Of a stretch of DNA of 64,000 nucleotides, positions 1 through 64,000 are shown piece by piece. The stretch is taken from the NCBI RefSeq assembly GCF_009936135.1, contig NZ_CP047901.1, positions 631,927 to 695,926 of the forward strand. The letters run 5' to 3'. A program made the translations under genes and the position numbers. Position 1 is the stretch's first letter. Each line of letters opens with the position of its first letter. The notes under the pieces were generated by a model, which ran no database searches, had not been told where the DNA came from, and worked only from the letters and a program-made list of their open reading frames with translations. Origin of the DNA: Candidatus Chazhemtobacterium aquaticus (GTDB lineage Bacteria; Patescibacteriota; Microgenomatia; UBA1400; Chazhemtobacteraceae).

Positions 1-835
1 TTGATTTAACCTTTTCAAAATTCTCCTTTATCTCCTCGTCTGCAATTGCCTCAACATACTCCTTAGCTATACCAACTCTCACTCCCTCAAGACCTTTTTT
101 TGAAAAACCCTCAAACTCATATTTCCTAGCTGCCCGAGTGGTCGCATCCCTTTCATCAGCTCCTGCAGTTACCCCCAGAACCAAAGCCGCATCCTCAACC
201 GAGTTAGTAAAATGTCCCATACTATCAAGCGAACTAGCCATGGCAATCACCCCATAACGACTCACTCTCCCATAGCTTGGCTTAAAACCAACCACACCCA
301 CAAAGTTTGCCGGTTGCCTAATCGATCCTCCAGTATCCGTTCCCATAGCCAGGGGCACCATTCCTGCCGCTACTGCCACCGCTGAACCTGAAGAACTACC
401 CCCCGGCACATACTCCTCGTTACTAGGATTAAGACTCGGCCCAAAATCAGAGTTTTCACCACTAGCTCCATGAGCCCAGGCGTCCTGGTTTGTTTTACCC
501 ACTATCACTGCTCCAGCTTCCTCTAATTTCTCAACCACACTGGAAGAGTAGGGGGGAACATACTCCTCAAGCAACTTGGCTCCTGCTGTTGTTCTAATCC
601 CTTTTGTCAGATACATATCCTTTAACGCCACAGGCACTCCAAAAAGCGGCAGACTCCGATCTCCATTTTTCTCAAGCCACGCGGCTCTCTTTAATGCCTC
701 ATCCTCAACTAGAGTAATAAAGGCATTAAGTTTTTCTTTGTCCTTGATTATCTTCAAGCTCTCGCTCACCACCTCGGTCACTGACTTTGTACCATCCACC
801 AACTCCTTTCGAGTTTCTACAATTGTCTTACTCAT
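1..835 (-). CDS. gatA: Asp/Glu-tRNA amidotransferase subunit A (runs off window start)
   Basis: Manual translation from ATG at 835 gives MSKTIVETRKELVDG..., with amidase signature GGSSSGSA and GTDTGGSIRQPA; overlaps the gatC stop. Confidence 0.93.
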   Translation of the reverse strand, partial: MSKTIVETRKELVDGTKSVTEVVSESLKIIKDKEKLNAFITLVEDEALKRAAWLEKNGDRSLPLFGVPVALKDMYLTKGIRTTAGAKLLEEYVPPYSSSVVEKLEEAGAVIVGKTNQDAWAHGASGENSDFGPSLNPSNEEYVPGGSSSGSAVAVAAGMVPLAMGTDTGGSIRQPANFVGVVGFKPSYGRVSRYGVIAMASSLDSMGHFTNSVEDAALVLGVTAGADERDATTRAARKYEFEGFSKKGLEGVRVGIAKEYVEAIADEEIKENFEKVKS

Positions 836-1136
836 CGCCACCTCCCAACACTGCTTTTACCATTACATAACCATCTTTTTTTACGGGTACCTGACTCATC
901 GCCTCACTATGATCAAGACCTTCTCTTGTATTATCTTCATCAAATACATTCACCAAACCAGTTACCTGATTAGTTTCCTCAACCTCATCAAGCTCTAAGC
1001 TAGAAAGCTGGCCCACGTAATTAAGAATCTCGCCTAACTGGGTTGCGTATTCATCTGCCTCACCTTCAGCCAATTCAAGCTTGCTCAACTCAAACAAATG
1101 CGCTAGTTCCTTTTCCGATAATTTCTTCTGCTTCAC
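828..1136 (-). CDS. gatC: Asp/Glu-tRNA amidotransferase subunit C
   Basis: 102 aa with LSKLEL...LGEILNYVGQLSSL...TNQVTGLVNVF...DGYVMV; directly upstream of gatA. Confidence 0.88.
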   Translation of the reverse strand: MKQKKLSEKELAHLFELSKLELAEGEADEYATQLGEILNYVGQLSSLELDEVEETNQVTGLVNVFDEDNTREGLDHSEAMSQVPVKKDGYVMVKAVLGGGDE

Positions 1137-1146
1137 AGCAGTTATT

Positions 1147-3309
1147 TTACCCTACTTTTATCTCCACTCCATCACCCACAACCTCTATTCTCACCTTACT
1201 CCCCGGCATTATCTTATCCTCCAGTAAATTCATAGCCAACTCATCCTCAATTTGACTCTGAATCAATCTCTTTAAAGGTCTGGCTCCAAAGTTTCGGTCA
1301 TAGCCTTTACGAGCCAAAAAAGCTACTAGAGACTCACCGTACTCAATCTCAATCTCTTGCTGCTCAAGCCGCCCCTCCAACCGCTTAAGCTGGATTGTGA
1401 CCACCTTCTCCATGTCCTTCTCACTTAAAGGCTCAAATATAATCATCTGATCCAATCTGTTGATAAACTCAGGTCGGAAATGACTTTGTACCTTAGCCCA
1501 AACCTTCTCCTCCATCTCCTTGTCATAATCTTCATTCATCCTCGCAATCTCCTCACTAGCCAAATTGCTGGTCATTACCAACACTGTATTGCGAAAATCA
1601 ACTGTTCTTCCCTTACCATCAGTCAGTCTACCCTCATCAAATACCTGCAACAACACGTTATATACCTGATCATGGGCTTTCTCAATCTCATCAAACAACA
1701 CCACACTATATGGCCTTCTTCGTACTGCCTCAGTCAGCTGTCCACCCTCGTCATAGCCAATATAACCGGGAGGGGCGCCAATCAACCGAGCCACCGAATG
1801 CTGCTCCATATACTCACTCATATCAATCCTTACCATAGCTGACTCATCATTAAACAAAGCAGCAGCCAAAGCCTTAGCCGTCTCGGTCTTACCCACACCC
1901 GTTGGGCCCAAAAACAAAAAGCTAGCAATTGGTCTGTTTTCATCTGCAATTCCAGCCCTAGATCTGCGCACCGCTCTAGCTACCGCCGATACCGCCTCAT
2001 CCTGACCCACCACCCGTTTTGACATCTCATTTTCCAAATCAATCAATCTTTCTTGTTCACTCTTAATCAATCGAGTAACCGGAATACCAGTCCAGCGTGA
2101 CACCACCAAGGCTACATCCTCCTCGCTTACCTCAAGTCGCAAGACTCGATCCTCAACCGGGATCTTTAACCACTCATCTTGGCTTTCCTTCAACTCCTTC
2201 TCCAGTCTAGGTAACTCGCCATACTTAATCTCAGCCGCCTTATCCAAATTAACCTCCCGTTCTGCCTTTTCTAGCCTCGCCCTAGCCTCATCAATCTTAC
2301 CCTGCAACTCACTTACCTTCTCAACCAAGGTCTTCTGTTCCTGCCACTTTGCTTCCATCTCCTTTTCTTCTTTCTTTTTCTCCTCAATATCCTTTTGCAA
2401 CTGCTCAGCTCGCTGCTTAGCCGACTCCGATTTTTCCTTTTTTAAAGCCTGCAACTCAATCTCCATCTGAGTGATCTTGCGTTTAAGCAAATCAAGCTCA
2501 GCTGGCATCGACTCAATCTCGATTTTAAGACCAGAAGCCGCCTCATCAATCAAATCAATAGCTTTATCCGGCAAAAACCGGTCTGCAATATACCTAACCG
2601 ACAATCTACCAGCCGCAATCAAAGCATCATCTGAAATTCTAAGTCCATGATGAACCTCATACTTCTCCTTTAAACCTCGCAGAATTGCGATCGTATCCTC
2701 CAAACTCGGCTCATCCACCATCACTGGCTGGAATCTTCTCTCCAAAGCCGCATCCTTCTCAATATATTTCCGATACTCATTAATGGTCGTTGCTCCAATC
2801 ATATGAAGAGCTCCTCTTGCCAACGCCGGCTTTAATATATTGGCTGCATCAACCGAACCTTCAGCCGAACCTGCCCCCACCAAGGTGTGCAGCTCATCGA
2901 TAAATAACACATACTGACCAGCCGCATCCTCAACCTTCTTAACAATAGCCTTCAATCTCTCCTCAAACTCGCCTCTGAACTTAGCTCCTGCCAACACCGA
3001 TGCGATATCAAGCATCAAAAGATCCTTATTCTTCAGGCTCTCAGGCACATCACCGGCCGCAATTCTTATAGCCAATCCCTCTACCAAAGCCGTCTTACCC
3101 ACACCAGGATCACCCACCAATACCGGATTATTCTTCGTTCTTCTACTTAAAACCTGCATCATCCGCCTAATCTCCTTATCTCTTCCAATCACCGGGTCAA
3201 GCCTTGACTCTCTCGCTTTCTCAGTCAAGTTAATGGTGAACTTCTCCAGTGCCTTTTCAGGATCAACTGGCTTTAAAAAATCAGGCAAGTTATTGTTATC
3301 CATAACCAA
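1147..3309 (-). CDS. clpB: ClpB AAA+ disaggregase lacking the N-terminal Clp domain (start probably ATG 3303)
   Basis: Two AAA modules ([16 protein letters not shown]), long coiled-coil M domain with AAEIKYG, RIDMSEY motif. Confidence 0.93.
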
Positions 3310-3323
3310 TATTTAACCTCTAG

Positions 3324-3350
3324 TTAGCAATCATGTCAACCGTCTGCTAA
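3324..3350 (-). promoter_or_regulatory. CIRCE-like (HrcA) operator overlapping the clpB promoter
   Basis: TTAGCAGAC-N9-GATTGCTAA on minus versus consensus TTAGCACTC-N9-GAGTGCTAA; TTGACA lies in the spacer. Confidence 0.75.
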
Positions 3351-3358
3351 CCATTCAG

Positions 3359-3934
3359 CTAGTCACTAAGTACAAAACCCTTAGCCTGACCAAGACTCAC
3401 AAACCCGCTCATATCAAGAACCGTCTTATCAATCCTACTTCCTTCAAAATTAACTCCTGCAAGTTGCGCTTCGCTAAAATTGGCCTCACTTAAATCACAA
3501 CCCTCAAACACACACCTCTCCAACTTAGCTCCTCTAAAATCAGCTTCGTTAAGCCTGCACTTCATAAATATTGCCGAAGACAGATCAGCCTTCACAAAGC
3601 TTGTTTTGCGCATATCCATCCACTCAAGTTTCTCATCACTTTTTCTAAGTTGCCTAAATACCGTACCCTCAGCCACCACCTCGTCAAACTTAACACCCTT
3701 AAAATATCCCACCGACAAATCAAGGTTACTAATCCGACTACCCTGAAAATCAACATCAATAAAGCCACTGTCCTGAATTATCACACCGCTAAAATCACAC
3801 TCTTTAAACAAACATTTCTCAAAACTACTTAGCTTCAACTCAACCCCAGCAAACCGCAAATTCAAGAATGAATCATTCACCAACCTGACCCCAACAAGCT
3901 GTTTCTCTCCTATATGTTTAGACTTCCAGATCAC
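3359..3934 (-). CDS. Pentapeptide repeat protein
   Basis: Tandem A(D/N)(L/F)xx repeats such as ADLSS, ADFRG, CDLSE, ANFSE. Confidence 0.85.
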   Translation of the reverse strand: MIWKSKHIGEKQLVGVRLVNDSFLNLRFAGVELKLSSFEKCLFKECDFSGVIIQDSGFIDVDFQGSRISNLDLSVGYFKGVKFDEVVAEGTVFRQLRKSDEKLEWMDMRKTSFVKADLSSAIFMKCRLNEADFRGAKLERCVFEGCDLSEANFSEAQLAGVNFEGSRIDKTVLDMSGFVSLGQAKGFVLSD

Positions 3935-4836
3935 GCCCGTAATGCTGCAATTCGCTCCTCCACTGGTGGGTGAGTGTTAAACAAACCTGCAAACCAACCT
4001 ATAGCATCATGACGGTTCTTTAATGGATCACTAATATACAAATGAGCCGTTGCCTTATTAGCTGCTTCCAACGGTTCACTGTCTTTAGATATTTTCTCCA
4101 ATGCTCTAGCTAAGCCCTCAGGATATCTAGTTAGCTTAGCCGCCTCAGCATCAGCCAAAAACTCTCTTCTTCGTGAGATAGCTAACTTGATCAAGTTAGC
4201 AACCAAGGGAGCCAGTAGTGCCAGCAAAATACCCACAATCATTAATATCGCCTGCAGCTGATTATTCCCCTCATTATCTCTCTTTCTGCCCCCACCCCAA
4301 GCACTAATTCGTAAAAACCAATCAGCTAATAAGGCTACCAAACCTACTAAAATAGCCACCACTCCCATCAATCTAATGTCATAGTTCTTAACATGTGCCA
4401 ACTCATGAGCTACCACCCCCTCCAGTTCTGATCTATCAAGCCGGTCAAGCAAACCTGTTGTGGCTACTACCACCGCATGGTCAGGGTCTCTTCCCGTGGC
4501 AAAGGCGTTCATAGCCGTATCCTCGATCACATATAGCCTTGGCTTGGGTAATCTAGCCGCCATAGCCAAGTTCTCAGCCACGGTATAGAACTCAAAGTCC
4601 CTGTCCCGGTCAGCCTCTCTTGCTCCAGATAAAGACAAGATAATCTTGTCAGACCAGTAATACGAAGCAAAACTCATCACTCCAGACAGAATCAAGGCTA
4701 TCCCAACCATATCCAGACCATAACCTAATGCCTGGCTAAACACATACGCCACTGCCGCCACAAAAACAATAAACCCGAGCACAACCAGAGCACTCTTCCG
4801 CTTATTTACCTCAACTCTTTCGTAGACGTTAATCAT
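3931..4836 (-). CDS. htpX: HtpX family M48 zinc metalloprotease
   Basis: HELAH, NAFATG, SRRREFLAD and THPP motifs plus TM helices. Confidence 0.92.
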   Translation of the reverse strand: MINVYERVEVNKRKSALVVLGFIVFVAAVAYVFSQALGYGLDMVGIALILSGVMSFASYYWSDKIILSLSGAREADRDRDFEFYTVAENLAMAARLPKPRLYVIEDTAMNAFATGRDPDHAVVVATTGLLDRLDRSELEGVVAHELAHVKNYDIRLMGVVAILVGLVALLADWFLRISAWGGGRKRDNEGNNQLQAILMIVGILLALLAPLVANLIKLAISRRREFLADAEAAKLTRYPEGLARALEKISKDSEPLEAANKATAHLYISDPLKNRHDAIGWFAGLFNTHPPVEERIAALRA

Positions 4837-4870
4837 TTACCTAAAACCAGACTAGGTTTAAAAACAAAAA

Positions 4871-5473
4871 TTACAAGCTAATCTTTGGCCCCTTAGTCTC
4901 AGCCTCACTCACAGACAAGTGAGCTCCCTTATCAGGTGTGGTTAAACCAGCCTGTTTAGCCATGCCAAACAGCTTGGCTACCATATTTGATGGGAAACTT
5001 ACCACCATCTGATTAAAGTCCTGAACCAGGTCAATAAGAGTTCTTCTTGAGTACATCACTTTGTCAGCCGTATCTCGAAGTTCGTTCATGAGCTTGGTTA
5101 CCACCTCAGCTCCCTTAATCTCAGGGTTACTCTCAACCAACACCTGTAATTTGGGCAAAACCTGGCTCAACTTACTCTGAGCTGACTCAATCGCTTTAGC
5201 GGAGTTAGACTTCACTGCTTCATCCACCGCTTTTCTAGCATCCGTTAGCTGCTCAAAAATCTTAGTCTCATGCTTTAAATATCCCTTAGCTGATGCCTCC
5301 AGGTTGGGGATCATCTCAGCTTGTCTCTTTAGCTGGTTACCAATTTCCTGGATACTAGCCTCAATCTGGGTTCTCATACCCACAAACCGGTTATATGTCG
5401 AAATCAAATACAAACCAAGTAATAATCCACCACCAAGCAAAATGTATAGCACAGGCATGTTTACATAAATCAA
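4871..5473 (-). CDS. lemA: LemA family protein
   Basis: N-terminal TM, QLKRQAEMIPNL, ESNPEIKG, FPSNMVAKLFG; usual lemA-htpX pair. Confidence 0.88.
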   Translation of the reverse strand: MIYVNMPVLYILLGGGLLLGLYLISTYNRFVGMRTQIEASIQEIGNQLKRQAEMIPNLEASAKGYLKHETKIFEQLTDARKAVDEAVKSNSAKAIESAQSKLSQVLPKLQVLVESNPEIKGAEVVTKLMNELRDTADKVMYSRRTLIDLVQDFNQMVVSFPSNMVAKLFGMAKQAGLTTPDKGAHLSVSEAETKGPKISL

Positions 5474-5503
5474 TTACTAACCATAAACATCATACCACCA
5501 ACC

Positions 5504-7270
5504 TCAAGACTCAATCCATTTTTCTACTCTCTTATATGGCCAGGTATTGATGATGTTACTAGCCTCAGCCCAACCACGTCTTGCCACACCCACACCGTAC
5601 CTCATACCCTTCATAGAGCTTGCTTCATGAGCATCTGTGTTAATCACTAGCAAAACCCCCGTCTTTACTGCCTGACGTACCAACATATCCGGTAAATCCA
5701 GTCTCTCAGGGCTCGAGTTTATCTCAACCGCAATCCTTTTTCTTCTACACTCCTCGAAGACTCTCTCCCAGTCATAATCCAAACCCTCACGCTTATTAAG
5801 CATCCTTCCCGTCGGATGACCAAAAATTTTAACCCTAGGATGATCAAAGGCTCTAAGCACTCTTTCCGTCGCCTCCTCTTTGCTTTGTCTAAAACTGGCA
5901 TGAATCGAGACCACTGCATAATCAAGTAAACCCAAAACCTCATCACTCACTGCCAGTCGTCCATCAGGCCGGATATCTACCTCCATTCCTTTAAATATTT
6001 TCACACTACTTTCACTTGAAGCTATTTCTTTATCAATAGCCTCATTTCTTTTCTTAACTACCTTAACTCGAGCAGATTCGCTTAATCCCTTCATTTTTGG
6101 GTTATGGTCACTCAAACCAATATACTCATAACCCAAACTTTCAGCCATGTTAAGAAGTTCACTAACACTGCTCATACCCATATCATGGCTAGTTTCGATC
6201 TCAATATTAGTATGCATATGAAGGTCACCTTTGATATCTTTTAATTCAACTAAATCAGGTAACCCACCCTTAATCGAAGCCTCAATCTCACCACTGTCTT
6301 CTCTTAACTCAGGGGGAATATATTTTAAGCCCAAGGCCTCGTAGAACTCGTTCTCACCAGCATACTTAAATAACTTGCCACCCTTTTTGATTCCATGCTC
6401 AGACAAAGACATTTTTTTCTCAAGCGCCAGTTTACGCAAATGGATGTTGTGTAACTTACTACCCGTGTAGTGCTGCAACATCGACCCCCAGCGATCCTTA
6501 CTCTGAGTCTTTACATCCACCTGCCGACCAGAGGAATGGATAAACATGGTCGTTTTTGAACCAGTCGAGAGTACCTTCTTAATACCTTTAAACTTAAGTA
6601 AGTACTCCATTAACTCAGTTGGCTTATCTGTCATCACTGCCAAGTCAATATCTCCAACAGTCGCAGCCCTCCTTCGCAAACTTCCCAACACCTCAATCTT
6701 TTCACACAGTCCGCTCGATCTTAAATACTCAACCACCTCCTCAGCAATTGCTTCAGCCTCAGGTAGCAACAACCTATCTGATCCACTCTGTACCGAGCCA
6801 ATCGCTTTAAGTAGTTCATCCTCAGTCTTTTCTCCAAACCCTTGAAGTTCCTTAATTTTTCCTGCCAATATCTGTCTCCTCAACCTATCTATAGCCGTCT
6901 TTTCATCTTTAAGATCAAACTCACTCGCCAGTTTATATGCTGTCTTAGCTCCTACTCCCTCAAGTTTCATCAACTCAAACATACCCAGAGGCAAGCCCTT
7001 TACCTCTTGCTCAAAATGTTTAACCCTACCGGTTCTAATCAATTCATCCAGATGTTGTGCCAAACTTGGTCCCACACCTGGAATCTCCTCCAATTTGTCT
7101 GCGTCCCAAACATCCTTTAATTGACTGCTCAAATGTTCAATACTTGCCGCTGCATTCTTATATGCTCTTACTCTGAAAAAATCCTCATCCTTGATCTCAA
7201 AGGCTGCCGCCACCATCTCCAACAAATCAGCCACCTCCTTGTTACTCATCCCTTTCTTCATCCCCAACAT
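5504..7270 (-). CDS. polX: DNA polymerase X with PHP domain
   Basis: HhH motifs, GSLRR...GDIDL, YTGSK; PHP motifs DLHMHT, SDH, GHPTGR, NTDAH. Confidence 0.93.
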   Translation of the reverse strand: MLGMKKGMSNKEVADLLEMVAAAFEIKDEDFFRVRAYKNAAASIEHLSSQLKDVWDADKLEEIPGVGPSLAQHLDELIRTGRVKHFEQEVKGLPLGMFELMKLEGVGAKTAYKLASEFDLKDEKTAIDRLRRQILAGKIKELQGFGEKTEDELLKAIGSVQSGSDRLLLPEAEAIAEEVVEYLRSSGLCEKIEVLGSLRRRAATVGDIDLAVMTDKPTELMEYLLKFKGIKKVLSTGSKTTMFIHSSGRQVDVKTQSKDRWGSMLQHYTGSKLHNIHLRKLALEKKMSLSEHGIKKGGKLFKYAGENEFYEALGLKYIPPELREDSGEIEASIKGGLPDLVELKDIKGDLHMHTNIEIETSHDMGMSSVSELLNMAESLGYEYIGLSDHNPKMKGLSESARVKVVKKRNEAIDKEIASSESSVKIFKGMEVDIRPDGRLAVSDEVLGLLDYAVVSIHASFRQSKEEATERVLRAFDHPRVKIFGHPTGRMLNKREGLDYDWERVFEECRRKRIAVEINSSPERLDLPDMLVRQAVKTGVLLVINTDAHEASSMKGMRYGVGVARRGWAEASNIINTWPYKRVEKWIES

Positions 7271-7322
7271 ATACTGATCATACCAACATCACCAAACAAA
7301 CCAACCAAACTAGAAATCTCTG

Positions 7323-7397
7323 CGGGGCTGACGGGGCTCGAACCCGCGACCTTCTCCGTGACAGGGAGACACTCTGACCAAACTGAGCTACAGCCCC
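7323..7397 (-). tRNA. tRNA-Asp(GTC)
   Basis: Cloverleaf GGGGCTGTAGCTCAG...CTCCCTGTCACGGAG...GGTTCGAGCCC; CCA not encoded. Confidence 0.95.
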
Positions 7398-7539
7398 AGA
7401 CTAGCCATATTTTACCAGATTTATTCCCAAAAGAGATATCTTTTTCAAGCCATATTATTAATCAAAACTTGAAATTTACACTATTCTATCCTATAGCACA
7501 TACATTGCTCGTTGCATATATTCCGAAAGGAAAAACAGA

Positions 7540-7791
7540 ATGGCAATCACCATCACGGGGGCAATGCTTTTCATTATTGCTCTCGCCATCTACCGTTTGA
7601 CCGTGACTGACTGGGCGATACAGCGCCTTTCCAAAAATGGCGTTGTCCAAGGAACCTTTAACGCAATCCTTGTGACTCTCATCTCCATCGCTCTCGGAGT
7701 CCTCGGCCTGCTCGTTCTGTTTGTCGGCCTCGTGTCGAAGTCCTGCTTTATTCAGACAGCCAAGCCAATTGGCGACCCAATTATACTCTAA
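7540..7791 (+). CDS. Small two-TM hypothetical protein
   Basis: GAAAGGA SD, two hydrophobic helices, followed by a hairpin and T-tract. Confidence 0.65.
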   Translation: MAITITGAMLFIIALAIYRLTVTDWAIQRLSKNGVVQGTFNAILVTLISIALGVLGLLVLFVGLVSKSCFIQTAKPIGDPIIL

Positions 7792-7809
7792 AAGAGTCGC
7801 CTTTTTTTT
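7771..7809 (+). terminator. Intrinsic terminator
   Basis: GGCGAC...GTCGCC stem followed by T8. Confidence 0.55.
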
Positions 7810-7894
7810 ACCAAAATCCTTACTTGACTAGCAATAATTTTCTGTATAGGATGACTTGTAAATAATCTAAACAAGATATCAATTAGCTTTATCT

Positions 7895-8512
7895 ATGGAC
7901 AGCCGACTAAAAAACACTCTCAAGACACTTAAATTAAACGAAGACACCATCAGCACCTTACTCGGCGCCATTGTAGTAGTCGTTATCGGCCTTCTTGTTT
8001 TCAACTATTTCCGTTCCCTTAATCCTCAAGGACAAATCACTGACCAAGCAGCTCTGGAAGACGATGGTCAAACTGCTACTCCAGGCCAAGTCAAGTTAGT
8101 CGAAGAAGAAGATGGACAGATGGTTCCCGAAGGTCTTCCCACCACCTACACCGTCAAACAAGGTGACCACCTCTGGAGCATTGCCGAAAGCTTTTACAAC
8201 TCCGGTTACAACTGGACTGATATCGCTTCTGTTAACCATCTAGACAACCCCGGCCAGATTGAGGTTGGTCAGCAGCTTACTATCCCCAAAGTAGCCGTCA
8301 AGGTCGCCACCGTTTCTCAAGAGCAAACGACCAACAATACCATTGAAGGGAACACCTACACCGTTGTTAAGGGTGATCACCTCTGGGACATTGCCCTACG
8401 CGCTTACGGTGATGGTTTCCGCTGGACTGACATCTATCAAGCCAACCAAGACCTCATCGGCCCTAATCCCGGTCTAATCGAGGTCGACATGAATCTCACT
8501 ATTCCTCGCTAA
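7895..8512 (+). CDS. Membrane-anchored protein with two LysM domains
   Basis: N-terminal TM; two YTVxxGDHLWxIA...W.DI...N...I.VG..LTIP repeats. Confidence 0.9.
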   Translation: MDSRLKNTLKTLKLNEDTISTLLGAIVVVVIGLLVFNYFRSLNPQGQITDQAALEDDGQTATPGQVKLVEEEDGQMVPEGLPTTYTVKQGDHLWSIAESFYNSGYNWTDIASVNHLDNPGQIEVGQQLTIPKVAVKVATVSQEQTTNNTIEGNTYTVVKGDHLWDIALRAYGDGFRWTDIYQANQDLIGPNPGLIEVDMNLTIPR

Positions 8513-8568
8513 CCCCTTTTTCTTCCCCACCAGGTAAAATATCCATATATTAAGACGTTTGTCTTGCT

Positions 8569-8639
8569 GCCTCCTTAGCTTAGTGGCAAAGCAGCGGTAT
8601 CGTAAACCGCGGACGTCAGTTCGATTCTGACAGGGGGCT
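8569..8639 (+). tRNA. tRNA-Thr(CGT)
   Basis: GCCTCCTTAGCTTAGTGG...GCGGTATCGTAAACCGC...GTTCGATTC...AGGGGGC. Confidence 0.9.
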
Positions 8640-9091
8640 CAAACCACACTTTGCATTCTTCTCTCTGCCTCTGACTTACCATACAACTGGCTTAACACCT
8701 CCATCTCGTCCGTCTCATCCAAAACCCTGATACCCCGATCCTTTAACTCCACTATCTCTTCAGCGCTTAACTTCATACACTCCCTATACAAACACTCAAT
8801 CGCTTTTACATCATCATCTCCCGCAACCCGGTTCTTCTTTACCTCACCGCAAACCATACATTTATGTATGATCATCAACTCGCCAGTCTTATCCTGTTCC
8901 TGTTTAAAGGTCAATCCAACCGGTTTCATCATTCCACCACACGAAGCGGCTCTATCTCCTGGTGTCTGACCATCCAAGTGCTTTGACCATAGACAAAACG
9001 GGCAATGATTTCGGTGGGCTGTTCCCAGACTCTCTCCCTTAATCTCTTTGCCACACTGCTCACACACAAAGTTTTGTTCGTTCATATCCAA
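8639..9091 (-). CDS. RNHCP domain protein
   Basis: FVCEQCG...RNHCPFCLWSKH...PGDRA..CGG...HKCMVCG. Confidence 0.88.
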   Translation of the reverse strand: MDMNEQNFVCEQCGKEIKGESLGTAHRNHCPFCLWSKHLDGQTPGDRAASCGGMMKPVGLTFKQEQDKTGELMIIHKCMVCGEVKKNRVAGDDDVKAIECLYRECMKLSAEEIVELKDRGIRVLDETDEMEVLSQLYGKSEAERRMQSVV

Positions 9092-9156
9092 CTTTTATTA
9101 TACCCATTTATACAAACAAGCCATCAAATTATCAAAATTAGTGTATAATCCTGGCC

Positions 9157-10053
9157 ATGACTGAAAAGACGGCCATTGCGCTTAAAACCGAATCCCACCA
9201 AGACAGCACTATCGTTATTACTGCAACGATTGATGCCAATCTAGTTGCCAAACACCAAAATGACTCCATGCTTCACTTAGGTCACGATCTTACCATCAAG
9301 GGTTTTCGTCGTGGCAAAGCTCCTTTAAACGTCCTAAAAGAACACCTCGATCCTCAAAAGGTCACCAACCACACCCTTGAACACATTTTTCCAGAAATTA
9401 TCAAGGAGGTTTTCAAACAGCATCAACTAAAAATCATTGGCAACCCCACCTTAACCGCCGTGACCACTCCAGACCAAGCCCCCTGGACCGTTACTCTTTC
9501 TTTTCCTCTTCTTCCAGAGTTTGAAATCAAAGGATACCAGGACAAACTTAAAAAAGCCTTCAAAGACCTTGAAGCCAAAACTAAAAAGGATGCCAACTCT
9601 AAAACTAAATCCGATGACAAAACTCAAACTCCAAAAGATCCTCAATCAGAAAAACTCACCGCCTTACTCGATACCCTACTTAAGGAAATCGAGCTAACCG
9701 TTCCCGAGTCTCTTATAACCCAAGAAGTTAACCAGTCCTTGGTTCGTCTTTATGACCACACTCAGGCTCTGGGAATCACCGTCGACCAGTACCTAAAATC
9801 ACTTGGTAAAACTGCCGAGCAGATCAAACAAGACTATCACCAAGCCGCAACCGAAAATCTAAAAATCGAGTTTATCCTAGACCGCATTGCCACCGATCTT
9901 GATATTGCAGTAAATGACGACGAAATCACTGACATGATCAATGCCTCCGGTGATCAACAGGCCAAAGACCAACTCAATCATCCCGAACAAAGAGCCTACG
10001 TCAAGGGTATTATCAAGAAACGAAAAACCATTGACGCTCTTCTCAATCTTTAG
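9157..10053 (+). CDS. tig: Trigger factor lacking the PPIase domain
   Basis: Ribosome-binding signature GFRRGKAP plus C-terminal SurA-like domain; only 298 aa. Confidence 0.85.
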   Translation: MTEKTAIALKTESHQDSTIVITATIDANLVAKHQNDSMLHLGHDLTIKGFRRGKAPLNVLKEHLDPQKVTNHTLEHIFPEIIKEVFKQHQLKIIGNPTLTAVTTPDQAPWTVTLSFPLLPEFEIKGYQDKLKKAFKDLEAKTKKDANSKTKSDDKTQTPKDPQSEKLTALLDTLLKEIELTVPESLITQEVNQSLVRLYDHTQALGITVDQYLKSLGKTAEQIKQDYHQAATENLKIEFILDRIATDLDIAVNDDEITDMINASGDQQAKDQLNHPEQRAYVKGIIKKRKTIDALLNL

Positions 10054-10115
10054 TAACATACAGCCAGCCCTATAACCCTATATAACAAAGGCCTGTCTGT
10101 TATCTTACTTAAGAT

Positions 10116-10652
10116 ATGCAACCCACCAACAAACCCATCAATCCCAAGATCCAAAGCTTTCTTGAGTCTCTCCGTCAGCGATCCCAAACTCCCAAGTCCA
10201 GTACTGAAACAAACAAGCCTCGCTTCCCGGCTTACGAGAACTATCAAGAAAAACAAAGACTCGAACAACTTCGCAAACAAGAGTTCTTTCGCTCTCGTAG
10301 TCGCGAGTTCAAAGAAGTCTACTCGCTCAACAAACGTCAGGAACAAGAGCGCATCAATCAGATCATTGTCGAACTTCACTCACTTGCCAAGTCCATCAAA
10401 AATCTAAAAAAAGAAGTTGATGTAGCCGTTCAACAAACACCCATCGAGGCCAGTCAATACCAATTCTCTTTCCTAGAACACCTCAAAAAAACTCTAAAAC
10501 TCCTAAGAGAAGATGTTGAGTCAGCCTCATCCTGGCTCCACTTATTCAACTCTCGTCGCCAGCAACAAAGTTTCTACTGGTCTATGGCCAAATCAAAAGG
10601 CACCAAATTTACCCTCTCTGAGGAACGCTCAATCTCTACTAGTATTGGATAA
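10116..10652 (+). CDS. Coiled-coil hypothetical protein (resembles the CPR DUF5660 type)
   Basis: Helical, C-terminal YWSMAKSKGTKFTLSEERS; family assignment from recollection only. Confidence 0.6.
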   Translation: MQPTNKPINPKIQSFLESLRQRSQTPKSSTETNKPRFPAYENYQEKQRLEQLRKQEFFRSRSREFKEVYSLNKRQEQERINQIIVELHSLAKSIKNLKKEVDVAVQQTPIEASQYQFSFLEHLKKTLKLLREDVESASSWLHLFNSRRQQQSFYWSMAKSKGTKFTLSEERSISTSIG

Positions 10653-10657
10653 CTTTG

Positions 10658-10731
10658 TGGACCCGCCTGGAATCGAACCAGGGACCTCTGCAATGTCAAT
10701 GCAGCGCTCTAACCGACTGAGCTACGAGTCC
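10658..10731 (-). tRNA. tRNA-Val(GAC)
   Basis: GGACTCGTAGCTCAG...CTGCATTGACATTGCAG...GGTTCGATTCC. Confidence 0.95.
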
Positions 10732-10771
10732 AGCATATATAATTCTACCAAATAGCCTCCGATATCACCAC

Positions 10772-11470
10772 ATGAACGGTATTCTTCTCCTCAACAAACC
10801 AACCGGTCTCTCTACCTTTGACTTAATTAGAGTATTTAAAAAAGCAATCAAGCCTGACTTCAAGGTGGGGCATGCCGGTACATTGGATGTATTTGCCAAC
10901 GGTCTAAGCATCCTTCTACTTGGCTCAGCTACGAAAAACTTTAGTCTTTTCCAGACACTACCCAAAACCTACCTTGCCACTGCGCGACTGGGTTACTCAT
11001 CTCCTACCCTGGACATTGAAGGCGATCTTACTCCCCAAACCAATCCGCCATCAGTTGGTAGGGAAAAAATAGAAATATTGTTTAACAACTTTCCTCGTCA
11101 GTACCATCAATCAGTCCCGGCTTACTCAGCCGCCAAACATCAAGGTCAACCACTCTATCGCCATGCTCGAAAAGGTAATGCTATTACCAGCAAAACCAAA
11201 CCCGTTACTATTCATCAACTTGATTTAATAACCTATCGTTCACCTTTGGTTACCTTTAACACCAGTGTCTCCTCAGGCACCTATATCCGTCAACTTAGCT
11301 GTGATCTCTTTACCCAGTTAAAACTAGACAGCTTCTTATCATCACTAACCCGAACCCATATCGGTCCTTACCAGCTTAAAGATGCAATTAATCTAGATAC
11401 TCTTTATAATAAAAACTGGCATCAACATTTAATTACCAAATATGACCCACAAAATCAAATACAACAATGA
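10772..11470 (+). CDS. truB: tRNA pseudouridine(55) synthase
   Basis: LNKPTG, GHAGTLD, QSVPAYSA, VSSGTYIR. Confidence 0.92.
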   Translation: MNGILLLNKPTGLSTFDLIRVFKKAIKPDFKVGHAGTLDVFANGLSILLLGSATKNFSLFQTLPKTYLATARLGYSSPTLDIEGDLTPQTNPPSVGREKIEILFNNFPRQYHQSVPAYSAAKHQGQPLYRHARKGNAITSKTKPVTIHQLDLITYRSPLVTFNTSVSSGTYIRQLSCDLFTQLKLDSFLSSLTRTHIGPYQLKDAINLDTLYNKNWHQHLITKYDPQNQIQQ

Positions 11471-11606
11471 CAGCCTAGAGCTTCTTGGTCGAGGCATCCT
11501 TTGGTTTTTTGGTTTCATGTTTATCCTACCCATTCCCTGGGTAATCAATGACCAAATCAGCTACTTCTCCAAAGGCTTTACGGTTACAAGCCAAAAGTCC
11601 AAATAA
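11442..11606 (+). CDS. Small membrane protein, 54 aa (not in the ORF track)
   Basis: MTHKIKYNNDSLELLGRGILWFFGFMFILPIPWVINDQISYFSKGFTVTSQKSK; fills the gap between truB and the next ORF. Confidence 0.6.
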   Translation: MTHKIKYNNDSLELLGRGILWFFGFMFILPIPWVINDQISYFSKGFTVTSQKSK

Positions 11607-11607
11607 C

Positions 11608-11835
11608 GTGCGTGTTAACGACGAACAACAACGGCTTTCTTACAACAGAGCTTTTTTCTTGAATCTAGTCGGTGGTATCGGCTGGGCATTAGGTATGACC
11701 GTCGGCTTTGCCCTTTTAGTTTCTCTCATCTCGCTTGTCTTCTCTTACCTTGGCGGTCTACCCTTAATCGGCAACTTCTTCGCCACCATCATCAACCACA
11801 CCCTTACCGCTATTGAAAGCAGACCTAGCCTATAA
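11608..11835 (+). CDS. Small membrane protein (DUF5665-like)
   Basis: GTG start 1 nt after the upstream stop; FFLNLVGGIGWALGMTVGF...LPLIGNFF. Confidence 0.65.
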   Translation: MRVNDEQQRLSYNRAFFLNLVGGIGWALGMTVGFALLVSLISLVFSYLGGLPLIGNFFATIINHTLTAIESRPSL

Positions 11836-11840
11836 TCACT

Positions 11841-11869
11841 TTGACAAAATTATTAAGCAGATCTAAAAT
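11841..11869 (+). promoter_or_regulatory. Sigma70 promoter of the thrS leader
   Basis: TTGACA-17 bp-TAAAAT; leader ATG starts 7 nt after the -10. Confidence 0.85.
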
Positions 11870-11875
11870 CAGCCT

Positions 11876-11920
11876 ATGTCTACCACTACCCGCACCACTA
11901 CTACCATCCTCCCGCTTTAA
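11876..11920 (+). CDS. Thr-rich leader peptide MSTTTRTTTTILPL
   Basis: 7 Thr codons in 14, upstream of thrS, followed by alternative hairpins. Confidence 0.88.
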   Translation: MSTTTRTTTTILPL

Positions 11921-11944
11921 TCGGGTTGGTTAGACTGCTTAACT

Positions 11945-11969
11945 AACCTCCCGATAGGGAGGTTTTTTT
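11945..11969 (+). terminator. thrS attenuator terminator
   Basis: AACCTCCC-GATA-GGGAGGTT followed by T-tract. Confidence 0.88.
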
Positions 11970-12014
11970 ATACCTACAACCAAGCAGCAATATAAAGTAA
12001 TATACAAACAGACC

Positions 12015-13820
12015 ATGTCAAACAATAACTCAAAATTCAATCAGCTCTCACCAGAAGATCAACATCTATATCAAATCCGTCACACCGCCGAACATGTCTT
12101 AACTCAAGCCATGATTAATCTCTATGGACCAGACAAGATCATTATGGCCATGGGTCCAGCTACAGAAGACGGTTTCTACTTCGATTTTGACTCACCTCAA
12201 GACTTTAAACTATCTGAGTCAGATTTCCCCGTCATTGAAAAGGAAATGCAACGCCTTATCGATCTTGACCTTAAGCTTGAATCAATTACCGTCTCGGCTG
12301 ATCAAGCCAGAGACCTGTTTAAAAAAAACCCCTACAAGCAAGACTGGATTACTCAAGCCGAAAGCAACCAGCTACCCATTACCCTCTACTACACTGGTAA
12401 GGACAGCGAAAATGAGTTTGTTGATCTTTGTTCCGGCCCCCATGCCGATAGTACTGGACAGATTGGAGCTTTCAAACTACTTTCGCTAGCTGGCGCCTAC
12501 TGGCATGGTGATTCCAATAACAAAATGCTAACCCGTGTTTATGGCACCGCCTTTTCATCTCAAGAAGAACTAGAACAGTTCATCGAAAAACGTCAGGAAG
12601 CTGAAAAACGAGACCATCGAAAGTTAGGGCTTAAATTTGATCTCTTCACCTTCTCCGATCTTATCGGCCCAGGTTTTCCCCTGTACACCCCCAAGGGCTG
12701 CCTACTTCGTCAACTCATTAATGGATATGTTGAACAACTCCAAACTCAACAAGACTACCAACAAGTCTGGACTCCCCAGGTAGCCAAAGCCGAGCTGTTC
12801 GAAACCTCTGGACACTACGACAAATACAAAGACGACATGTTTACCATTCACTCTCACTACAGCGACGATGAGCTGTTCTTAAAACCAATGAACTGTCCTC
12901 AACACACCCAAATCTTTGCTAGCAAACCCAGAAGCTATCGTGACCTACCCATTCGTTACACCGACTTCGCCATGCTCTATCGTGACGAAAAACCAGGAGA
13001 GCTCTCAGGGCTAGCCCGAGTTAGAGCTTTCTCCCAAGACGACTGCCATGTTTTTTGCAGCGAAGAACAGGTCGATGACGAAGTAGATGTCATGCTTTCC
13101 ATGACTAAAGAGGTCATGCGCACCTTCGGACTTAAATATCGCTACCGTCTTTCCACCAGAGACCCAAACACCCCAGAAAAATACTTAGGTGATCCCAAAA
13201 TCTGGGACAAAGTAGAAAAATGGGCCGTCAAAATCATGGAAAGAAACCACATCGAATACTACGATGGAGTAGGGGAGGCCGCCTTTTATGCTCCTAAAAT
13301 GGACTTAATGGCTACCGATGCCTTAGGTCGAGAGTGGCAACTTTCCACCGTTCAGATTGACTATGTTCAACCACAGCGTTTTGGTCTTAAATACACCGCC
13401 GCTGACGGTAGTGATCAAACCCCAATCATGGTTCATAGAGCCATCATTGGCTCCTTCGAGCGCTTCCTTATGATTCTAATCGAGCACTTCTCAGGCGCTT
13501 TCCCAGTCTGGCTCTCACCAGTTCAGGTAGCTGTCCTACCCGTTTCTGACAAGTCCAATGACTATGCCCAAGAAGTCTTCTATGAGCTTAAGAACAACGG
13601 TATAAGGGTCGAGTTTGACCAATCCGACCAATCATTGGGCAAAAAAATCAGAAATGCTGAGGATCAAAAATACCCCTACATGGTTATAGTCGGTGAAAAA
13701 GAAGCCAAAGATAGCACTATCTCTGTTCGCCAAAGAGGTGAACAAGACCTGGGTAGTATGGATCTGACTCATTTTTTGTCCCTCTTGAAGGAAAAAATTG
13801 AATCTAAAGCTTTAAATTGA
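12015..13820 (+). CDS. thrS: Threonine--tRNA ligase
   Basis: RHTAEH and DLCSGPH editing motifs, LKPMNCP, GEAAFYAPK, HRAIIGSFERF. Confidence 0.97.
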   Translation: MSNNNSKFNQLSPEDQHLYQIRHTAEHVLTQAMINLYGPDKIIMAMGPATEDGFYFDFDSPQDFKLSESDFPVIEKEMQRLIDLDLKLESITVSADQARDLFKKNPYKQDWITQAESNQLPITLYYTGKDSENEFVDLCSGPHADSTGQIGAFKLLSLAGAYWHGDSNNKMLTRVYGTAFSSQEELEQFIEKRQEAEKRDHRKLGLKFDLFTFSDLIGPGFPLYTPKGCLLRQLINGYVEQLQTQQDYQQVWTPQVAKAELFETSGHYDKYKDDMFTIHSHYSDDELFLKPMNCPQHTQIFASKPRSYRDLPIRYTDFAMLYRDEKPGELSGLARVRAFSQDDCHVFCSEEQVDDEVDVMLSMTKEVMRTFGLKYRYRLSTRDPNTPEKYLGDPKIWDKVEKWAVKIMERNHIEYYDGVGEAAFYAPKMDLMATDALGREWQLSTVQIDYVQPQRFGLKYTAADGSDQTPIMVHRAIIGSFERFLMILIEHFSGAFPVWLSPVQVAVLPVSDKSNDYAQEVFYELKNNGIRVEFDQSDQSLGKKIRNAEDQKYPYMVIVGEKEAKDSTISVRQRGEQDLGSMDLTHFLSLLKEKIESKALN

Positions 13821-13859
13821 TAAAATTAAAGCCTCAAGTTACCAATCACCGTCAAAACC

Positions 13860-14399
13860 ATTAATAAACATTACTCCATAAACCAGTACATTAGAGCCGA
13901 GCAATTGCGCGTTATCAAAGATGGGGGAGAACAACTAGGTGTCATGTCCAGAGACAAGGCCCTAGCTCTCGCCAGGGAACAAGGACTGGATTTAATCCTA
14001 GTTGCCGAAAAAGCCAATCCACCAGTTGCCAAAATCATCGACTTTAGCAAGTTCAAGTACCAGCAATCAAAAAAAACCAAGTCTGGTACCACCAAAACCA
14101 AAGCCACCAATGTCAAAGAAGTCCGTTTCACCCCTTTCATGGCCGAAAACGACTTCAACACCCGTCTTGAACGAGCCAGGGAATTTCTAGCCGATGGTCA
14201 CAAAGTCAAACTCGTGGTAAAATTCACCGGGCGTCAGATCACCCGTAAAGAGTTTGGTATCTCGCAGATGGACAAGGCTGTCCAAAGCCTATCCGATATC
14301 GCCAAACTAGAACAAGATCCCAAATGGCTCGGCAAACTATACGTCGGTCAAATTAAACCAACTAAACAAATTAAGAAAGATGAACAAGACCAAAACTAA
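13860..14399 (+). CDS. infC: Translation initiation factor IF-3, probable ATT start
   Basis: The conserved N-terminal INQYIRAEQLRVI lies upstream of the called TTG; in-frame ATT at 13860 with an in-frame stop at 13827. Confidence 0.9.
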   Translation: MNKHYSINQYIRAEQLRVIKDGGEQLGVMSRDKALALAREQGLDLILVAEKANPPVAKIIDFSKFKYQQSKKTKSGTTKTKATNVKEVRFTPFMAENDFNTRLERAREFLADGHKVKLVVKFTGRQITRKEFGISQMDKAVQSLSDIAKLEQDPKWLGKLYVGQIKPTKQIKKDEQDQN

Positions 14400-14580
14400 G
14401 ACCAGACAAATTGTCGCCAAACGGTTCAAAATTACTGCTACCGGCAAAGTTCTACGACGCACTCCCAACATGCGTCACTTACGTCGTCGTAAGAGTGCCA
14501 AACAAATTCGTCGCTACCGCAACTATGTCGAGGTAAAAGGCGTCTTTGCTAAAAAAATTAAAAGAATGTTAGGAATCTAA
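14380..14580 (+). CDS. rpmI: 50S ribosomal protein L35
   Basis: KTKTRQIVAKRFKITATGKV; infC-rpmI-rplT order. Confidence 0.93.
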   Translation: MNKTKTKTRQIVAKRFKITATGKVLRRTPNMRHLRRRKSAKQIRRYRNYVEVKGVFAKKIKRMLGI

Positions 14581-14581
14581 T

Positions 14582-14932
14582 ATGCCACGCGTCTCAACTG
14601 GACCCTACCGCCGTCGTAAACATAAAAAAGTGCTCAAAGCCACCAAGGGCTTCCGCATGTCATACAACCGCCTTATCAAAAGAGCTAAAGAAGCCCTTCT
14701 TCATGCTGGTGAGTATGCCTATGCTGGCCGCAAGCAAAAAAAGCGCCAGTTCCGCACCCTCTGGATCAAGCGTATCAATGGCGGACTAGCAAGCATTGAA
14801 GATGCCCCCAGCTACAGCCAGTTTATCGGCAACCTCTCCAAGAAAAACATCAAGCTAAATCGCAAGATCTTAGCTCTACTAGCTGTCAAGCAACCATCAG
14901 TTTTCTCCCAGATCGTCAAACAGACGAAATAA
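14582..14932 (+). CDS. rplT: 50S ribosomal protein L20
   Basis: MPRV...KKVLKATKGF...RKQKKRQFRTLWIKRIN. Confidence 0.95.
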   Translation: MPRVSTGPYRRRKHKKVLKATKGFRMSYNRLIKRAKEALLHAGEYAYAGRKQKKRQFRTLWIKRINGGLASIEDAPSYSQFIGNLSKKNIKLNRKILALLAVKQPSVFSQIVKQTK

Positions 14933-15008
14933 CCCCTTTCTCTTGATTCCCCTTATTGAATAACCTATAATACTCAACACTCGTTCATTTGAGTAAGGAG
15001 ACTTACCT

Positions 15009-15227
15009 GTGGCTCGTAAAGGTTTTGTAATTGTAATAACCAGCAAAACTGACCCTGCCAAGCCAGATATGTCCTCGCACAACAGCAAGCTTGCTGAGGC
15101 AACGGAAGGTCACAAGATTGTGTCATTCTCAACCACTCAGCAGGTCGAAGTCGTGACCATGACCGGGTCCGGGATGCCCTACAAGGATGAGGTGCTCATC
15201 ATCACCACAACTCTCCATCTCGAATAG
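15009..15227 (+). CDS. Small hypothetical protein with its own promoter and terminator
   Basis: TTGATT-17-TATAAT (14943-14971), TAAGGAG SD, GTG start, downstream hairpin. Confidence 0.65.
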   Translation: MARKGFVIVITSKTDPAKPDMSSHNSKLAEATEGHKIVSFSTTQQVEVVTMTGSGMPYKDEVLIITTTLHLE

Positions 15228-15258
15228 GCATCACCACACCGCCGAGTCTCTCAACCCA

Positions 15259-15292
15259 GGGACGTCCTTAAACAAGACGTCCCGTCTTTTTT
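15259..15292 (+). terminator. Intrinsic terminator
   Basis: GGGACGTC...GACGTCCC stem followed by T-tract. Confidence 0.6.
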
Positions 15293-15301
15293 CTACTTTA
15301 T

Positions 15302-15919
15302 CTAATTACATCCAAACTGCTGTTCACAAGCAGTTTTTGCTTCACCGTCTAGCGATCCACACATAGCACACTGCTGGATCTTGACATCATCCATCATTGC
15401 CCCCAGATCTCTAAACTCAACATTACTAGGAGGAGTGAACTTAGACTGATCAGCTACCCATGGCTCACACTGATAGTTCATCTCTTCGTCCAATTTTGCA
15501 TAATCACTTGTTACTGGTGCTCCTTCAGTTTCCTGATCAACCTCATCAACTCGCTTCATTTTCAAACCCCCCTCCATCATCGAACCCCACACATAGCTAT
15601 ACTCGTCTCCGGTAATCACACTCCCGCTAAAATCTTCACCCTCAGCCGTCCTCACCGTGTAATCACTTCTACTCTTGCCTCCCGCAATATACACCTGACC
15701 TTCAGTCGCTCCTGTCTCATCCTCGTAAGAATAGGTACACTTCATCTCATCTCCCAAAGCCATTAGCCCAAGCAGTGTCTTAGGCATCGATTCTTCTCCA
15801 GCTCCATCCTGACTCACCTCTATGTTATCAGCCCTTCCTCCCAGCACCTGGTAACCCAGGATTGCCAAAATCACTATACCCAATAACCCAATCACCGCAG
15901 TCATGTTTTTATTTTTCAT
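15302..15919 (-). CDS. Membrane-anchored extracytoplasmic protein with Cys-containing C-terminus
   Basis: N-terminal TM; KCTY, YQCEPW..D.SKFTPPSNVEF, CAMC...C...C. Confidence 0.7.
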   Translation of the reverse strand: MKNKNMTAVIGLLGIVILAILGYQVLGGRADNIEVSQDGAGEESMPKTLLGLMALGDEMKCTYSYEDETGATEGQVYIAGGKSRSDYTVRTAEGEDFSGSVITGDEYSYVWGSMMEGGLKMKRVDEVDQETEGAPVTSDYAKLDEEMNYQCEPWVADQSKFTPPSNVEFRDLGAMMDDVKIQQCAMCGSLDGEAKTACEQQFGCN

Positions 15920-15992
15920 AACTTGATCCTATAAACAAAACAAACACTCGTCAAGCTCAAGTTTACTGCCATATCAAGCTTAAACAAAAAAA

Positions 15993-17345
15993 CTAGCTCT
16001 TCCAGACTGGCTTAATCTTCTTATCTGTAATCCCAACCACTCTGCCACCCACTGCCTCAATTAACTCCCGATCATGAGTAATCAGCAAAACCGAACCCTC
16101 AAACTCTTTCAAAAAATTTTCTAATGCCACAATTGATTTAATATCCAAGTGGTTAGTCGGCTCATCCAGAATCAACAAATCAGGCTTTCTGTACAAAAAC
16201 AAAGCCAGTTGCAGTCTTGCTTTCTGTCCACCTGATAACAAACCAACACGCGTTTTCATTGTTTGCTTGCTAAACAAAAACTGACGCAACACTGCCTCCA
16301 CCTCATACTCATACATGGGATAGCTATCCATAAACAGCTGCAAAGCTGATTTCTGTTCATCTAAAGCCTCAAAGTGTTCCTGGGCGTAATAGCCGACCTT
16401 AAGGCCCACTCCCACCTTAGCTACTCCCTCATCAGGTAACATATCTCCCAGTAACAATCTAATCAATGTTGTCTTACCCGATCCATTTGGAGCCACCATT
16501 AACACTTTCTCATCCACAAACATGTGAAGGTTAGCCCCTTTAAATACCAGGTCGTTACCATAACTAAAACTCATATCCTTCACCAATACCGCTGTTTTAC
16601 CCTTAATTCGTTTACCCTCAATCCTTGACTTAATAGTAATCGTCTCCCTCCGCTCCGCCGGATTTTTAATCATACCAGCTCTATGCCTCTCCAGTCGGCT
16701 CATCATTGCTCGCAAACCAGAAGGCTTCACCTTACCCTGAGCCAACCTTAATCTAAAGTCCTTGACCAACTGAATTAATCTTTTTTCCTCAGCTAGCTGT
16801 AGTGCATACAGCCTCTCCAGACTTACCTGCTCATTTTCATATACCTTCTCATATTGAGCATAACCAAAGGGAAAGGTTCTAACTTTCCTATCCTCAATCA
16901 TCCATACATACTTAGTGGTTTTGGCTAAAAAATCCCGATCGTGTGAGATCATAATCACCAAACCAGAAAAATGACTTAATGCCTCAATCAGCCAATCCTT
17001 TCCCTCGAAATCAAGATGGTTATCTGGCTCATCGAGTAGTAAAACGTCATATCCACCTCCATAAATCAACTCTGCTAGTTTTTCAATCTTTTTCTGTCCT
17101 CCTGACAATCTATCCCTGCCCACTATCTCCTGGGGCATGTATCCCACTCTTACTCCAACATTCCAATCAAACTTACCCTCATACTGATCCTCGACTCCAG
17201 CCAAAATCTTTAAAAAGGTTGATTTACCTGATCCGTTATCACCAATCAATCCCACCACCCCAACACCCCGAAACGAAAAACTTATTTCGTCTAACAACGG
17301 TTGGTTGTAATGTTTGCTGATACTTTCGCATTTTAGATTGATCAT
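15993..17345 (-). CDS. ABC-F family ATPase
   Basis: Two NBDs (GDNGSGKST, PNGSGKTT, LSGGQ, LDEP.NHLD) with linker and no TM segments. Confidence 0.85.
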   Translation of the reverse strand: MINLKCESISKHYNQPLLDEISFSFRGVGVVGLIGDNGSGKSTFLKILAGVEDQYEGKFDWNVGVRVGYMPQEIVGRDRLSGGQKKIEKLAELIYGGGYDVLLLDEPDNHLDFEGKDWLIEALSHFSGLVIMISHDRDFLAKTTKYVWMIEDRKVRTFPFGYAQYEKVYENEQVSLERLYALQLAEEKRLIQLVKDFRLRLAQGKVKPSGLRAMMSRLERHRAGMIKNPAERRETITIKSRIEGKRIKGKTAVLVKDMSFSYGNDLVFKGANLHMFVDEKVLMVAPNGSGKTTLIRLLLGDMLPDEGVAKVGVGLKVGYYAQEHFEALDEQKSALQLFMDSYPMYEYEVEAVLRQFLFSKQTMKTRVGLLSGGQKARLQLALFLYRKPDLLILDEPTNHLDIKSIVALENFLKEFEGSVLLITHDRELIEAVGGRVVGITDKKIKPVWKS

Positions 17346-17463
17346 ACATGCCTTTTGGATTATACCCCAACCGCACTTGACAATTTATAATGACAAGAAA
17401 TGGGGGTGAAAAAGAGCATTTCTTAAAGTGGCTGGTGCAAGTCCAGACGCCCCCGTATATAAA

Positions 17464-17682
17464 ATGAAAATGAAGATTTATACCACTGGGCAAATAGCCA
17501 AAAAATACCATGTTAACTTAAAACAAATTAGCAACTGGTATAAAAAACTTGTTCGCTCAAAACACATAGTATCTCTAAGAAACCCGGGTACAATCAAGAT
17601 TACAGGTGACCAACACGGTAGATACGGACTTCCCTCAAGTCTAGTCAAACATTTCCCTAATACACCACCCAAAAACTCTTGA
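17464..17682 (+). CDS. Small MerR/excisionase-like HTH protein
   Basis: IYTTGQIAKKYHVNLKQISNW fits a MerR-type HTH start; basic protein. Confidence 0.5.
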   Translation: MKMKIYTTGQIAKKYHVNLKQISNWYKKLVRSKHIVSLRNPGTIKITGDQHGRYGLPSSLVKHFPNTPPKNS

Positions 17683-17706
17683 CATTTCAGTTTGTCGTCA
17701 TATAAT
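17679..17706 (+). promoter_or_regulatory. Sigma70 promoter of the pheST leader
   Basis: TTGACA-16 bp-TATAAT. Confidence 0.8.
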
Positions 17707-17716
17707 CTCTCCCTAC

Positions 17717-17785
17717 ATGACAATCAAAATGTCACACGCGAGAAGCAACCACTCAACCGATCCTATCTTTTTTAATCGGCACTAG
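17717..17785 (+). CDS. Putative pheST leader peptide MTIKMSHARSNHSTDPIFFNRH
   Basis: Tandem TTT TTT four codons before the stop; followed by overlapping hairpins and a terminator before pheS. Confidence 0.7.
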   Translation: MTIKMSHARSNHSTDPIFFNRH

Positions 17786-17816
17786 GGAGGTTGCTTTTGG
17801 CGTTTTTAGACCCAAA

Positions 17817-17841
17817 CCTCCCCACAAGGGAGGATTTTTTT
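17817..17841 (+). terminator. pheST attenuator terminator
   Basis: CCTCCC-CACAA-GGGAGG-A-T7. Confidence 0.8.
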
Positions 17842-17865
17842 ATTCTCTTAAGCTAGAATTCATCC

Positions 17866-18870
17866 ATGGACGATCTCGAAATCATCAAAAAACAAGCTAC
17901 TCAGCAAATCCAGTCTGCCAAGGATCTTGAAGCCTTAGACAAACTTCAAACTCAATATCTTGGCCGCAAAGGTTTAGTCAATCAATACTTAAGCTCGCTT
18001 CCTAAAGAAGCCCTAAAAAGCCAGGGTCGTCTCATCAACCAAACCAAACAATACATTGACCAGCTTATTGCCAAACGCCAAAAATCTCTTCAGCAGGTCC
18101 AACAAGAGATCGATGTCACCATACCAGGCATTCTTCCACCCATCGGCCACCTTCACTTAATTACCCAAACCATTAAAGAAATCGAGGATATCTTCACCAA
18201 ACTAGGCTTTGTCAGGCGTCGTTACCCAGAAGTAGAGACTGACTGGTACTACGCCGAAGGCCTAAACATCCCCAAAGACCACCCCGCCCGAGATGACCAA
18301 GAAACCTTCTATATCAATCCAGAAGTTGTTCTAACCGCCCATACCAGCAATGGCCAGTTACGAGAGATGGAGTTATTAAAAAAACCTCCCATCAAAATGA
18401 TTAACATTAGTAAGACCTATAGACGTCAGGCCAGTAATACCCATAGTCCCATGTTCCACCAGTTCGAGGGTTTAGTCGTAGACAAAGATATAAACATCAC
18501 TCACCTTATCGGTGTCAGCAACTTCTTTGTTCAGTCATACTTTGGCTCTGACCGTCAAGTCAGACTTCGTCCTCACCACTTTCAGTTCACCGAGCCCAGC
18601 TTCGAAGTCGACATCAACTGCCACCTTTGCAAGGGTAGGGGAGAGTTAAATGGAAAAAGCTGCCCCGTCTGTAAAGCTGGTTGGCTAGAGCTTGGCGGCG
18701 CCGGCATGGTCCACCCTCAGGTCTTAAAAAACGGTGGTATCAATCCCGATCGATTTACTGGCTTCGCTTTCGGTTGGGGGATAGAACGTCTCATCATGAT
18801 GAAACATAACGTTACCAACAACCTACGAGATCTCTATACCAGCGATCTTCGCTTTCTCAATCAGTCATAA
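17866..18870 (+). CDS. pheS: Phenylalanine--tRNA ligase alpha subunit
   Basis: HPARDDQETF, HSPMFHQFEG, FQFTEPS, GFAFGWGIER; CxxC...CxxC insert. Confidence 0.96.
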   Translation: MDDLEIIKKQATQQIQSAKDLEALDKLQTQYLGRKGLVNQYLSSLPKEALKSQGRLINQTKQYIDQLIAKRQKSLQQVQQEIDVTIPGILPPIGHLHLITQTIKEIEDIFTKLGFVRRRYPEVETDWYYAEGLNIPKDHPARDDQETFYINPEVVLTAHTSNGQLREMELLKKPPIKMINISKTYRRQASNTHSPMFHQFEGLVVDKDINITHLIGVSNFFVQSYFGSDRQVRLRPHHFQFTEPSFEVDINCHLCKGRGELNGKSCPVCKAGWLELGGAGMVHPQVLKNGGINPDRFTGFAFGWGIERLIMMKHNVTNNLRDLYTSDLRFLNQS

Positions 18871-18877
18871 TCACTCT

Positions 18878-20860
18878 ATGGATATTAAGTTACCCCATTC
18901 ACTACTTAAAGAATTCCTAGATACCTCAGCTAAACCTGAACAAATAGCCAAGTCTCTCTCTTTATGTGGTCCCACCGTTGATCGAATCACTTCTTACAAG
19001 AACGATTACCTTTACCATATCGAGGTCATTACCAATCGCATTGACTCAGCCTCAGCCTTTGGCATAGCCAGAGAAGCAGCCACCATCCTACCTCAATTCA
19101 AATACAAGGCCAAGATTAAAAATGATCCATACCAACTAAATCTAAAACAACTAGGTGATCTACCCAAAAACTCACCACTTAATCTACAAATTCTAGACAA
19201 CTCTCTCATACCCCGCTTTACGGCTATTACTCTTACCAATACTCAAGTCAAACCCTCACCCAAACCGGTTCAAGATTGGCTCAATCTTTCAGGACTACGC
19301 CCCTTAAACAATGTTATCGACATCACCAATGAACTAACCCTTAAGTACGGTCAGCCTGTCCACGCTTTTGATTTAGACAAAATAGCCAACCAACAACTTA
19401 TATTGCGAGAGAGTAAGAAAGGGGAGTCTATCACGACTCTGGATGGTCGAGTTCACCATCTACAAGGTGGTGACATCGTCATCCAAGACGGCTCCGGTCG
19501 CCTAATTGACCTTTGTGGCATCATGGGTGGCCAACTCTCCGCCATTGACTCAAATACTAAAAATGTTCTTCTCTTTGTCCAAACTTACGAACCCAAACAC
19601 ATCAGAAAAACCTCTCTCTACACACAAGAGAGAACTCTAGCTGCCCAGATTTTTGAAAAAAAACCTGACCCCGAACTAGTTCTTCCCACTCTTATCGCCG
19701 GTGTTAAACTTCTAGAACAACGAGCCAACGCCACTATTAGTAGCAATCTCATCGACCTATACCCCAATCCAACTAAAACCAAAACCATCAATCTTGACCT
19801 AAACTGGCTTAACCAATTTGCTGGCATCAATCTAAAACCAACTCAAGTCAGCAGTATTCTAAAAAAACTTGGTTTCACCTCCAAATCAATCACTTCTCAA
19901 GTACTTCGCGTTACAGTTCCCAGCTGGCGCCACCATGATATTAATCTCACCCAAGACTTAGCCGAAGAGATTATCCGCATCCACGGCTATTTCCGCCTAC
20001 CATCTAATTTACCTTCCACCACCATCCCCCACACTCAAACCGACCCACTTCTTAAACATGAGTATCAAGCTCGTAGCTACTTAAGCAACCTAGGCTTCAC
20101 TGAAATCTACAACCTCTCTCTAGTCAGCCAAGACCTTTTCCGTCAAACCAACCATAAACTTGAACCAAAACTAAAGCTTTCCAATCCACTATCCGGAGAG
20201 TTTGAGTACCTACGCACATCTCTTATCCCCTCACTTCTCTCCAATCTGGATGCAAATCGAGGTAAAGTCGCTCCACCCCTACGCCTATTTGAACTAGCCC
20301 ACACCTACCACTCAACCAAATCCACCCTACCAGATGAAACCAGCACCTTAAGTTTTATCACCTATGGTTTAGATTTCTTTACCACCAAAGGCTATCTTGA
20401 AGCATTAGCCAAACACCTCCACCTTAACCTAAAATTCAAACCCCTGGCCAAAAAGACTCCACCCTTTATAACTAAACACTCAGCCTCAGTCTATTACCAT
20501 AACCACCATCTTGGTACCCTTGGCATCATCTCGCCCGAAGTTACTTCCAGGTTTAATCTAAACCAAACAGTCGTTTGTGCTGATCTTAACTTCGCCAAGT
20601 TAAGCCTCCAAATCAACCCTATTCTAAACTTCAAACCTATCCCGCAATATCCATCCATCTATGAAGACATAACCCTTACATCAACTAAGCCTGTAGCCGA
20701 TCTTATCACTCAGCTGGAAAATGCCCACCCCCTTATTGTCTCAGTTGAGTATCTTACCTCACATCAACACAACCACACCTTCCGCCTTGAATTCAATGAT
20801 CCTCAGGGTAATCTCACCCAAGCTAAAGTCACCCAAATCAAAAACAATCTTAAATCTTAA
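18878..20860 (+). CDS. pheT: Phenylalanine--tRNA ligase beta subunit, short form apparently lacking the B2 OB domain
   Basis: TNRIDSAS, NNVIDITN...GQPVHAFD, VPSWRHHDI...DLAEEIIRIHGY, LRTSLIPSL. Confidence 0.92.
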   Translation: MDIKLPHSLLKEFLDTSAKPEQIAKSLSLCGPTVDRITSYKNDYLYHIEVITNRIDSASAFGIAREAATILPQFKYKAKIKNDPYQLNLKQLGDLPKNSPLNLQILDNSLIPRFTAITLTNTQVKPSPKPVQDWLNLSGLRPLNNVIDITNELTLKYGQPVHAFDLDKIANQQLILRESKKGESITTLDGRVHHLQGGDIVIQDGSGRLIDLCGIMGGQLSAIDSNTKNVLLFVQTYEPKHIRKTSLYTQERTLAAQIFEKKPDPELVLPTLIAGVKLLEQRANATISSNLIDLYPNPTKTKTINLDLNWLNQFAGINLKPTQVSSILKKLGFTSKSITSQVLRVTVPSWRHHDINLTQDLAEEIIRIHGYFRLPSNLPSTTIPHTQTDPLLKHEYQARSYLSNLGFTEIYNLSLVSQDLFRQTNHKLEPKLKLSNPLSGEFEYLRTSLIPSLLSNLDANRGKVAPPLRLFELAHTYHSTKSTLPDETSTLSFITYGLDFFTTKGYLEALAKHLHLNLKFKPLAKKTPPFITKHSASVYYHNHHLGTLGIISPEVTSRFNLNQTVVCADLNFAKLSLQINPILNFKPIPQYPSIYEDITLTSTKPVADLITQLENAHPLIVSVEYLTSHQHNHTFRLEFNDPQGNLTQAKVTQIKNNLKS

Positions 20861-20862
20861 GC

Positions 20863-23481
20863 TTACTCCACCTCTACCGGTAGTGATGGAACCACTGTCA
20901 AGCTTGGCGTCGGTTCTGCTTCTTCATTCTCCTCTTTAGGATCTACCTTAACTCCAAACACAACATTGGCCTCATTCTGGATTCCGGCCGAGTTCCTAGC
21001 GTGAATTCTCAAATCATATACCCCTTGCTCAAGGGTAAAAGTTTTTTCATACGGACCCTCTTCCCACCGCCATTCTTTATTTCCGTTTAAATACAGATCT
21101 ACCCACTCGATTCGCTCATTTGAAAACACTTTCGCCTTAATCGTCACCTCATTACTGTCATATTTACTCTCATTTCCAGGCTCACTAATCGTCACATGCA
21201 AACCCTCGACCTGACCACAGTACTCGGTTGGCGGATGATATCTAGTATCACCCTGTGCTGCCACCCATCGATCAATGGCCTTCTGCCACAGGTTATCTCC
21301 AGTTAACGGATCGCTTTCTTTAAGGATAATAAACTCCTTGCGATCAAAGTTATTCTGCCCCACCATCACCTCCGTCGCCAACTTATCAGGCTGCCCCGGA
21401 CATACCGGCAACATTACATGAATCGGGTCCTCCGTTGTCGGCAGCGTTCCCTTAATTGCCCAGTCTGTATAGCTATCAAAGTTATCATGCGCCGGATAGC
21501 CAGAAATCCTATCCAAACTAACCTGCTCCACACCGCTTGGGGGGTCAAAAGGAGGATCACCGTAAAGGTCAATCACCTCAAGCATCTGTCTCCTCCAGAT
21601 TGGTGAGGCTCCAGACACGCCAGAAGCCACCGCCTTCATCGGCGAGTTATCATTATTTCCCACCCACACACCTACCACTACCTTTTTGGTCCATCCCACT
21701 GCCCAGTTATCCCTCATGTCATTGGTTGTTCCCGTCTTAACCGCTACGTTTGCCCCTCTAATATTAATCAAGCTGTTTGCTCCAAAAGTGATCAAGCGAG
21801 CATTATTATCACTCAAAACATTGTTAATTAAGAATGCTACCTTCTCATCCATTACCTGTTTTTTACCAGGAGCTTTGTGTTCAAACAATACCTTTCCATT
21901 TCTATCCTCTACTTTTAAGATACTCACCGGCTCAACCCGATTACCTCCATTAGCAAAACTGGCATAAGCAGAGGCCATTTCAATTAACCTAACCTCACCA
22001 CCACCTAAAGTCATGGACAGTCCTAACCGACTTAAGTTCTCCTTACTAGGTTCCAGGGTACTAAAACCCATCTTGTAAGCCATCTCCAGGTTATCTTTAA
22101 CTCCAACCAAGGCCAACAACTTCACCGCCGGAATATTAAGTGATGATCCTAATGCTTCTCGTAAATGAACCGGGCCGTGTTCTTCTCCATCATAGTTCTT
22201 CGGCTCATATTTCTCTCCATTTCCCCCCGGAAACTCAGTCACCACATCAACCAAGGTTTTTCCAGGCCAATACCCTTCAGCAAAAGCGGTTGCGTAAGTG
22301 ACTGGCTTGATCGCTGATCCCGGTTGTCTCAAGGACAAGGTCACGTTTACTTGTCCGTCGATATCTTCCGCAAAAAAATCTTTTGAGCCCACCATCGACA
22401 AGATCTCACCACTATTAGCATCAACGGCTACACTCGCCCCGTTACTGATCGCCAGCGTATCAACTACTTTCTCAATCTCCTCTGCCACTATATTTTGTGC
22501 CGCTTCCTGCAACTCCCAATTCAAACTAGTGGTTACCTTCAATCCTCCCCCCGTTACCATCTCCTCTCCATACATCTCCTCCAACTGATCCTTAACATAC
22601 ATCACGAAATGTGGCGCCTTAATCGAGCTTTTTTCAGACAAGAAACTTACCCCAGGAAGCTTATCCACCACCTCCTTCTCCTGCTCCTCACTGATAAACC
22701 CTTCCTCCCTCATTCTTCTTGCTACCGCCGTTGCTCTGGCAACATAAGCCAACGGATCCTTGCCATAAGGGGAATACCGACTAGGCGCCTGAGGCATTCC
22801 GGCCAGAATTATCGACTCAGTCAAATCAAGGTCTTTAGGCTCCTTAGCAAAATACTGCTGAGCCGCTGCCGAGATTCCCCAGGCTGTTCCTCCATAAGGA
22901 GCCTCATTCAAATACATCTGCAGAATCTCATCCTTGCTAAACTTCCTCTCTATCTGTACTGCCAACACCAATTCCTTCAACTTACGGCTAATACTCCTAT
23001 CACTAGTCAACAAAACATTTTTAACCAGCTGCTGAGTCAATGTTGATCCTCCCTGAGCTCTTCCTCTGGTAAACAACCGGCTCATACCTCGAACCATGCC
23101 TAAAACATCAAATCCTTGGTGTTTATAAAAATCCTTATCCTCAATCGCCACCGTTGCCTTCTTTAAGTCATCTGGTATCTCCTCAATCGGCGTAAACTTT
23201 CGATTCTCTTCCTCGTATACATCAAACAAAACGACTTTACCCTCACGGTCTAAAATCTGAGTAGAAAAACCCCTATCCCGTTGAATCTCATTTGGGTTGG
23301 GCAAGTCGCGCGAGTACCAAGCAAACAATCCAAACATAGCCAGTGTTCCCACCACCAAGCCCACAAACATAAGTTTGGCCAACCTCACCGGCGTTAACCA
23401 TTTCTTGAAGTTACCAATCTGTCGACCAAACCTATTTCCTCTTCTCGACCAACTACTATAACGACCATACCTGCGCATCAT
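20863..23481 (-). CDS. Class A penicillin-binding protein with C-terminal Ig-like domain
   Basis: Glycosyltransferase motifs EDKDF and GGSTLTQQL; transpeptidase motifs SAIK, SLN, KTG. Confidence 0.93.
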   Translation of the reverse strand: MMRRYGRYSSWSRRGNRFGRQIGNFKKWLTPVRLAKLMFVGLVVGTLAMFGLFAWYSRDLPNPNEIQRDRGFSTQILDREGKVVLFDVYEEENRKFTPIEEIPDDLKKATVAIEDKDFYKHQGFDVLGMVRGMSRLFTRGRAQGGSTLTQQLVKNVLLTSDRSISRKLKELVLAVQIERKFSKDEILQMYLNEAPYGGTAWGISAAAQQYFAKEPKDLDLTESIILAGMPQAPSRYSPYGKDPLAYVARATAVARRMREEGFISEEQEKEVVDKLPGVSFLSEKSSIKAPHFVMYVKDQLEEMYGEEMVTGGGLKVTTSLNWELQEAAQNIVAEEIEKVVDTLAISNGASVAVDANSGEILSMVGSKDFFAEDIDGQVNVTLSLRQPGSAIKPVTYATAFAEGYWPGKTLVDVVTEFPGGNGEKYEPKNYDGEEHGPVHLREALGSSLNIPAVKLLALVGVKDNLEMAYKMGFSTLEPSKENLSRLGLSMTLGGGEVRLIEMASAYASFANGGNRVEPVSILKVEDRNGKVLFEHKAPGKKQVMDEKVAFLINNVLSDNNARLITFGANSLINIRGANVAVKTGTTNDMRDNWAVGWTKKVVVGVWVGNNDNSPMKAVASGVSGASPIWRRQMLEVIDLYGDPPFDPPSGVEQVSLDRISGYPAHDNFDSYTDWAIKGTLPTTEDPIHVMLPVCPGQPDKLATEVMVGQNNFDRKEFIILKESDPLTGDNLWQKAIDRWVAAQGDTRYHPPTEYCGQVEGLHVTISEPGNESKYDSNEVTIKAKVFSNERIEWVDLYLNGNKEWRWEEGPYEKTFTLEQGVYDLRIHARNSAGIQNEANVVFGVKVDPKEENEEAEPTPSLTVVPSLPVEVE

Positions 23482-23543
23482 AACTAAAATTTTATCATCT
23501 TTTTGCTTTTGAATCTCTCTAACTTCTCGCTATAATTAGCCTT

Positions 23544-23645
23544 ATGCGACTCACCAAAAAACGCAAACGTATCTTCTCCTTCATTATCGTTATCTCTAGC
23601 CTAGCTCTACTAGCCTCCTCCTTCTTACCTCTCTTTCTCTACTAA
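23544..23645 (+). CDS. 33-aa single-TM small protein (not in the ORF track)
   Basis: MRLTKKRKRIFSFIIVISSLALLASSFLPLFLY; TATAAT at 23531; ends 2 nt before the recG ATG. Confidence 0.7.
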   Translation: MRLTKKRKRIFSFIIVISSLALLASSFLPLFLY

Positions 23646-23647
23646 CC

Positions 23648-25657
23648 ATGCGGCTTAATCACTCTGTTGCCAATCTGCCCGGAGTCGGTCCAGCTTATCA
23701 AAAACGACTCCAAAAACTTAATATCAACACTATTTCTGACCTCATCAACCACTTCCCTTCCCGTTATCTTGATTACTCACACACCACCCCCATCAACAAA
23801 CTCGAACCAGACCAAGAAGTCTGCCTTAAAGCCACCCTTGTCTCACTAACTTCTGTTAGACTTCCTAATCGAAAAACACTCCAAAAAGCCACTGTTACTG
23901 ACTCAACTGGATCGCTTCAACTAACCTGGTTTAACCAACCATATCTTACTAACTCTCTTATTCCCAAACAGCAATACTATTTCACCGGCCAAGTTGATCA
24001 ATTCAGAAATCAACTAATCCTCAACTCACCAGACTTCGAACCAATTAAAAAGAAACAACTCCATACCAACCGCATCATTCCTCTCTACCCACTTACCGCC
24101 GGTATCTCCCATAAATGGCTCCGTCACAAAATCAGTCTAGTCCTCTCATCGCTCACCATCAAAGAGATTTTTCCCTCTTCTCTTAAATCAAGGCTACCCA
24201 TCGACCTTAACTCCGCCTACCATCAAGTCCACTTTCCAGACACTCAAAAGCAACTTGAGTCGGCTCAAAAACGCCTAAGCCTTAATGATCTAATCGGTAT
24301 CTATCTTAAATCCGCTCTCACTCAACTAGACTGGCAGCAACGATCTGCCACTCCCATAACCACCACCCCATCACTTCATAACCAGCTACTCAAAAAACTA
24401 GATTTCGATCTAACTCCAGACCAACAACAAGCCATCAACGATGTATTCACAGACCTTAAACAAACCATCCCCATGAACCGGCTTCTCCAAGGCGATGTTG
24501 GCTCAGGCAAAACCATTGTCGCCGTCTCGGCTGCTCTACAAGTAGTGAAACAAGGCTTTCAAACCCTTGTTCTTGCCCCCACTCAAGTCCTAGCAGAACA
24601 ACACTACCAATCCTTCTCCCAACTGCTTAAACCCTTTTCTATCAAGCCACTACTTGTCACTGGACAATCTAAAAAGAAGTTACCCACCGCCCCCCTGGTC
24701 ATCGGCACACACGCCTTATTACACCGACCAGAGCTTATCCAAAATCAAAAACTTGGTCTAGTTGTCATCGACGAACAACATCGCTTTGGTGTTCTTCAAC
24801 GCTCATCCTTCTTTAACTCTGTCTCGACACCCCACCTTCTTACCATGAGCGCTACTCCAATTCCACGAACTATCGCTCTATCTCTATATGGCCACCTTAC
24901 AATCAGCAACATCAACACTCTTCCCAAGAATCGCAAACCCATCAAAACCAAGGTTGTCTCAGAGATCAAACGGCCACAAGCATATCAATGGATCAAGCAG
25001 CAAATTACTACCAGGAAAACCCAAGCCTTCTTCATTTGTCCCCTAATTGAGGACTCATCCAGCGAAAGTCTTAAAACGGTTAAGGCAGCCACCAGTGAGT
25101 ATCAACGCCTCCAACAGGTCTTTCCCGATCTCAAAATTGCCCTTCTACATGGAAAAATGAAGCCCGAACAGAAAAACACGATCCTTAAAGAGTTTAAATC
25201 TAAAAAGTACGACATTCTAGTCAGCACCCCTGTCATCGAGGTTGGCATAGACATACCCAACGCCAATATTATGGTGATCGAAGGGGCTCAACGCTTCGGA
25301 TTATCTCAACTCCACCAACTCAGAGGTCGAGTCGGTAGGGGAGAGCACCAATCTTTTTGCCTTCTCTTTAGCTCTGAAATATCAACCACCTCGCTTCACC
25401 GTCTAAAACTTATGGAAAAGTACCAACGTGGTCTAACTCTAGCCAAACTTGACCTCCAATTAAGGGGGGCAGGGGAGATCTTTGGTACCGCCCAAAGCGG
25501 ACACCTAGACACTCAATTCCCTCAGTTTTGGAACGCAGATCTTAACAAGCAAGCTAAGCAAATTGCCCAGCAACTAGTTTTATTACCCAAACCACAACCT
25601 CAACAACTTCTTGTCTCTCTAAACCCGAATCTTGCAAAAACAACCTCACCCAACTAA
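23648..25657 (+). CDS. recG: ATP-dependent DNA helicase RecG
   Basis: Wedge domain, MNRLLQGDVGSGKT, DEQHRFG, SATPIPRT, QLRGRVGRG. Confidence 0.96.
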   Translation: MRLNHSVANLPGVGPAYQKRLQKLNINTISDLINHFPSRYLDYSHTTPINKLEPDQEVCLKATLVSLTSVRLPNRKTLQKATVTDSTGSLQLTWFNQPYLTNSLIPKQQYYFTGQVDQFRNQLILNSPDFEPIKKKQLHTNRIIPLYPLTAGISHKWLRHKISLVLSSLTIKEIFPSSLKSRLPIDLNSAYHQVHFPDTQKQLESAQKRLSLNDLIGIYLKSALTQLDWQQRSATPITTTPSLHNQLLKKLDFDLTPDQQQAINDVFTDLKQTIPMNRLLQGDVGSGKTIVAVSAALQVVKQGFQTLVLAPTQVLAEQHYQSFSQLLKPFSIKPLLVTGQSKKKLPTAPLVIGTHALLHRPELIQNQKLGLVVIDEQHRFGVLQRSSFFNSVSTPHLLTMSATPIPRTIALSLYGHLTISNINTLPKNRKPIKTKVVSEIKRPQAYQWIKQQITTRKTQAFFICPLIEDSSSESLKTVKAATSEYQRLQQVFPDLKIALLHGKMKPEQKNTILKEFKSKKYDILVSTPVIEVGIDIPNANIMVIEGAQRFGLSQLHQLRGRVGRGEHQSFCLLFSSEISTTSLHRLKLMEKYQRGLTLAKLDLQLRGAGEIFGTAQSGHLDTQFPQFWNADLNKQAKQIAQQLVLLPKPQPQQLLVSLNPNLAKTTSPN

Positions 25658-25693
25658 AATACAACCAGTCTATCAATCTTATATATCCAAAAT

Positions 25694-25843
25694 ATGGCTC
25701 CTACACCTAAACGCAAACACTCAACTCGTCGCAAGGGCATTCGCCGCGCCGTACGCAAAGCAGAACACGTCACCAAACTTAAAAATCTAAATCCGGTCAA
25801 GAACAAACACCTTCGTTCCCTAAGCACTTCAAAAGAAAATTAG
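25694..25843 (+). CDS. rpmF: 50S ribosomal protein L32, Cys-free form (not in the ORF track)
   Basis: MAPTPKRKHSTRRKGIRRA...; position before nusB-rnc. Confidence 0.8.
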   Translation: MAPTPKRKHSTRRKGIRRAVRKAEHVTKLKNLNPVKNKHLRSLSTSKEN

Positions 25844-25858
25844 TTCCACTTTACTAAA

Positions 25859-26299
25859 TTGAAGACTGCTCACGATCCTCGCCACCTACGCCGCATCAAA
25901 GCTGTCAAGGCTTTATTCTCTTATACCTTCCACCCAGAACAAGAAACCTCATCCAAACTTGCTCAAAAGGTCGCTTCCCAACAAGACAACATTGATCAAA
26001 TCATCACCCAGTGTGCCCCTGAATGGCCTCTTTCCCAAATCAACCGTATCGACCTGTCTGTTCTTCGCCTCGCTATTTACGAAATGTTAAACAAGAAAGA
26101 CACTCCACCCAAAGTTATCATTGACGAAGCCATTGAAATCGGTAAACGCTATGGCAGTCAATCATCTGGCAGCTTTATCAACGGAGTTCTGGCCAGTGCT
26201 CTTAAAGCCACCAACAGAGATCAAGATATCGATCAATCTTCCAACTCGGAAAAATTATCCGATGAATCAACTCAAGACCATGACGAACCCCAATCTTAA
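25859..26299 (+). CDS. nusB: Transcription antitermination factor NusB
   Basis: IDLSVLRLAIYEM...PPKVIIDEAIEIGKRYG...FINGVL. Confidence 0.93.
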   Translation: MKTAHDPRHLRRIKAVKALFSYTFHPEQETSSKLAQKVASQQDNIDQIITQCAPEWPLSQINRIDLSVLRLAIYEMLNKKDTPPKVIIDEAIEIGKRYGSQSSGSFINGVLASALKATNRDQDIDQSSNSEKLSDESTQDHDEPQS

Positions 26300-26984
26300 C
26301 CAACTCCAAAGCTCACTTGGTCATCACTACCAAGATATACAACTTCTTAAAACCGCACTTAGTCACCGTTCGTACCTAAACGAATCCAACCAGTCAGTTT
26401 CTAACGAAAGGCTAGAGTTTCTCGGCGACGCTGTTCTAGAACTTGTTATCTCAGAGTACCTATACCTTCAAAAACCTGACGAACCGGAAGGCACTCTTAC
26501 TGCTGCTCGCTCTGCCATCGTTCGTACTGAATCTCTAGCCAAGGTGGCCACTCAACTAAATTTAGGTGAGTATCTTTTTATGAGCAAAGGCGAAGAGAAG
26601 TCTGGTGGCCGCCACAACATCTCCTTACTTGCCAATACCACCGAAGCCATCATCGGCTCTATCTACCTTGATGGGGGATTACAGTCAGCCCAAGACTTCA
26701 TCCACCGCCACATTCTACCTTTAGCTGAAAATATTCTTGACAGCGATAACCTCAAAGATCCCAAGAGCTTACTTCAAGAAAAGGTTCAGGAGTTAGGCTT
26801 CACCTCACCAGTCTACACCACTGATAGTGAAACTGGTCCAGATCATAATAAGACCTTTACTGTCACTGTCAGTGTTAACCATCAGCCTCTTGCTACCGGC
26901 AAGGGTAAAAACAAGCAAGCCGCCCAACAAGACGCCGCCCGTCAAGCTCTCAACAATACTCAACGTCTTGCTCCAAAAACGTAA
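26280..26984 (+). CDS. rnc: Ribonuclease III
   Basis: NERLEFLGDAVL and C-terminal dsRBD; ATG 26280 preferred over the track start. Confidence 0.95.
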   Translation: MTNPNLNQLQSSLGHHYQDIQLLKTALSHRSYLNESNQSVSNERLEFLGDAVLELVISEYLYLQKPDEPEGTLTAARSAIVRTESLAKVATQLNLGEYLFMSKGEEKSGGRHNISLLANTTEAIIGSIYLDGGLQSAQDFIHRHILPLAENILDSDNLKDPKSLLQEKVQELGFTSPVYTTDSETGPDHNKTFTVTVSVNHQPLATGKGKNKQAAQQDAARQALNNTQRLAPKT

Positions 26985-27057
26985 ATTTGATATAATTCAA
27001 TCCACTAAACACCAATCACTTGAATACACTTACAAACCACTACTCATCCTTTTATCC

Positions 27058-27291
27058 GTGCTAAAAATAAAACTTTCCCGTACCGGCAAACGCAATCAAC
27101 CTTACTACCGAGTAGTTGTGGCCGAAAAACGATCCAAGCTAACTGGTCAATACATTGACCTTCTTGGTAACTATGATCCCAATGACCCTAAAAATAAATT
27201 AACAATTGATAAAAAACGCTACGCCGACTGGATCACCAAAGGTGCCAAACCCACCGACACTGTCCGTCAATTAGTAGCCAAACAAAAATGA
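27058..27291 (+). CDS. rpsP: 30S ribosomal protein S16
   Basis: GTG start; LKIKLSRTGKRNQPYYRVVV...GAKPTDTV. Confidence 0.93.
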   Translation: MLKIKLSRTGKRNQPYYRVVVAEKRSKLTGQYIDLLGNYDPNDPKNKLTIDKKRYADWITKGAKPTDTVRQLVAKQK

Positions 27292-27674
27292 AACAACTCC
27301 TTGAGTACATCATCCCAAATATTGTTAATCATCCCGAAGAAGTCAAAATCGAAGAGACCAATCAAGACGGTCTCGTCAATGTCACCATCCAGACCCATCC
27401 AGAAGATGTCGGACGCGTTATTGGTAAAAGCGGTAAAGTCATCAAATCAATTCGTCAGATTGCCCGAATCATTGCTATTAAGCAAGGTGTCAGAGTCAAC
27501 ATCGATGTCCTCGATAGTGGTGACAAACCAGTCAACACCTCAGAAGAAACCGCTTCAGATTTAAATCAGGAAGACGAGTTTACTACCCCAGATATCCCTG
27601 AAACTCAACCAGAAGAAACCACATCTACTCAAGAATCTACTCCTGAAGAGGGTATCGACCTTCAAACTGAATAA
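27288..27674 (+). CDS. khpA: KH-domain RNA-binding protein KhpA with acidic tail
   Basis: DVGRVIGKSG KH loop; follows rpsP. Confidence 0.85.
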   Translation: MKQLLEYIIPNIVNHPEEVKIEETNQDGLVNVTIQTHPEDVGRVIGKSGKVIKSIRQIARIIAIKQGVRVNIDVLDSGDKPVNTSEETASDLNQEDEFTTPDIPETQPEETTSTQESTPEEGIDLQTE

Positions 27675-27748
27675 GCAACGAAGTCCTAAGGCTCAAACCA
27701 ACCAGCGGTTTAGGTTAAAAGGTATCTCGCTAAAAAGTACCTTAGGTT

Positions 27749-28609
27749 CTATTCTCCAAATAAATTCTGGTTACCCAGTGGCACAGTCTCTCCATCTCCG
27801 GAAACTCCTGTATCTACCCCTCTATAACCACGTATTGTCTCAATTGTTTCTATTTCCTCATCCTTTAATGCCCTTAAAATCCCAGTAGGATTAGCCTTAG
27901 ACGTCATCGGCAAATAATAGTTTCTTATCTCCAGCCTCATCTCAAGTATTTCTCCCGATTCTTGCTTAACCTCCTCACCTCGTGCAATAACCACATTCTC
28001 CACCACCTTAAGCGGCAGTGATCGCCCGACTCTGTCCAAGAAATCCTGAATTGCTAAAGCACTTCCTGAAATCGTCACCTCCATCATAAACCCTTCTGCC
28101 TTTGCTTCACTTTTAGCTGGCATTCCACTACTAGGTAATGCCACTGCTGGTGTTGGTGCTGCCGTTAAACCTTGACTTGAAGGCTTGTCATTTTCATCTT
28201 CTTCAATCATTACTGGATCAACCCTATATCCAACTATCTCAATACGCGCATCATTAGCCAATGTTCTAAGCGATCTTAAAGCAGTTCCCACATCCTTATT
28301 AAGTGGAAAAGCCATACCTAAAACTGTCTCATAGCCAGTTCGTTCCACCTCAAACTGTTCAAGAATTGCTAGTTTATTACGCAAACCTCTAAGCTGCTCT
28401 TGTTGTTTACTTAAATTATTTCTCATCTTAACCACTTCATTCCACTTTGGAACCAAGAACATTAACCCAATAGCCACCATTACCCCCAATTCCAACACCA
28501 ATACCATAACCGACTTAAGCACCCTTTTATCAACATCAATACCCAGCTCCATCCCCAAAATCGTTGACTGCTGCTTCCCGTCCTTACTGCTTACCTTTGA
28601 CTCTCTCAT
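27749..28609 (-). CDS. pilO: Type IV pilus assembly protein, PilO-like
   Basis: TM, coiled coil and ferredoxin-like region; follows pilM-pilN. Confidence 0.65.
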   Translation of the reverse strand: MRESKVSSKDGKQQSTILGMELGIDVDKRVLKSVMVLVLELGVMVAIGLMFLVPKWNEVVKMRNNLSKQQEQLRGLRNKLAILEQFEVERTGYETVLGMAFPLNKDVGTALRSLRTLANDARIEIVGYRVDPVMIEEDENDKPSSQGLTAAPTPAVALPSSGMPAKSEAKAEGFMMEVTISGSALAIQDFLDRVGRSLPLKVVENVVIARGEEVKQESGEILEMRLEIRNYYLPMTSKANPTGILRALKDEEIETIETIRGYRGVDTGVSGDGETVPLGNQNLFGE

Positions 28610-29154
28610 ATTGCCTCCCTCAAACCTAACTCAATTCTTAATATATACAAGCCCTGGTCATTTCTCCTAACCGAACTTAACGCCACTTCATCAAACCTAG
28701 CGCTATCTTGAACCGTTACGGTAGACAATACCGCCAAAGCCCTACTCATCGCCTGCACTCCATTTGTCATTACCTCAACTACCACCACATCTCCCTCAAA
28801 TCTAACCGCCTCAATCATCACCTCATCAGGTAACAAATCATAAACATCAAGCAGCACCCCCGCAAAATCCTTACGCAAACCCACTAATCGATCTGCCTCC
28901 TCCGCTACAGACAATAATCTCCTATACCACAACTCAGTCTCTGCCATTTGAGTAATCTGCCCACTTACCACCTCAATATCGCTACTAACCGAAGCCACCT
29001 GTCTATTAGTTAGGAAGAAGTATCCATAATCTGCTCCAACAATGATCACAAAAACTACTACAGCTAATACCGACGCTAACTTAAGCCGATCAATTAACTG
29101 ATTAGCCTTAGCAATCTTTAATACCTCTTTTGATGCTAAGTTAACACTAATCAT
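28606..29154 (-). CDS. pilN: Type IV pilus assembly protein, PilN-like
   Basis: ISVNL N-terminal motif (INLLP-like), TM, LLPDEVMI. Confidence 0.65.
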   Translation of the reverse strand: MISVNLASKEVLKIAKANQLIDRLKLASVLAVVVFVIIVGADYGYFFLTNRQVASVSSDIEVVSGQITQMAETELWYRRLLSVAEEADRLVGLRKDFAGVLLDVYDLLPDEVMIEAVRFEGDVVVVEVMTNGVQAMSRALAVLSTVTVQDSARFDEVALSSVRRNDQGLYILRIELGLREAI

Positions 29155-29159
29155 CTTGA

Positions 29160-30164
29160 CTATCCTCGAGCCGTTGCCCCAATTACCGGCGCATATACTG
29201 CCCCTAATTTTGATTGATCACCTGTTACCTCTAAACCCTCAAATGGGTTACCAATAGCTACCTCAACACCCAACTGGGCCGTCATCCACTGAACCAATCC
29301 GGGAGTCAATGCCACACCTCCAGCAATAATAACCCTAGCCATCTGCCCACCTGGAAAACTCTGAGTATAATAACTTACCGCTCGCTTCATCTCACCAATT
29401 ACACCATCAAGCACTGGCTTCATCGCCAAGAGTAACTTACCCTCCAAAACATTACTCTGTACTCCATACGTTCTCTTGTACTCCTCAGCCTGCTGCAGTG
29501 TTAACTGCAAACTTGCTGTGATCGACCTGGTCAAAGCTACTCCTCCCGAACCAAACTTATATACAAACAAAAGTTGATCGTTTTCAAAAACTCCAATTCC
29601 CATTCCAGTCGCTCCCATAATAGCTACCATGGTCGCCCCTGTTAGCTTTCTCTCCAATGCTATCGCCCGTGAGGTCGTCACTAGTTCCGGTTCAATCCGC
29701 TCCGGCTCCAAACCAATCTCTGCAAACACCTCCATTAAACCATTGACTAACTTTTTATCTGCGGCCGCTAAATAAACCCTCATTTTTTCTCCCCCCGTCC
29801 TCTTAACTGGCCGATCAACCACTTCCCAAGACAGCTCAACCTCATCAAGAGGTACTGGAATATACTGTTCTGCCTCCCACCTGATCGCACTCGACAACTC
29901 TGCGTCCGACAACACTGGTAAATTTATTACTCTCGAATAAACCACACTTTCTGGTACTACAATCCTAAAACGCCTCTCACTAATCTTATACTCAACCACC
30001 ATCCGTTTAATTACCTCAGCCAAAGCATCTCTCTCCTTCTCTGTCTCCACCATTACCTTACCCACCGGGTTGCTAATCATTCCCAGAACCTCAACTTTTT
30101 TCCCGTTAACCTTAGCTAACTTAATACTAGAACTCCCTAGATCAATTCCCAAACGAGCAGGCAT
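29160..30164 (-). CDS. pilM: Type IV pilus assembly protein PilM
   Basis: GIDLGSSSIK, WEAEQYIP, AEEYKRTYG; actin-like fold. Confidence 0.9.
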   Translation of the reverse strand: MPARLGIDLGSSSIKLAKVNGKKVEVLGMISNPVGKVMVETEKERDALAEVIKRMVVEYKISERRFRIVVPESVVYSRVINLPVLSDAELSSAIRWEAEQYIPVPLDEVELSWEVVDRPVKRTGGEKMRVYLAAADKKLVNGLMEVFAEIGLEPERIEPELVTTSRAIALERKLTGATMVAIMGATGMGIGVFENDQLLFVYKFGSGGVALTRSITASLQLTLQQAEEYKRTYGVQSNVLEGKLLLAMKPVLDGVIGEMKRAVSYYTQSFPGGQMARVIIAGGVALTPGLVQWMTAQLGVEVAIGNPFEGLEVTGDQSKLGAVYAPVIGATARG

Positions 30165-30208
30165 ACCCTTATCATAACATCATCAGCATCTACAACACAC
30201 TAGAAATC

Positions 30209-31057
30209 TTAATCAGTCTGAGTTAACTGACCACCCGAATACAAGGCTGCATCAAACACAACTGGTAACACCGGTAACGTTCTTATCGCCTCAACTTTTC
30301 GAACCACACCATCCGCCGTTGACCCCGTAGAGACAATCCTATATGCCTGATCAGGTAACAGCGACCCAACAGGCAAGGGAGACACTCCAATTTTTCCTCG
30401 GTTATACAACATTCTCACTCTAACAATCACATCCTCAGCCACAATTGGTACATTAGCTCTAGCTCCAAAACTAACACCCATAAAACTTCCTGGATTCACC
30501 GTTGCTGTATCAAAATTGTTCGAAGCTCTCCTGGTTGCATCTGGATCGAAAGCATAATGCACTGTTCGATAATCACTATCAGAAAACTGCTGATATTTAA
30601 TTACCTCCACTGCTCCAGTAGGGGACTCATTCGACTCACCCCGGTCTGCCCAATATATATCCAAACTTGTAGGTGGACTTGCCGAACCTGTCACATTAAC
30701 CTCAACCACCTCTCCAGTTTCGATTGCTACATTTGTCACCTGACCATCCGCTCCCTCACTTTGGGCATCAGTTTCAAAACTTGCCTCATTCACCGTCCCC
30801 TCAAAAGATCCACCGATACTAATATTCCTCAATGCTTCCTCAATACCCGCCTCTGCAGCCTTCAAGGCCTGAGATGAACTCTGTTCAACTCCTGCCAATC
30901 TCAAATCAGAAACTGATCGACTTACTACTGACAACACAATCACCCCCATCACCACCAATACCAATACCACTATCAACGCCACCTGACCTTGCTGATCTCG
31001 CACACCATTCTTCATAAACCCATTCTGACCAATTCTTCTTTTAGAGTCAAACATCAA
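30209..31057 (-). CDS. PilX-like minor pilin
   Basis: GQVALIVVL hydrophobic N-terminus; ALKAAEAGIEEAL. Confidence 0.8.
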   Translation of the reverse strand: MMFDSKRRIGQNGFMKNGVRDQQGQVALIVVLVLVVMGVIVLSVVSRSVSDLRLAGVEQSSSQALKAAEAGIEEALRNISIGGSFEGTVNEASFETDAQSEGADGQVTNVAIETGEVVEVNVTGSASPPTSLDIYWADRGESNESPTGAVEVIKYQQFSDSDYRTVHYAFDPDATRRASNNFDTATVNPGSFMGVSFGARANVPIVAEDVIVRVRMLYNRGKIGVSPLPVGSLLPDQAYRIVSTGSTADGVVRKVEAIRTLPVLPVVFDAALYSGGQLTQTD

Positions 31058-31566
31058 TAGTTCCTCAAATTAATCACTGATTCATAACTAGCCTCCGTTT
31101 CAGCTCCTCCACCGGCATCTGTTCTTACTGCATTAAACCTAACCGTCACCTGATCCGGAATTCCCTGCGACCTGACACACTCAAAAACCAAGTCAGAGAT
31201 CACCACCGCCTCTCCACTTATAACCGCCCCATTAGATGCCAATTGGCCGTTATCCAATGAAAAAACAGTGGACCTGCCATCCCAACTCTCCACCGTCAAA
31301 CTATCGCTTGTAGCCGGACAATCTCCACCACCAACACTAACCGATTGTGCATTCCTAACAAATCTTTCTAAGATAGACAAACTCATCTGAGCATTCTGAT
31401 CTAGAGTCATAATCGTATCCGCCTTAGTTCCACCCCTAAATGACCTAAAAAACATCCCCATAATCGTCACAATAATCATCCCCAAAATCCCTACTGTCAC
31501 CATTAACTCCATTAACGTAAATCCTTTTATCTTATGACCATTTCTTTTCATCATCTTACCTCCCAC
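31054..31566 (-). CDS. Minor pilin (PilW-like)
   Basis: Prepilin cleavage motif GFTLMELMV. Confidence 0.8.
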   Translation of the reverse strand: MGGKMMKRNGHKIKGFTLMELMVTVGILGMIIVTIMGMFFRSFRGGTKADTIMTLDQNAQMSLSILERFVRNAQSVSVGGGDCPATSDSLTVESWDGRSTVFSLDNGQLASNGAVISGEAVVISDLVFECVRSQGIPDQVTVRFNAVRTDAGGGAETEASYESVINLRNY

Positions 31567-31964
31567 TTACTTAAATAAGTACTCCCCGACACCGCATAAT
31601 CATTTGCTCCATCTACCCATGTTACCTCAACCTCAATCTCAATCTGCTCCCCAGGAACAATCTCGGTATACGAGGTTGTCAAGCTGTACACCGGATTAGT
31701 TCCGACCTGTTCGGTCGGATCAGTCCGGTTTCCCAATCCAAAAAAACCGTCAGGATCAGTGTCGCGCTCTCTTCTTGCCTCTTCCAACCTATTTTCAATC
31801 AAGTGCCTTGCTTCCACCCTTTCCTTGGCTACTCTGGTTGTCTTGATTCCGATTGTTACTGCCATCACCATACTAGTTAACACTAAACCCATCACTCCAA
31901 TCGCTACCACAATCTCAACCAATGACTGCCCTTGTTTCTTGTTGTGATTAATCATACTTTTCAT
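31551..31964 (-). CDS. Minor pilin (PilV-like)
   Basis: GQSLVEIVVAIG; LEEAR; VEVTW. Confidence 0.78.
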   Translation of the reverse strand: MKSMINHNKKQGQSLVEIVVAIGVMGLVLTSMVMAVTIGIKTTRVAKERVEARHLIENRLEEARRERDTDPDGFFGLGNRTDPTEQVGTNPVYSLTTSYTEIVPGEQIEIEVEVTWVDGANDYAVSGSTYLSKWEVR

Positions 31965-31965
31965 A

Positions 31966-32454
31966 TCAACAACCTCCGGGTAACTCGTCGCTCACCTCAA
32001 TCGAGCCAGCACTCCCAACCTCAACTTGATAATGATAGTTTATCTCAGGCACACATACCGTAATTGTCGCCGCCGTTGCTCCACCTTTTACCGAACCAAA
32101 AACAATCGTCCCTAAAGTACTACTTAACGTCACATCATTCATCTCAACCCTGGTTTCTGGAGGAACTGCCCCCAAACAAACAGCCGACATCACCACCGCA
32201 TCACTCTCAACAACTACCTGATAACCACTTAATGGAAAACTACCGCACTCAACCGGCCTCTCACCCGCCAACGCCTTTCTTTGTGCCTCACGTAATGTCT
32301 GCTCAACTACCTTCATATCCGCAATTCCCACTCGCTTATCTCTAAAATCTAAAAAAACCGCCATCCCCATACCCGACAACAAAGCAATTATCCCCACCGC
32401 CACAACCAACTCCACCATTGTAAAACCAGCTATACCAACTCTTCGACCTATCAT
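31966..32454 (-). CDS. Minor pilin (FimT/GspH-like)
   Basis: GFTMVELVV; LREAQRKAL. Confidence 0.78.
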   Translation of the reverse strand: MIGRRVGIAGFTMVELVVAVGIIALLSGMGMAVFLDFRDKRVGIADMKVVEQTLREAQRKALAGERPVECGSFPLSGYQVVVESDAVVMSAVCLGAVPPETRVEMNDVTLSSTLGTIVFGSVKGGATAATITVCVPEINYHYQVEVGSAGSIEVSDELPGGC

Positions 32455-32834
32455 GGATTATTCAAGCAATATGGACTGGTCTCACCACTTCCCTCCATAG
32501 TTGTAGCACACAAGGTGTACTGGGTAGGGGACACGTATGTATAACTATATCCAAAACCCGTCTGACCATCCTTTGGATCAGTTGGCACCGGGTCAAGATA
32601 AGTTTGTCCATCACAAACAATTGCGGTACCCAAAGAAGCTGGATACGCCCCACTTTCAGCTCGACATATCTCCAAAGCTGCCCTTATCTGTTCCAAGTCA
32701 CCTTTACGTTTACTGTCTCTGGCATTTGCATTTGTTGATGAGAAACTAGCCATCGCAATGCCTGAGATAACTGCAATAATCGTAATAACCACCAACAACT
32801 CAACAAAAGTAAAACCTGCTTCCTTTATTCTCAT
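32451..32834 (-). CDS. Type IV pilin (GspG-like)
   Basis: GFTFVELLVV; ARDSKRKGDL...ALE...YP...PTDP. Confidence 0.85.
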   Translation of the reverse strand: MRIKEAGFTFVELLVVITIIAVISGIAMASFSSTNANARDSKRKGDLEQIRAALEICRAESGAYPASLGTAIVCDGQTYLDPVPTDPKDGQTGFGYSYTYVSPTQYTLCATTMEGSGETSPYCLNNP

Positions 32835-33295
32835 TGTTTGTTTTGTACACAGAAATAATTCTTATCTCCCGTTCCAGTCCAGGTACAATCAGTTCCTGAT
32901 CGACCATATGCATTACCACCCCCAGCTGCCTCCATCTCCACACAAATACAGTACTCAGTTGCCGCACAGAATGCCCCTGATCCACCACTCCTCGTGTTAC
33001 CAGTCGGATCAGTGTACTCAAAACCCCACTTGGGATCAGTTGGTATCCCGGCTGATAAATAATCCTCATAACCAGTACAATCCGCCGCGCTCGGGTATGA
33101 ATACTTCGCTACCGCATTGTCTGCGTAATAGGCTTCCAAAGCATTAGCAATCGCCTCCAGATCTTGTCTTCGCCTCGAATCGCGACTCCGATTCTGTGCC
33201 GAACTATAAGAAACCGTTCCAATAGCCACCAAGATTCCAATAATACCAATCACAACCAACAGCTCAAGCAATGTAAAACCTTTTCTATCTTTCAT
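32831..33295 (-). CDS. Type IV pilin (GspG-like)
   Basis: GFTLLELLVV; SRDSRRRQDL...ALEAYY...PTDP. Confidence 0.85.
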   Translation of the reverse strand: MKDRKGFTLLELLVVIGIIGILVAIGTVSYSSAQNRSRDSRRRQDLEAIANALEAYYADNAVAKYSYPSAADCTGYEDYLSAGIPTDPKWGFEYTDPTGNTRSGGSGAFCAATEYCICVEMEAAGGGNAYGRSGTDCTWTGTGDKNYFCVQNKQ

Positions 33296-33297
33296 AT

Positions 33298-33762
33298 TTA
33301 TGGCTCAGTTAAAGTATAACTATATCCATTAGTACACACCGAAGAGTTATTTGATCCACCTGGCTTATTCTTGTCAGCATCAGGATCAGCTGCGTTTTCA
33401 AGACAGGCAATCAAAAAATATTCCAATGGATCAACTGCTAAGTCGGCGTAATACCAATAATCTGGCCACTCATCAACCTGTCTATGTGTTGGGTCAATTG
33501 GAAACTCCTTCATGTACCCTCCGCTTACAATGACAGTTTGATAATCAATTCTTGATGGATACGTCTGAGGATTTTGATCATTCTTATACAACTCCAAGGC
33601 TTTCTGCACTTGATCCAAATCACCCTTTCTCTGAGCATCTCTTGCCCTCTCCCTGGCCCCTTGCAAGTTTACCGTCACCAAAGCCGTTAAAATGCCGATT
33701 ATCCCCACCACCACCAACAACTCAATCAACGTAAAACCTTTTTCGTTATTCTTGTTTAGCAT
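33298..33762 (-). CDS. Type IV pilin (GspG-like)
   Basis: GFTLIELLVV; ARDAQRKGDL...ALELY...PIDP. Confidence 0.85.
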   Translation of the reverse strand: MLNKNNEKGFTLIELLVVVGIIGILTALVTVNLQGARERARDAQRKGDLDQVQKALELYKNDQNPQTYPSRIDYQTVIVSGGYMKEFPIDPTHRQVDEWPDYWYYADLAVDPLEYFLIACLENAADPDADKNKPGGSNNSSVCTNGYSYTLTEP

Positions 33763-34268
33763 GGCTCTGTACTTAATGGTGGTTCTAAATCAACATTAGC
33801 ACTACTCATACCATAAGTACACGCCTCACCAATAGCGGTACAGCTTTGCGTATACTCAACCCAGTTTGGATCTCGCTCATTCTCAAGCCGAGTATACAAC
33901 TGATAGCTTCTCTGATCAGTGCTGGTCAAGTATATATATGTCCAATCATTCTTTGGATCTACCGGCAACTGCTTCATGTATATCTTGTCAGTCGTCTCAA
34001 ACGCTTCACCCCACGCACAAGCATCATCGCCATCATTACATCCCCCCACCACACCACCGGTACATGCTCTTGGATACACTCCATAATCATTGTTATACGC
34101 CTCCAAAGCCCTGGCAATCTGCGACAAATCAGATTTTCTACCGGCATCTCTTGATTTCTCAAGACTAACTGCATAGGCAGCATAACCAACACTCGCCAAA
34201 ATACCCATAATCGCCATTGCTACCAAAATCTCCATTAACGTAAAACCCTTCACATCCTTAAACCTCAT
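33756..34268 (-). CDS. Type IV pilin (GspG-like)
   Basis: GFTLMEILV; SRDAGRKSDL...ALEAY...PVDP. Confidence 0.85.
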   Translation of the reverse strand: MRFKDVKGFTLMEILVAMAIMGILASVGYAAYAVSLEKSRDAGRKSDLSQIARALEAYNNDYGVYPRACTGGVVGGCNDGDDACAWGEAFETTDKIYMKQLPVDPKNDWTYIYLTSTDQRSYQLYTRLENERDPNWVEYTQSCTAIGEACTYGMSSANVDLEPPLSTEPC

Positions 34269-34281
34269 ATCTTCAACTATA

Positions 34282-34872
34282 TTAGTTTATACAGCTTGGA
34301 TCAACTATACATCTATCCCCAGCCGCATTACATCGATAACCGGCTCCCGGACAACACGCACTACACTGCATCGGGAAACAATATTTAGTCAATGTTCCGC
34401 AAGTCGGATCAGCTCCGGTATCGATCACTACCTCGGCATCGCCATTGGTTACATAATAATTAAAACTCATGTCCCCCCCGGGACCACAACCATCACTGCA
34501 ACCGACTCGCTGAATAATCGGATCATTTGTCGCCTCAAGCCGCGCATAAATGTAAATCAAATTACACCCCAATTTTTCGTAAACGTAATAATGAACACTG
34601 TTATCTAAAGGATCACAGGGTACTCGGTCAAGATATGGCCTTAAAGACTCACTGCCACACTGCATTACATCCTCCTCAGGAAAACACAACGTATCATCGT
34701 AATAACCATACAAACCTCTCATCCACTCATTCATATCTGCCTTCCTCTGAGCATCTCTAGATTTCTTTAACTGATGGTCCCAAGCCGCGTATGACAAAAT
34801 GGCAAACATTGCCAGCAATGCTACTACTACCAACAGCTCAACCGTCGTTAAACCCTTCACTCCCTTCCTCAT
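34282..34872 (-). CDS. Type IV pilin with Cys-rich C-terminal domain
   Basis: GLTTVELLVV; SRDAQRKADM; many C-terminal cysteines. Confidence 0.8.
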   Translation of the reverse strand: MRKGVKGLTTVELLVVVALLAMFAILSYAAWDHQLKKSRDAQRKADMNEWMRGLYGYYDDTLCFPEEDVMQCGSESLRPYLDRVPCDPLDNSVHYYVYEKLGCNLIYIYARLEATNDPIIQRVGCSDGCGPGGDMSFNYYVTNGDAEVVIDTGADPTCGTLTKYCFPMQCSACCPGAGYRCNAAGDRCIVDPSCIN

Positions 34873-34929
34873 ACCTTAAGCGTATCACAAACATTACTAT
34901 CAACAGACTCTGATCAAAGACATTTTTCT

Positions 34930-35736
34930 TTATCGCAACAAGCCAAAGTACCACTCCCAGATTAACTCATGCCACAACAAGGCCATCACCGTCCCTAATA
35001 CCAAGAAGGGGCCAAAAGGTATAGTTTGACCAAATCTCTTTCTCCCCAAAGCCAGCAACACCACAGCCACTACAGCTCCGCTCATAAACGACAACATTGT
35101 CGCCACAATAGTCCCCCTCAATCCCAATAACAATCCCAAGCTTGGTGCCAGCTTCACATCACCTAAACCAAACCCCTTTCTCTTCGTCAATAAATATAAC
35201 CCATAGAAAAATAACGCCAAGCCAATTCCTGCGACCACCGCCATCCAAAAATCCTGCGGTCTCATAATACCCATCACTACCAATGCCACCCTATAACCTA
35301 AAACTAAGACCAATAACAACATATTCACCGCATTAGGAATCACTCCATACCATAGATCAAAGACTAAAACTAACAGAAGTAATACTCCTACCATTAGCCA
35401 AAAATATGGCTGGACGAGTTCTAGTGGAGTGTTAACGAGTAGGAAAAATCCTTTACCCATCACATACCACCAAACAAACAACAACGCAGTCAATCCCTCA
35501 ACCACGGGATACTGCCAAGATATTCTTTTCTTACAATGCGCACATTTACCCCGAAGAAATAAAAAAGAGAGTAGGGGAATGTTGTGCTTCCACGAAATCT
35601 GCTTTTTACAGTGAGGGCAAACTGATCTACCCTTCAAAGGCGACTCACCATAGATAGTTCGATATACCACCACATTAAGAAAACTTCCAATCACCAAACC
35701 AAATATAAAAAGCCAAAACACCCAGTACCAAAACAT
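34930..35736 (-). CDS. pilD: Prepilin peptidase
   Basis: GSFLNVV.YR, RSVCPHC...GKCAHC, GLGDVKL, PFGPFL. Confidence 0.95.
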   Translation of the reverse strand: MFWYWVFWLFIFGLVIGSFLNVVVYRTIYGESPLKGRSVCPHCKKQISWKHNIPLLSFLFLRGKCAHCKKRISWQYPVVEGLTALLFVWWYVMGKGFFLLVNTPLELVQPYFWLMVGVLLLLVLVFDLWYGVIPNAVNMLLLVLVLGYRVALVVMGIMRPQDFWMAVVAGIGLALFFYGLYLLTKRKGFGLGDVKLAPSLGLLLGLRGTIVATMLSFMSGAVVAVVLLALGRKRFGQTIPFGPFLVLGTVMALLWHELIWEWYFGLLR

Positions 35737-35815
35737 GCCCTCAACTATACAATCTCTCCATCAAACATTAAACCCCTAATCAAACACCAACCAAATAATG
35801 GATACCTTTAACTAA

Positions 35816-35839
35816 AATACCCACCGGAAGGTGGGTATT
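35816..35839 (-). terminator. Terminator hairpin after the stand-alone pilin
   Basis: Perfect 10-bp stem AATACCCACC-N4-GGTGGGTATT. Confidence 0.65.
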
Positions 35840-35866
35840 CCCAATTCAATTTAAAAACTTTTGGTA

Positions 35867-36430
35867 TTACTTAGCACACCAGTAACAAGCGGCAGTTCCT
35901 GGACCAATAGTTGCCTTGTTCTCAGTGGTGCAGGTCGTAGCAGATAAATCAGTCTGACCATCCTGACTGTATCGAGTACCTGCATCAGCAAACACGGACT
36001 TGCTAGTTGGCTCAAAACAGATCGACAGAGACACTGCGGAAGGCGAGTTTATATATATGTTACCAGCCGTGCCACTTCCCACTGCAGACATAAAGTCAGG
36101 CTTAAGCTCTCCATCAGTAATCAGCGGATCAATACACCCAGCTGTGTTTAAAGCACTCAAAGCCAGAGGCCCACCAGAGAAATCAGCCACACAAGCATCA
36201 TCATTCCAGGGCAAGTCACCATGAGTAGCGTAGTACCTGATAAATCCGTTGTGCAACTCAACTACTTGGTTACGAGTATTGCTGTCTCGACCTTTCTTAA
36301 GCTGTTCAAATGGGTCTACTGCCGCCAACAAACCAGCTGCCAAGATTCCCAAAACTCCGATAACAATAAGTAGCTCAATTAATGTAAAACCTTGGGGTTG
36401 GTTGTGTCTTATCATGATTTTCATTTTCAA
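35867..36430 (-). CDS. Type IV pilin, candidate major pilin
   Basis: GFTLIELLIVIGVLGIL; TTGACA upstream and its own terminator. Confidence 0.82.
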   Translation of the reverse strand: MKMKIMIRHNQPQGFTLIELLIVIGVLGILAAGLLAAVDPFEQLKKGRDSNTRNQVVELHNGFIRYYATHGDLPWNDDACVADFSGGPLALSALNTAGCIDPLITDGELKPDFMSAVGSGTAGNIYINSPSAVSLSICFEPTSKSVFADAGTRYSQDGQTDLSATTCTTENKATIGPGTAACYWCAK

Positions 36431-36543
36431 ATAAATAATTATCCCTTGTCAAGTACCACTCTACCAATCCCTAAAAACAAATGCAACACAAGCTTTTTCC
36501 TGATAGTTTCAAGCCTGTGATTACTAATTTACTAATTAACACG

Positions 36544-37752
36544 CTAAAACTGACTAGTCAAATTATAAATTGGCATAATTACTGCCATCACCAAAAATCC
36601 TACTCCCACACCCATCACCGCCATAATCATCGGTTCTATGGCTGTAGTTAAGTTCTTCACTGCCTGTTCTGACTCACCCTCAAAATAATCTGCCAACTTA
36701 TCAAGAATCTCATCCATCTTTCCCGTTTGCTCACCCACCGCAATCATTTGAGGGACAATCGGCGGAAACTCACCCAGCTCTGCCAAAACCAGACCCAATG
36801 ACTGACCTTTCTCGACTTTTGAGGCCGCCATCATCATCTTCGCTCCAATTATCTTACTTCCCACTGCAGCTGAAGTAATCCTCAAAGCATCCAAAATAGA
36901 AATACCTGCACTAATCAACAAGCTCATTGTTCTGGCAAACTCTGTCATTACCATCTTCAATCTAAGCTCTCCTACCACCGGCATCTTCATTAAAGTCTCC
37001 TCAATCATCACACTCCCCACGTCAGTTCTCGACCACTTAAGAAACACATACCCAATCGCACCAAAAATTAACAACAACAAATACCAGAACTTAACCGCAA
37101 AATCACTCGCCCCAATCAATATCTGAGTAGGTAGAGGTAGTTCTGCCCCAAAATCCTTATACATCTCAGTCATCCTCGGCACCACAAAGATCATCATAAT
37201 TACCGCCACAATCACCATACCAATAATAATGATCATCGGATAAACCATGGCCCCTTTAGTCTTGCTTCTAAAATCTCTTTGCTTCTCCATTGTCTCAGCC
37301 AATCGCTTCAACACTTCATCAAGAACACCAGCCGCCTCACCTGCCTTTACCAAAGCGATGTATATATCATCAAACACTCCATCGCCAGACTCCTCCATAG
37401 CTATTGCCAAAGTTTTACCGCCCTCTACTTCCTCTAAAACTTTTGACACCACCCGACTCATCGCTGGGGGACTCTGTACTCGCAAGATAGACAATGACTC
37501 AGTTAGCGGCAAACCAGCCGACACCATCGTCGACAACTGGCGAGTAAAGTTAACCACATCATCCACCTTCACCCGCTCAAAGCGACGCATAATCTCCTTA
37601 ATCTCACTCTCTTTTTCTTCCTCTACCTTGATAATTAAATAACCTCTACCCCTAAGCAGTTTAGAAGCATGGTCCAAACTCGACGCCTCAAGTACTCCAT
37701 CCAATGTCTTACCTTCTTCATTCTTTACTCTATAACCAAACTGCTTAGCCAT
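36544..37752 (-). CDS. pilC: Type IV pilus platform protein PilC
   Basis: FTRQLSTMVSAGLPL, AGEAAG.L, VGEQTG, IEP motifs. Confidence 0.93.
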   Translation of the reverse strand: MAKQFGYRVKNEEGKTLDGVLEASSLDHASKLLRGRGYLIIKVEEEKESEIKEIMRRFERVKVDDVVNFTRQLSTMVSAGLPLTESLSILRVQSPPAMSRVVSKVLEEVEGGKTLAIAMEESGDGVFDDIYIALVKAGEAAGVLDEVLKRLAETMEKQRDFRSKTKGAMVYPMIIIIGMVIVAVIMMIFVVPRMTEMYKDFGAELPLPTQILIGASDFAVKFWYLLLLIFGAIGYVFLKWSRTDVGSVMIEETLMKMPVVGELRLKMVMTEFARTMSLLISAGISILDALRITSAAVGSKIIGAKMMMAASKVEKGQSLGLVLAELGEFPPIVPQMIAVGEQTGKMDEILDKLADYFEGESEQAVKNLTTAIEPMIMAVMGVGVGFLVMAVIMPIYNLTSQF

Positions 37753-37758
37753 ATATCT

Positions 37759-38847
37759 CTACCTTCCTCTAATCAGTCTTGATAAATCAGCTGGTCGTAA
37801 ACTAAATTCTCTAGCTTTCTCAAAACTGACCACACCCTGATTTACCCAGTTAGCCAGTGAACTCTCCAAAGTCATCATCCCGAGTTCCGAGGAAGTCTGG
37901 ATAATACTATCCAACTGGTGACTCTTACCCTCTCTAATATTGTTTCTAACTGCTGGTGTTGCTACTAGCACTTCAGCTGCTGGCACCCGACCCGTACCAT
38001 CAGCCGTTGGTACTAATCGCTGCGAAAAAACAGCCTCAAGTGAGTTAGACAGCTGCATCATTACCTGGTTCTGCTGATCCTCTGGGAAACTGTCTACAAT
38101 TCGATCTATCGTTTGGGCCGCACTGTTAGTATGCAAAGTAGCAAACACCAAATGACCCGTCTCGGCCACTGTCATCGCCGCCGCAATCGTCTCTGGGTCA
38201 CGCATCTCTCCCACCAAAACCACATCCGGGTCTTCTCGCAACACACTCCGCAACGCCCCCGACCAGGTTAGAGTATCATCACCCATCTCTCTCTGAGAAA
38301 TCAGTGAACCTCTATTGCTATACACATACTCAACCGGATCCTCAATTGTCACAATATGTTCCGTCCGGTTTTGATTTATCTCCTCAATTACAGCCGCCAA
38401 GGTTGTACTTTTTCCATGGCCGGTCGGACCAGTCACCAACACAAACCCCTGGCGCAATCTGGCAAACTGGTGACAAACAGCTGGCAACTTCAGTTCATCA
38501 ATACTAGGTATCCTCTCAGCTATAGCTCGAAGCGCCAAAGCCAAACTTTGTTTCTGCCAATAAGCATTGGCTCGAAACCTTCCCACTCCCTCCAAAGCCA
38601 CCGAAAAATCAAGCTCGCGAAACTTAACCAATTTATGCTGTTGCTCCTCACTCAAAATTGAAAAAACCAGCTGTTCAACCTGTTTTGAATTCAATACCTC
38701 CATGTTCTCTATTGACCTCAAGGTCCCGTGAACCCTAATCGTTGGTGGAGATCCAACAATCAAATGCAAATCAGACGCCCCCATCTTAAATGTGGTCGTC
38801 ATCAAGTTATGCATTATCGTTTTATATGTCGCGCTGTTATTTTCCAT
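37759..38847 (-). CDS. pilT: Pilus retraction ATPase PilT
   Basis: ASDLHL, GPTGHGKST, LREDPD, AETGHLVFATLH, AVRNNIRE. Confidence 0.94.
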   Translation of the reverse strand: MENNSATYKTIMHNLMTTTFKMGASDLHLIVGSPPTIRVHGTLRSIENMEVLNSKQVEQLVFSILSEEQQHKLVKFRELDFSVALEGVGRFRANAYWQKQSLALALRAIAERIPSIDELKLPAVCHQFARLRQGFVLVTGPTGHGKSTTLAAVIEEINQNRTEHIVTIEDPVEYVYSNRGSLISQREMGDDTLTWSGALRSVLREDPDVVLVGEMRDPETIAAAMTVAETGHLVFATLHTNSAAQTIDRIVDSFPEDQQNQVMMQLSNSLEAVFSQRLVPTADGTGRVPAAEVLVATPAVRNNIREGKSHQLDSIIQTSSELGMMTLESSLANWVNQGVVSFEKAREFSLRPADLSRLIRGR

Positions 38848-38851
38848 ATGT

Positions 38852-40660
38852 TTAAGTTCTTGAAACCCTTAATACTTCATCAATAGTAGTCGATCCATCC
38901 AATGCTTTCATATAACCATCCTGAGTCATTAAAATCATCCCTTCGACCACTGCTTGTTTCTCGATATCCGAAGAGGTTGCTCTCTGCATGATTAATTGTC
39001 CAATCTTTGTAGTGATTGGCATTACCTCAAAAATACCAATTCTTCCTTTGTACCCACTCCCGCCACAAACCTTACAACTATCACCCTGTCCACGGCTTAA
39101 CAACAACTCAACATTCTTCTCAGCCGCTTTCGCCACCATCTCAGGGTGCGACTGCCGCCATGCTTCGTACAAAGGACCCAACACTCTCTTGATATCCTCA
39201 ACCACCTCAGGCTCTGGCACATAATCCACCCGACAAGCACTGCAGTTCTGCCTTACCACCCTCTGAGCCACCACTGCCGTAATTGAGCTAGCCAATAGAT
39301 ATGGCTCCGCTTTCATATCCAATAACCTAGGCAAAGCACCAGCTGCATCATTAGTGTGCAAGGTCGCATAAACCATATGTCCCGTCAACGAAGCCTGAAT
39401 AGCCAGATCTGCTGTTTCCTCATCACGAATCTCACCCACCATGATAATGTTAGGATCTTGCCTCAAAAAGCTTCGCAGCCCAGAGGCAAAAGTTAAACCT
39501 GCCCCAGGATTCACCTGAACTTGATTGACCCCTTCAATCTGATACTCTACCGGATCCTCAAGCGTCACCACGTTCACTTTAGTTGTACTTACTATCGACA
39601 AAATTGAATACAAAGTGGTCGTTTTACCTGAACCTGTCGGACCAGTAATCAAGATAATACCGTGAGGCATCCGCACCGCATCCTGCAAATTAGCCAGGGC
39701 CTTACCTCTTAATCCCAGTTCCGGCAAAGTCAAAGCCTGACCAGTTTTTTTAAGCAACCTCATCACGATTTTTTCACCATTTACTGTAGGCAAGGAAGAC
39801 ACACGCAAGTCCACCTCTTCCTCACCCATCACATAATTAAACCGACCATCCTGGGGCAATCTTTTCTCATCAATCTTCATACCCGCCAAGATCTTGATTC
39901 TTGAGATCACCGCGTCATGAACTGACTTCGGCAACACCAACTTTTCTTGTAAAATTCCATCAATTCTGTATCTGATCCTCGTCCGATTCACCTGTGGTTC
40001 AATGTGCACGTCGCTGGCTCTAGCTTTGATAGCAAACTCCAACACTGTACTTACAATCTTGGCGATCGGTGCTTCCTTGATCAACTCACCTAAATTCTTA
40101 GCATCAACCGTCGTTACTCCAGTCTGTGTCACTCCACCCTCTTCGAGAGCCTGGGTCACTTCTCCCGACAAACTCTCTGTGTATCGCTGTTCAATCGCCG
40201 CCTTCAAATCCGCTGCCACAGCCATAAACGGCTGTATCTTCATCCCAGACTTAGCCTGCACAAAATCAGTTACAGTCAAATCAGCTGGATTAGCCATCGC
40301 CACCGACAATATTCCTTCTGCTTTATCAAGCGCAAAAGGCAACACCTGATACCGTTTTGCCACCGACTCTGGAATCAACCCCAACGCCTCAGGAGAAGCG
40401 CCTAAGTTTGATACATCCACAAAACCAACACCCATCACCTCAGCACGGGCCTTGACCACTGCCTTCTCAGTCGCATAGTTATGCTCCAAAATCAACTGAT
40501 CCGCCTTCTTACCCTTGTTGACCACCTCCAACCTTACCTTATCAAACTGTTCCTGAGTAATCTCACCTCTAGCCAGTAAAATTTCCTCCACACTCGACAA
40601 ACCAGCAGTTACTGGCGCACCACTCAACGTGTTATTAGTACCCGGGGCAGGCATATTCAT
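38852..40660 (-). CDS. pilB: Pilus extension ATPase PilB
   Basis: ASDVHIEP, RLPQDGR, GPTGSGKTT, LRQDP, Zn-binding CxxC pairs. Confidence 0.94.
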   Translation of the reverse strand: MNMPAPGTNNTLSGAPVTAGLSSVEEILLARGEITQEQFDKVRLEVVNKGKKADQLILEHNYATEKAVVKARAEVMGVGFVDVSNLGASPEALGLIPESVAKRYQVLPFALDKAEGILSVAMANPADLTVTDFVQAKSGMKIQPFMAVAADLKAAIEQRYTESLSGEVTQALEEGGVTQTGVTTVDAKNLGELIKEAPIAKIVSTVLEFAIKARASDVHIEPQVNRTRIRYRIDGILQEKLVLPKSVHDAVISRIKILAGMKIDEKRLPQDGRFNYVMGEEEVDLRVSSLPTVNGEKIVMRLLKKTGQALTLPELGLRGKALANLQDAVRMPHGIILITGPTGSGKTTTLYSILSIVSTTKVNVVTLEDPVEYQIEGVNQVQVNPGAGLTFASGLRSFLRQDPNIIMVGEIRDEETADLAIQASLTGHMVYATLHTNDAAGALPRLLDMKAEPYLLASSITAVVAQRVVRQNCSACRVDYVPEPEVVEDIKRVLGPLYEAWRQSHPEMVAKAAEKNVELLLSRGQGDSCKVCGGSGYKGRIGIFEVMPITTKIGQLIMQRATSSDIEKQAVVEGMILMTQDGYMKALDGSTTIDEVLRVSRT

Positions 40661-40742
40661 AATTTACTTTAGTTTAACAACCTTACCAATCAAAGTATAG
40701 TTTGACACTCTCCATCTCTGGTTATCTGGTTATAATGACTCC

Positions 40743-41390
40743 ATGAGTACTCTTAGTACCTTAATCACCGGCGGTAATCACAAAAAAAGATTAAACAAGA
40801 TTGAGTCTTTTCAGCAAAACTTACCCTTACCACCACAAGTCATTGATGGTCACCAACAGCCCATCACCATCAAAACCATTCGCCAGTTCCAAAAAGACAT
40901 CAATTTATCGACAGAATTAAATCAACTTCAACGCCATTTTATTTTGGAAGCTCAAAATCTCACCTTACCTGCCCAACACGCCCTCTTAAAAACCCTTGAA
41001 GAGCCACCTCCCCGTACTCAAATCATTCTCACTGCCGACCAACCAAGTTCCTTACTTGATACTATTCTTTCCCGCTGCCATCACCTTCCCTTAAACTCAC
41101 ATAAATCAACCCACACCAAGTTAGCCAAAGACTTGCTTAAGAATATAACTAGTAACAACTATGCTCAATTAATTAGTTTGGCAGCCAAAACAGACGCCAA
41201 AACTGCCCAAAAACAGCTTCATTCTCTACTTTTGTTCTTAAAACAAAATCTTCATTCCAAACCAACCAAAGCCCGTCTAGTTGCCATCAAATCCACCACC
41301 CAGGCTCTTGGTAACCTCAAAACCAACATTAATAAACAATTAACCCTAGAACATCTCTATTTTACCCTCAAGCGATTGTCTCATCGTTGA
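40743..41390 (+). CDS. DNA polymerase III delta-prime-like subunit
   Basis: AQHALLKTLEEPP and TILSRC clamp-loader motifs. Confidence 0.75.
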   Translation: MSTLSTLITGGNHKKRLNKIESFQQNLPLPPQVIDGHQQPITIKTIRQFQKDINLSTELNQLQRHFILEAQNLTLPAQHALLKTLEEPPPRTQIILTADQPSSLLDTILSRCHHLPLNSHKSTHTKLAKDLLKNITSNNYAQLISLAAKTDAKTAQKQLHSLLLFLKQNLHSKPTKARLVAIKSTTQALGNLKTNINKQLTLEHLYFTLKRLSHR

Positions 41391-41395
41391 ATTAG

Positions 41396-43441
<2,046 letters not shown>

Positions 43442-43459
43442 AAATTAGACTTTAATTAA

Positions 43460-44404
43460 ATGAAGCACTACATCATTGGTCACCAAAAACCCGATCTCGA
43501 CTCAGTCGTCGCCGCCATCTCTTTAGCTGACTTTTTCAAGCAAATTGGCGATCCCACCGGAACTCCAGTCATCGCTGACCCCATCAATCCAGAGACCGAG
43601 TATGTCCTTAACAAATTTAATCAAACACCACCACCAATCATTAGTGCCAAAGATATCAAACAAGAAGATCAAATCCTTTTAGTAGACCATAATGAAGAAG
43701 ACCAAAGACTACCTGGAATCGATCCAGATCAAATCTCAGGTGTCATCGACCATCACAAGCTTAACCTAAATCTAAACCAACCCATCTCGGTCACTACCAA
43801 GCCCTGGGGATCAACCAATACCATCATCTATTACAAATTTACTCGCTACAATCTTTCCATCTCTCCAACCTTGGCTGCACTCATGCTCTCAGCAATCCTC
43901 TCCGACACCGTTGGCCTAAAGTCTGCTACTACCACCAATAAAGACAGACATGCTGCCCGGAAATTAGCCAAGCTGGCAAACATTGAAAATCTAGACTCCC
44001 TCACCCTAGAAATTTTTAAAGCCAAATCAAACTTAGATAGTCTTGACGCCATATCTATTGTTAAAAATGACTACAAGGTGTTTGATTTCGCCAAACGAAC
44101 TTTCATCGGCCAAATTGAAACCGTTGAACAACAAGAACTAATCTCCAAAAGGTTACCTGAGTTACTTGCCGCCCTTAAACAAGTCAAACAAGAGCAACAT
44201 GTTGACCTTGCATTTCTTGCCATCAGCGATATCTTAAACGCCAACACCAAACTACTCTTGGCTTCAGACGAAGAGAATAATGTTGCCCAATCAGCCTTTT
44301 CCTCATCTGTAGACAACAACCTTATAGACATCGGTCCCAAACTATCTCGCAAGAAAGAAATTGCCCCCGCCATCGAAAAGGCGCTAGACAACACCAATAA
44401 ATAA
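43460..44404 (+). CDS. ppaC: Family II Mn-dependent inorganic pyrophosphatase
   Basis: GHQKPDLDS, LVDHNE, IDHH, ILSDT, SRKK. Confidence 0.92.
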   Translation: MKHYIIGHQKPDLDSVVAAISLADFFKQIGDPTGTPVIADPINPETEYVLNKFNQTPPPIISAKDIKQEDQILLVDHNEEDQRLPGIDPDQISGVIDHHKLNLNLNQPISVTTKPWGSTNTIIYYKFTRYNLSISPTLAALMLSAILSDTVGLKSATTTNKDRHAARKLAKLANIENLDSLTLEIFKAKSNLDSLDAISIVKNDYKVFDFAKRTFIGQIETVEQQELISKRLPELLAALKQVKQEQHVDLAFLAISDILNANTKLLLASDEENNVAQSAFSSSVDNNLIDIGPKLSRKKEIAPAIEKALDNTNK

Positions 44405-44420
44405 CTAAATTACCATCAAT

Positions 44421-47063
44421 ATGGCCAAAGAAAACCAAGATATCAGATCAAATCTTCCCCCAATAACTAACGGTGACCAAATCGATACCATCACCCAAAC
44501 TGAGTATGGTCAGATCAAAACTGTTGGCTTAGTCAAAGAAGTTGAACAAGCGTACGTCGACTATGCCATGAGTGTTATCGTCTCCCGCGCCCTCCCAGAT
44601 GTTCGAGATGGCCTAAAGCCAGTTCACCGCCGCATTCTTTATGCCATGCACGACGCTGGTATTTCTCACAAAAGTCCATACAAAAAATCTGCCCGCGTTG
44701 TCGGTGAGGTCTTAGGTAAGTTCCACCCCCATGGTGACTCCTCAGTTTACGATGCCATGGTTAGGCTCGCTCAAGACTTTTCCATGCGCTATCCATTAGT
44801 CGACGGTCAAGGAAACTTTGGCTCTATCGATGGTGACCCTCCAGCCCAGATGCGTTACACCGAGGCTCGTCTTACCAAAATCTCTCAAGAGTTACTTAAG
44901 GATATTGAAAAAGAAACTGTTCCCTTCGCCGACAACTTCGATGCCTCACAGCAAGAGCCCACTGTCATGCCAGCCTTACTTCCAAATCTTTTGCTAATGG
45001 GCGCTGATGGTATTGCCGTCGGCATGGCCACCAAGATTCCTCCCCATAACCTTAAAGAAGTGGCCGCTGCCATCACCTCCTTAATCAAAAAAGGCAAATC
45101 TCCCATCTCACAGCAAACCCAAAAACAACTTAACAACCCGGAAACTGATGATGCCCGCCTCTTGATTGGCGATTTCGAGTCCGAAGCCACTATCGACGAT
45201 CTACTAGAACACATTAAAGGACCTGACTTTCCCACTGGGGGCGAAATCTTTGACATCAATGCCATCAGAGAGGTATATACCACCGGTCGAGGCCGCATCA
45301 TCATTCGCGCCGTTGCCCAAATTGTTGAAAAAAAGAATCACTACGCCATCCAAGTTACCGAACTACCATTCCAGGTTAATAAAGCGAACTTAATCGCCAA
45401 GATAGCTGACCTTGTCCGCAAAAAGAAAATTGATGGTATCTCAGACATTCGCGACGAATCCGATCGAAGAGGCTTAACCATAGCTATTGAGTTGAAGAAA
45501 GACGCCGTTCCTAAAAAGGTCTTAAACAATCTCTACAAACAAACCGAACTACAAACCTCCTTCCCCGCCAATTTTGTTGCTTTAGCCAGCGACATGCACC
45601 CCCGGTTAATGACTCTTAAGCAGATTCTTAATGAATATGTCCAACATCGCCAACTCGTCATCGTTCGCCGCTCCCAGTACGAACTAAGATCAGCCAGGGC
45701 TAGAGCCCACATTCTTGAAGGACTTCTTAAAGCTCTTGACCATATTGACGAAATCATCCAGACCATCAAGAAAAGCCCTGACTCAGAAACAGCCAAGACC
45801 AACCTTATGGACAAATTTGGCTTCACCGAAATCCAAGCCCAAGCCATTCTCGACATGCAGCTTCGCAAACTAGCTGCCCTCGAACGCCAAAAGATTCAAG
45901 ATGAATATGACGAGCTCATGAAACGAATTGACACCCTCCTTAAACTCATCACCAACACTGGAAATATCTTAAACACCATTATCAGCGAGCTAAACGAATT
46001 AGTCACCACCTATGGCGATGACCGAAGAACCATTGTTCACAAGAACGCTGTCGACGAATTTAGCGATGAAGACTTAATTGCCAAGGAAGAAACCATCGTT
46101 ACACTAACCAAAACTGGTTACATCAAGCGCATGCCCCCCGCTACCTTCAGAAGCCAACGTCGTGGTGGTAAAGGTGTCGCTGGTATGACCAAAAAAGAAG
46201 AAGACGAGATGCACCTGCTGTTAGCCGCCAGTACTCACGACCACCTGCTTGTTTTCACCAACAAAGGTCAGGTTCACTTACTCCGTGTCTGGGATGTTCC
46301 CGAAGGCAGCCGTACCTCAAAAGGACAAGCTGTTGTTAATCTAATTAACATCAATCCGGAGGAAAAAATCCAAGCTATTCTAGCCGTTCCTGAAAAAATC
46401 GAAGATCTAGGCGACCAGTTCTTCTTCTTCACCACTCGCTCAGGACTGGTCAAACGCACCTCAATCAAACAGTTCAAAAACATCAAAAGCAACGGTCTTA
46501 TAGCCATTAGCCTAAAAAACAATGATGAGTTAGTCTGGGTTAAACAAACCCTAGGCTCCGACCATATTCTTTTAGTCACCAAGCACGGCAAATCCATCCG
46601 CTTCCCAGAAACTGACGTTAGACCCACAGGTCGAGACACCATGGGAGTTCGCGGTATTACTCTCCACCAAGATGACTATGTTCTTGGTATGGAAACCTTT
46701 GCCCCCACCTTCACTCCTCCTCAAGACAAGCGCCGCAAATACTTCAGAGACTTGCTCATCGTCACCAGCCATGGCATTGGTAAACGTACTCCACTTGAGG
46801 AATACCCAACCCAGAAACGTGGCGGCCAAGGGGTCAAAGTCGCTACTCTTAACAACAAAACTGGTGACATAGCCGGAGCTATGATGGTCACCCAGACTGC
46901 CGAGTATCTCATCATTACGACCAAGGAGGCCCAGGCCATCAAGTTACCTATCAAAAACATCCCTCAACTTAAACGGCCTACTCAGGGCGTGATCTTAATG
47001 CGCCCCAAATCAGGCGATGCCGTGGCCGCTACCACTATCATCGACCAAACGACCACCGAGTAG
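44421..47063 (+). CDS. gyrA: DNA gyrase subunit A
   Basis: [18 protein letters not shown], catalytic MRYTE, GyrA-box QRRGGKG. Confidence 0.96.
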
Positions 47064-47124
47064 TAACCTGGTTTACTCCTGATTTTTAGTACAACTGATA
47101 AGCGGAACTAAAACCCTATAATAT

Positions 47125-48087
47125 ATGATTACCATCAAAACTCTTAAAGCCGGAACCTATATTACCGACCATCCATTCGCCATCACTAATGTCACTCAAA
47201 AAACCACCAAAAACAACACCCCATATCTTCAAGTCACCCTAAGCGACCCAACTGGTCAACTAGAAGCCAAAGTCTGGAACGATGCCTTTGATGATGTTAC
47301 TCTTGAAGTTGGCAAAATTGCCCTTGTCACCGGTCGAGTAGGGGAGTACCAGGGCAAAATCGACCTCAATATCCAAAAAGCCAGCATCGACTCTTCATTA
47401 AACTTCACCGACCATCTCTCCACCATTCCCACCATGATCTTCGACATCGAAACAGTCGGCAAGCCTTTTGATGAACTAGAGGCCTGGGACCAAGACTATT
47501 TTCTAAACCGCATCGAGGGCCAAACTGATGAGGAGGAAGCCAAAACCAAAACCGGCCTGTATTCCCTCTATGGGTTTGTTCAGGCTATTGGCCTGATCAA
47601 TCAAGAGGGTAGGGGAGAGGTCCTTGCCTTAACTGACCAAAAACTCAAAAACTCCAATCCCAGCTTTACCTACTCAACCTTTGCCAATGAAAAAGACTTA
47701 CTTACCAAATTCTGGGGCCTTACCCAAGAATATCAGCGCTTCGTCACCTACAACGGTAGGGGATTCGACTGGCCTTTTTTAATCATTCGCTCAGGTATTA
47801 ACCGCGTCAAAGTCCCCATGGAAATCGACCACTACAATAAGCATAAATTCATTGATTTAGCTGACCATCTTCGCCAAGGAGGTAGACAATTTAAACTAGA
47901 AGCCTTTTGCCGAGCCTTTGGCATCACTAATCCTAAGGAAAAAGGTGTCTCGGGTTTACTGGTCAGCCAACTCTATTACGAAAAAAACCATCAAGCCATC
48001 GCTGACTATGTTTCCCGCGACGTTATCTCCACCAAAGAACTCTACGATATCTGGCATCAATATCTCTCCGGTCATCTAAATTTTTAA
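47125..48087 (+). CDS. OB-fold fused to a PolB-like DEDD 3'-5' exonuclease
   Basis: N-terminal YLQVTLSDPTGQLEAKVW OB domain; FDIET, YNGRGFDWP, YVSRDV exonuclease motifs. Confidence 0.8.
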   Translation: MITIKTLKAGTYITDHPFAITNVTQKTTKNNTPYLQVTLSDPTGQLEAKVWNDAFDDVTLEVGKIALVTGRVGEYQGKIDLNIQKASIDSSLNFTDHLSTIPTMIFDIETVGKPFDELEAWDQDYFLNRIEGQTDEEEAKTKTGLYSLYGFVQAIGLINQEGRGEVLALTDQKLKNSNPSFTYSTFANEKDLLTKFWGLTQEYQRFVTYNGRGFDWPFLIIRSGINRVKVPMEIDHYNKHKFIDLADHLRQGGRQFKLEAFCRAFGITNPKEKGVSGLLVSQLYYEKNHQAIADYVSRDVISTKELYDIWHQYLSGHLNF

Positions 48088-48106
48088 CAAATATCTTCTC
48101 TACTCA

Positions 48107-49414
48107 ATGAGCGACACAGTTAGCATCATCGGGGGTAAACCTTTAATCGGCACCGTCACCCCCATACCCAACAAAAATAGCCTCATACCAGCCCTCCCAG
48201 CTGCTCTTCTAACCGACCAGCCAGTTGTCTACCATCATGTTCCCGCCACCAGTGACGTTGAAAAAATCCTTGAGATCCTCAAGCTTCTAGGTGTAAAAGT
48301 CACCCGCCAACTAGACACAGTTACACTACAAGCCAAAAACTTAAAAACCCACAAGGTTGACCGCCAGCTAGGTGAGCAATTTCGTGGATCGCTCATGTTT
48401 GCCGGCCCCTTGCTTGCCCGTTTGGGCAAAGCTCAGATTCCACTTCCTGGTGGCTGTCTGCTTGGTTTCCGTTCCATCACCACTCACCTTGATGCCTTTA
48501 AAGCAGCTGGAGTCAAGATCAAACTAGCCGACAATCATGTCATCCTAACTGCACCCAAAAAACCATCCCCCCATTTACGTATCTGGCAAATGGAAGCCAG
48601 TGTTACCGCTACTGAAAATCTCTTAATGTATCTCTCAGGTCTATCTACTCAAACAGAACTTATTGAGGCTGCCTGCGAACCACATGTAACCGATCTTGAA
48701 AATCTACTTGTTAACATGGGTGCCAAAATCCAAGGAATCGGCTCAAATCGTCTTGTTATCAAAGGCTCACCCAAACTAAATGGAGCCCAGTTCACTCCCA
48801 GTCCTGACTTTGTTGATATTGCTGGATACATGGTAGCTGCAGGTATAACCGACGGACGCATTACCATCAAAAACGCCAACCTGCCTGATATCGTCGACGG
48901 ACTCATCCGTTGGATGTCTGCCTTTGGCATCAAAGTTACCCGCCAAAACAAGGATCTTGTTGTCTCGCTTAACAAACATGGTTTGGCTCTTGACCCAGAA
49001 TCCAACCTACCCTTATCAGCCCCCCAACTACCCAAATTAAGCCCCAGGCCCTGGCCAGGCTTTCCTGTTGATGTCATCCCTGTTATGGCCACTTTAGCCA
49101 GCAAAACTAAAGGGCGTCTACTTCTTCAAAACTGGATGTATGAAAATGGTTTTGAGTTCGTCAGAGAACTAAATAGCCTTGGTGCCGACATCTTTATCAG
49201 CGACCCCCAACGACTTATCATCACCGGACCAGTTACCTTCAAAGGTGGGGAGGTCAGTCCTCCCTCAGTCATCCAAGCCACCAAGGCTATCTTTCTAGCT
49301 GCTCTAGCCGATCCTGTCACCACTACCATTCACGGAGTAGACATACTTCGCCGGCGCTATCCTGATATATTCTCAGTTTACCGTCAGCTTGGTGCATCAA
49401 TCACTACAGTCTAA
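48107..49414 (+). CDS. murA: UDP-N-acetylglucosamine 1-carboxyvinyltransferase
   Basis: KNS, LPGGC..G.R, SVTATEN, EPHV.DL, PWPGFP.D. Confidence 0.92.
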   Translation: MSDTVSIIGGKPLIGTVTPIPNKNSLIPALPAALLTDQPVVYHHVPATSDVEKILEILKLLGVKVTRQLDTVTLQAKNLKTHKVDRQLGEQFRGSLMFAGPLLARLGKAQIPLPGGCLLGFRSITTHLDAFKAAGVKIKLADNHVILTAPKKPSPHLRIWQMEASVTATENLLMYLSGLSTQTELIEAACEPHVTDLENLLVNMGAKIQGIGSNRLVIKGSPKLNGAQFTPSPDFVDIAGYMVAAGITDGRITIKNANLPDIVDGLIRWMSAFGIKVTRQNKDLVVSLNKHGLALDPESNLPLSAPQLPKLSPRPWPGFPVDVIPVMATLASKTKGRLLLQNWMYENGFEFVRELNSLGADIFISDPQRLIITGPVTFKGGEVSPPSVIQATKAIFLAALADPVTTTIHGVDILRRRYPDIFSVYRQLGASITTV

Positions 49415-49439
49415 GATTCTTTCATTCAAACCATTTTCC

Positions 49440-50393
49440 CTACTTCAAAAAGCGTTCGTGCACCTTGCGCAGTTGTGGATTAGTCACATGGGTATATACC
49501 TGAGTCGTGCTTACATTCTTGTGTCCCAACATCTCCTGAACCGAACGCAAATCTGCTCCGTTTTGCAGCAAGGTTGTCGCAAAAGAGTGCCTAACCACAT
49601 GAGGGCTTACTTTAATCGGTAACTTTGCCGACCTTCGATACTTCTCAACAATTCTCTGTATAGTCCTAACCGATAACCTCATCTGTTCACCAGCAGTCGC
49701 TGGATCCGCCTTAGTTCCCGAATACCGAATCCACACCGGCCGCCAATGATCGTCTCTAGCCACTAAAAATCTCTCTAACCACTTAGCTGCTCGTTCACTT
49801 AAAAAAACCACTCTTACTCTTCTTCCTTTACCCACCACCCCAAACTCTCGACTCTTAATATCAATATCCTCTCTATTTAATTTAGCCAGTTCACTAACCC
49901 GCAAACCAGTTGAAAACAACACCTCCAGTATCGCCTTATCTCGCAATCCTTCAGGCTCTGATGTCAGCGGCTGGTCAAGCAGTCTCTCAATCTGTTCACG
50001 GCTCAAAAACCTAATTCTTCGACCCTCAGCCTTAGGCAGCTCTACCTTCTCAGGAGACAAGCTCTTAATCCCTTTCTTACTTAAGTACTTTAAAAAAGCT
50101 CGTAGAGCAATTACGTGATAACTCTGCGTTGTTCTTGACAAGGTCTGGCCCTTCTCATCCTCATAACGACTCAACCACAATCGATAGCTTCTAACCATCT
50201 CAGCCGTTAAGCGATTAACATATTCCTGCTCGTATTTTTTTTCAAACCACTTCCTAAATCGAGTCAAGTAAAACCTATAGTTTCTTAACGTATATTTTGA
50301 GTAATTCCGTTCAACCTCAAGGTGGGCGATAAACCGATTAATTAATTTTTTTAATTCAAAATCTTCTTTTGTTTTCTTTGTCTGTTTCATCAC
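49440..50393 (-). CDS. XerC/XerD-family tyrosine recombinase
   Basis: SAM-like N-domain; catalytic R (TGLRVSEL), K (GKG), HxxR (HVVRHSF), H and Y (LGH...TTQVY). Confidence 0.92.
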   Translation of the reverse strand: MMKQTKKTKEDFELKKLINRFIAHLEVERNYSKYTLRNYRFYLTRFRKWFEKKYEQEYVNRLTAEMVRSYRLWLSRYEDEKGQTLSRTTQSYHVIALRAFLKYLSKKGIKSLSPEKVELPKAEGRRIRFLSREQIERLLDQPLTSEPEGLRDKAILEVLFSTGLRVSELAKLNREDIDIKSREFGVVGKGRRVRVVFLSERAAKWLERFLVARDDHWRPVWIRYSGTKADPATAGEQMRLSVRTIQRIVEKYRRSAKLPIKVSPHVVRHSFATTLLQNGADLRSVQEMLGHKNVSTTQVYTHVTNPQLRKVHERFLK

Positions 50394-50504
50394 TAGGGTA
50401 GGGGAGACCCTTGATAATTTCTAGCACACCTGTCGCCACAAATCAACAATGTGCGACACTATGCTTGGTTACAAACAGCAGCTTGAGGCATATAATCTTT
50501 ATTT

Positions 50505-51371
50505 ATGAAAACAAAACTACTAGGCTTCTACAAACTCACCCGTGTCAATGATTTTTTTGCCCAATCATTCGCCACTGTCAGCTTAATGACTACTTTTATT
50601 GAGGGGACCATCAACCCTTTTACCTTTACCCACCTTTTTTTAACAAATCTCTTTATCACTGCTTTTTCCTTCGCTATCAATGATCTTGAGGATGCACCCG
50701 ATGACGCTCTAGACCCCAAAAAACGCTTAAGAAACCCCATCAGCGCAAAACTAATCACCCGCTCTCAAGGTCTTGTTTTTACCACTCTTCTAGCTATTAT
50801 CTCAATTCTCCTAGTCTGGCCATTTGGCAAACTAGCCAGAATAATTGCACTGACCTGCCTCCTATTGGGCTTTCTATACTCATATAAATCAGTCAGGCTT
50901 AAATCCATGCCTATCATTGACCTAGTCTCCCACGGTCTCTTTTTAGGTACAGCCCAGATCCTCATTACCGCCATTGGCTTTGGCCTTGAACTAAATCCCA
51001 AGATCTACCTGGTAGCTCTAATCGCCTTTAGTTTCTCCGTTCTTTCCGATTTCTACAGCGAAATCAGAGACTACAAGGTCGATCGCCTTTCAAACATCAA
51101 CAATACTGCCTCCATCGTTAATGTCGACGGTATAAAAAACAAAACTCATTACTTCCATGTCATCCCCGCCATCCTTATTACCCTCCTCTTACTATCCAAT
51201 TTCTCAGGACAATTCCAAATCATCCTGCTAGGATTAGCCTTAATCTTCGCCTTTTTCTACCTTATTTCCTCTGAACAATTCAGGCACAAGATTGCCCACC
51301 AGTACTTCAAGGTCGTACTAGTAGCTACAGGCACCATTCTGATTGCAGTCCACAGCTTCCAATATTTCTAA
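50505..51371 (+). CDS. UbiA family prenyltransferase
   Basis: NDLEDAPDD...RNPI, YS...RLK, EIRDYKVD; multiple TM helices. Confidence 0.85.
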   Translation: MKTKLLGFYKLTRVNDFFAQSFATVSLMTTFIEGTINPFTFTHLFLTNLFITAFSFAINDLEDAPDDALDPKKRLRNPISAKLITRSQGLVFTTLLAIISILLVWPFGKLARIIALTCLLLGFLYSYKSVRLKSMPIIDLVSHGLFLGTAQILITAIGFGLELNPKIYLVALIAFSFSVLSDFYSEIRDYKVDRLSNINNTASIVNVDGIKNKTHYFHVIPAILITLLLLSNFSGQFQIILLGLALIFAFFYLISSEQFRHKIAHQYFKVVLVATGTILIAVHSFQYF

Positions 51372-51970
51372 TTTTTTATTTTCTAAGTCGTCAAAATTCT
51401 CCCTATCTTCAATAGGGGAGAGGGGAGTCTTCTGCCCATATTCCCTTTAAATATCCAATAAAGACTCAAAGGGTTATATATCCCATAATATATAAACGAT
51501 ATTTTTCGCCTATGTGGTTAAAGAAACAAGAAAATTAAAAACTAACTAATCATTTATCCACCATAAATTACATAAACAATCCTTACTTACCTAGTTTGCC
51601 TATCTATATCATTAATATCTAAGCGTTCACATTTCCAAATCATATCTATAGTCGAATAGGCTAGTCATGAAATTAAGAAGGATATGATCAAGACAACAGC
51701 CAACACTCCTTATCATCCGCACACAAACGACCTTAAAGCCACCACTACACTCGACAACCACACTCTGGCAATAAACAACACAACTCGTACAGTCCTAGCC
51801 TCAAAAAGCATGGCCTACATGCCTACGACCGCTTCTAATGCCTTCAGAAGGCTTTCCAGACACATGCAAGCTATCTCATTACCTCGAGAATACATTGATA
51901 TATAGGCATTTTAGGCAAAATGGCTTAATCAGATAATATCCAATTACTGATGTAAGAAAACTCAAAAATC

Positions 51971-52086
51971 CTTTCGGGTTTTTATTCAAAAAGGCGAACC
52001 AGGCACAAAGCCATAACTAGTGGCACAAAAACCGGGGAGTATAGTCATGCTTGTTAAGACCGAAAATCTTTCGGGTTTTTATTCAA
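51971..52086. repeat. 19-bp exact direct repeat CTTTCGGGTTTTTATTCAA
   Basis: Copies at 51971-51989 and 52068-52086. Confidence 0.9.
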
Positions 52087-52136
52087 TCCATCGTTGGGGA
52101 CTACTTGGCACTTCTCCACCACCTTTGCACCACACC

Positions 52137-52164
52137 ATGTCGTAAAAGTAACATTGTACGACAC
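52137..52164. other. Putative dif (Xer recombination) site
   Basis: ATGTCGTAAAA-GTAACA-TTGTACGACAC: 11-6-11 with 9/11 inverted arms; 1.7 kb from xer; GTAGGGGA polarity flips around it. Confidence 0.7.
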
Positions 52165-52574
52165 AATCTCCTAGTCCGAAACGACTCTCGAACAAGTAGG
52201 GAAGTGAAGATGTATGTCCATCAAAAATATCCACGACACAAACCAACAACTAAATATTTATCTAACAAAACAAGGCTAATCTCCCCCCAGATGACCTAAG
52301 GCTCTTACCTTCTATATCCCGTGGAAATCGTGAAAAAATACCTATAGTTTTCCACATATCGATCAAACTGTATCAATTAAGGCTAAATTATCTACCCTTA
52401 GACTCCTCTCTCCCCCTCAAGATCTAGTGCCATAAATTTTTTGTATTGCTAGCCTCAAATCATGGCTAAATCAACAAGACCGGACAAGCCTGCTGTACTG
52501 TAATGTTATAGGATAATTACAATTCCCGCATAGACTATAGGTCTTCCCTACTCCATACCCGCGTCCTAAAAAAA

Positions 52575-53396
52575 TTAACGCCAACTTGTAATATAAAAAC
52601 TTGCCAAAAGCACCATCACCGCCACAGCCACATACTCATTCATTTGATTTTTAAACAACCTCCCCGAAAGGTACTGCTGTGACAAACCTAACACCACATA
52701 CATCACTGTCACCAGCATTAAGGCCGCCGTCAATCCCTCAACCGGCCAGAAAGCAAGAGCCAAAGCCGCCTCAGCCACGATTAATGCGCCGACCAATGAA
52801 TAAAGCCAAACCCGTCTACTTAACCCTTCCTTTAGTTGCATCGACCAGTTGCCCTGCAAGAAAAGAGGCAGAGACATACCACCCGCCAACAACGACAAAG
52901 CCCAGAATGGCAACTTAAATGAAACCAACGCATGAAACAAAAACAATCCCACTAACAAGGTCAACAAAAAACCTACCGCATGAGCTGCTCTCAACAGCTG
53001 AATCGTCCGTATTGCCGCCACACTAAAAATATTCTCAGTTAAATAAATAGCATAGTAACCCAGGCCAAATCCGACCCAAAACAACGCCCGAATCAAACTC
53101 GCCACCAACCTCGCTACATCAGCCTCAAGTCGTTGACCCAAAATCCGTGGTACCGACTCAGGCAAAAACAAAGAAAACAAACCCGCCCCAAGGGTGTAAA
53201 ACACCGGCAAAATAATAATCGTAATCCACTCAACCCCTTTTAAATCTTCAAAAAGCACCCACACAGACAACAAATAAGACAAAACCACTGCCACAATAAT
53301 TACCTGCAACCTATGTTCTGGCACTACAAACTGCATTGCCCACAATAACAACGCCATCAAACCAGAAGCTAAAACAAACTTAAACCGTTTAGTCAT
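52575..53396 (-). CDS. Multi-pass membrane protein of unknown function
   Basis: About 9 TM helices; NIFSVAAIRTIQLLRAA motif. Confidence 0.75.
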   Translation of the reverse strand: MTKRFKFVLASGLMALLLWAMQFVVPEHRLQVIIVAVVLSYLLSVWVLFEDLKGVEWITIIILPVFYTLGAGLFSLFLPESVPRILGQRLEADVARLVASLIRALFWVGFGLGYYAIYLTENIFSVAAIRTIQLLRAAHAVGFLLTLLVGLFLFHALVSFKLPFWALSLLAGGMSLPLFLQGNWSMQLKEGLSRRVWLYSLVGALIVAEAALALAFWPVEGLTAALMLVTVMYVVLGLSQQYLSGRLFKNQMNEYVAVAVMVLLASFYITSWR

Positions 53397-53410
53397 TACT
53401 ACCCTCTAGC

Positions 53411-53935
53411 TTAAGCCAAATTACTCCAGACCTCAACCACATCATCATGTTCATCCAAAGTCTCAATCAGTCTCTCAGCTGCATCCTTATCCTTACCCTC
53501 AAGCGTTATCTTAGGTGTTGGCTCAATTGTTTTTAAATAAGCAACCGACCCAGGCGCACCCAAACTTCCCCCATTCTTATCAAATATATTTTTAATCTCT
53601 GCTGATGTCCTGTTCCGATTATCAGTTAATACCTTCACAATCACTCCTACACCACCCACTCCATAACCCTCATACACAATCTCCTCCATCTTCCCCTCAC
53701 TCCCCTTTCCCAATCCCCGATCAATCGCTCTTCTAATGTTGTCATTGGGCATATTAGCTTCCCTAGCTTTATCAATTGCCAATCGCAGCGTCGGATTAAT
53801 CGCAGGATCACCACTGTTTCCTTCCTTTACCGCAATCGTGATCATTCGAGCAACTTTTGTGAACGTTTTACCTCTCTTGGCATCAACAACTGCCTTCTTG
53901 TGTTTAATAGTTGACCATTTACTGTGTCCTGACAT
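53411..53935 (-). CDS. yebC: YebC/PmpR family protein, short form
   Basis: [34 protein letters not shown]. Confidence 0.93.
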
Positions 53936-54008
53936 GCCCAGTATTATAGCACCTCAACAATTAACCCTTGACGTCATCTCCACAATCATTTACATTTTCC
54001 TTCAGCTT

Positions 54009-54716
54009 ATGAATCCTAACCTGCCAGACCTTATCAACAAATCTATCAAGGCAGCCCTTTCTCAATCCTGGACCGAAGCCATCGATCTCAATCTTCACAT
54101 TCTCCAGCACAAACCCAACGACATCCCCACCCTTAATCGTTTAGCCAAAGCCTACGAAAAATCATATGAGCCAGACAAGGCTAAAAAAACCTACCAAAAA
54201 GTCCTAAAACTTGACCGCTTTAACAACATTGCCATCTCCAACCTCTCTCGTATTAAAAAGTCTCCACCTCGTACTCCATCATCAGACATCACCAACTCAC
54301 ATCCTCAAAAAACATTCAGCTTCATTGAGGAACCAGGTAAAACGAAAACTGCTTCATTAACCAAACTAGCCCCAAAGCAAGTCATCAACTCTCTTGATAC
54401 TTCACAGGTAGTCATTTTAAAGCCTTACAGGCGCCGTATCAGTGTTTTCACTACGCAAGGCACCTGCATCGGCTCACTTCCTGACGATCTATCCCGCTAT
54501 TTACTCCGCCTTATCAAACTCGGCAACAAATACGAAGCTGCCATCAGAAATATCTCCCGCTCTCAAATAGAAATCTTTATCAGAGAAATCCATAAATCAA
54601 AACGTCTCAAAGGTCTTCCCTCATTTCCTTTAAAAGACACCAAAAACTATTTTGCTCTTCTCCCCACTGACCCCATCGCCGAAGTTCCTCTCGAACTACC
54701 CGAGTCAGAGACTTAA
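54009..54716 (+). CDS. TPR-containing protein with possible HIRAN-like C-terminal region
   Basis: TLNRLAKAY...AKKTYQKVLKLD..NNIA; FIEEPGKTK; IGSLPDD; ATG 54009 avoids the yebC overlap. Confidence 0.72.
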   Translation: MNPNLPDLINKSIKAALSQSWTEAIDLNLHILQHKPNDIPTLNRLAKAYEKSYEPDKAKKTYQKVLKLDRFNNIAISNLSRIKKSPPRTPSSDITNSHPQKTFSFIEEPGKTKTASLTKLAPKQVINSLDTSQVVILKPYRRRISVFTTQGTCIGSLPDDLSRYLLRLIKLGNKYEAAIRNISRSQIEIFIREIHKSKRLKGLPSFPLKDTKNYFALLPTDPIAEVPLELPESET

Positions 54717-54743
54717 AAAAACCTCCCCGTTTCATCACTATCC

Positions 54744-55640
54744 CTATCTGTACCTTTCCGCCCACTCCTTTCCTATTACCACCCTCACATCACCACCCAC
54801 CCTATTCCCAGTTCTCTCTCCACAACCCATCTGTCTTTCAAGCCAATCAATACTCACAGACTCACTCTCACCCCCGCTCTCGTACCAACACAAACCATCC
54901 TCAACCTCAGCCGTATCTACCAACACCACCACTCCTCCAGCCGACTTAATCATCTGCTCCACCAATCTAGCCATACCCGGCTCACCGCTTGCGTTTATCA
55001 CCTCAAAACTTAAACTTTCAGCCAGTATCGCCGGACTTGCCCATAACCCTTCCATCCATGCCCATAATCCTCCTTTATCTACCCTTACCTCAGTCTGGCC
55101 ATCTGGAGTTACCTTCATACTTGTCAATCTCGACGGGATCCGCAAACTCTCCCTTTGATCATCTCTTAACTCGTTCCATGCCTTAACTGTACTAAAACTA
55201 TCCCACTTGCTCTCCGCCATTCCAGACCAAACTCTACTCCATTCAAAAGCTGCATCACCTCGCCAAACCGCATCAATCTTAACCCCCATCCAACTCTCTA
55301 AACTTCGCCTTACCATCTCCTCCGGTCTTCCCTCACTCTCACCAAATCGCCATAAAGATTTTACCTTTAACTCACCCTGGGTACCCACCAAAGGAACCAT
55401 CACCTCGCCAGGAATGACCACCTCAACCGCTCTCTTAGCCCTTGAATTAACCCCTACCACCCTTATCCACTCATCCTCAACTACTGCAGTAATATAAAAA
55501 CGATTCTCACCCCACTTTGACCTACCCTTCTCAAACACCAACCACCCAAACACTAGTATCGACAATATCAATACGGTAGCCATCAACCACCACCCACTCC
55601 TTCCTGAATTACTCTTTCCCCTACCATAATCACGCCTCAT
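54744..55640 (-). CDS. Membrane-anchored LytR C-terminal domain protein
   Basis: TM; EVINASGEPGMA...DVRVVIG. Confidence 0.7.
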   Translation of the reverse strand: MRRDYGRGKSNSGRSGWWLMATVLILSILVFGWLVFEKGRSKWGENRFYITAVVEDEWIRVVGVNSRAKRAVEVVIPGEVMVPLVGTQGELKVKSLWRFGESEGRPEEMVRRSLESWMGVKIDAVWRGDAAFEWSRVWSGMAESKWDSFSTVKAWNELRDDQRESLRIPSRLTSMKVTPDGQTEVRVDKGGLWAWMEGLWASPAILAESLSFEVINASGEPGMARLVEQMIKSAGGVVVLVDTAEVEDGLCWYESGGESESVSIDWLERQMGCGERTGNRVGGDVRVVIGKEWAERYR

Positions 55641-55672
55641 CCTTTCACTCTACCAGAACCTACACCCCTCTA

Positions 55673-56392
55673 TCAAACCATATCAAAATCTACCAACACT
55701 TTCTCAAGATCAGCGGGTAATTCAGCCTTAATCACCATTCTCTCTCCACTTCGCGGATGGTTAAACTCAATTATTTCCGCATGCAAAAAATGTCGAGACA
55801 ATATCTCGCGATCAACCTTTGCTTTCTTACCCAAATACATCAAATCGGCAAATAAAGGATGTTTCAAGTGCTTCATATGAACTCGTATCTGATGTGTTCG
55901 ACCAGTTTTCGGCCACAATCTCACTAAGCTATATCTACCACCCTCTTTAGTTAGCAGTTTTATCACCTGCCACCTCGTCTCCGCCTGCTTACCCTCATAA
56001 TTCACCTTCCTTTTTTCTCGACAAAGCGCATCTCTGGCAATTGGTAGTCGTATCACCCCCTCATTTGGTTCCAGCCAACCGTGTACTAAAGCCACGTAAC
56101 TTTTTTTTGTTTCTCTAGCCTTAAATTGGCGCATCAATTCCTTTAAACTCTCCTCATTTTTAGCTATCAACAAACAACCACTTGTCTCCTTATCCAATCG
56201 ATGTGCTAATCCACCCCTAGCCCGCATCAACTCACCCGTAGCCTCACCAATCCCTAGTTTATCTACTGCCCAATCCTGCACTGTTGTTCCAGCCGTCTCA
56301 CTCCTATTTACCACGATTCCCGCCGGCTTGTTTATCACCAGCAAATCATTATCCTCATACAAAACCGGAATCTCAAGCTTCTTTATTTTCAT
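55673..56392 (-). CDS. RluA/RluD family pseudouridine synthase
   Basis: INKPAG, HRLDKETSG, TGRTHQIRVH, LHA. Confidence 0.93.
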   Translation of the reverse strand: MKIKKLEIPVLYEDNDLLVINKPAGIVVNRSETAGTTVQDWAVDKLGIGEATGELMRARGGLAHRLDKETSGCLLIAKNEESLKELMRQFKARETKKSYVALVHGWLEPNEGVIRLPIARDALCREKRKVNYEGKQAETRWQVIKLLTKEGGRYSLVRLWPKTGRTHQIRVHMKHLKHPLFADLMYLGKKAKVDREILSRHFLHAEIIEFNHPRSGERMVIKAELPADLEKVLVDFDMV

Positions 56393-56801
56393 TAACCTGC
56401 TTATTTCTAAATCGCCAATAATCCATCAGCATTATCCCAAGCCCAGCGCTAATATACAAATCAGCCAGGTTAATCCACAAACCCACAAACTCCAAGTTTA
56501 TCCAATCAATCACCCGTCCATAAGCAAAACGATCAATCAGGTTAGCCACTCCACCCAAAATTATCACTCTCTCCCCTACCCGACTCTCATCTTTAAGTCT
56601 CAGCCACCACCAACATAAACAGACAAATACCAATATCCACCACCAATCAGTCCCAAACTGCCACCCAAAAGACACCCCCGTATTTTCAACATACTCTCCC
56701 CTACTCCAAAACCAACGCTTGCTTAAAAAATCAACCAGCAACAATACCAAACCAAAACTATTTAAGCTTAGCAGACTCCATTTTTTTCTCACACTCAACA
56801 C
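56373..56801 (-). CDS. lspA: Signal peptidase II
   Basis: NTGVSFG, GGVANLIDR...VIDWI, NLAD. Confidence 0.88.
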   Translation of the reverse strand: MLSVRKKWSLLSLNSFGLVLLLVDFLSKRWFWSRGEYVENTGVSFGWQFGTDWWWILVFVCLCWWWLRLKDESRVGERVIILGGVANLIDRFAYGRVIDWINLEFVGLWINLADLYISAGLGIMLMDYWRFRNKQVNENKEA

Positions 56802-57162
56802 AATACTCAGCTGTTGGATTAATAGCTAACCTATCAGTATCAATAAGCTTGCCACATCTAGCACAAGTACCATAACTACCCACCTTAATCCTTGTTAAAG
56901 CCTTCCTGATATTAATCAAGCCCTTATCCACCTCCAGCTTAATTGCCTGGACTCGCTCATGCCCCATCTGTTCAGCTACCTCAGTATCAACTGCTGCATT
57001 GTTATCAACCCTATCTGTATCAGAAAACGGATCCTCCTTTGTCAACGATTTCTTCTGCCTCTTTAATCTCTTTTCCTCATTAAGAAGATAGTCCTTAATT
57101 GGTTTTAACACCCACGAAGGAAACCTAACCACTTGTCTAACCTTGCTTTTAATTTCAGCCAT
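56758..57162 (-). CDS. DksA/TraR C4 zinc finger protein
   Basis: YGTCARCGKLI...RL...P.AEYCVEC with upstream coiled coil. Confidence 0.88.
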   Translation of the reverse strand: MAEIKSKVRQVVRFPSWVLKPIKDYLLNEEKRLKRQKKSLTKEDPFSDTDRVDNNAAVDTEVAEQMGHERVQAIKLEVDKGLINIRKALTRIKVGSYGTCARCGKLIDTDRLAINPTAEYCVECEKKMESAKLK

Positions 57163-57184
57163 TATCCTAGTTTACACCACCCTC

Positions 57185-58015
57185 CTACTTTTTAAAAGTT
57201 TCTTGCCTACCCTTTCTTCGCTTTAACCTTGATATATCCTCCCAAAATCTTCTTCCTGATCTTTGATATATTCCTACCACTCCAATGCCTATTAATAATA
57301 ACCCCATGACCATATCTAAGGCCACTCCAAACACCTGGGTCTGCTCACCCCTAAACAAACTCGCCATAGAAAAACTCAAACCCAAAAACACCAACCAACC
57401 AAACCATAGAAATCCAGTTCTGGCCGCAACCCTTCCCGCTCGATACCATGACAAAGTCCTGTACTCTCCCTCCATCCTCCACCACCACAAGAAAAAGACG
57501 CTGCTAATAACTAACATGATCAGTTGAACCGGTACCAATTTCATTTCATAACCCGGAAAATTAACACCCCACCAACCCTGTGTCTCAGCCCCTAAATAAC
57601 TTCCGTTCAAAAATGCCGCTAAAAAACCCCACGGCAAAGCTGCCGCCACACCCAAACTTACATAATCAAGCCACAAAAAAACATCCTCTTCACTGTCTCT
57701 CAATCTCCACCACAGATACCCTACCCCCGCAATCAACCCACCCCACCAACACAACCCCACATAATTACTCAGCCACAACCACTTAAGTAAGCTAAAACCA
57801 AACTCACCAAAATGAGTCAGGATGTACCCAACTCTAGCCCCCACCAAACCCCAAAACAAACTCATAAATGCACTGTCCAGAAAAAACTTATCCTCAACAT
57901 GAGACTCCTTCGCCTTTTTCCACGCCACGAACAGACCCATCAGTACACCAATCACTAGCATCAATCCCATACTAGATATCTCAACTCTTCCTACTTTAAG
58001 TATCACTGGTAGCAT
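57185..58015 (-). CDS. lgt: Prolipoprotein diacylglyceryl transferase-like protein (divergent)
   Basis: MLPV, GLVGARVGY, WWGG, FLNGSYLG, PVQL; adjacent to lspA. Confidence 0.7.
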   Translation of the reverse strand: MLPVILKVGRVEISSMGLMLVIGVLMGLFVAWKKAKESHVEDKFFLDSAFMSLFWGLVGARVGYILTHFGEFGFSLLKWLWLSNYVGLCWWGGLIAGVGYLWWRLRDSEEDVFLWLDYVSLGVAAALPWGFLAAFLNGSYLGAETQGWWGVNFPGYEMKLVPVQLIMLVISSVFFLWWWRMEGEYRTLSWYRAGRVAARTGFLWFGWLVFLGLSFSMASLFRGEQTQVFGVALDMVMGLLLIGIGVVGIYQRSGRRFWEDISRLKRRKGRQETFKK

Positions 58016-58109
58016 GTTCCTATCATAAAACACCCAGCCAATAAAACCAAATCACTCCCCTACTCTATTTCATCACTATTTTGCTATACTCGAAAAAGAC
58101 CCTCAAGTT

Positions 58110-58556
58110 ATGTTATCCGTTACCCACGCCACCACAGCCGCCTTTATTACCACCAAGATTCCCTATCCTATTATCTCCATTCCCCTTGCCCTAGGCTCAC
58201 ATTATCTTGAAGACTATATTAAACACTGGGATGTTGGTCAGGGTATCAGTAATGGCCACAAAACCAAAAAAAACGCCTTCTATCAAGAACTTTTTCTAGA
58301 TTTTCCTCTCTCTATTCTCATCGTCTACCTTTTTTTCCAATATGGTCAGCCTTTCAGTATCTGGCCATGGGTTGGCTGGTTTATTGGCCTCCTTCCCGAT
58401 TTTGTAGAATTCCCAAGAAACTTTCTTAACTTTGAACCAGTCTTCTTAAAACCCTTCAACAACTTTCATCACCGCTTCCACAACTCAATCCCAGATAAAC
58501 TACCAGGCCTTATCCCTCAAATTCTCATCATCATCGCCATCTACTTCTTACGATAG
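58110..58556 (+). CDS. Membrane protein with His/Asp motifs (metal-dependent hydrolase-like)
   Basis: TH, SHYLEDYIKHWD, LLPD, FHHRFH. Confidence 0.65.
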   Translation: MLSVTHATTAAFITTKIPYPIISIPLALGSHYLEDYIKHWDVGQGISNGHKTKKNAFYQELFLDFPLSILIVYLFFQYGQPFSIWPWVGWFIGLLPDFVEFPRNFLNFEPVFLKPFNNFHHRFHNSIPDKLPGLIPQILIIIAIYFLR

Positions 58557-58593
58557 TCCCCTTCTCTAGAAAAAACTTTTTTCAAAGCTATCC

Positions 58594-59169
58594 TTAACTA
58601 ACCCTGGACACATAGCTAGTGGTTGCTGTATTTACCTTGACGGTGTCTCCGGTCTTGATAAACAAGGGTACCTGGATTACCAACCCGCTTTCCAACGTCG
58701 CCGGCTTGTATACATTGGTAGCACTATTCCCCTTAATCCAAGGCTCAGTCTCGACCACCTTCATCTCCACTGACGGCGGTAACTCTACTCCCAAAACTTT
58801 CTCCTCCCAGCTCACCATCCATACATTCTTACCCTCCACCAAATACTCTAGATCATCGCCCAACACCTCTTTTTTAATCTCAATCTGCTCATAACTAGAA
58901 GGATCCATAAAGTAAGCTTTTTCCTCGTCGCTGTACAAATACTGCATCTCGGTTTTGGTTAAATCAGCGCTCTCTACCCTTCCCCCTGACAAGTATGATT
59001 TATTAATAATCGCCCCAGTCATCAAGTTTCTCGCTTTCACCTTGATATTAGCCTTCCCTCTTCCCATTTTATGAAAATCAAAACTCATCACCCTATACGG
59101 CTGACCATCATCATCTACATAAGTCACCCCCATCTTTAATTTGTTTACATCGATTGTTGCCATAGCCAT
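58594..59169 (-). CDS. efp: Translation elongation factor P
   Basis: KMGRGKA loop, MQYLY, KPATLESG..IQVPLFI..GD.VKVNT. Confidence 0.93.
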   Translation of the reverse strand: MAMATIDVNKLKMGVTYVDDDGQPYRVMSFDFHKMGRGKANIKVKARNLMTGAIINKSYLSGGRVESADLTKTEMQYLYSDEEKAYFMDPSSYEQIEIKKEVLGDDLEYLVEGKNVWMVSWEEKVLGVELPPSVEMKVVETEPWIKGNSATNVYKPATLESGLVIQVPLFIKTGDTVKVNTATTSYVSRVS

Positions 59170-59191
59170 TCAATATGCTAATCAATAATAG

Positions 59192-59275
59192 TGCCTGGAG
59201 TGGGAATCGAACCCACAAGGAGTTGCCTCCACAGGTTTTTGAGACCTGCGCGTATACCGGTTCCGCCATCCAGGC
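59192..59275 (-). tRNA. tRNA-Leu(CAA)
   Basis: GCCTGGATGGCGGAA...CAGGTCTCAAAAACCTG, long variable arm, GGTTCGATTCC. Confidence 0.95.
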
Positions 59276-59362
59276 AGACTAAAAAGACTTAAAGGTTGTT
59301 AAAAAAACCAAAAGCACTTTTACTCACCCCCCAATTTTAACTCAAAAATCAATCTTTAGCCA

Positions 59363-60682
59363 TCAATTGGACCTTTTTCTATCCACCCCAAAAAAGCTGA
59401 TCCGATCACCTCTAAATCTTAAGTCAATCGTTTTTAATGGACCATTCCTGTGTTTGGCAATATTTAACTTGTAAGTTTCCAGATCCTCATCACTTTCCCT
59501 ATATAAGAACATCACCACATCAGCATCCTGCTCAATGCTTCCAGACTCCCTCAAATCAGATAGTTGAGGTACCTTAGTTCCTCTCTGCTCAATTGCCCTA
59601 GACAACTGGGATAACGCTACTACAGGTACCTTTAACTCTCTAGCTAGATTCTTTAATCCTTGTGAAATCGCCTGTACCTCCTGCACTCTACCATCAAAAC
59701 GTCCTGACGCTGTCGCCAACTGCAAATAGTCCATCATTATCATCTTCACTCCATACTCCACCTGCAACCTTCTTGCCTTTGTTCTCATCTCCAGAATAGA
59801 TATACCAGGCGTATCGTCAATAAACAAAGGACTATCGGCCAATACTCCCATTGCCTCAGACAATCTCGTAAACTCATCTGCCTTTAAGTTCCCTGTCTTC
59901 ATCTTCCACGCATCAATATCAGCCTGCGCAACCAGCAAGCGATCCACCAACTCAAGATTACTCATCTCCAATGAGAAGAACCCAACCGGTATCTTTAAAT
60001 CAACCGCTACGTGTCTGGCCATATTCAAAGCCAAAGAGGTTTTACCCATGCCCGGCCTGGCTGCTAAGATAAGCAAGTTGCTCTCCTGCATTCCCGCCAA
60101 GGCCGAGTCCAAGTCCTTAAAACCAGTCGGCACCCCCCTTATCCCCCCCGCTGCTTTGTGTAGCTCGTCAAGTCTGTCAAAACTCTCCGCCAAAGCATCC
60201 TTTACGTGAACAAAACCTCTCTTTACATTTCTCTGACTAAGTGAAAAAACAGCTTGCTCTGCTTGATCAAGCACGTTCTCTGTCTCACTTCCCTCATCAA
60301 AAGCTAGCGTCACCAACTCAGAAGCAGCTTCAATCATCTGCCTTTTTACATAATGATCCTTGACGATCTTGGCATACCCTGCCGCATGAGCCGCCGTCGG
60401 CACACTGTTAACCAACTCAGTTAAATAACTCACCCCCCCCACGCCCTTTAACCATTTCTTGCGCTTCAACCACTCAGATACCGTCACGACATCAATCGGA
60501 TCTCGATTCTCATAAAGCGTGCTCATCGCCTCATAGATATGCTGGTGTGCATCCTCATAAAACATGTCCTCCTTAAGCAACTCAGCCACCTCAATCATTG
60601 CATCCTTAGACATCAACAAAGAACCCAATACTGACCTCTCGGCATCTTTGGAATGTGGGGGTACTCTGACATCATTACTCAT
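59363..60682 (-). CDS. dnaB: Replicative DNA helicase
   Basis: PPHS..AE, AARPGMGKT, SLEM, DYLQL, LSQLSR, DLRESGSIEQDAD; no intein. Confidence 0.96.
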   Translation of the reverse strand: MSNDVRVPPHSKDAERSVLGSLLMSKDAMIEVAELLKEDMFYEDAHQHIYEAMSTLYENRDPIDVVTVSEWLKRKKWLKGVGGVSYLTELVNSVPTAAHAAGYAKIVKDHYVKRQMIEAASELVTLAFDEGSETENVLDQAEQAVFSLSQRNVKRGFVHVKDALAESFDRLDELHKAAGGIRGVPTGFKDLDSALAGMQESNLLILAARPGMGKTSLALNMARHVAVDLKIPVGFFSLEMSNLELVDRLLVAQADIDAWKMKTGNLKADEFTRLSEAMGVLADSPLFIDDTPGISILEMRTKARRLQVEYGVKMIMMDYLQLATASGRFDGRVQEVQAISQGLKNLARELKVPVVALSQLSRAIEQRGTKVPQLSDLRESGSIEQDADVVMFLYRESDEDLETYKLNIAKHRNGPLKTIDLRFRGDRISFFGVDRKRSN

Positions 60683-60743
60683 CTTAAACACCAATCTACA
60701 CTATTTTTGCCACTACACAACTTTATAATCCACAAAAATACAA

Positions 60744-61403
60744 CTAAACCTCCAAAACCACTATCTCAGTCTCTTCCGGCAAACTCGTCTTACTCAATGA
60801 CAGCTTTTCCTCTCTCCTTACACCACCATAATCTGCCTTCTCTAAAAACTCATCCACCGTTACCAAGTCTTTAAAGGACTCAGTCGAGCTCTTCACTCTA
60901 TAATGCATCGGCACCACAATTGATGGTGACAGCTGTTCAATCACTTTAACAGCATCACCAGGTCCCAGCGTGTACGTACCTCCCACCGGCAACAACAATA
61001 CATCAACCGGACCAATCGTTGACACCTGCTTATCACTCAACACATGGCCCAAATCACCCAAATGAGCCACAATCACTCCCTCTATTTGTATTACATAAAT
61101 AATGTTCTCACCTCTTTTTGATCCTTCCTCATCATCATGCCAACTTTTTACCCCGATCACTCCGATCCCGCTTGCCTCATACTCACCCACTCTATCAATC
61201 ACAAATGGTTCACTCCTATTAGATGTTCCACTAACCTTACTTACCTGATTATGATCCTCATGATTATGAGACACCGTCACAATCTCTGCCGATACTCTCG
61301 GGAAATCCACCCCTACCATCTTGCTATCAAAAGGATCAGTTACCACACTCCCTGACTTGCCTCTGATCTTAAAACTGGAGTGGCCCAAATACTTAATATC
61401 CAT
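60744..61403 (-). CDS. MBL-fold metallohydrolase
   Basis: YLGHSSF, TDPF, SHNHEDH, HLGD, PMHY. Confidence 0.88.
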   Translation of the reverse strand: MDIKYLGHSSFKIRGKSGSVVTDPFDSKMVGVDFPRVSAEIVTVSHNHEDHNQVSKVSGTSNRSEPFVIDRVGEYEASGIGVIGVKSWHDDEEGSKRGENIIYVIQIEGVIVAHLGDLGHVLSDKQVSTIGPVDVLLLPVGGTYTLGPGDAVKVIEQLSPSIVVPMHYRVKSSTESFKDLVTVDEFLEKADYGGVRREEKLSLSKTSLPEETEIVVLEV

Positions 61404-61480
61404 CCCAATCAATATATCACACTTAAAATTGACCAATCAGCTTGCACCTCAACCCCGAAGCTTGTATACTCTGGCCTGCT

Positions 61481-61948
61481 ATGCGCAAGGAAGTCCTCAT
61501 TGCCATCATACTTGGCCTTATTTTAGGCTCTATCCTTGTTTACGGTATTTACACCGCCAACCAAGCCTCCTCCACCTATACTGATAGCCCGACTGAAGAA
61601 ACCAATCAAAGCCAAACTGAAAACTCCCCGTCAAACAACCAGGCCCTAACCGTCAGTTCTCCCCAAGATGGAGATATCTTCTATACTCCCCAAGCTACCA
61701 TCAGTGGTCAAACTGATCCCCAAAACGCCCTTGTTATCATCACTGAAGATGACCATCTAGTTCCAGACATCAACGAAGACGGCTCCTTTTCTCAATCCAT
61801 TACTCTAATCCGCGGCGGAAACTTAATTCAAGTAACCTCAATTACCCCATCAGGCCAACGCCAAGACTCGTATCTCAATCTGGTTTATACCTCGCCTCCT
61901 ACTGAGTCAGATAGCGACGATGACACTCAATCAAATGACGAAAACTAA
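61481..61948 (+). CDS. Membrane-anchored Ig-like domain protein
   Basis: MRKEV TM; LTVSSPQDG...ISGQT...GSFS..ITL..GGN.I. Confidence 0.7.
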   Translation: MRKEVLIAIILGLILGSILVYGIYTANQASSTYTDSPTEETNQSQTENSPSNNQALTVSSPQDGDIFYTPQATISGQTDPQNALVIITEDDHLVPDINEDGSFSQSITLIRGGNLIQVTSITPSGQRQDSYLNLVYTSPPTESDSDDDTQSNDEN

Positions 61949-61949
61949 C

Positions 61950-62801
61950 ATGAACCATAACCCGATCAAAACCTTAACAATCCTTCTTCTTCTCATTATC
62001 ACCCTCGCTCTGCTGCCACTCAACCTAACTCTTGCTCAAGAAGACGAAGCTACCTCTTCAAGCACCAAAGAAGAAATCGAGAAATCTCTCCAAGACCGTA
62101 TTAAAAAAGCTCTGGACGAAAATCTTGACACAGCTCAGGAGGTCGTTGAACAAAGTCAGCTTAAAGCCGTAGTTGGAGTAATAGACTCACTCACCCAGTC
62201 CCAAATCACTGTCAGAGTCAACCCAGACACTACCGCCGAATATCTTCACCAGGTTAGCTTCACCAGTGAAACACAACTTACTAAGTCTGGCAAATCCATA
62301 GACTCTGATGACCTTGAGATAAACAGCTACATTATCGCCATCGGCCAACCCAGCTCCTCTACTTTACTTCAAGCCGACCGCATTATCTTAGACACCTATA
62401 CCAAACCCAGTATTTACGTCCAAGTAGCTTACGCAACCATAACCGATATTGACCTAGACAACGACACCATTACCCTACTAAACTCCCACCCAGAACTTGA
62501 AGAACCTCTTGATATTACCTCAAAAACTAACATCCTTCTTAATGGTCAAGCTCAAGAGATTTCTGATTTACAGCCCAACCAAAGAACCACCGTCATCTTC
62601 ACTGTCAACGAATCAAGAGACACCGTTACCCTAAACACCCTTATTGTCTTCCCTCTTGATCCCAACAACCCGACTCAAACACCAACCGAAGAACAAGCCT
62701 CCACTTGCGGCGACGGCATTTGCCAGAATGTTGCTTGTTTTGGCATGGACTGTCCCGATCCAGAAACACCCGAAACTTGTCCAGCCGACTGTGCTGAATA
62801 A
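61950..62801 (+). CDS. Exported protein with beta-rich repeats and a C-terminal Cys-rich module
   Basis: Signal peptide; C-terminal CGDGICQNVACFGMDCPDPETPETCPADC. Confidence 0.7.
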   Translation: MNHNPIKTLTILLLLIITLALLPLNLTLAQEDEATSSSTKEEIEKSLQDRIKKALDENLDTAQEVVEQSQLKAVVGVIDSLTQSQITVRVNPDTTAEYLHQVSFTSETQLTKSGKSIDSDDLEINSYIIAIGQPSSSTLLQADRIILDTYTKPSIYVQVAYATITDIDLDNDTITLLNSHPELEEPLDITSKTNILLNGQAQEISDLQPNQRTTVIFTVNESRDTVTLNTLIVFPLDPNNPTQTPTEEQASTCGDGICQNVACFGMDCPDPETPETCPADCAE

Positions 62802-62810
62802 CCACAATTC

Positions 62811-62839
62811 TTGACATTCCCTCTTTATTCATTTAAACT
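62811..62839 (+). promoter_or_regulatory. Sigma70 promoter of the T-box/tRNA-His unit
   Basis: TTGACA-17 bp-TAAACT. Confidence 0.8.
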
Positions 62840-62867
62840 TACAACCACTTTAACAGATAGTCTATAA

Positions 62868-63115
62868 AGCGCTAAGTGAGAGTCACGCCTCACAAGCTGC
62901 TGGCCAAATACCAGACGGAAGTCATCGCCGTACAAAGGATCACACCTGATGTCACCCAGTTGGGTAACCGAGTCGGGACCAAGAGCTGCCATGCTCATAA
63001 CTTGGCAGAATGAAGATGGGACCGCGGGGTCCTTTTTTGTTGGTCAAAATCCAACAAGATAGCCCTCGTTCTTCACTTACTACGCACGTAGTAGGTGGAA
63101 AACGGGGGCTTTTTT
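62868..63115 (+). ncRNA. T-box riboswitch, His-specific (transcriptional)
   Basis: T-box AATGAAGATGGGACCGCG (63009-63026); antiterminator GAAGA/TCTTC and GCGGGG/CCTCGT with a 7-nt UGGGACC bulge; overlapping terminator at 63061-63115; short stem I with CAC in its loop. Confidence 0.8.
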
Positions 63116-63123
63116 GTCCTCAT

Positions 63124-63200
63124 GGTGGGTGTAGCTCAACCTGGTCAGAGCACATGCCTGTGGAGCATGAGGCTGGGGGTTCAACTCCCCTCACCCACCC
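63124..63200 (+). tRNA. tRNA-His(GTG)
   Basis: Encoded G-1, CATGC-CTGTGGA-GCATG anticodon arm, C73 discriminator. Confidence 0.95.
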
Positions 63201-63248
63201 CTAGTCTGACAGTTGATGTCAGACATAGATAGAAAGGAGGTCATCACC

Positions 63249-63266
63249 ATGTTCGGTGATCACTAA
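63249..63266 (+). other. Mini-ORF MFGDH with strong SD
   Basis: AGAAAGGAGG-8 nt-ATG TTC GGT GAT CAC TAA. Confidence 0.5.
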
Positions 63267-63335
63267 CTTCTAACCGATAAGGAGTGGTGTAATACCACAT
63301 CACTCCTTATCCAACTACCAATTACATACAAAAAA

Positions 63336-64000
63336 ATGAATGCAGTTGACCTAACTAAAAAACTAATTTCCATTCCCTCTTACGTCGACAGCTCGACCAA
63401 CGAACGGGAAATTGCCGAATATGTCTACCAATACTTATCCAAGATCTCCTGGTTAACCACTGTTAAACAAAATGTAGAAAATAACCGATTCAACGTTATC
63501 GCCTACTCATCTATGTCTCCAAAACTACTACTTGTCGGCCACCTAGACACTGTCCAACCATCAGCCAACTGGCAGACATCACCAACTCAACCAATCCAAA
63601 AAAACAATACCATTATTGGCCTTGGCTCTAGTGACATGAAATCAGGCCTTGCCGCCATATTAAGTAGTCTGCCAAAGAAAAAACCAGCTACCGAACTAAT
63701 GATTCTATTCTATGTTGACGAAGAATATGATTTTGCCGGCATGCAGCGGTTCACCCAAGAGTACCAAAACAAAATACAACCCCAGTTAATCGTCTCGGCT
63801 GATGGTGATGATTGTGCTTTTGGTTACGCCTGCCGAGGCCTCATCGAGTTTTCCGCCATCATTAAAGGTAAATCTGGTCATGCAGCCAACCCCGACTCAG
63901 GTATCAACGCTATCACTAACACCACTACAGCTATAAAACAACTAACCAGAAAAATTAAAACCTACTCATCGCCAGAATTAGGTGCATCTACACTTAATCT
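63336..64000 (+). CDS. M20 family (ArgE/DapE-like) metallopeptidase, runs off window end
   Basis: Manual translation: LTKKLISIPS, GHLDTV, GLGSSDMKSG, VDEEY, GHAA.P.SGINA. Confidence 0.88.
   Translation, partial: MNAVDLTKKLISIPSYVDSSTNEREIAEYVYQYLSKISWLTTVKQNVENNRFNVIAYSSMSPKLLLVGHLDTVQPSANWQTSPTQPIQKNNTIIGLGSSDMKSGLAAILSSLPKKKPATELMILFYVDEEYDFAGMQRFTQEYQNKIQPQLIVSADGDDCAFGYACRGLIEFSAIIKGKSGHAANPDSGINAITNTTTAIKQLTRKIKTYSSPELGASTLN

Follow-up and report, generated by a model that had tools for sequence, protein, structure and literature searches.

The dif-type site and its putative recombinase

The window, a stretch of 64,000 nucleotides from the 801-kb chromosome of Candidatus Chazhemtobacterium aquaticus (G000), contains a 28-bp imperfect inverted repeat of 11-6-11 architecture (52137..52164) with the attributes of a dif site: it is single-copy, non-coding and located 1.7 kb from the gene for an Xer-type tyrosine recombinase of 317 aa (49440..50393, minus strand), which is transcribed away from it. 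The arms of the repeat are nearly symmetric and presumably unlike the E. coli dif sequence. The repeat is enclosed in a non-coding, AT-rich platform of 1.2 kb (51372..52574) that also holds a DnaA-box-like 9-mer (52348..52356, plus strand). Rfam gave no match to the platform, which led us to reject a structured RNA there, and an AT-rich palindrome at ~51470 was discarded as the dif candidate because it is unconserved. The first-pass annotation of this DNA had mentioned neither the repeat nor the Xer gene.

The catalytic R, H-x-x-R, H and Y motifs of the Xer protein are intact and align to E. coli XerD (1a0p, E 1e-45), and its scores fall under every curated NCBIfam cut-off (score/cut-off: XerC 248/335, XerD 240/330, XerA 210/220, XerS 112/267). 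An orthologue is present in 31/31 genomes of the class, and a second Xer-like paralogue lies ~208 kb from xer. The palindrome was found in 30/31 genomes, versus 4/31 for a backwards control; each of the 30 has one strong dif site, with additional two-mismatch matches in four, and the sole genome without the palindrome, G008, is also the one whose Xer diverges most (37%). Upstream of xer is a degenerate dif-like repeat (50431..50459) that we take as a candidate autoregulatory operator, a dif half-site occurring upstream of xer in 15/20 genomes versus 4/20 for an in-gene control. The dif-type site lies 327 kb from oriC, 59% of the way round the circle and 9% off the antipode, and in 7/7 single-contig genomes it is found on the same side of oriC, at 58-65% of the way round.

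A polar octamer converging on the dif-type site

An exact search of the window finds 14 copies of the octamer GTAGGGGA, ten on the plus strand and four on the minus strand, where 2.36 are expected by chance; 14 copies were reached by 0/100 dinucleotide shuffles. The plus-strand copies, pointing to dif, are at 13269..13276, 18635..18642, 25335..25342, 30618..30625, 32524..32531, 35571..35578, 47338..47345, 47609..47616, 47756..47763 and 50398..50405, the last of these being intergenic and directly upstream of xer. The minus-strand copies are at 55617..55624, 56572..56579, 56697..56704 and 58056..58063, the latter three intergenic. All nine plus-strand positions reported in the first-pass annotation are thus real, the copy at 30618 having been overlooked, and its claims that the plus strand is free of the octamer past ~52 kb and that the reverse complement occurs at the four downstream positions only are borne out. 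The near-copies it had listed are also present, as GCAGGGGA at 25469 and ATAGGGGA at 51412, and the copies are indeed denser near the switch, four lying within 5 kb to its left and four within 6 kb to its right. As had been noted, the octamer occurs in genes of both orientations, and it does so in all three frames; genome-wide, 41/45 copies are inside predicted genes.

The plus strand is G-poor in 32/32 2-kb bins of the window, as first described, and the sign of the bias is unchanged at 52 kb. One-mismatch variants of the octamer are not polar (minus strand, 23 left and 9 right of the switch; plus strand, 6 left and 1 right), as expected because the minus strand is G-rich. Mixed orientation, lack of enrichment or an assembly join at the switch had been named as grounds for dismissing the pattern. 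The exact count finds neither of the first two, and a join is excluded by collinear contigs, which cover 30/30 bins of positions 43001-62000 in four runs of four studies (pieced from several contigs, with no single one spanning the whole stretch), and by the same switch in relatives.

The polar word across the chromosome and among relatives

In full the word is RGTAGGGGA, of which AGGGGA is the core common to the order. The 3' G extension proposed at first is carried by only 18/45 copies; what is conserved is a purine on the 5' side (42/45). The octamer is the top-ranked polar 8-mer of the genome, in a ranking whose arm limits were set post hoc with the data already seen. Of the copies in G000, 42/45 point away from the dnaA origin and to the palindrome. 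The palindrome is likewise pointed to by 28/34 copies in G018, 15/16 in G005 and 29/32 on contig 1 of G002; the switch in polarity lies 0.2-4 kb from dif in these four genomes. The three remaining copies in G000, at 212-290 kb, point away from dif. All 23 copies within 100 kb of dif point to it, at a density of 1 per 4.6-8.7 kb within 30-100 kb of the site. Convergence of AGGGGA on dif is seen in the pooled flanks of 44 genomes: within ~10 kb on either side its two orientations number 125/16 on the left and 8/125 on the right in 24 genomes of the order, and 104/12 and 10/83 in 20 further genomes of the class.

The genome-wide skewed-octamer analysis against a codon-preserving shuffle that had been suggested as a check upholds both polarity and enrichment on the long arm. 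Relative to 100 synonymous-codon shuffles that keep the protein and per-gene codon use, the G-poor strand of the long arm (290 kb to dif) carries 30 copies versus 1.2 expected, and the wrong orientation is avoided (0 copies versus 8.3 expected). Part of this deficit is generic, since G-runs are generally under-used on the minus strand (GGGGAGGG, 4 versus 13.1 expected). The far short arm (1-212 kb) shows no enrichment, with 3 copies versus 9.1 expected. Single-base variants of the word are much rarer (26 copies of the word, at most 5 of each variant).

These data bear on the reading that the polarity simply reflects how genes are oriented, which codons they use or a word resembling a ribosome-binding site. 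In relatives the genes on either side of dif do point toward it, and A-rich coding words are polar near dif too. Yet the copies are found in genes of either orientation and in every frame, variants that differ by one base are much scarcer, control words lack such a pattern, and the signal survives the synonymous shuffle, which has already largely refuted this reading; we give it almost no weight.

The polarity diverges at dnaA/oriC: AGGGGA on the plus strand begins right at dnaA, with 8 copies versus 1.8 expected. The antipode of dif (~285 kb), our first guess for the divergence point, was abandoned because divergence maps to dnaA, and parS was set aside because G000 lacks both a canonical parS cluster and any repeated palindrome of 14 bp. 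The zone rich in the word (~490-700 kb) is centred on the antipode of oriC and is not beside oriC.

A probable guide word for FtsK

The word is very probably a KOPS-like motif, and in that role it likely directs DNA pumping by FtsK when the cell divides. The published criteria for KOPS prediction are high skew and over-representation genome-wide, at least 1 copy per 40 kb and at least 90% skew in the dif region, and a cognate FtsK with a gamma domain (PMC3384302). Here over-representation is confined to the long arm and the region near dif and is absent from the far short arm; density and skew near dif exceed the thresholds. The ftsK gene that the first-pass annotation had wanted located is present, and encodes an intact FtsK whose gamma domain matches solved FtsK-gamma (E ~1e-9). 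The domain is found in 31/31 class genomes, and the GYN motif of E. coli and P. aeruginosa is replaced by GY[A/S] in 26/27 sequences of the class. The initial proposal of a lineage-specific KOPS for a CPR FtsK therefore stands in its KOPS part and falls in its lineage restriction, because the AGGGGA core is common to the whole class.

Known words read by the gamma domain of FtsK/SpoIIIE include KOPS (E. coli GGGNAGGG), SRS (B. subtilis GAGAAGGG) and GAAGAAG of L. lactis (PMC3384302). In G000 neither GAGAAGGG nor GGGNAGGG with N=A, C or G is enriched; the free fourth base of the E. coli word is not reproduced, only the N=T form, which overlaps the new word, being enriched.

A G-rich polar octamer oriented from oriC could also be a Chi-like signal for an AddAB/AdnAB-type helicase-nuclease, polarised by fork direction and not by dif. 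A candidate enzyme is present: a 1055-aa frame of UvrD type with a PD-(D/E)XK nuclease domain (PF12705), apparently AddA/AdnB-like. However, the polarity switches beside dif in four genomes and not at the ~600-kb switch in gene orientation, and 14 copies at 612-684 kb would be on the lagging strand if the forks meet at ~600 kb, a meeting zone that is itself deduced. Chi sites are spread fairly evenly. The word, by contrast, has a density of 1 per 5 kb near dif versus 3 copies across the 212 kb of the far short arm, and neither polarity by fork direction nor even density is found, so that we regard a Chi-like role as very improbable.

KOPS normally mirror GC skew (PMC6199493), and in most bacteria their polarity and the G skew of the leading strand are hard to tell apart. 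The new word departs from this on the long arm, where it opposes GC skew; that it is kept there although C outnumbers G 14:1 at neutral sites of plus-strand genes is unusually clean evidence of selection. A literature search found no paper joining KOPS and FtsK with the candidate phyla radiation and none joining a dif site and Xer with Microgenomates; for this large uncultured phylum, a guide word, a dif site and a recombinase that can be tested are now proposed.

One-sign GC skew and the mode of replication

GC skew has a single sign round the whole 801-kb chromosome of G000 (41/41 bins), as in 20/20 sampled 20-kb stretches each of G018, G005 and G002. We call such one-sign-skew genomes offset and those whose skew switches sign at dnaA ordinary. 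The offset arises in at least three places on a FastTree tree with midpoint root, every time on the dnaA strand. It is weakest near the antipode, not next to oriC, and the best-fitting skew step is at 150-720 kb, not 211-612 kb, which weighs against two forks. Fourfold-site skew steps at dnaA by 0.63+-0.09 logit in seven offset genomes versus 0.49+-0.05 in 14 ordinary ones (rho -0.05). Genes flanking dnaA are orthologous, and gene-specific codon use may add to this local step. At dif the fourfold-site skew is stepless (pooled, -0.46/-0.10 on the left and -0.41/-0.17 on the right), the ordinary class genomes having been sampled within 10 kb of dif only. Lost uracil repair was rejected as the cause of the offset, G000 and G018 carrying a family-1 Ung by sequence; most offset genomes carry Ung by score class, and Fpg is present in 27/31. 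The orientation of dif was rejected as the anchor of the strand bias, since dif in G001 is flipped relative to xer and the bias is kept.

One could place the origin at the dif platform, as the joint start and end of one-way replication marked by the word. The platform is non-coding and AT-rich, and most relatives have 1-2 DnaA boxes within 700 bp of dif, above shuffle expectation. But such boxes are found in ordinary and one-sign-skew relatives alike (strict boxes, 18 in 14 ordinary versus 9 in seven offset genomes), the skew of ordinary relatives switches sign at dnaA, there is no step at dif, and the dnaA-dnaN gap of offset genomes retains an oriC-like anatomy of boxes, CTA repeats and an AT-rich tract (read by eye). 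We regard an origin at dif as very improbable.

Our main rival leaves the KOPS-like word in place and contests only the second part of our interpretation, the two forks. One-sign skew has been published as a hint of unidirectional replication in Microgenomates (PMC7143001, section 3.4), in a text with no mention of KOPS or FtsK. Replication would then run mostly one way from oriC in the dnaA-to-dnaN direction, with the G-rich strand leading (PMC7143001), and the position of dif, gene orientation and skew step would be relics or reflect minority two-way rounds. Beyond the one-sign skew itself, the G-rich strand is always the one that a surviving dnaN-ward fork would produce, the separate placements of the offset are as repeated loss of the same fork predicts, and strongly offset genomes have slightly fewer oriC DnaA boxes (14 in six versus 46 in 14, p=0.10). 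The arm-level skew steps (0.11-0.74) roughly scale with the offset, so that a mixed mode with ~10-20% two-way rounds (a hand estimate) fits them as well as two forks do.

Against one-way replication, the verified one-way Pseudoalteromonas chromids have dif 4-27 kb from ori and a leading:lagging gene ratio of 1.34 (PMC7858055); here, dif is 327 kb from oriC and 334/716 genes are on the G-rich strand, so that one-sign skew is shared with unidirectional replicons of that description, and a dif adjoining ori and a gene excess on the G-rich strand are not. Gene orientation instead matches two forks, with 256+/98- between oriC and 610 kb and 103+/198- along the short arm. In 8/8 cases, six of them on the C-rich strand, 16S and rplB run in the direction of the two forks, and within one offset clade 16S lies on different arms and strands (G000/G002 versus G018), co-directional each time. 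The step at dnaA has not shrunk in offset genomes, the offset reaches its minimum near the antipode, and the word-rich zone is centred there and not beside oriC. Contig depth left of dnaA, right of dnaA and at dif is flat within noise (X3, ~32/33/30; X6, ~10/10/9.5), in a comparison of four runs with one depth per contig and populations possibly not growing, and favours neither mode of replication.

We consider mostly one-way replication rather unlikely. One-sign skew combined with a two-armed word suggests that two forks probably still copy the chromosome, since the two arms of the word are kept despite a G-rich strand all round; two forks plus a further bias that affects one strand throughout is the reading that we favour by a modest degree. 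It challenges the only printed explanation that we found for the one-sign skew of such chromosomes.

Proposed mechanism

The best explanation, which we hold to be probable, is that the word is read by FtsK gamma and guides the pump to dif; copying of the chromosome by two forks under an additional bias is a second and weaker proposal. RGTAGGGGA diverges at the dnaA origin and converges on the palindrome beside xer; the FtsK gamma domain likely reads it, the septal pump would drive DNA toward the palindrome, and Xer likely resolves chromosome dimers there. Binding, pumping and recombination are proposed by analogy with KOPS, FtsK and XerCD; polarity, enrichment against mutational bias, avoidance of the opposite orientation, the density gradient toward dif, class-wide conservation and the presence of ftsK, xer and an oriC-like dnaA-dnaN gap are observed. 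Two forks from this gap, at ~209 kb, would meet near the antipode, ~70 kb before dif, and the one-sign skew would be a separate, fork-independent bias on top, always leaving the dnaA-coding strand C-poor.

More tentatively, several two-fork lineages may have gained a fork-independent process that exposes the dnaA-coding strand to genome-wide cytosine loss. Such exposure could come from recurrent single-stranded passage of the whole chromosome, e.g., through a relaxase-less T4SS, or alternatively from fixed inheritance of one old strand in an asymmetrically dividing epibiont. If true, fixed-strand cytosine loss would be a source of strand asymmetry that our literature search found undescribed in bacteria, and the long arm would be a natural experiment splitting selected KOPS polarity from mutational skew.

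Comparison with known systems

The new word has in common with KOPS and SRS that it is polar, purine-rich, oriented from oriC to dif, and fully skewed and dense around dif, with a G-N-A-G-G-G core and a winged-helix FtsK gamma; it is unlike them in its sequence, RGTAGGGGA with the core AGGGGA[G]. As in the single-recombinase modules XerS/difSL and XerH/difH, the recombinase gene adjoins its own site, and as in XerCD/dif the site has 28-bp 11-6-11 geometry (PMC5357621); the 317-aa Xer is nearer to XerC/XerD than to XerS/XerH.

In P. aeruginosa PAO1-UW, segregation ends at dif and replication ends opposite oriC, GC skew switches at dif, and such asymmetry is rare (113/2027 chromosomes; PMC6199493). 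A dif 9% off the antipode would likewise rank as asymmetric under PMC6199493. Like PAO1-UW, this chromosome has a dif displaced from the antipode of oriC and polar words that track dif (PMC6199493); unlike it, fourfold-site skew has no step at dif. One-sign GC skew is what it has in common with the proposed-unidirectional Microgenomates (PMC7143001) and the Pseudoalteromonas chromids (PMC7858055). It departs from both in keeping a skew step at dnaA, in having dif remote from ori, in the two-armed arrangement of the word and in genes and rRNA that are oriented as two forks would have them.

A polar word that converges on dif

The chromosome of Candidatus Chazhemtobacterium aquaticus (G000) is a single contig of 801,504 bp (NZ_CP047901.1, C1; completeness rating 99.1%) and carries an octamer (extended form RGTAGGGGA, core AGGGGA) that the first-pass annotation had described as lying on the + strand to the left of about 52 kb and on the − strand to the right. 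An exact search bears this out: the window (C1:631927-695926) holds 14 copies, 10 on + (all before 50405) and 4 on − (all after 55617), against a chance expectation of 2.36, and 0 of 100 shuffles reach 14. The + positions listed in that annotation are correct, although a copy at 30618 had been overlooked. Genome-wide there are 31 copies on + and 14 on −, making the word the most polar among 8-mers seen at least 15 times, in a ranking whose arm limits were set after data inspection. The preceding base is a purine in 42/45 copies, and the following base is G in only 18/45. The word is oriented from oriC to dif in 42/45 copies in G000 and, among its relatives, in 28/34 in G018, 15/16 in G005 and 29/32 on contig 1 of G002 (3 matches on contig 2 were left out). 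Within ~10 kb of dif in 24 genomes of the order, GTAGGGGA is found 26/0 to the left (one orientation/the other) and 0/11 to the right, and AGGGGA 125/16 and 8/125; in 20 further class genomes the AGGGGA counts are 104/12 and 10/83. Because related genomes are not independent, these counts are descriptions, not p-values.

Synonymous shuffles of our own gene calls (716 genes) provided the null for word counts in G000. Between 290 kb and dif, on the long arm, the word occurs 30 times on the G-poor strand versus 1.2 expected and 0 times the wrong way versus 8.3 expected, so that both enrichment and avoidance withstand the codon-preserving shuffle suggested earlier. The near short arm holds 5 copies (1.5 expected) and the far short arm only 3 (9.1 expected), and G-runs in general are under-used on the − strand. 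By all three prediction criteria of PMC3384302 the word qualifies as a putative KOPS, in agreement with the first-pass reading. Contigs of four studies cover the switch region collinearly, which argues against an assembly join.

Xer recombinase, dif and FtsK

A tyrosine recombinase gene (xer) lies at the switch (window 49440-50393, −); its product retains the catalytic motifs, aligns across the whole of E. coli XerD and passed none of the curated Xer cut-offs. Inverted-repeat scans of the xer loci of 20 relatives located a common 11-6-11 palindrome, the putative dif, whose copy in the window is 52137-52164. Its pattern is present in 30/31 genomes of the order (control 4/31), in 36/61 of the phylum at one mismatch (control 3) and, in the class, in 46/71 at ≤1 mismatch by our own row count (45/70 without the genome G077); at two mismatches 50/71 class genomes match, as does the control in 24/71. 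The sole genome of the 31 without the pattern, G008, encodes an Xer that is likewise divergent (37% identity), and its recombinase/site pair may have been replaced. Relative to xer, dif is flipped in G001 (L122/L037, G001:C5:44654), unlike at the other 20 listed sites.

Upstream of xer, 15/20 genomes carry a dif half-site (control 4/20) that is perhaps a candidate operator. A degenerate dif-like repeat directly upstream of xer in the window (50431-50459) occupies a similar position, suggesting autoregulation. A second conserved Xer-like integrase (L004, G000:C1:88653-92129), with its first catalytic H replaced by N, adjoins tRNA-Met and a VirD4-like gene; a second integrase match occurs in 30/31 genomes of the order. 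Three genes away from dif, the product of window 47125-48087 has an OB fold and weak matches to YhaM and to DNA polymerase I-like proteins. The search for ftsK recovered a gene of 700 aa, gamma domain included. Stand-alone FtsK-gamma-like frames of 92-116 aa (G038:C4:242396, G037:C2:10571, G052:C1:434598 and 436898) occur beside a full ftsK and could possibly be independent readers of the polar word.

One-sign GC skew and a proposed two-fork replication

GC skew is negative in 41/41 bins of G000 and of one sign in 20/20 sampled 20-kb stretches each of G018, G005 and G002 (37-55% of the contig). Chromosomes of this kind were described in PMC7143001, the accessible text of which proposes adjacent ori and ter, or unidirectional replication, and makes no mention of KOPS or FtsK. 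One-way or mixed-mode replication in place of two forks would, through repeated loss of one fork, simply explain why offset genomes (skew of one sign round the chromosome) occupy three places in the tree (FastTree, 8 dnaA-region proteins, midpoint root), always with a G-rich dnaA strand; arm-level skew steps of 0.52, 0.74, 0.30 and 0.11 roughly follow the offset, as mixed mode would predict, the best free skew step falls at 150-720 kb, and oriC boxes are slightly fewer in strongly offset genomes (p=0.10). Against this proposal, dif and the dnaA-dnaN gap are 327 kb apart. As judged by eye, the gap retains an oriC-like anatomy, with DnaA boxes together with CTA repeats and an AT-rich tract, and AGGGGA on + starts directly at dnaA. 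Gene strands in G000 are in keeping with two forks: 256+/98− between oriC and 610 kb, 23+/38− between 610 kb and dif, and 103+/198− over the short arm. So is the orientation of 16S and rplB in 8/8 cases from four genomes (G001, with unplaced contigs, omitted); the C-rich strand carries 6 of these cases. With gene strand controlled and the cut at the dnaA start, the fourfold-site skew step at dnaA is 0.63±0.09 logit in 7 offset genomes versus 0.49±0.05 in 14 ordinary relatives, which switch sign at dnaA (rho −0.05; 21/24 genomes, 3 dropped for short flanks, both groups from the same loci), although the genes flanking dnaA are orthologous and common codon habits may feed this step. No fourfold-site step was seen at dif, and the offset reaches its minimum at 500-600 kb. 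Depth on either side of dnaA and at dif was flat within noise in four runs, from contigs with a single depth value each and populations that may not have been growing.

Outside the order, skew keeps its sign across dif in two class genomes (L202 of G034, 0.44/0.23; L204 of G084, 0.35/0.07), and the offset may therefore recur in other orders. Loss of Ung or Fpg as its cause was rejected on gene content. Most offset genomes have a family-1 Ung and most ordinary ones a family-4 UDG or none (L210, L211, L212 versus L208, L209); G002, G005 and G017 are exceptions, and the split may reflect only shared ancestry. Candidate causes are a T4SS, a system typical of this phylum and mostly lacking a relaxase (PMC12102498), or old-strand retention, documented in E. 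coli (PMC8379921). G000 has a VirD4-like gene at C1 91 kb.

Chromosome layout and proposed mechanism

In 7/7 single-contig genomes (G000, G018, G005, G032, G058, G087, G092) dif lies 58-65% of the way round from oriC, always on the upstream-of-dnaA side. Relative to dnaA it points the same way in 9/9 genomes; chromosome handedness is fixed across the class. Most genomes of the order (L025-L054) have 1 or 2 DnaA boxes within 700 bp of dif, above shuffle expectation, that of the window being at 52348-52356. A reading of the non-coding platform around dif as the origin is disfavoured by the lack of a fourfold-site step at dif, by boxes near dif that are as frequent in ordinary as in offset genomes, and by the oriC-like dnaA-dnaN gap.

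By analogy with PMC3384302, septum-anchored FtsK would most likely load on RGTAGGGGA/AGGGGAG and pump DNA towards dif, where the neighbouring Xer, by itself or together with the C1 90 kb paralogue, would most likely resolve dimers (PMC3384302; PMC5357621). Two forks are the likelier mode of replication and would meet near the antipode of oriC, ~70 kb before dif is reached; this would account for the long arm's need for a longer run of guide words. In P. aeruginosa, segregation ends at dif and replication opposite oriC (PMC6199493).

Comparison with known systems

In mostly non-subscription papers (main texts) we found none on KOPS with FtsK in the candidate phyla radiation and, on one-sign skew, only PMC7143001; none was found on a Microgenomates dif site with Xer, for which supplementary dif-prediction tables could hold the site. 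What is new here is the whole-chromosome test of xer, dif and polar word within a one-sign-skew genome. At what we take to be the base-reading position of FtsK gamma, 26/27 class sequences (from 30 loci) carry GYA, GYS or GFS in place of the GYN of E. coli and P. aeruginosa. With its boxes and its CTA repeats, which look like trios, the dnaA-dnaN gap is similar to the unwinding module of boxes and trios in PMC6669920. Verified one-way chromids (PMC7858055), in contrast to the 327 kb of G000, have dif 4-27 kb from ori, and their leading strand carries 1.34 times more genes, whereas the G-rich strand of G000 carries only 334/716.

Follow-up and report, generated by a model that had tools for sequence, protein, structure and literature searches.

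A putative compact His-specific T-box leader upstream of a spare tRNA-His gene in Candidatus Chazhemtobacterium aquaticus

The leader upstream of a tRNA-His(GUG) gene of Candidatus Chazhemtobacterium aquaticus (801,504-base genome) reads as a His-specific T-box of compact form, and it likely lets transcription into a spare tRNA-His gene, an M20 hydrolase gene, the sole hisS of the genome and an EamA transporter gene when uncharged tRNA-His accumulates. The window is the whole 64-kb stretch of DNA analysed here (NZ_CP047901.1, 631,927-695,926), and positions are counted from its first base. A previous sequence-only reading had described a promoter, stem I, stem III, antiterminator, terminator and tRNA-His gene; all of them are found where it had placed them, as read from the sequence and, for the tRNA, with ARAGORN. 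It had overlooked the small stem II, the IIA/B pseudoknot, an extra helix, the hairpin T1, and hisS beyond the window. The features are as follows.

62811-62839, plus strand: sigma-70-type promoter, TTGACA (62811-16), 17 nt, TAAACT (62834-39); presumed leader start
62868-62898, plus strand: ultrashort stem I, 31 nt; basal helix AGC 62868-70/GCU 62896-98, upper helix GUGAG 62876-80/CUCAC 62889-93
62884-62886, plus strand: His specifier CAC in the stem I loop
62900-62914, plus strand: miniature stem II, all 5 pairs covarying, loop conserved as CAAA(A)U type
62915-62943, plus strand: stem IIA (62915-18/62928-31) and IIB pseudoknot (62921-26 with 62938-43), 5 of 6 IIB pairs formed here
62945-62977, plus strand: extra conserved helix between pseudoknot and stem III; 8 of 9 pairs covary
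62986-63008, plus strand: stem III
63011-63075, plus strand: antiterminator; A1 63011-16/63070-75, bulge UGGGACC 63017-23, A2 63024-29/63064-69, with a hairpin inserted in the loop
63018-63038, plus strand: T1, 6-bp hairpin and U6 burying the GGG of the T-box bulge; putative first terminator or pause
63062-63115, plus strand: T2, main intrinsic terminator; hairpin 63062-63109, U6 63110-15, -33.2 kcal/mol, mutually exclusive with the antiterminator
63124-63201, plus strand: tRNA-His(GUG) with G-1 (63124) and C73 (63199), CCA not fully encoded (ARAGORN 63125-63201)
63233-63266, plus strand: strong Shine-Dalgarno sequence and 5-codon ORF MFGDH (ATG 63249), last codon CAC
63276-63311, plus strand: 15-bp hairpin, no U-tract, before the M20 start
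63336-64000, plus strand: M20 (ArgE/DapE-like) hydrolase, 379 aa, Pfam PF01546, continuing beyond the window

At E 10, an Rfam scan of 60000-64000, the model check proposed with the sequence-only reading, returned tRNA only and no T-box match, and RF00230 found a single match in the genome, elsewhere than the His leader. A profile built from 59 relatives, with the leader's own sequence left out, gave the His leader as its sole genome match (92.1 bits, E 9.5e-27), and the 5' half of this profile alone scored it at 44.4 bits (E 6.5e-12). The predicted fold has a z-score of -4.33, and none of 200 shuffled sequences was equally stable. By itself the promoter match is not above chance (one found, shuffle mean 1.1). 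Among the matches listed, 71 of 80 family leaders have a promoter-like site ahead of stem I, and 3 of 81 have one within the terminator region. A separate promoter for the tRNA had been named as a refuting outcome, and between 62600 and 63500 none was found beyond the upstream one. The same genome also holds a canonical T-box above the Rfam cut-off (L001, G000:C1:55237-55490), with a lysS-like gene upstream and two unknown enzymes downstream.

BLAST of the region against 101 related genomes returned leader matches, and ten leaders, this one included, share the invariant sequences GAGUCACG and AUGGGACCGCGG. A GTDB scan with the antiterminator pattern alone yielded at least 122 loci; the pattern fixes the antiterminator core, the invariance of which in relatives is thus partly by construction. 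The matches listed comprise 121 distinct loci. Scored on a middle-part profile, 95 of these attained 13 bits or more, and the 26 below 13 bits were dropped; inspected by eye, the dropped rows include a family member (L115) and two long-stem His T-boxes (L125, L130). Together with seven non-duplicate loci from the related genomes, this one included, the 95 make up 102 leaders, of which 81 are non-redundant and 60 entered the alignment, the omitted ones being mostly those with long insertions. Most source records bear Microgenomates-group, Saccharibacteria or other Patescibacteria names; a number carry other labels. Of 151 genomes in the order, 15 gave a leader-model score of at least 98 bits, several of these being training members; across the phylum, 11 of 151 genomes matched. 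Family members from Saccharibacteria look translational. L125 and L130 come from Parcubacteria-type records and have tRNA-His behind them and no T1. Three His-type UGGG leaders from other classes of the phylum (L279-L281) have a different, longer stem I region.

Covariation among relatives, another check proposed earlier, bears out the fold: in the alignment of 60 leaders, taken from the matches listed, 91.8% of cells are paired, compared with 75.3% for shuffled columns and 36-47% for slid partners, and two-sided changes are seen in 34 of 46 pairs. These changes support a predicted architecture in which an ultrashort, kinked stem I is followed by a small stem II, the IIA/B pseudoknot, the extra helix and stem III. 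In stem I, six of seven pairs show two-sided changes, and the 5-bp upper helix is closed by an 8-nt loop (62881-88); its internal loop is K-turn-like, AA/AA here and mostly GA in relatives, a kink judged from sequence alone. Stem II is a hairpin of 4-5 bp in which the S-turn motif AGUA occurs in none of the 60 aligned leaders, and all four aligned pseudoknot pairs change on both sides.

The assignment to histidine, which the sequence-only reading had based on the terminal-loop CAC, the discriminator and the downstream gene, is supported by the family. Among the matches listed, CAC is present in the stem I loop of all 102 leaders, 95 of which were picked without using stem I, and in 97 of 102 it lies within one of three 9-mers. 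What counts is the hairpin context, since 11 of the 26 dropped rows also have a loose YCACG upstream. The leader model picked up 61 sister loci of the same build with other loops. In 17 of these CGC replaces CAC, always together with UGGU (17 of 17), and ten precede argH (seven; one partial and below the cut-off), argS (one) or tRNA-Arg (three; one shared with argH), while seven have no Arg-linked gene among those scanned. Sisters with UGG precede trpS or tRNA-Trp, and sisters with CCC precede proS or an ornithine cyclodeaminase gene. Since the loop triplets track Arg, Trp and Pro genes, the specifier position is fixed. The frames UCA and ACG of the same loop are rejected because the one-base change to CGC accompanies Arg genes. 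The second CAC (62941-43), which had been put forward as an alternative specifier, is discarded as well; it belongs to a strand of the pseudoknot, and only 2 of 60 aligned leaders retain it. Compact Arg, Trp and Pro T-boxes (L172-L228) are spread across the order, and several lead tRNA-Arg or tRNA-Trp genes.

Among the matches listed, a His-linked gene (HisS, HisG, HutH or His-racemase-like) is found behind 52 of the 68 leaders with at least 1.5 kb of downstream sequence, and none of the four behind the other 16. The variable base of the bulge is G opposite C73 of tRNA-His, as had been noted earlier; yet this match is weaker evidence than it had seemed since mature tRNA-His may have C73 base-paired to G-1, and TBDB drops the discriminator test for His (both from the part of PMC7778990 available). 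UGGG conservation, which had been proposed for checking alongside that of CAC, is partly set by the search pattern, and UGGG is lost in G002.

In G002, the closest syntenic relative (L185), UGGG and stem III are gone, and five further leaders (L171 of G156, L282 of G305, L361, L373, L376) are without antiterminator; the full mechanism is hence dispensable in some lineages. These six, and the Trp leaders L193, L221 and L224, keep the specifier and the decoding half and have hisS, trpS or a tRNA gene preceded by one or two terminator-like hairpins, which may reflect decay or else sensing independent of charge. By identity, the closest leader is L006 of G093 (68%); it precedes a 446-aa orphan ORF with hisS further on. 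Its output is possibly translational; the start codon of the ORF lies at the end of the second hairpin.

The tRNA-His gene, the G-1 of which follows the T2 U-tract after 8 nt, is a spare copy: another tRNA-His, 69% identical to the T-box-linked one, lies in a tRNA cluster of the genome. Whether the linked gene was the only tRNA-His of the genome had been posed as a check, and the answer is negative. Among the matches listed, tRNA-His stands behind 31 of 102 leaders (30 by ARAGORN, one by model); of 83 metagenome leaders, 32 have it too. It also lies downstream of the two long-stem His T-boxes mentioned above, and elsewhere tRNA-Arg follows three Arg leaders and tRNA-Trp seven Trp leaders; two of the three Arg cases hold only tRNA-Arg(UCU), not the isoacceptor reading CGC. 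Copies were found with a covariance model, as a degenerate pattern caught none of five known positives. An unlinked second tRNA-His is present in 28 of 32 genomes with a linked one and was not found in four draft assemblies (G158, G164, G172, G178; at most 150 candidates scored). All 25 control genomes have one tRNA-His match above 80 bits each, the next best scoring at most 74.9 bits (the five checked were Arg, Gly or Asp), a count that could miss some copies because divergent linked tRNA-His can score as low as 67 bits. In the genome of Candidatus Chazhemtobacterium aquaticus, RNase P RNA and a gene of the CCA/poly(A) polymerase family are present. A duplicate tRNA-Val(GAC) and tRNA-Asp(GTC) lie adjacent at G000:C1:732416-732568 of the same genome, with other copies in the window.

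Gene order confirms tRNA-His and M20 behind the terminator, as had been described. The unit does not stop there, however: hisS (G000:C1:696404-697624, outside the window) starts 2 nt after M20 and is followed by an EamA transporter gene. It matches TIGR00442 with 353.6 bits (cut-off 286.75) and is the only hisS of the genome. The target is thus not solely a non-classical one, as had been supposed; hisS is a classical T-box target whose product removes the signal. The M20 protein falls below all NCBIfam cut-offs, and M20 orthologue loci have a His-linked neighbor in 13 of 18 cases. Since a HisG query of the genome found nothing, the likely role of the M20 enzyme is histidine release from a peptide or an acyl derivative; the M20 family includes Xaa-His dipeptidases.

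Between the tRNA and M20, the mini-ORF MFGDH ends in G-D-H(CAC)-stop, as does MRINLGDH in L092 (minus strand, after tRNA-His), and together with the long hairpin such an ORF might possibly act as a second, ribosome-based His sensor. G-D-H-stop mini-ORFs occur in 2 of 102 leaders among the matches listed and in none of 83 metagenome leaders. As a widespread leader peptide, the His-ending mini-ORF found no support beyond these two cases (4 of 400 other genomes, versus 7 control matches). In other loci of the family, the His T-box lies directly before histidine ammonia-lyase (L014, with hutH above cut-off, and L028), so that a degradative enzyme is apparently induced on His shortage, which is counter-intuitive. 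In L029, L030, L031 and L091 it precedes a VanX-like dipeptidase and a histidine-racemase-like DapF-fold gene, a pair that suggests salvage of D-His peptides.

The switch as read earlier, an antiterminator with a UGGG-ACC bulge and an exclusive terminator before the tRNA, agrees with coordinates and with folding by transcript length. In these calculations T1 is the earliest structure, shares the transcript almost equally with the antiterminator at 63076-63090 and comes back together with T2; with UGGG blocked, the antiterminator takes 97-100% at the 63076-63090 stage. At equilibrium, the full-length transcript folds into T2 even with UGGG blocked, hence the switch must be kinetic. T2 with its U-tract is found in 64 of 81 leaders among the matches listed; a simple terminator scan flagged T1 and missed T2. 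Two strains, about 3% divergent in flanking genes, have no listed change from 62822 (in the second from 62916) to 63046. G63105A in all four RNA runs turns a U-G into a U-A pair and so improves T2, and G63088A in one strain and run breaks its loop-closing pair. One RNA-run contig covers 62916-63591, across T1 and T2 into M20. RNA-run contigs and coverage gaps were not counted as evidence because the libraries may contain DNA and the contigs have no ends, strand or level.

As the most likely mechanism, we propose that the GUG anticodon of uncharged tRNA-His would dock on CAC, and that its free CCA end, probably with C73, would pair with UGGG, tipping the near-even balance from T1 to the antiterminator before T2 closes. 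Polymerase would then proceed into tRNA-His, M20, hisS and EamA. After excision and CCA addition, new tRNA-His would add both sensor and substrate in a feed-forward manner, and HisRS made from the same transcript would charge tRNA-His and shut the loop. We infer all of these tRNA contacts, the read-through, the processing and the feedback. Several observations stand against this reading of the leader as a His-dependent transcriptional switch: its stem II is without the S-turn that known short-stem T-boxes need (available part of PMC10482949), transcriptional T-boxes are said to generally require a long stem I (available part of PMC7583486), C73 may be tied up with G-1 (again from the accessible portion of PMC7778990), T1 is without two-sided change, some relatives have lost the antiterminator, 16 of 68 His and 7 of 17 Arg leaders have no linked gene among those scanned, and G63088A breaks the loop-closing pair of T2 in one strain.

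How T1 works is the point on which readings diverge. The hairpin (63018-63033, -9.7 kcal/mol, followed by U6) pairs the bulge GGGACC with GGUCCU and would most likely act as a leaky terminator or pause, giving a stem I without elbow-binding platform more time for docking. It could also be a true tRNA-gated terminator, in which the docked CCCA end pairs the emerging UGGG before the antiterminator forms, giving two checkpoints in series; we regard this as possible but doubtful. Apart from its stability and U-tract, such gating is favored by the occurrence of T1 in 77 of 81 leaders (among the matches listed), its 3' arms being of several kinds, by its being the only terminator left in the truncated leaders L171, L361, L373 and L376, by a compensated C-G pair in G002, where UGGG is lost, and by the lack of T1 in two His T-boxes that share UGGG and have a long stem I. 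It is at odds with the absence of two-sided change (0 of 6 pairs in the 60 aligned leaders, the 5' arm being fixed by the search pattern) and with glyQS, where the bulge is exposed by antiterminator folding (PMC13001445, in the part available). Moreover, the Arg, Trp and Pro sisters are without T1, and many carry a hairpin and U-tract inside stem III instead, upstream of the bulge and out of reach of the tRNA 3' end, so that a pause fits better.

A different question is what the tRNA gene does in the unit. The T-box might serve hisS alone, the extra tRNA-His being a passenger, that is, a processing or stability element or the relic of a mobile His module with no meaningful feedback. No tRNA gene follows 71 of 102 leaders (among the matches listed), a housekeeping copy exists, and linked copies are somewhat more degenerate, with a canonical T-loop in 20 of 26 compared with 25 of 26 housekeeping ones. 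We nevertheless hold such a passenger to be unlikely, as the tRNA is always cognate (His after His, Arg after the three Arg, Trp after the seven Trp leaders), and linked copies keep anticodon and acceptor identity while averaging about 68% identity to the housekeeping one, a sign of long retention. The opposite extreme, put forward in the sequence-only reading, is RNA-only positive feedback with tRNA-His controlling its own supply. The position of the gene 8 nt behind the terminator and the lack of a promoter of its own suit this idea; the second tRNA-His contradicts it as sole supply and makes the loop supplementary, the incompletely encoded CCA means that the tRNA needs enzymes for its maturation, and the sole hisS in the unit adds negative feedback. 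In this strong form it is improbable, and sole hisS and spare tRNA-His together rather suggest feed-forward with a built-in shut-off. Finally, the leader might be a decaying T-box that now works as a constitutive leaky attenuator, given that relatives, the nearest one (G002) included, have lost the antiterminator and that this copy has an 8-nt loop, an AA/AA kink and one pseudoknot mismatch. With all helices and both switch states intact, no listed change up to 63046 in the two strains, and the improvement of T2 by G63105A, decay appears very improbable.

Going beyond the preferred reading of a tRNA-His-dependent switch, we may speculate, with some reserve, that candidate-phyla bacteria have a new T-box class that grips tRNA without elbow platform or S-turn, has two checkpoints in series because the 3' end of the tRNA blocks a terminator hairpin made from the bulge, and amplifies its signal via a spare copy of the sensed tRNA. 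Truncated members that retain no more than the decoding half and one terminator may then sense total tRNA regardless of charge. Within the T-box family, transcriptional control without long stem I or S-turn, a cognate tRNA gene as cargo and T1 over the UGGG bulge appear unusual. The leaders extend T-box control to a bacterial radiation for which no earlier report was found, in a form missed by Rfam. As the family goes against the general long-stem-I rule reviewed in PMC7583486 (part available), it offers a candidate minimal tRNA sensor of about 250 nt, testable in vitro without culturing. Natural His and Arg leaders differ by one specifier-loop base and provide a ready-made specificity swap. 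The cognate tRNA gene under the switch suggests that small-genome bacteria meet amino-acid shortage by raising tRNA and synthetase jointly, and the specifier assigns an amino acid to downstream orphan genes, such as the M20 family here.

Our literature search found no report of T-box control in the candidate-phyla radiation or Patescibacteria. T-box leaders before tRNA genes have reportedly been described in Clostridium by Gutierrez-Preciado et al. in 2009, with canonical long stems and in few Firmicutes, and the tRNA-gene arrangement is hence probably not without precedent. Compared with these, placement before the sensed tRNA is the same, whereas here the class is compact, frequent in a candidate-phyla lineage and has the synthetase in the unit. 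The available portion of PMC2494555 gives ligases, transport and biosynthesis genes as T-box targets, and the accessible parts of PMC10907184, PMC4052509 and PMC11404447 hold nothing on tRNA genes as T-box targets. The TBDB main text, as far as available, never names Patescibacteria (PMC7778990), although its tables could hold CPR entries.

With class III T-boxes (Nocardia farcinica/Mycobacterium ileS), as described in the available part of PMC10482949, the His leader shares a short stem I without elbow-binding motif, the apical-loop specifier, a basal kink, the stem IIA/B pseudoknot, stem III and the UGGN bulge. The two differ in the loop (8-9 nt in the His family, 5-6 nt in class III), in stem II (a 4-5 bp hairpin without S-turn versus a long one with S-turn), in the extra helix after the pseudoknot, which the His family has and class III ileS has not, and in the specifiers, which are His, Arg, Trp and Pro in the compact family and Ile in class III. 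Output differs as well, being an intrinsic terminator with U6 followed by the tRNA gene here and sequestration of the ribosome site there. With class I (Bacillus subtilis tyrS, RF00230), the leader has in common the A1/bulge/A2 antiterminator exclusive with an intrinsic terminator and cognate synthetase or biosynthesis targets. Unlike class I, it lacks the S-turn, the internal specifier loop and a long stem I bearing the distal double T-loop motif, gives no RF00230 match at E 10, and carries a hairpin and U-tract over the bulge and a cognate tRNA gene as first cistron. In B. subtilis glyQS, pausing before the decision point improves tRNA anchoring, and these programmed pauses are a precedent for reading T1 as a pause, although the stem I of glyQS is long, its leader lacks a stem II domain, and no bulge-burying hairpin is described for it in the part of PMC13001445 available. 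From its predicted fold, the His leader thus appears to combine a class I-like output with a class III-like stem I, failing one defining feature of each.
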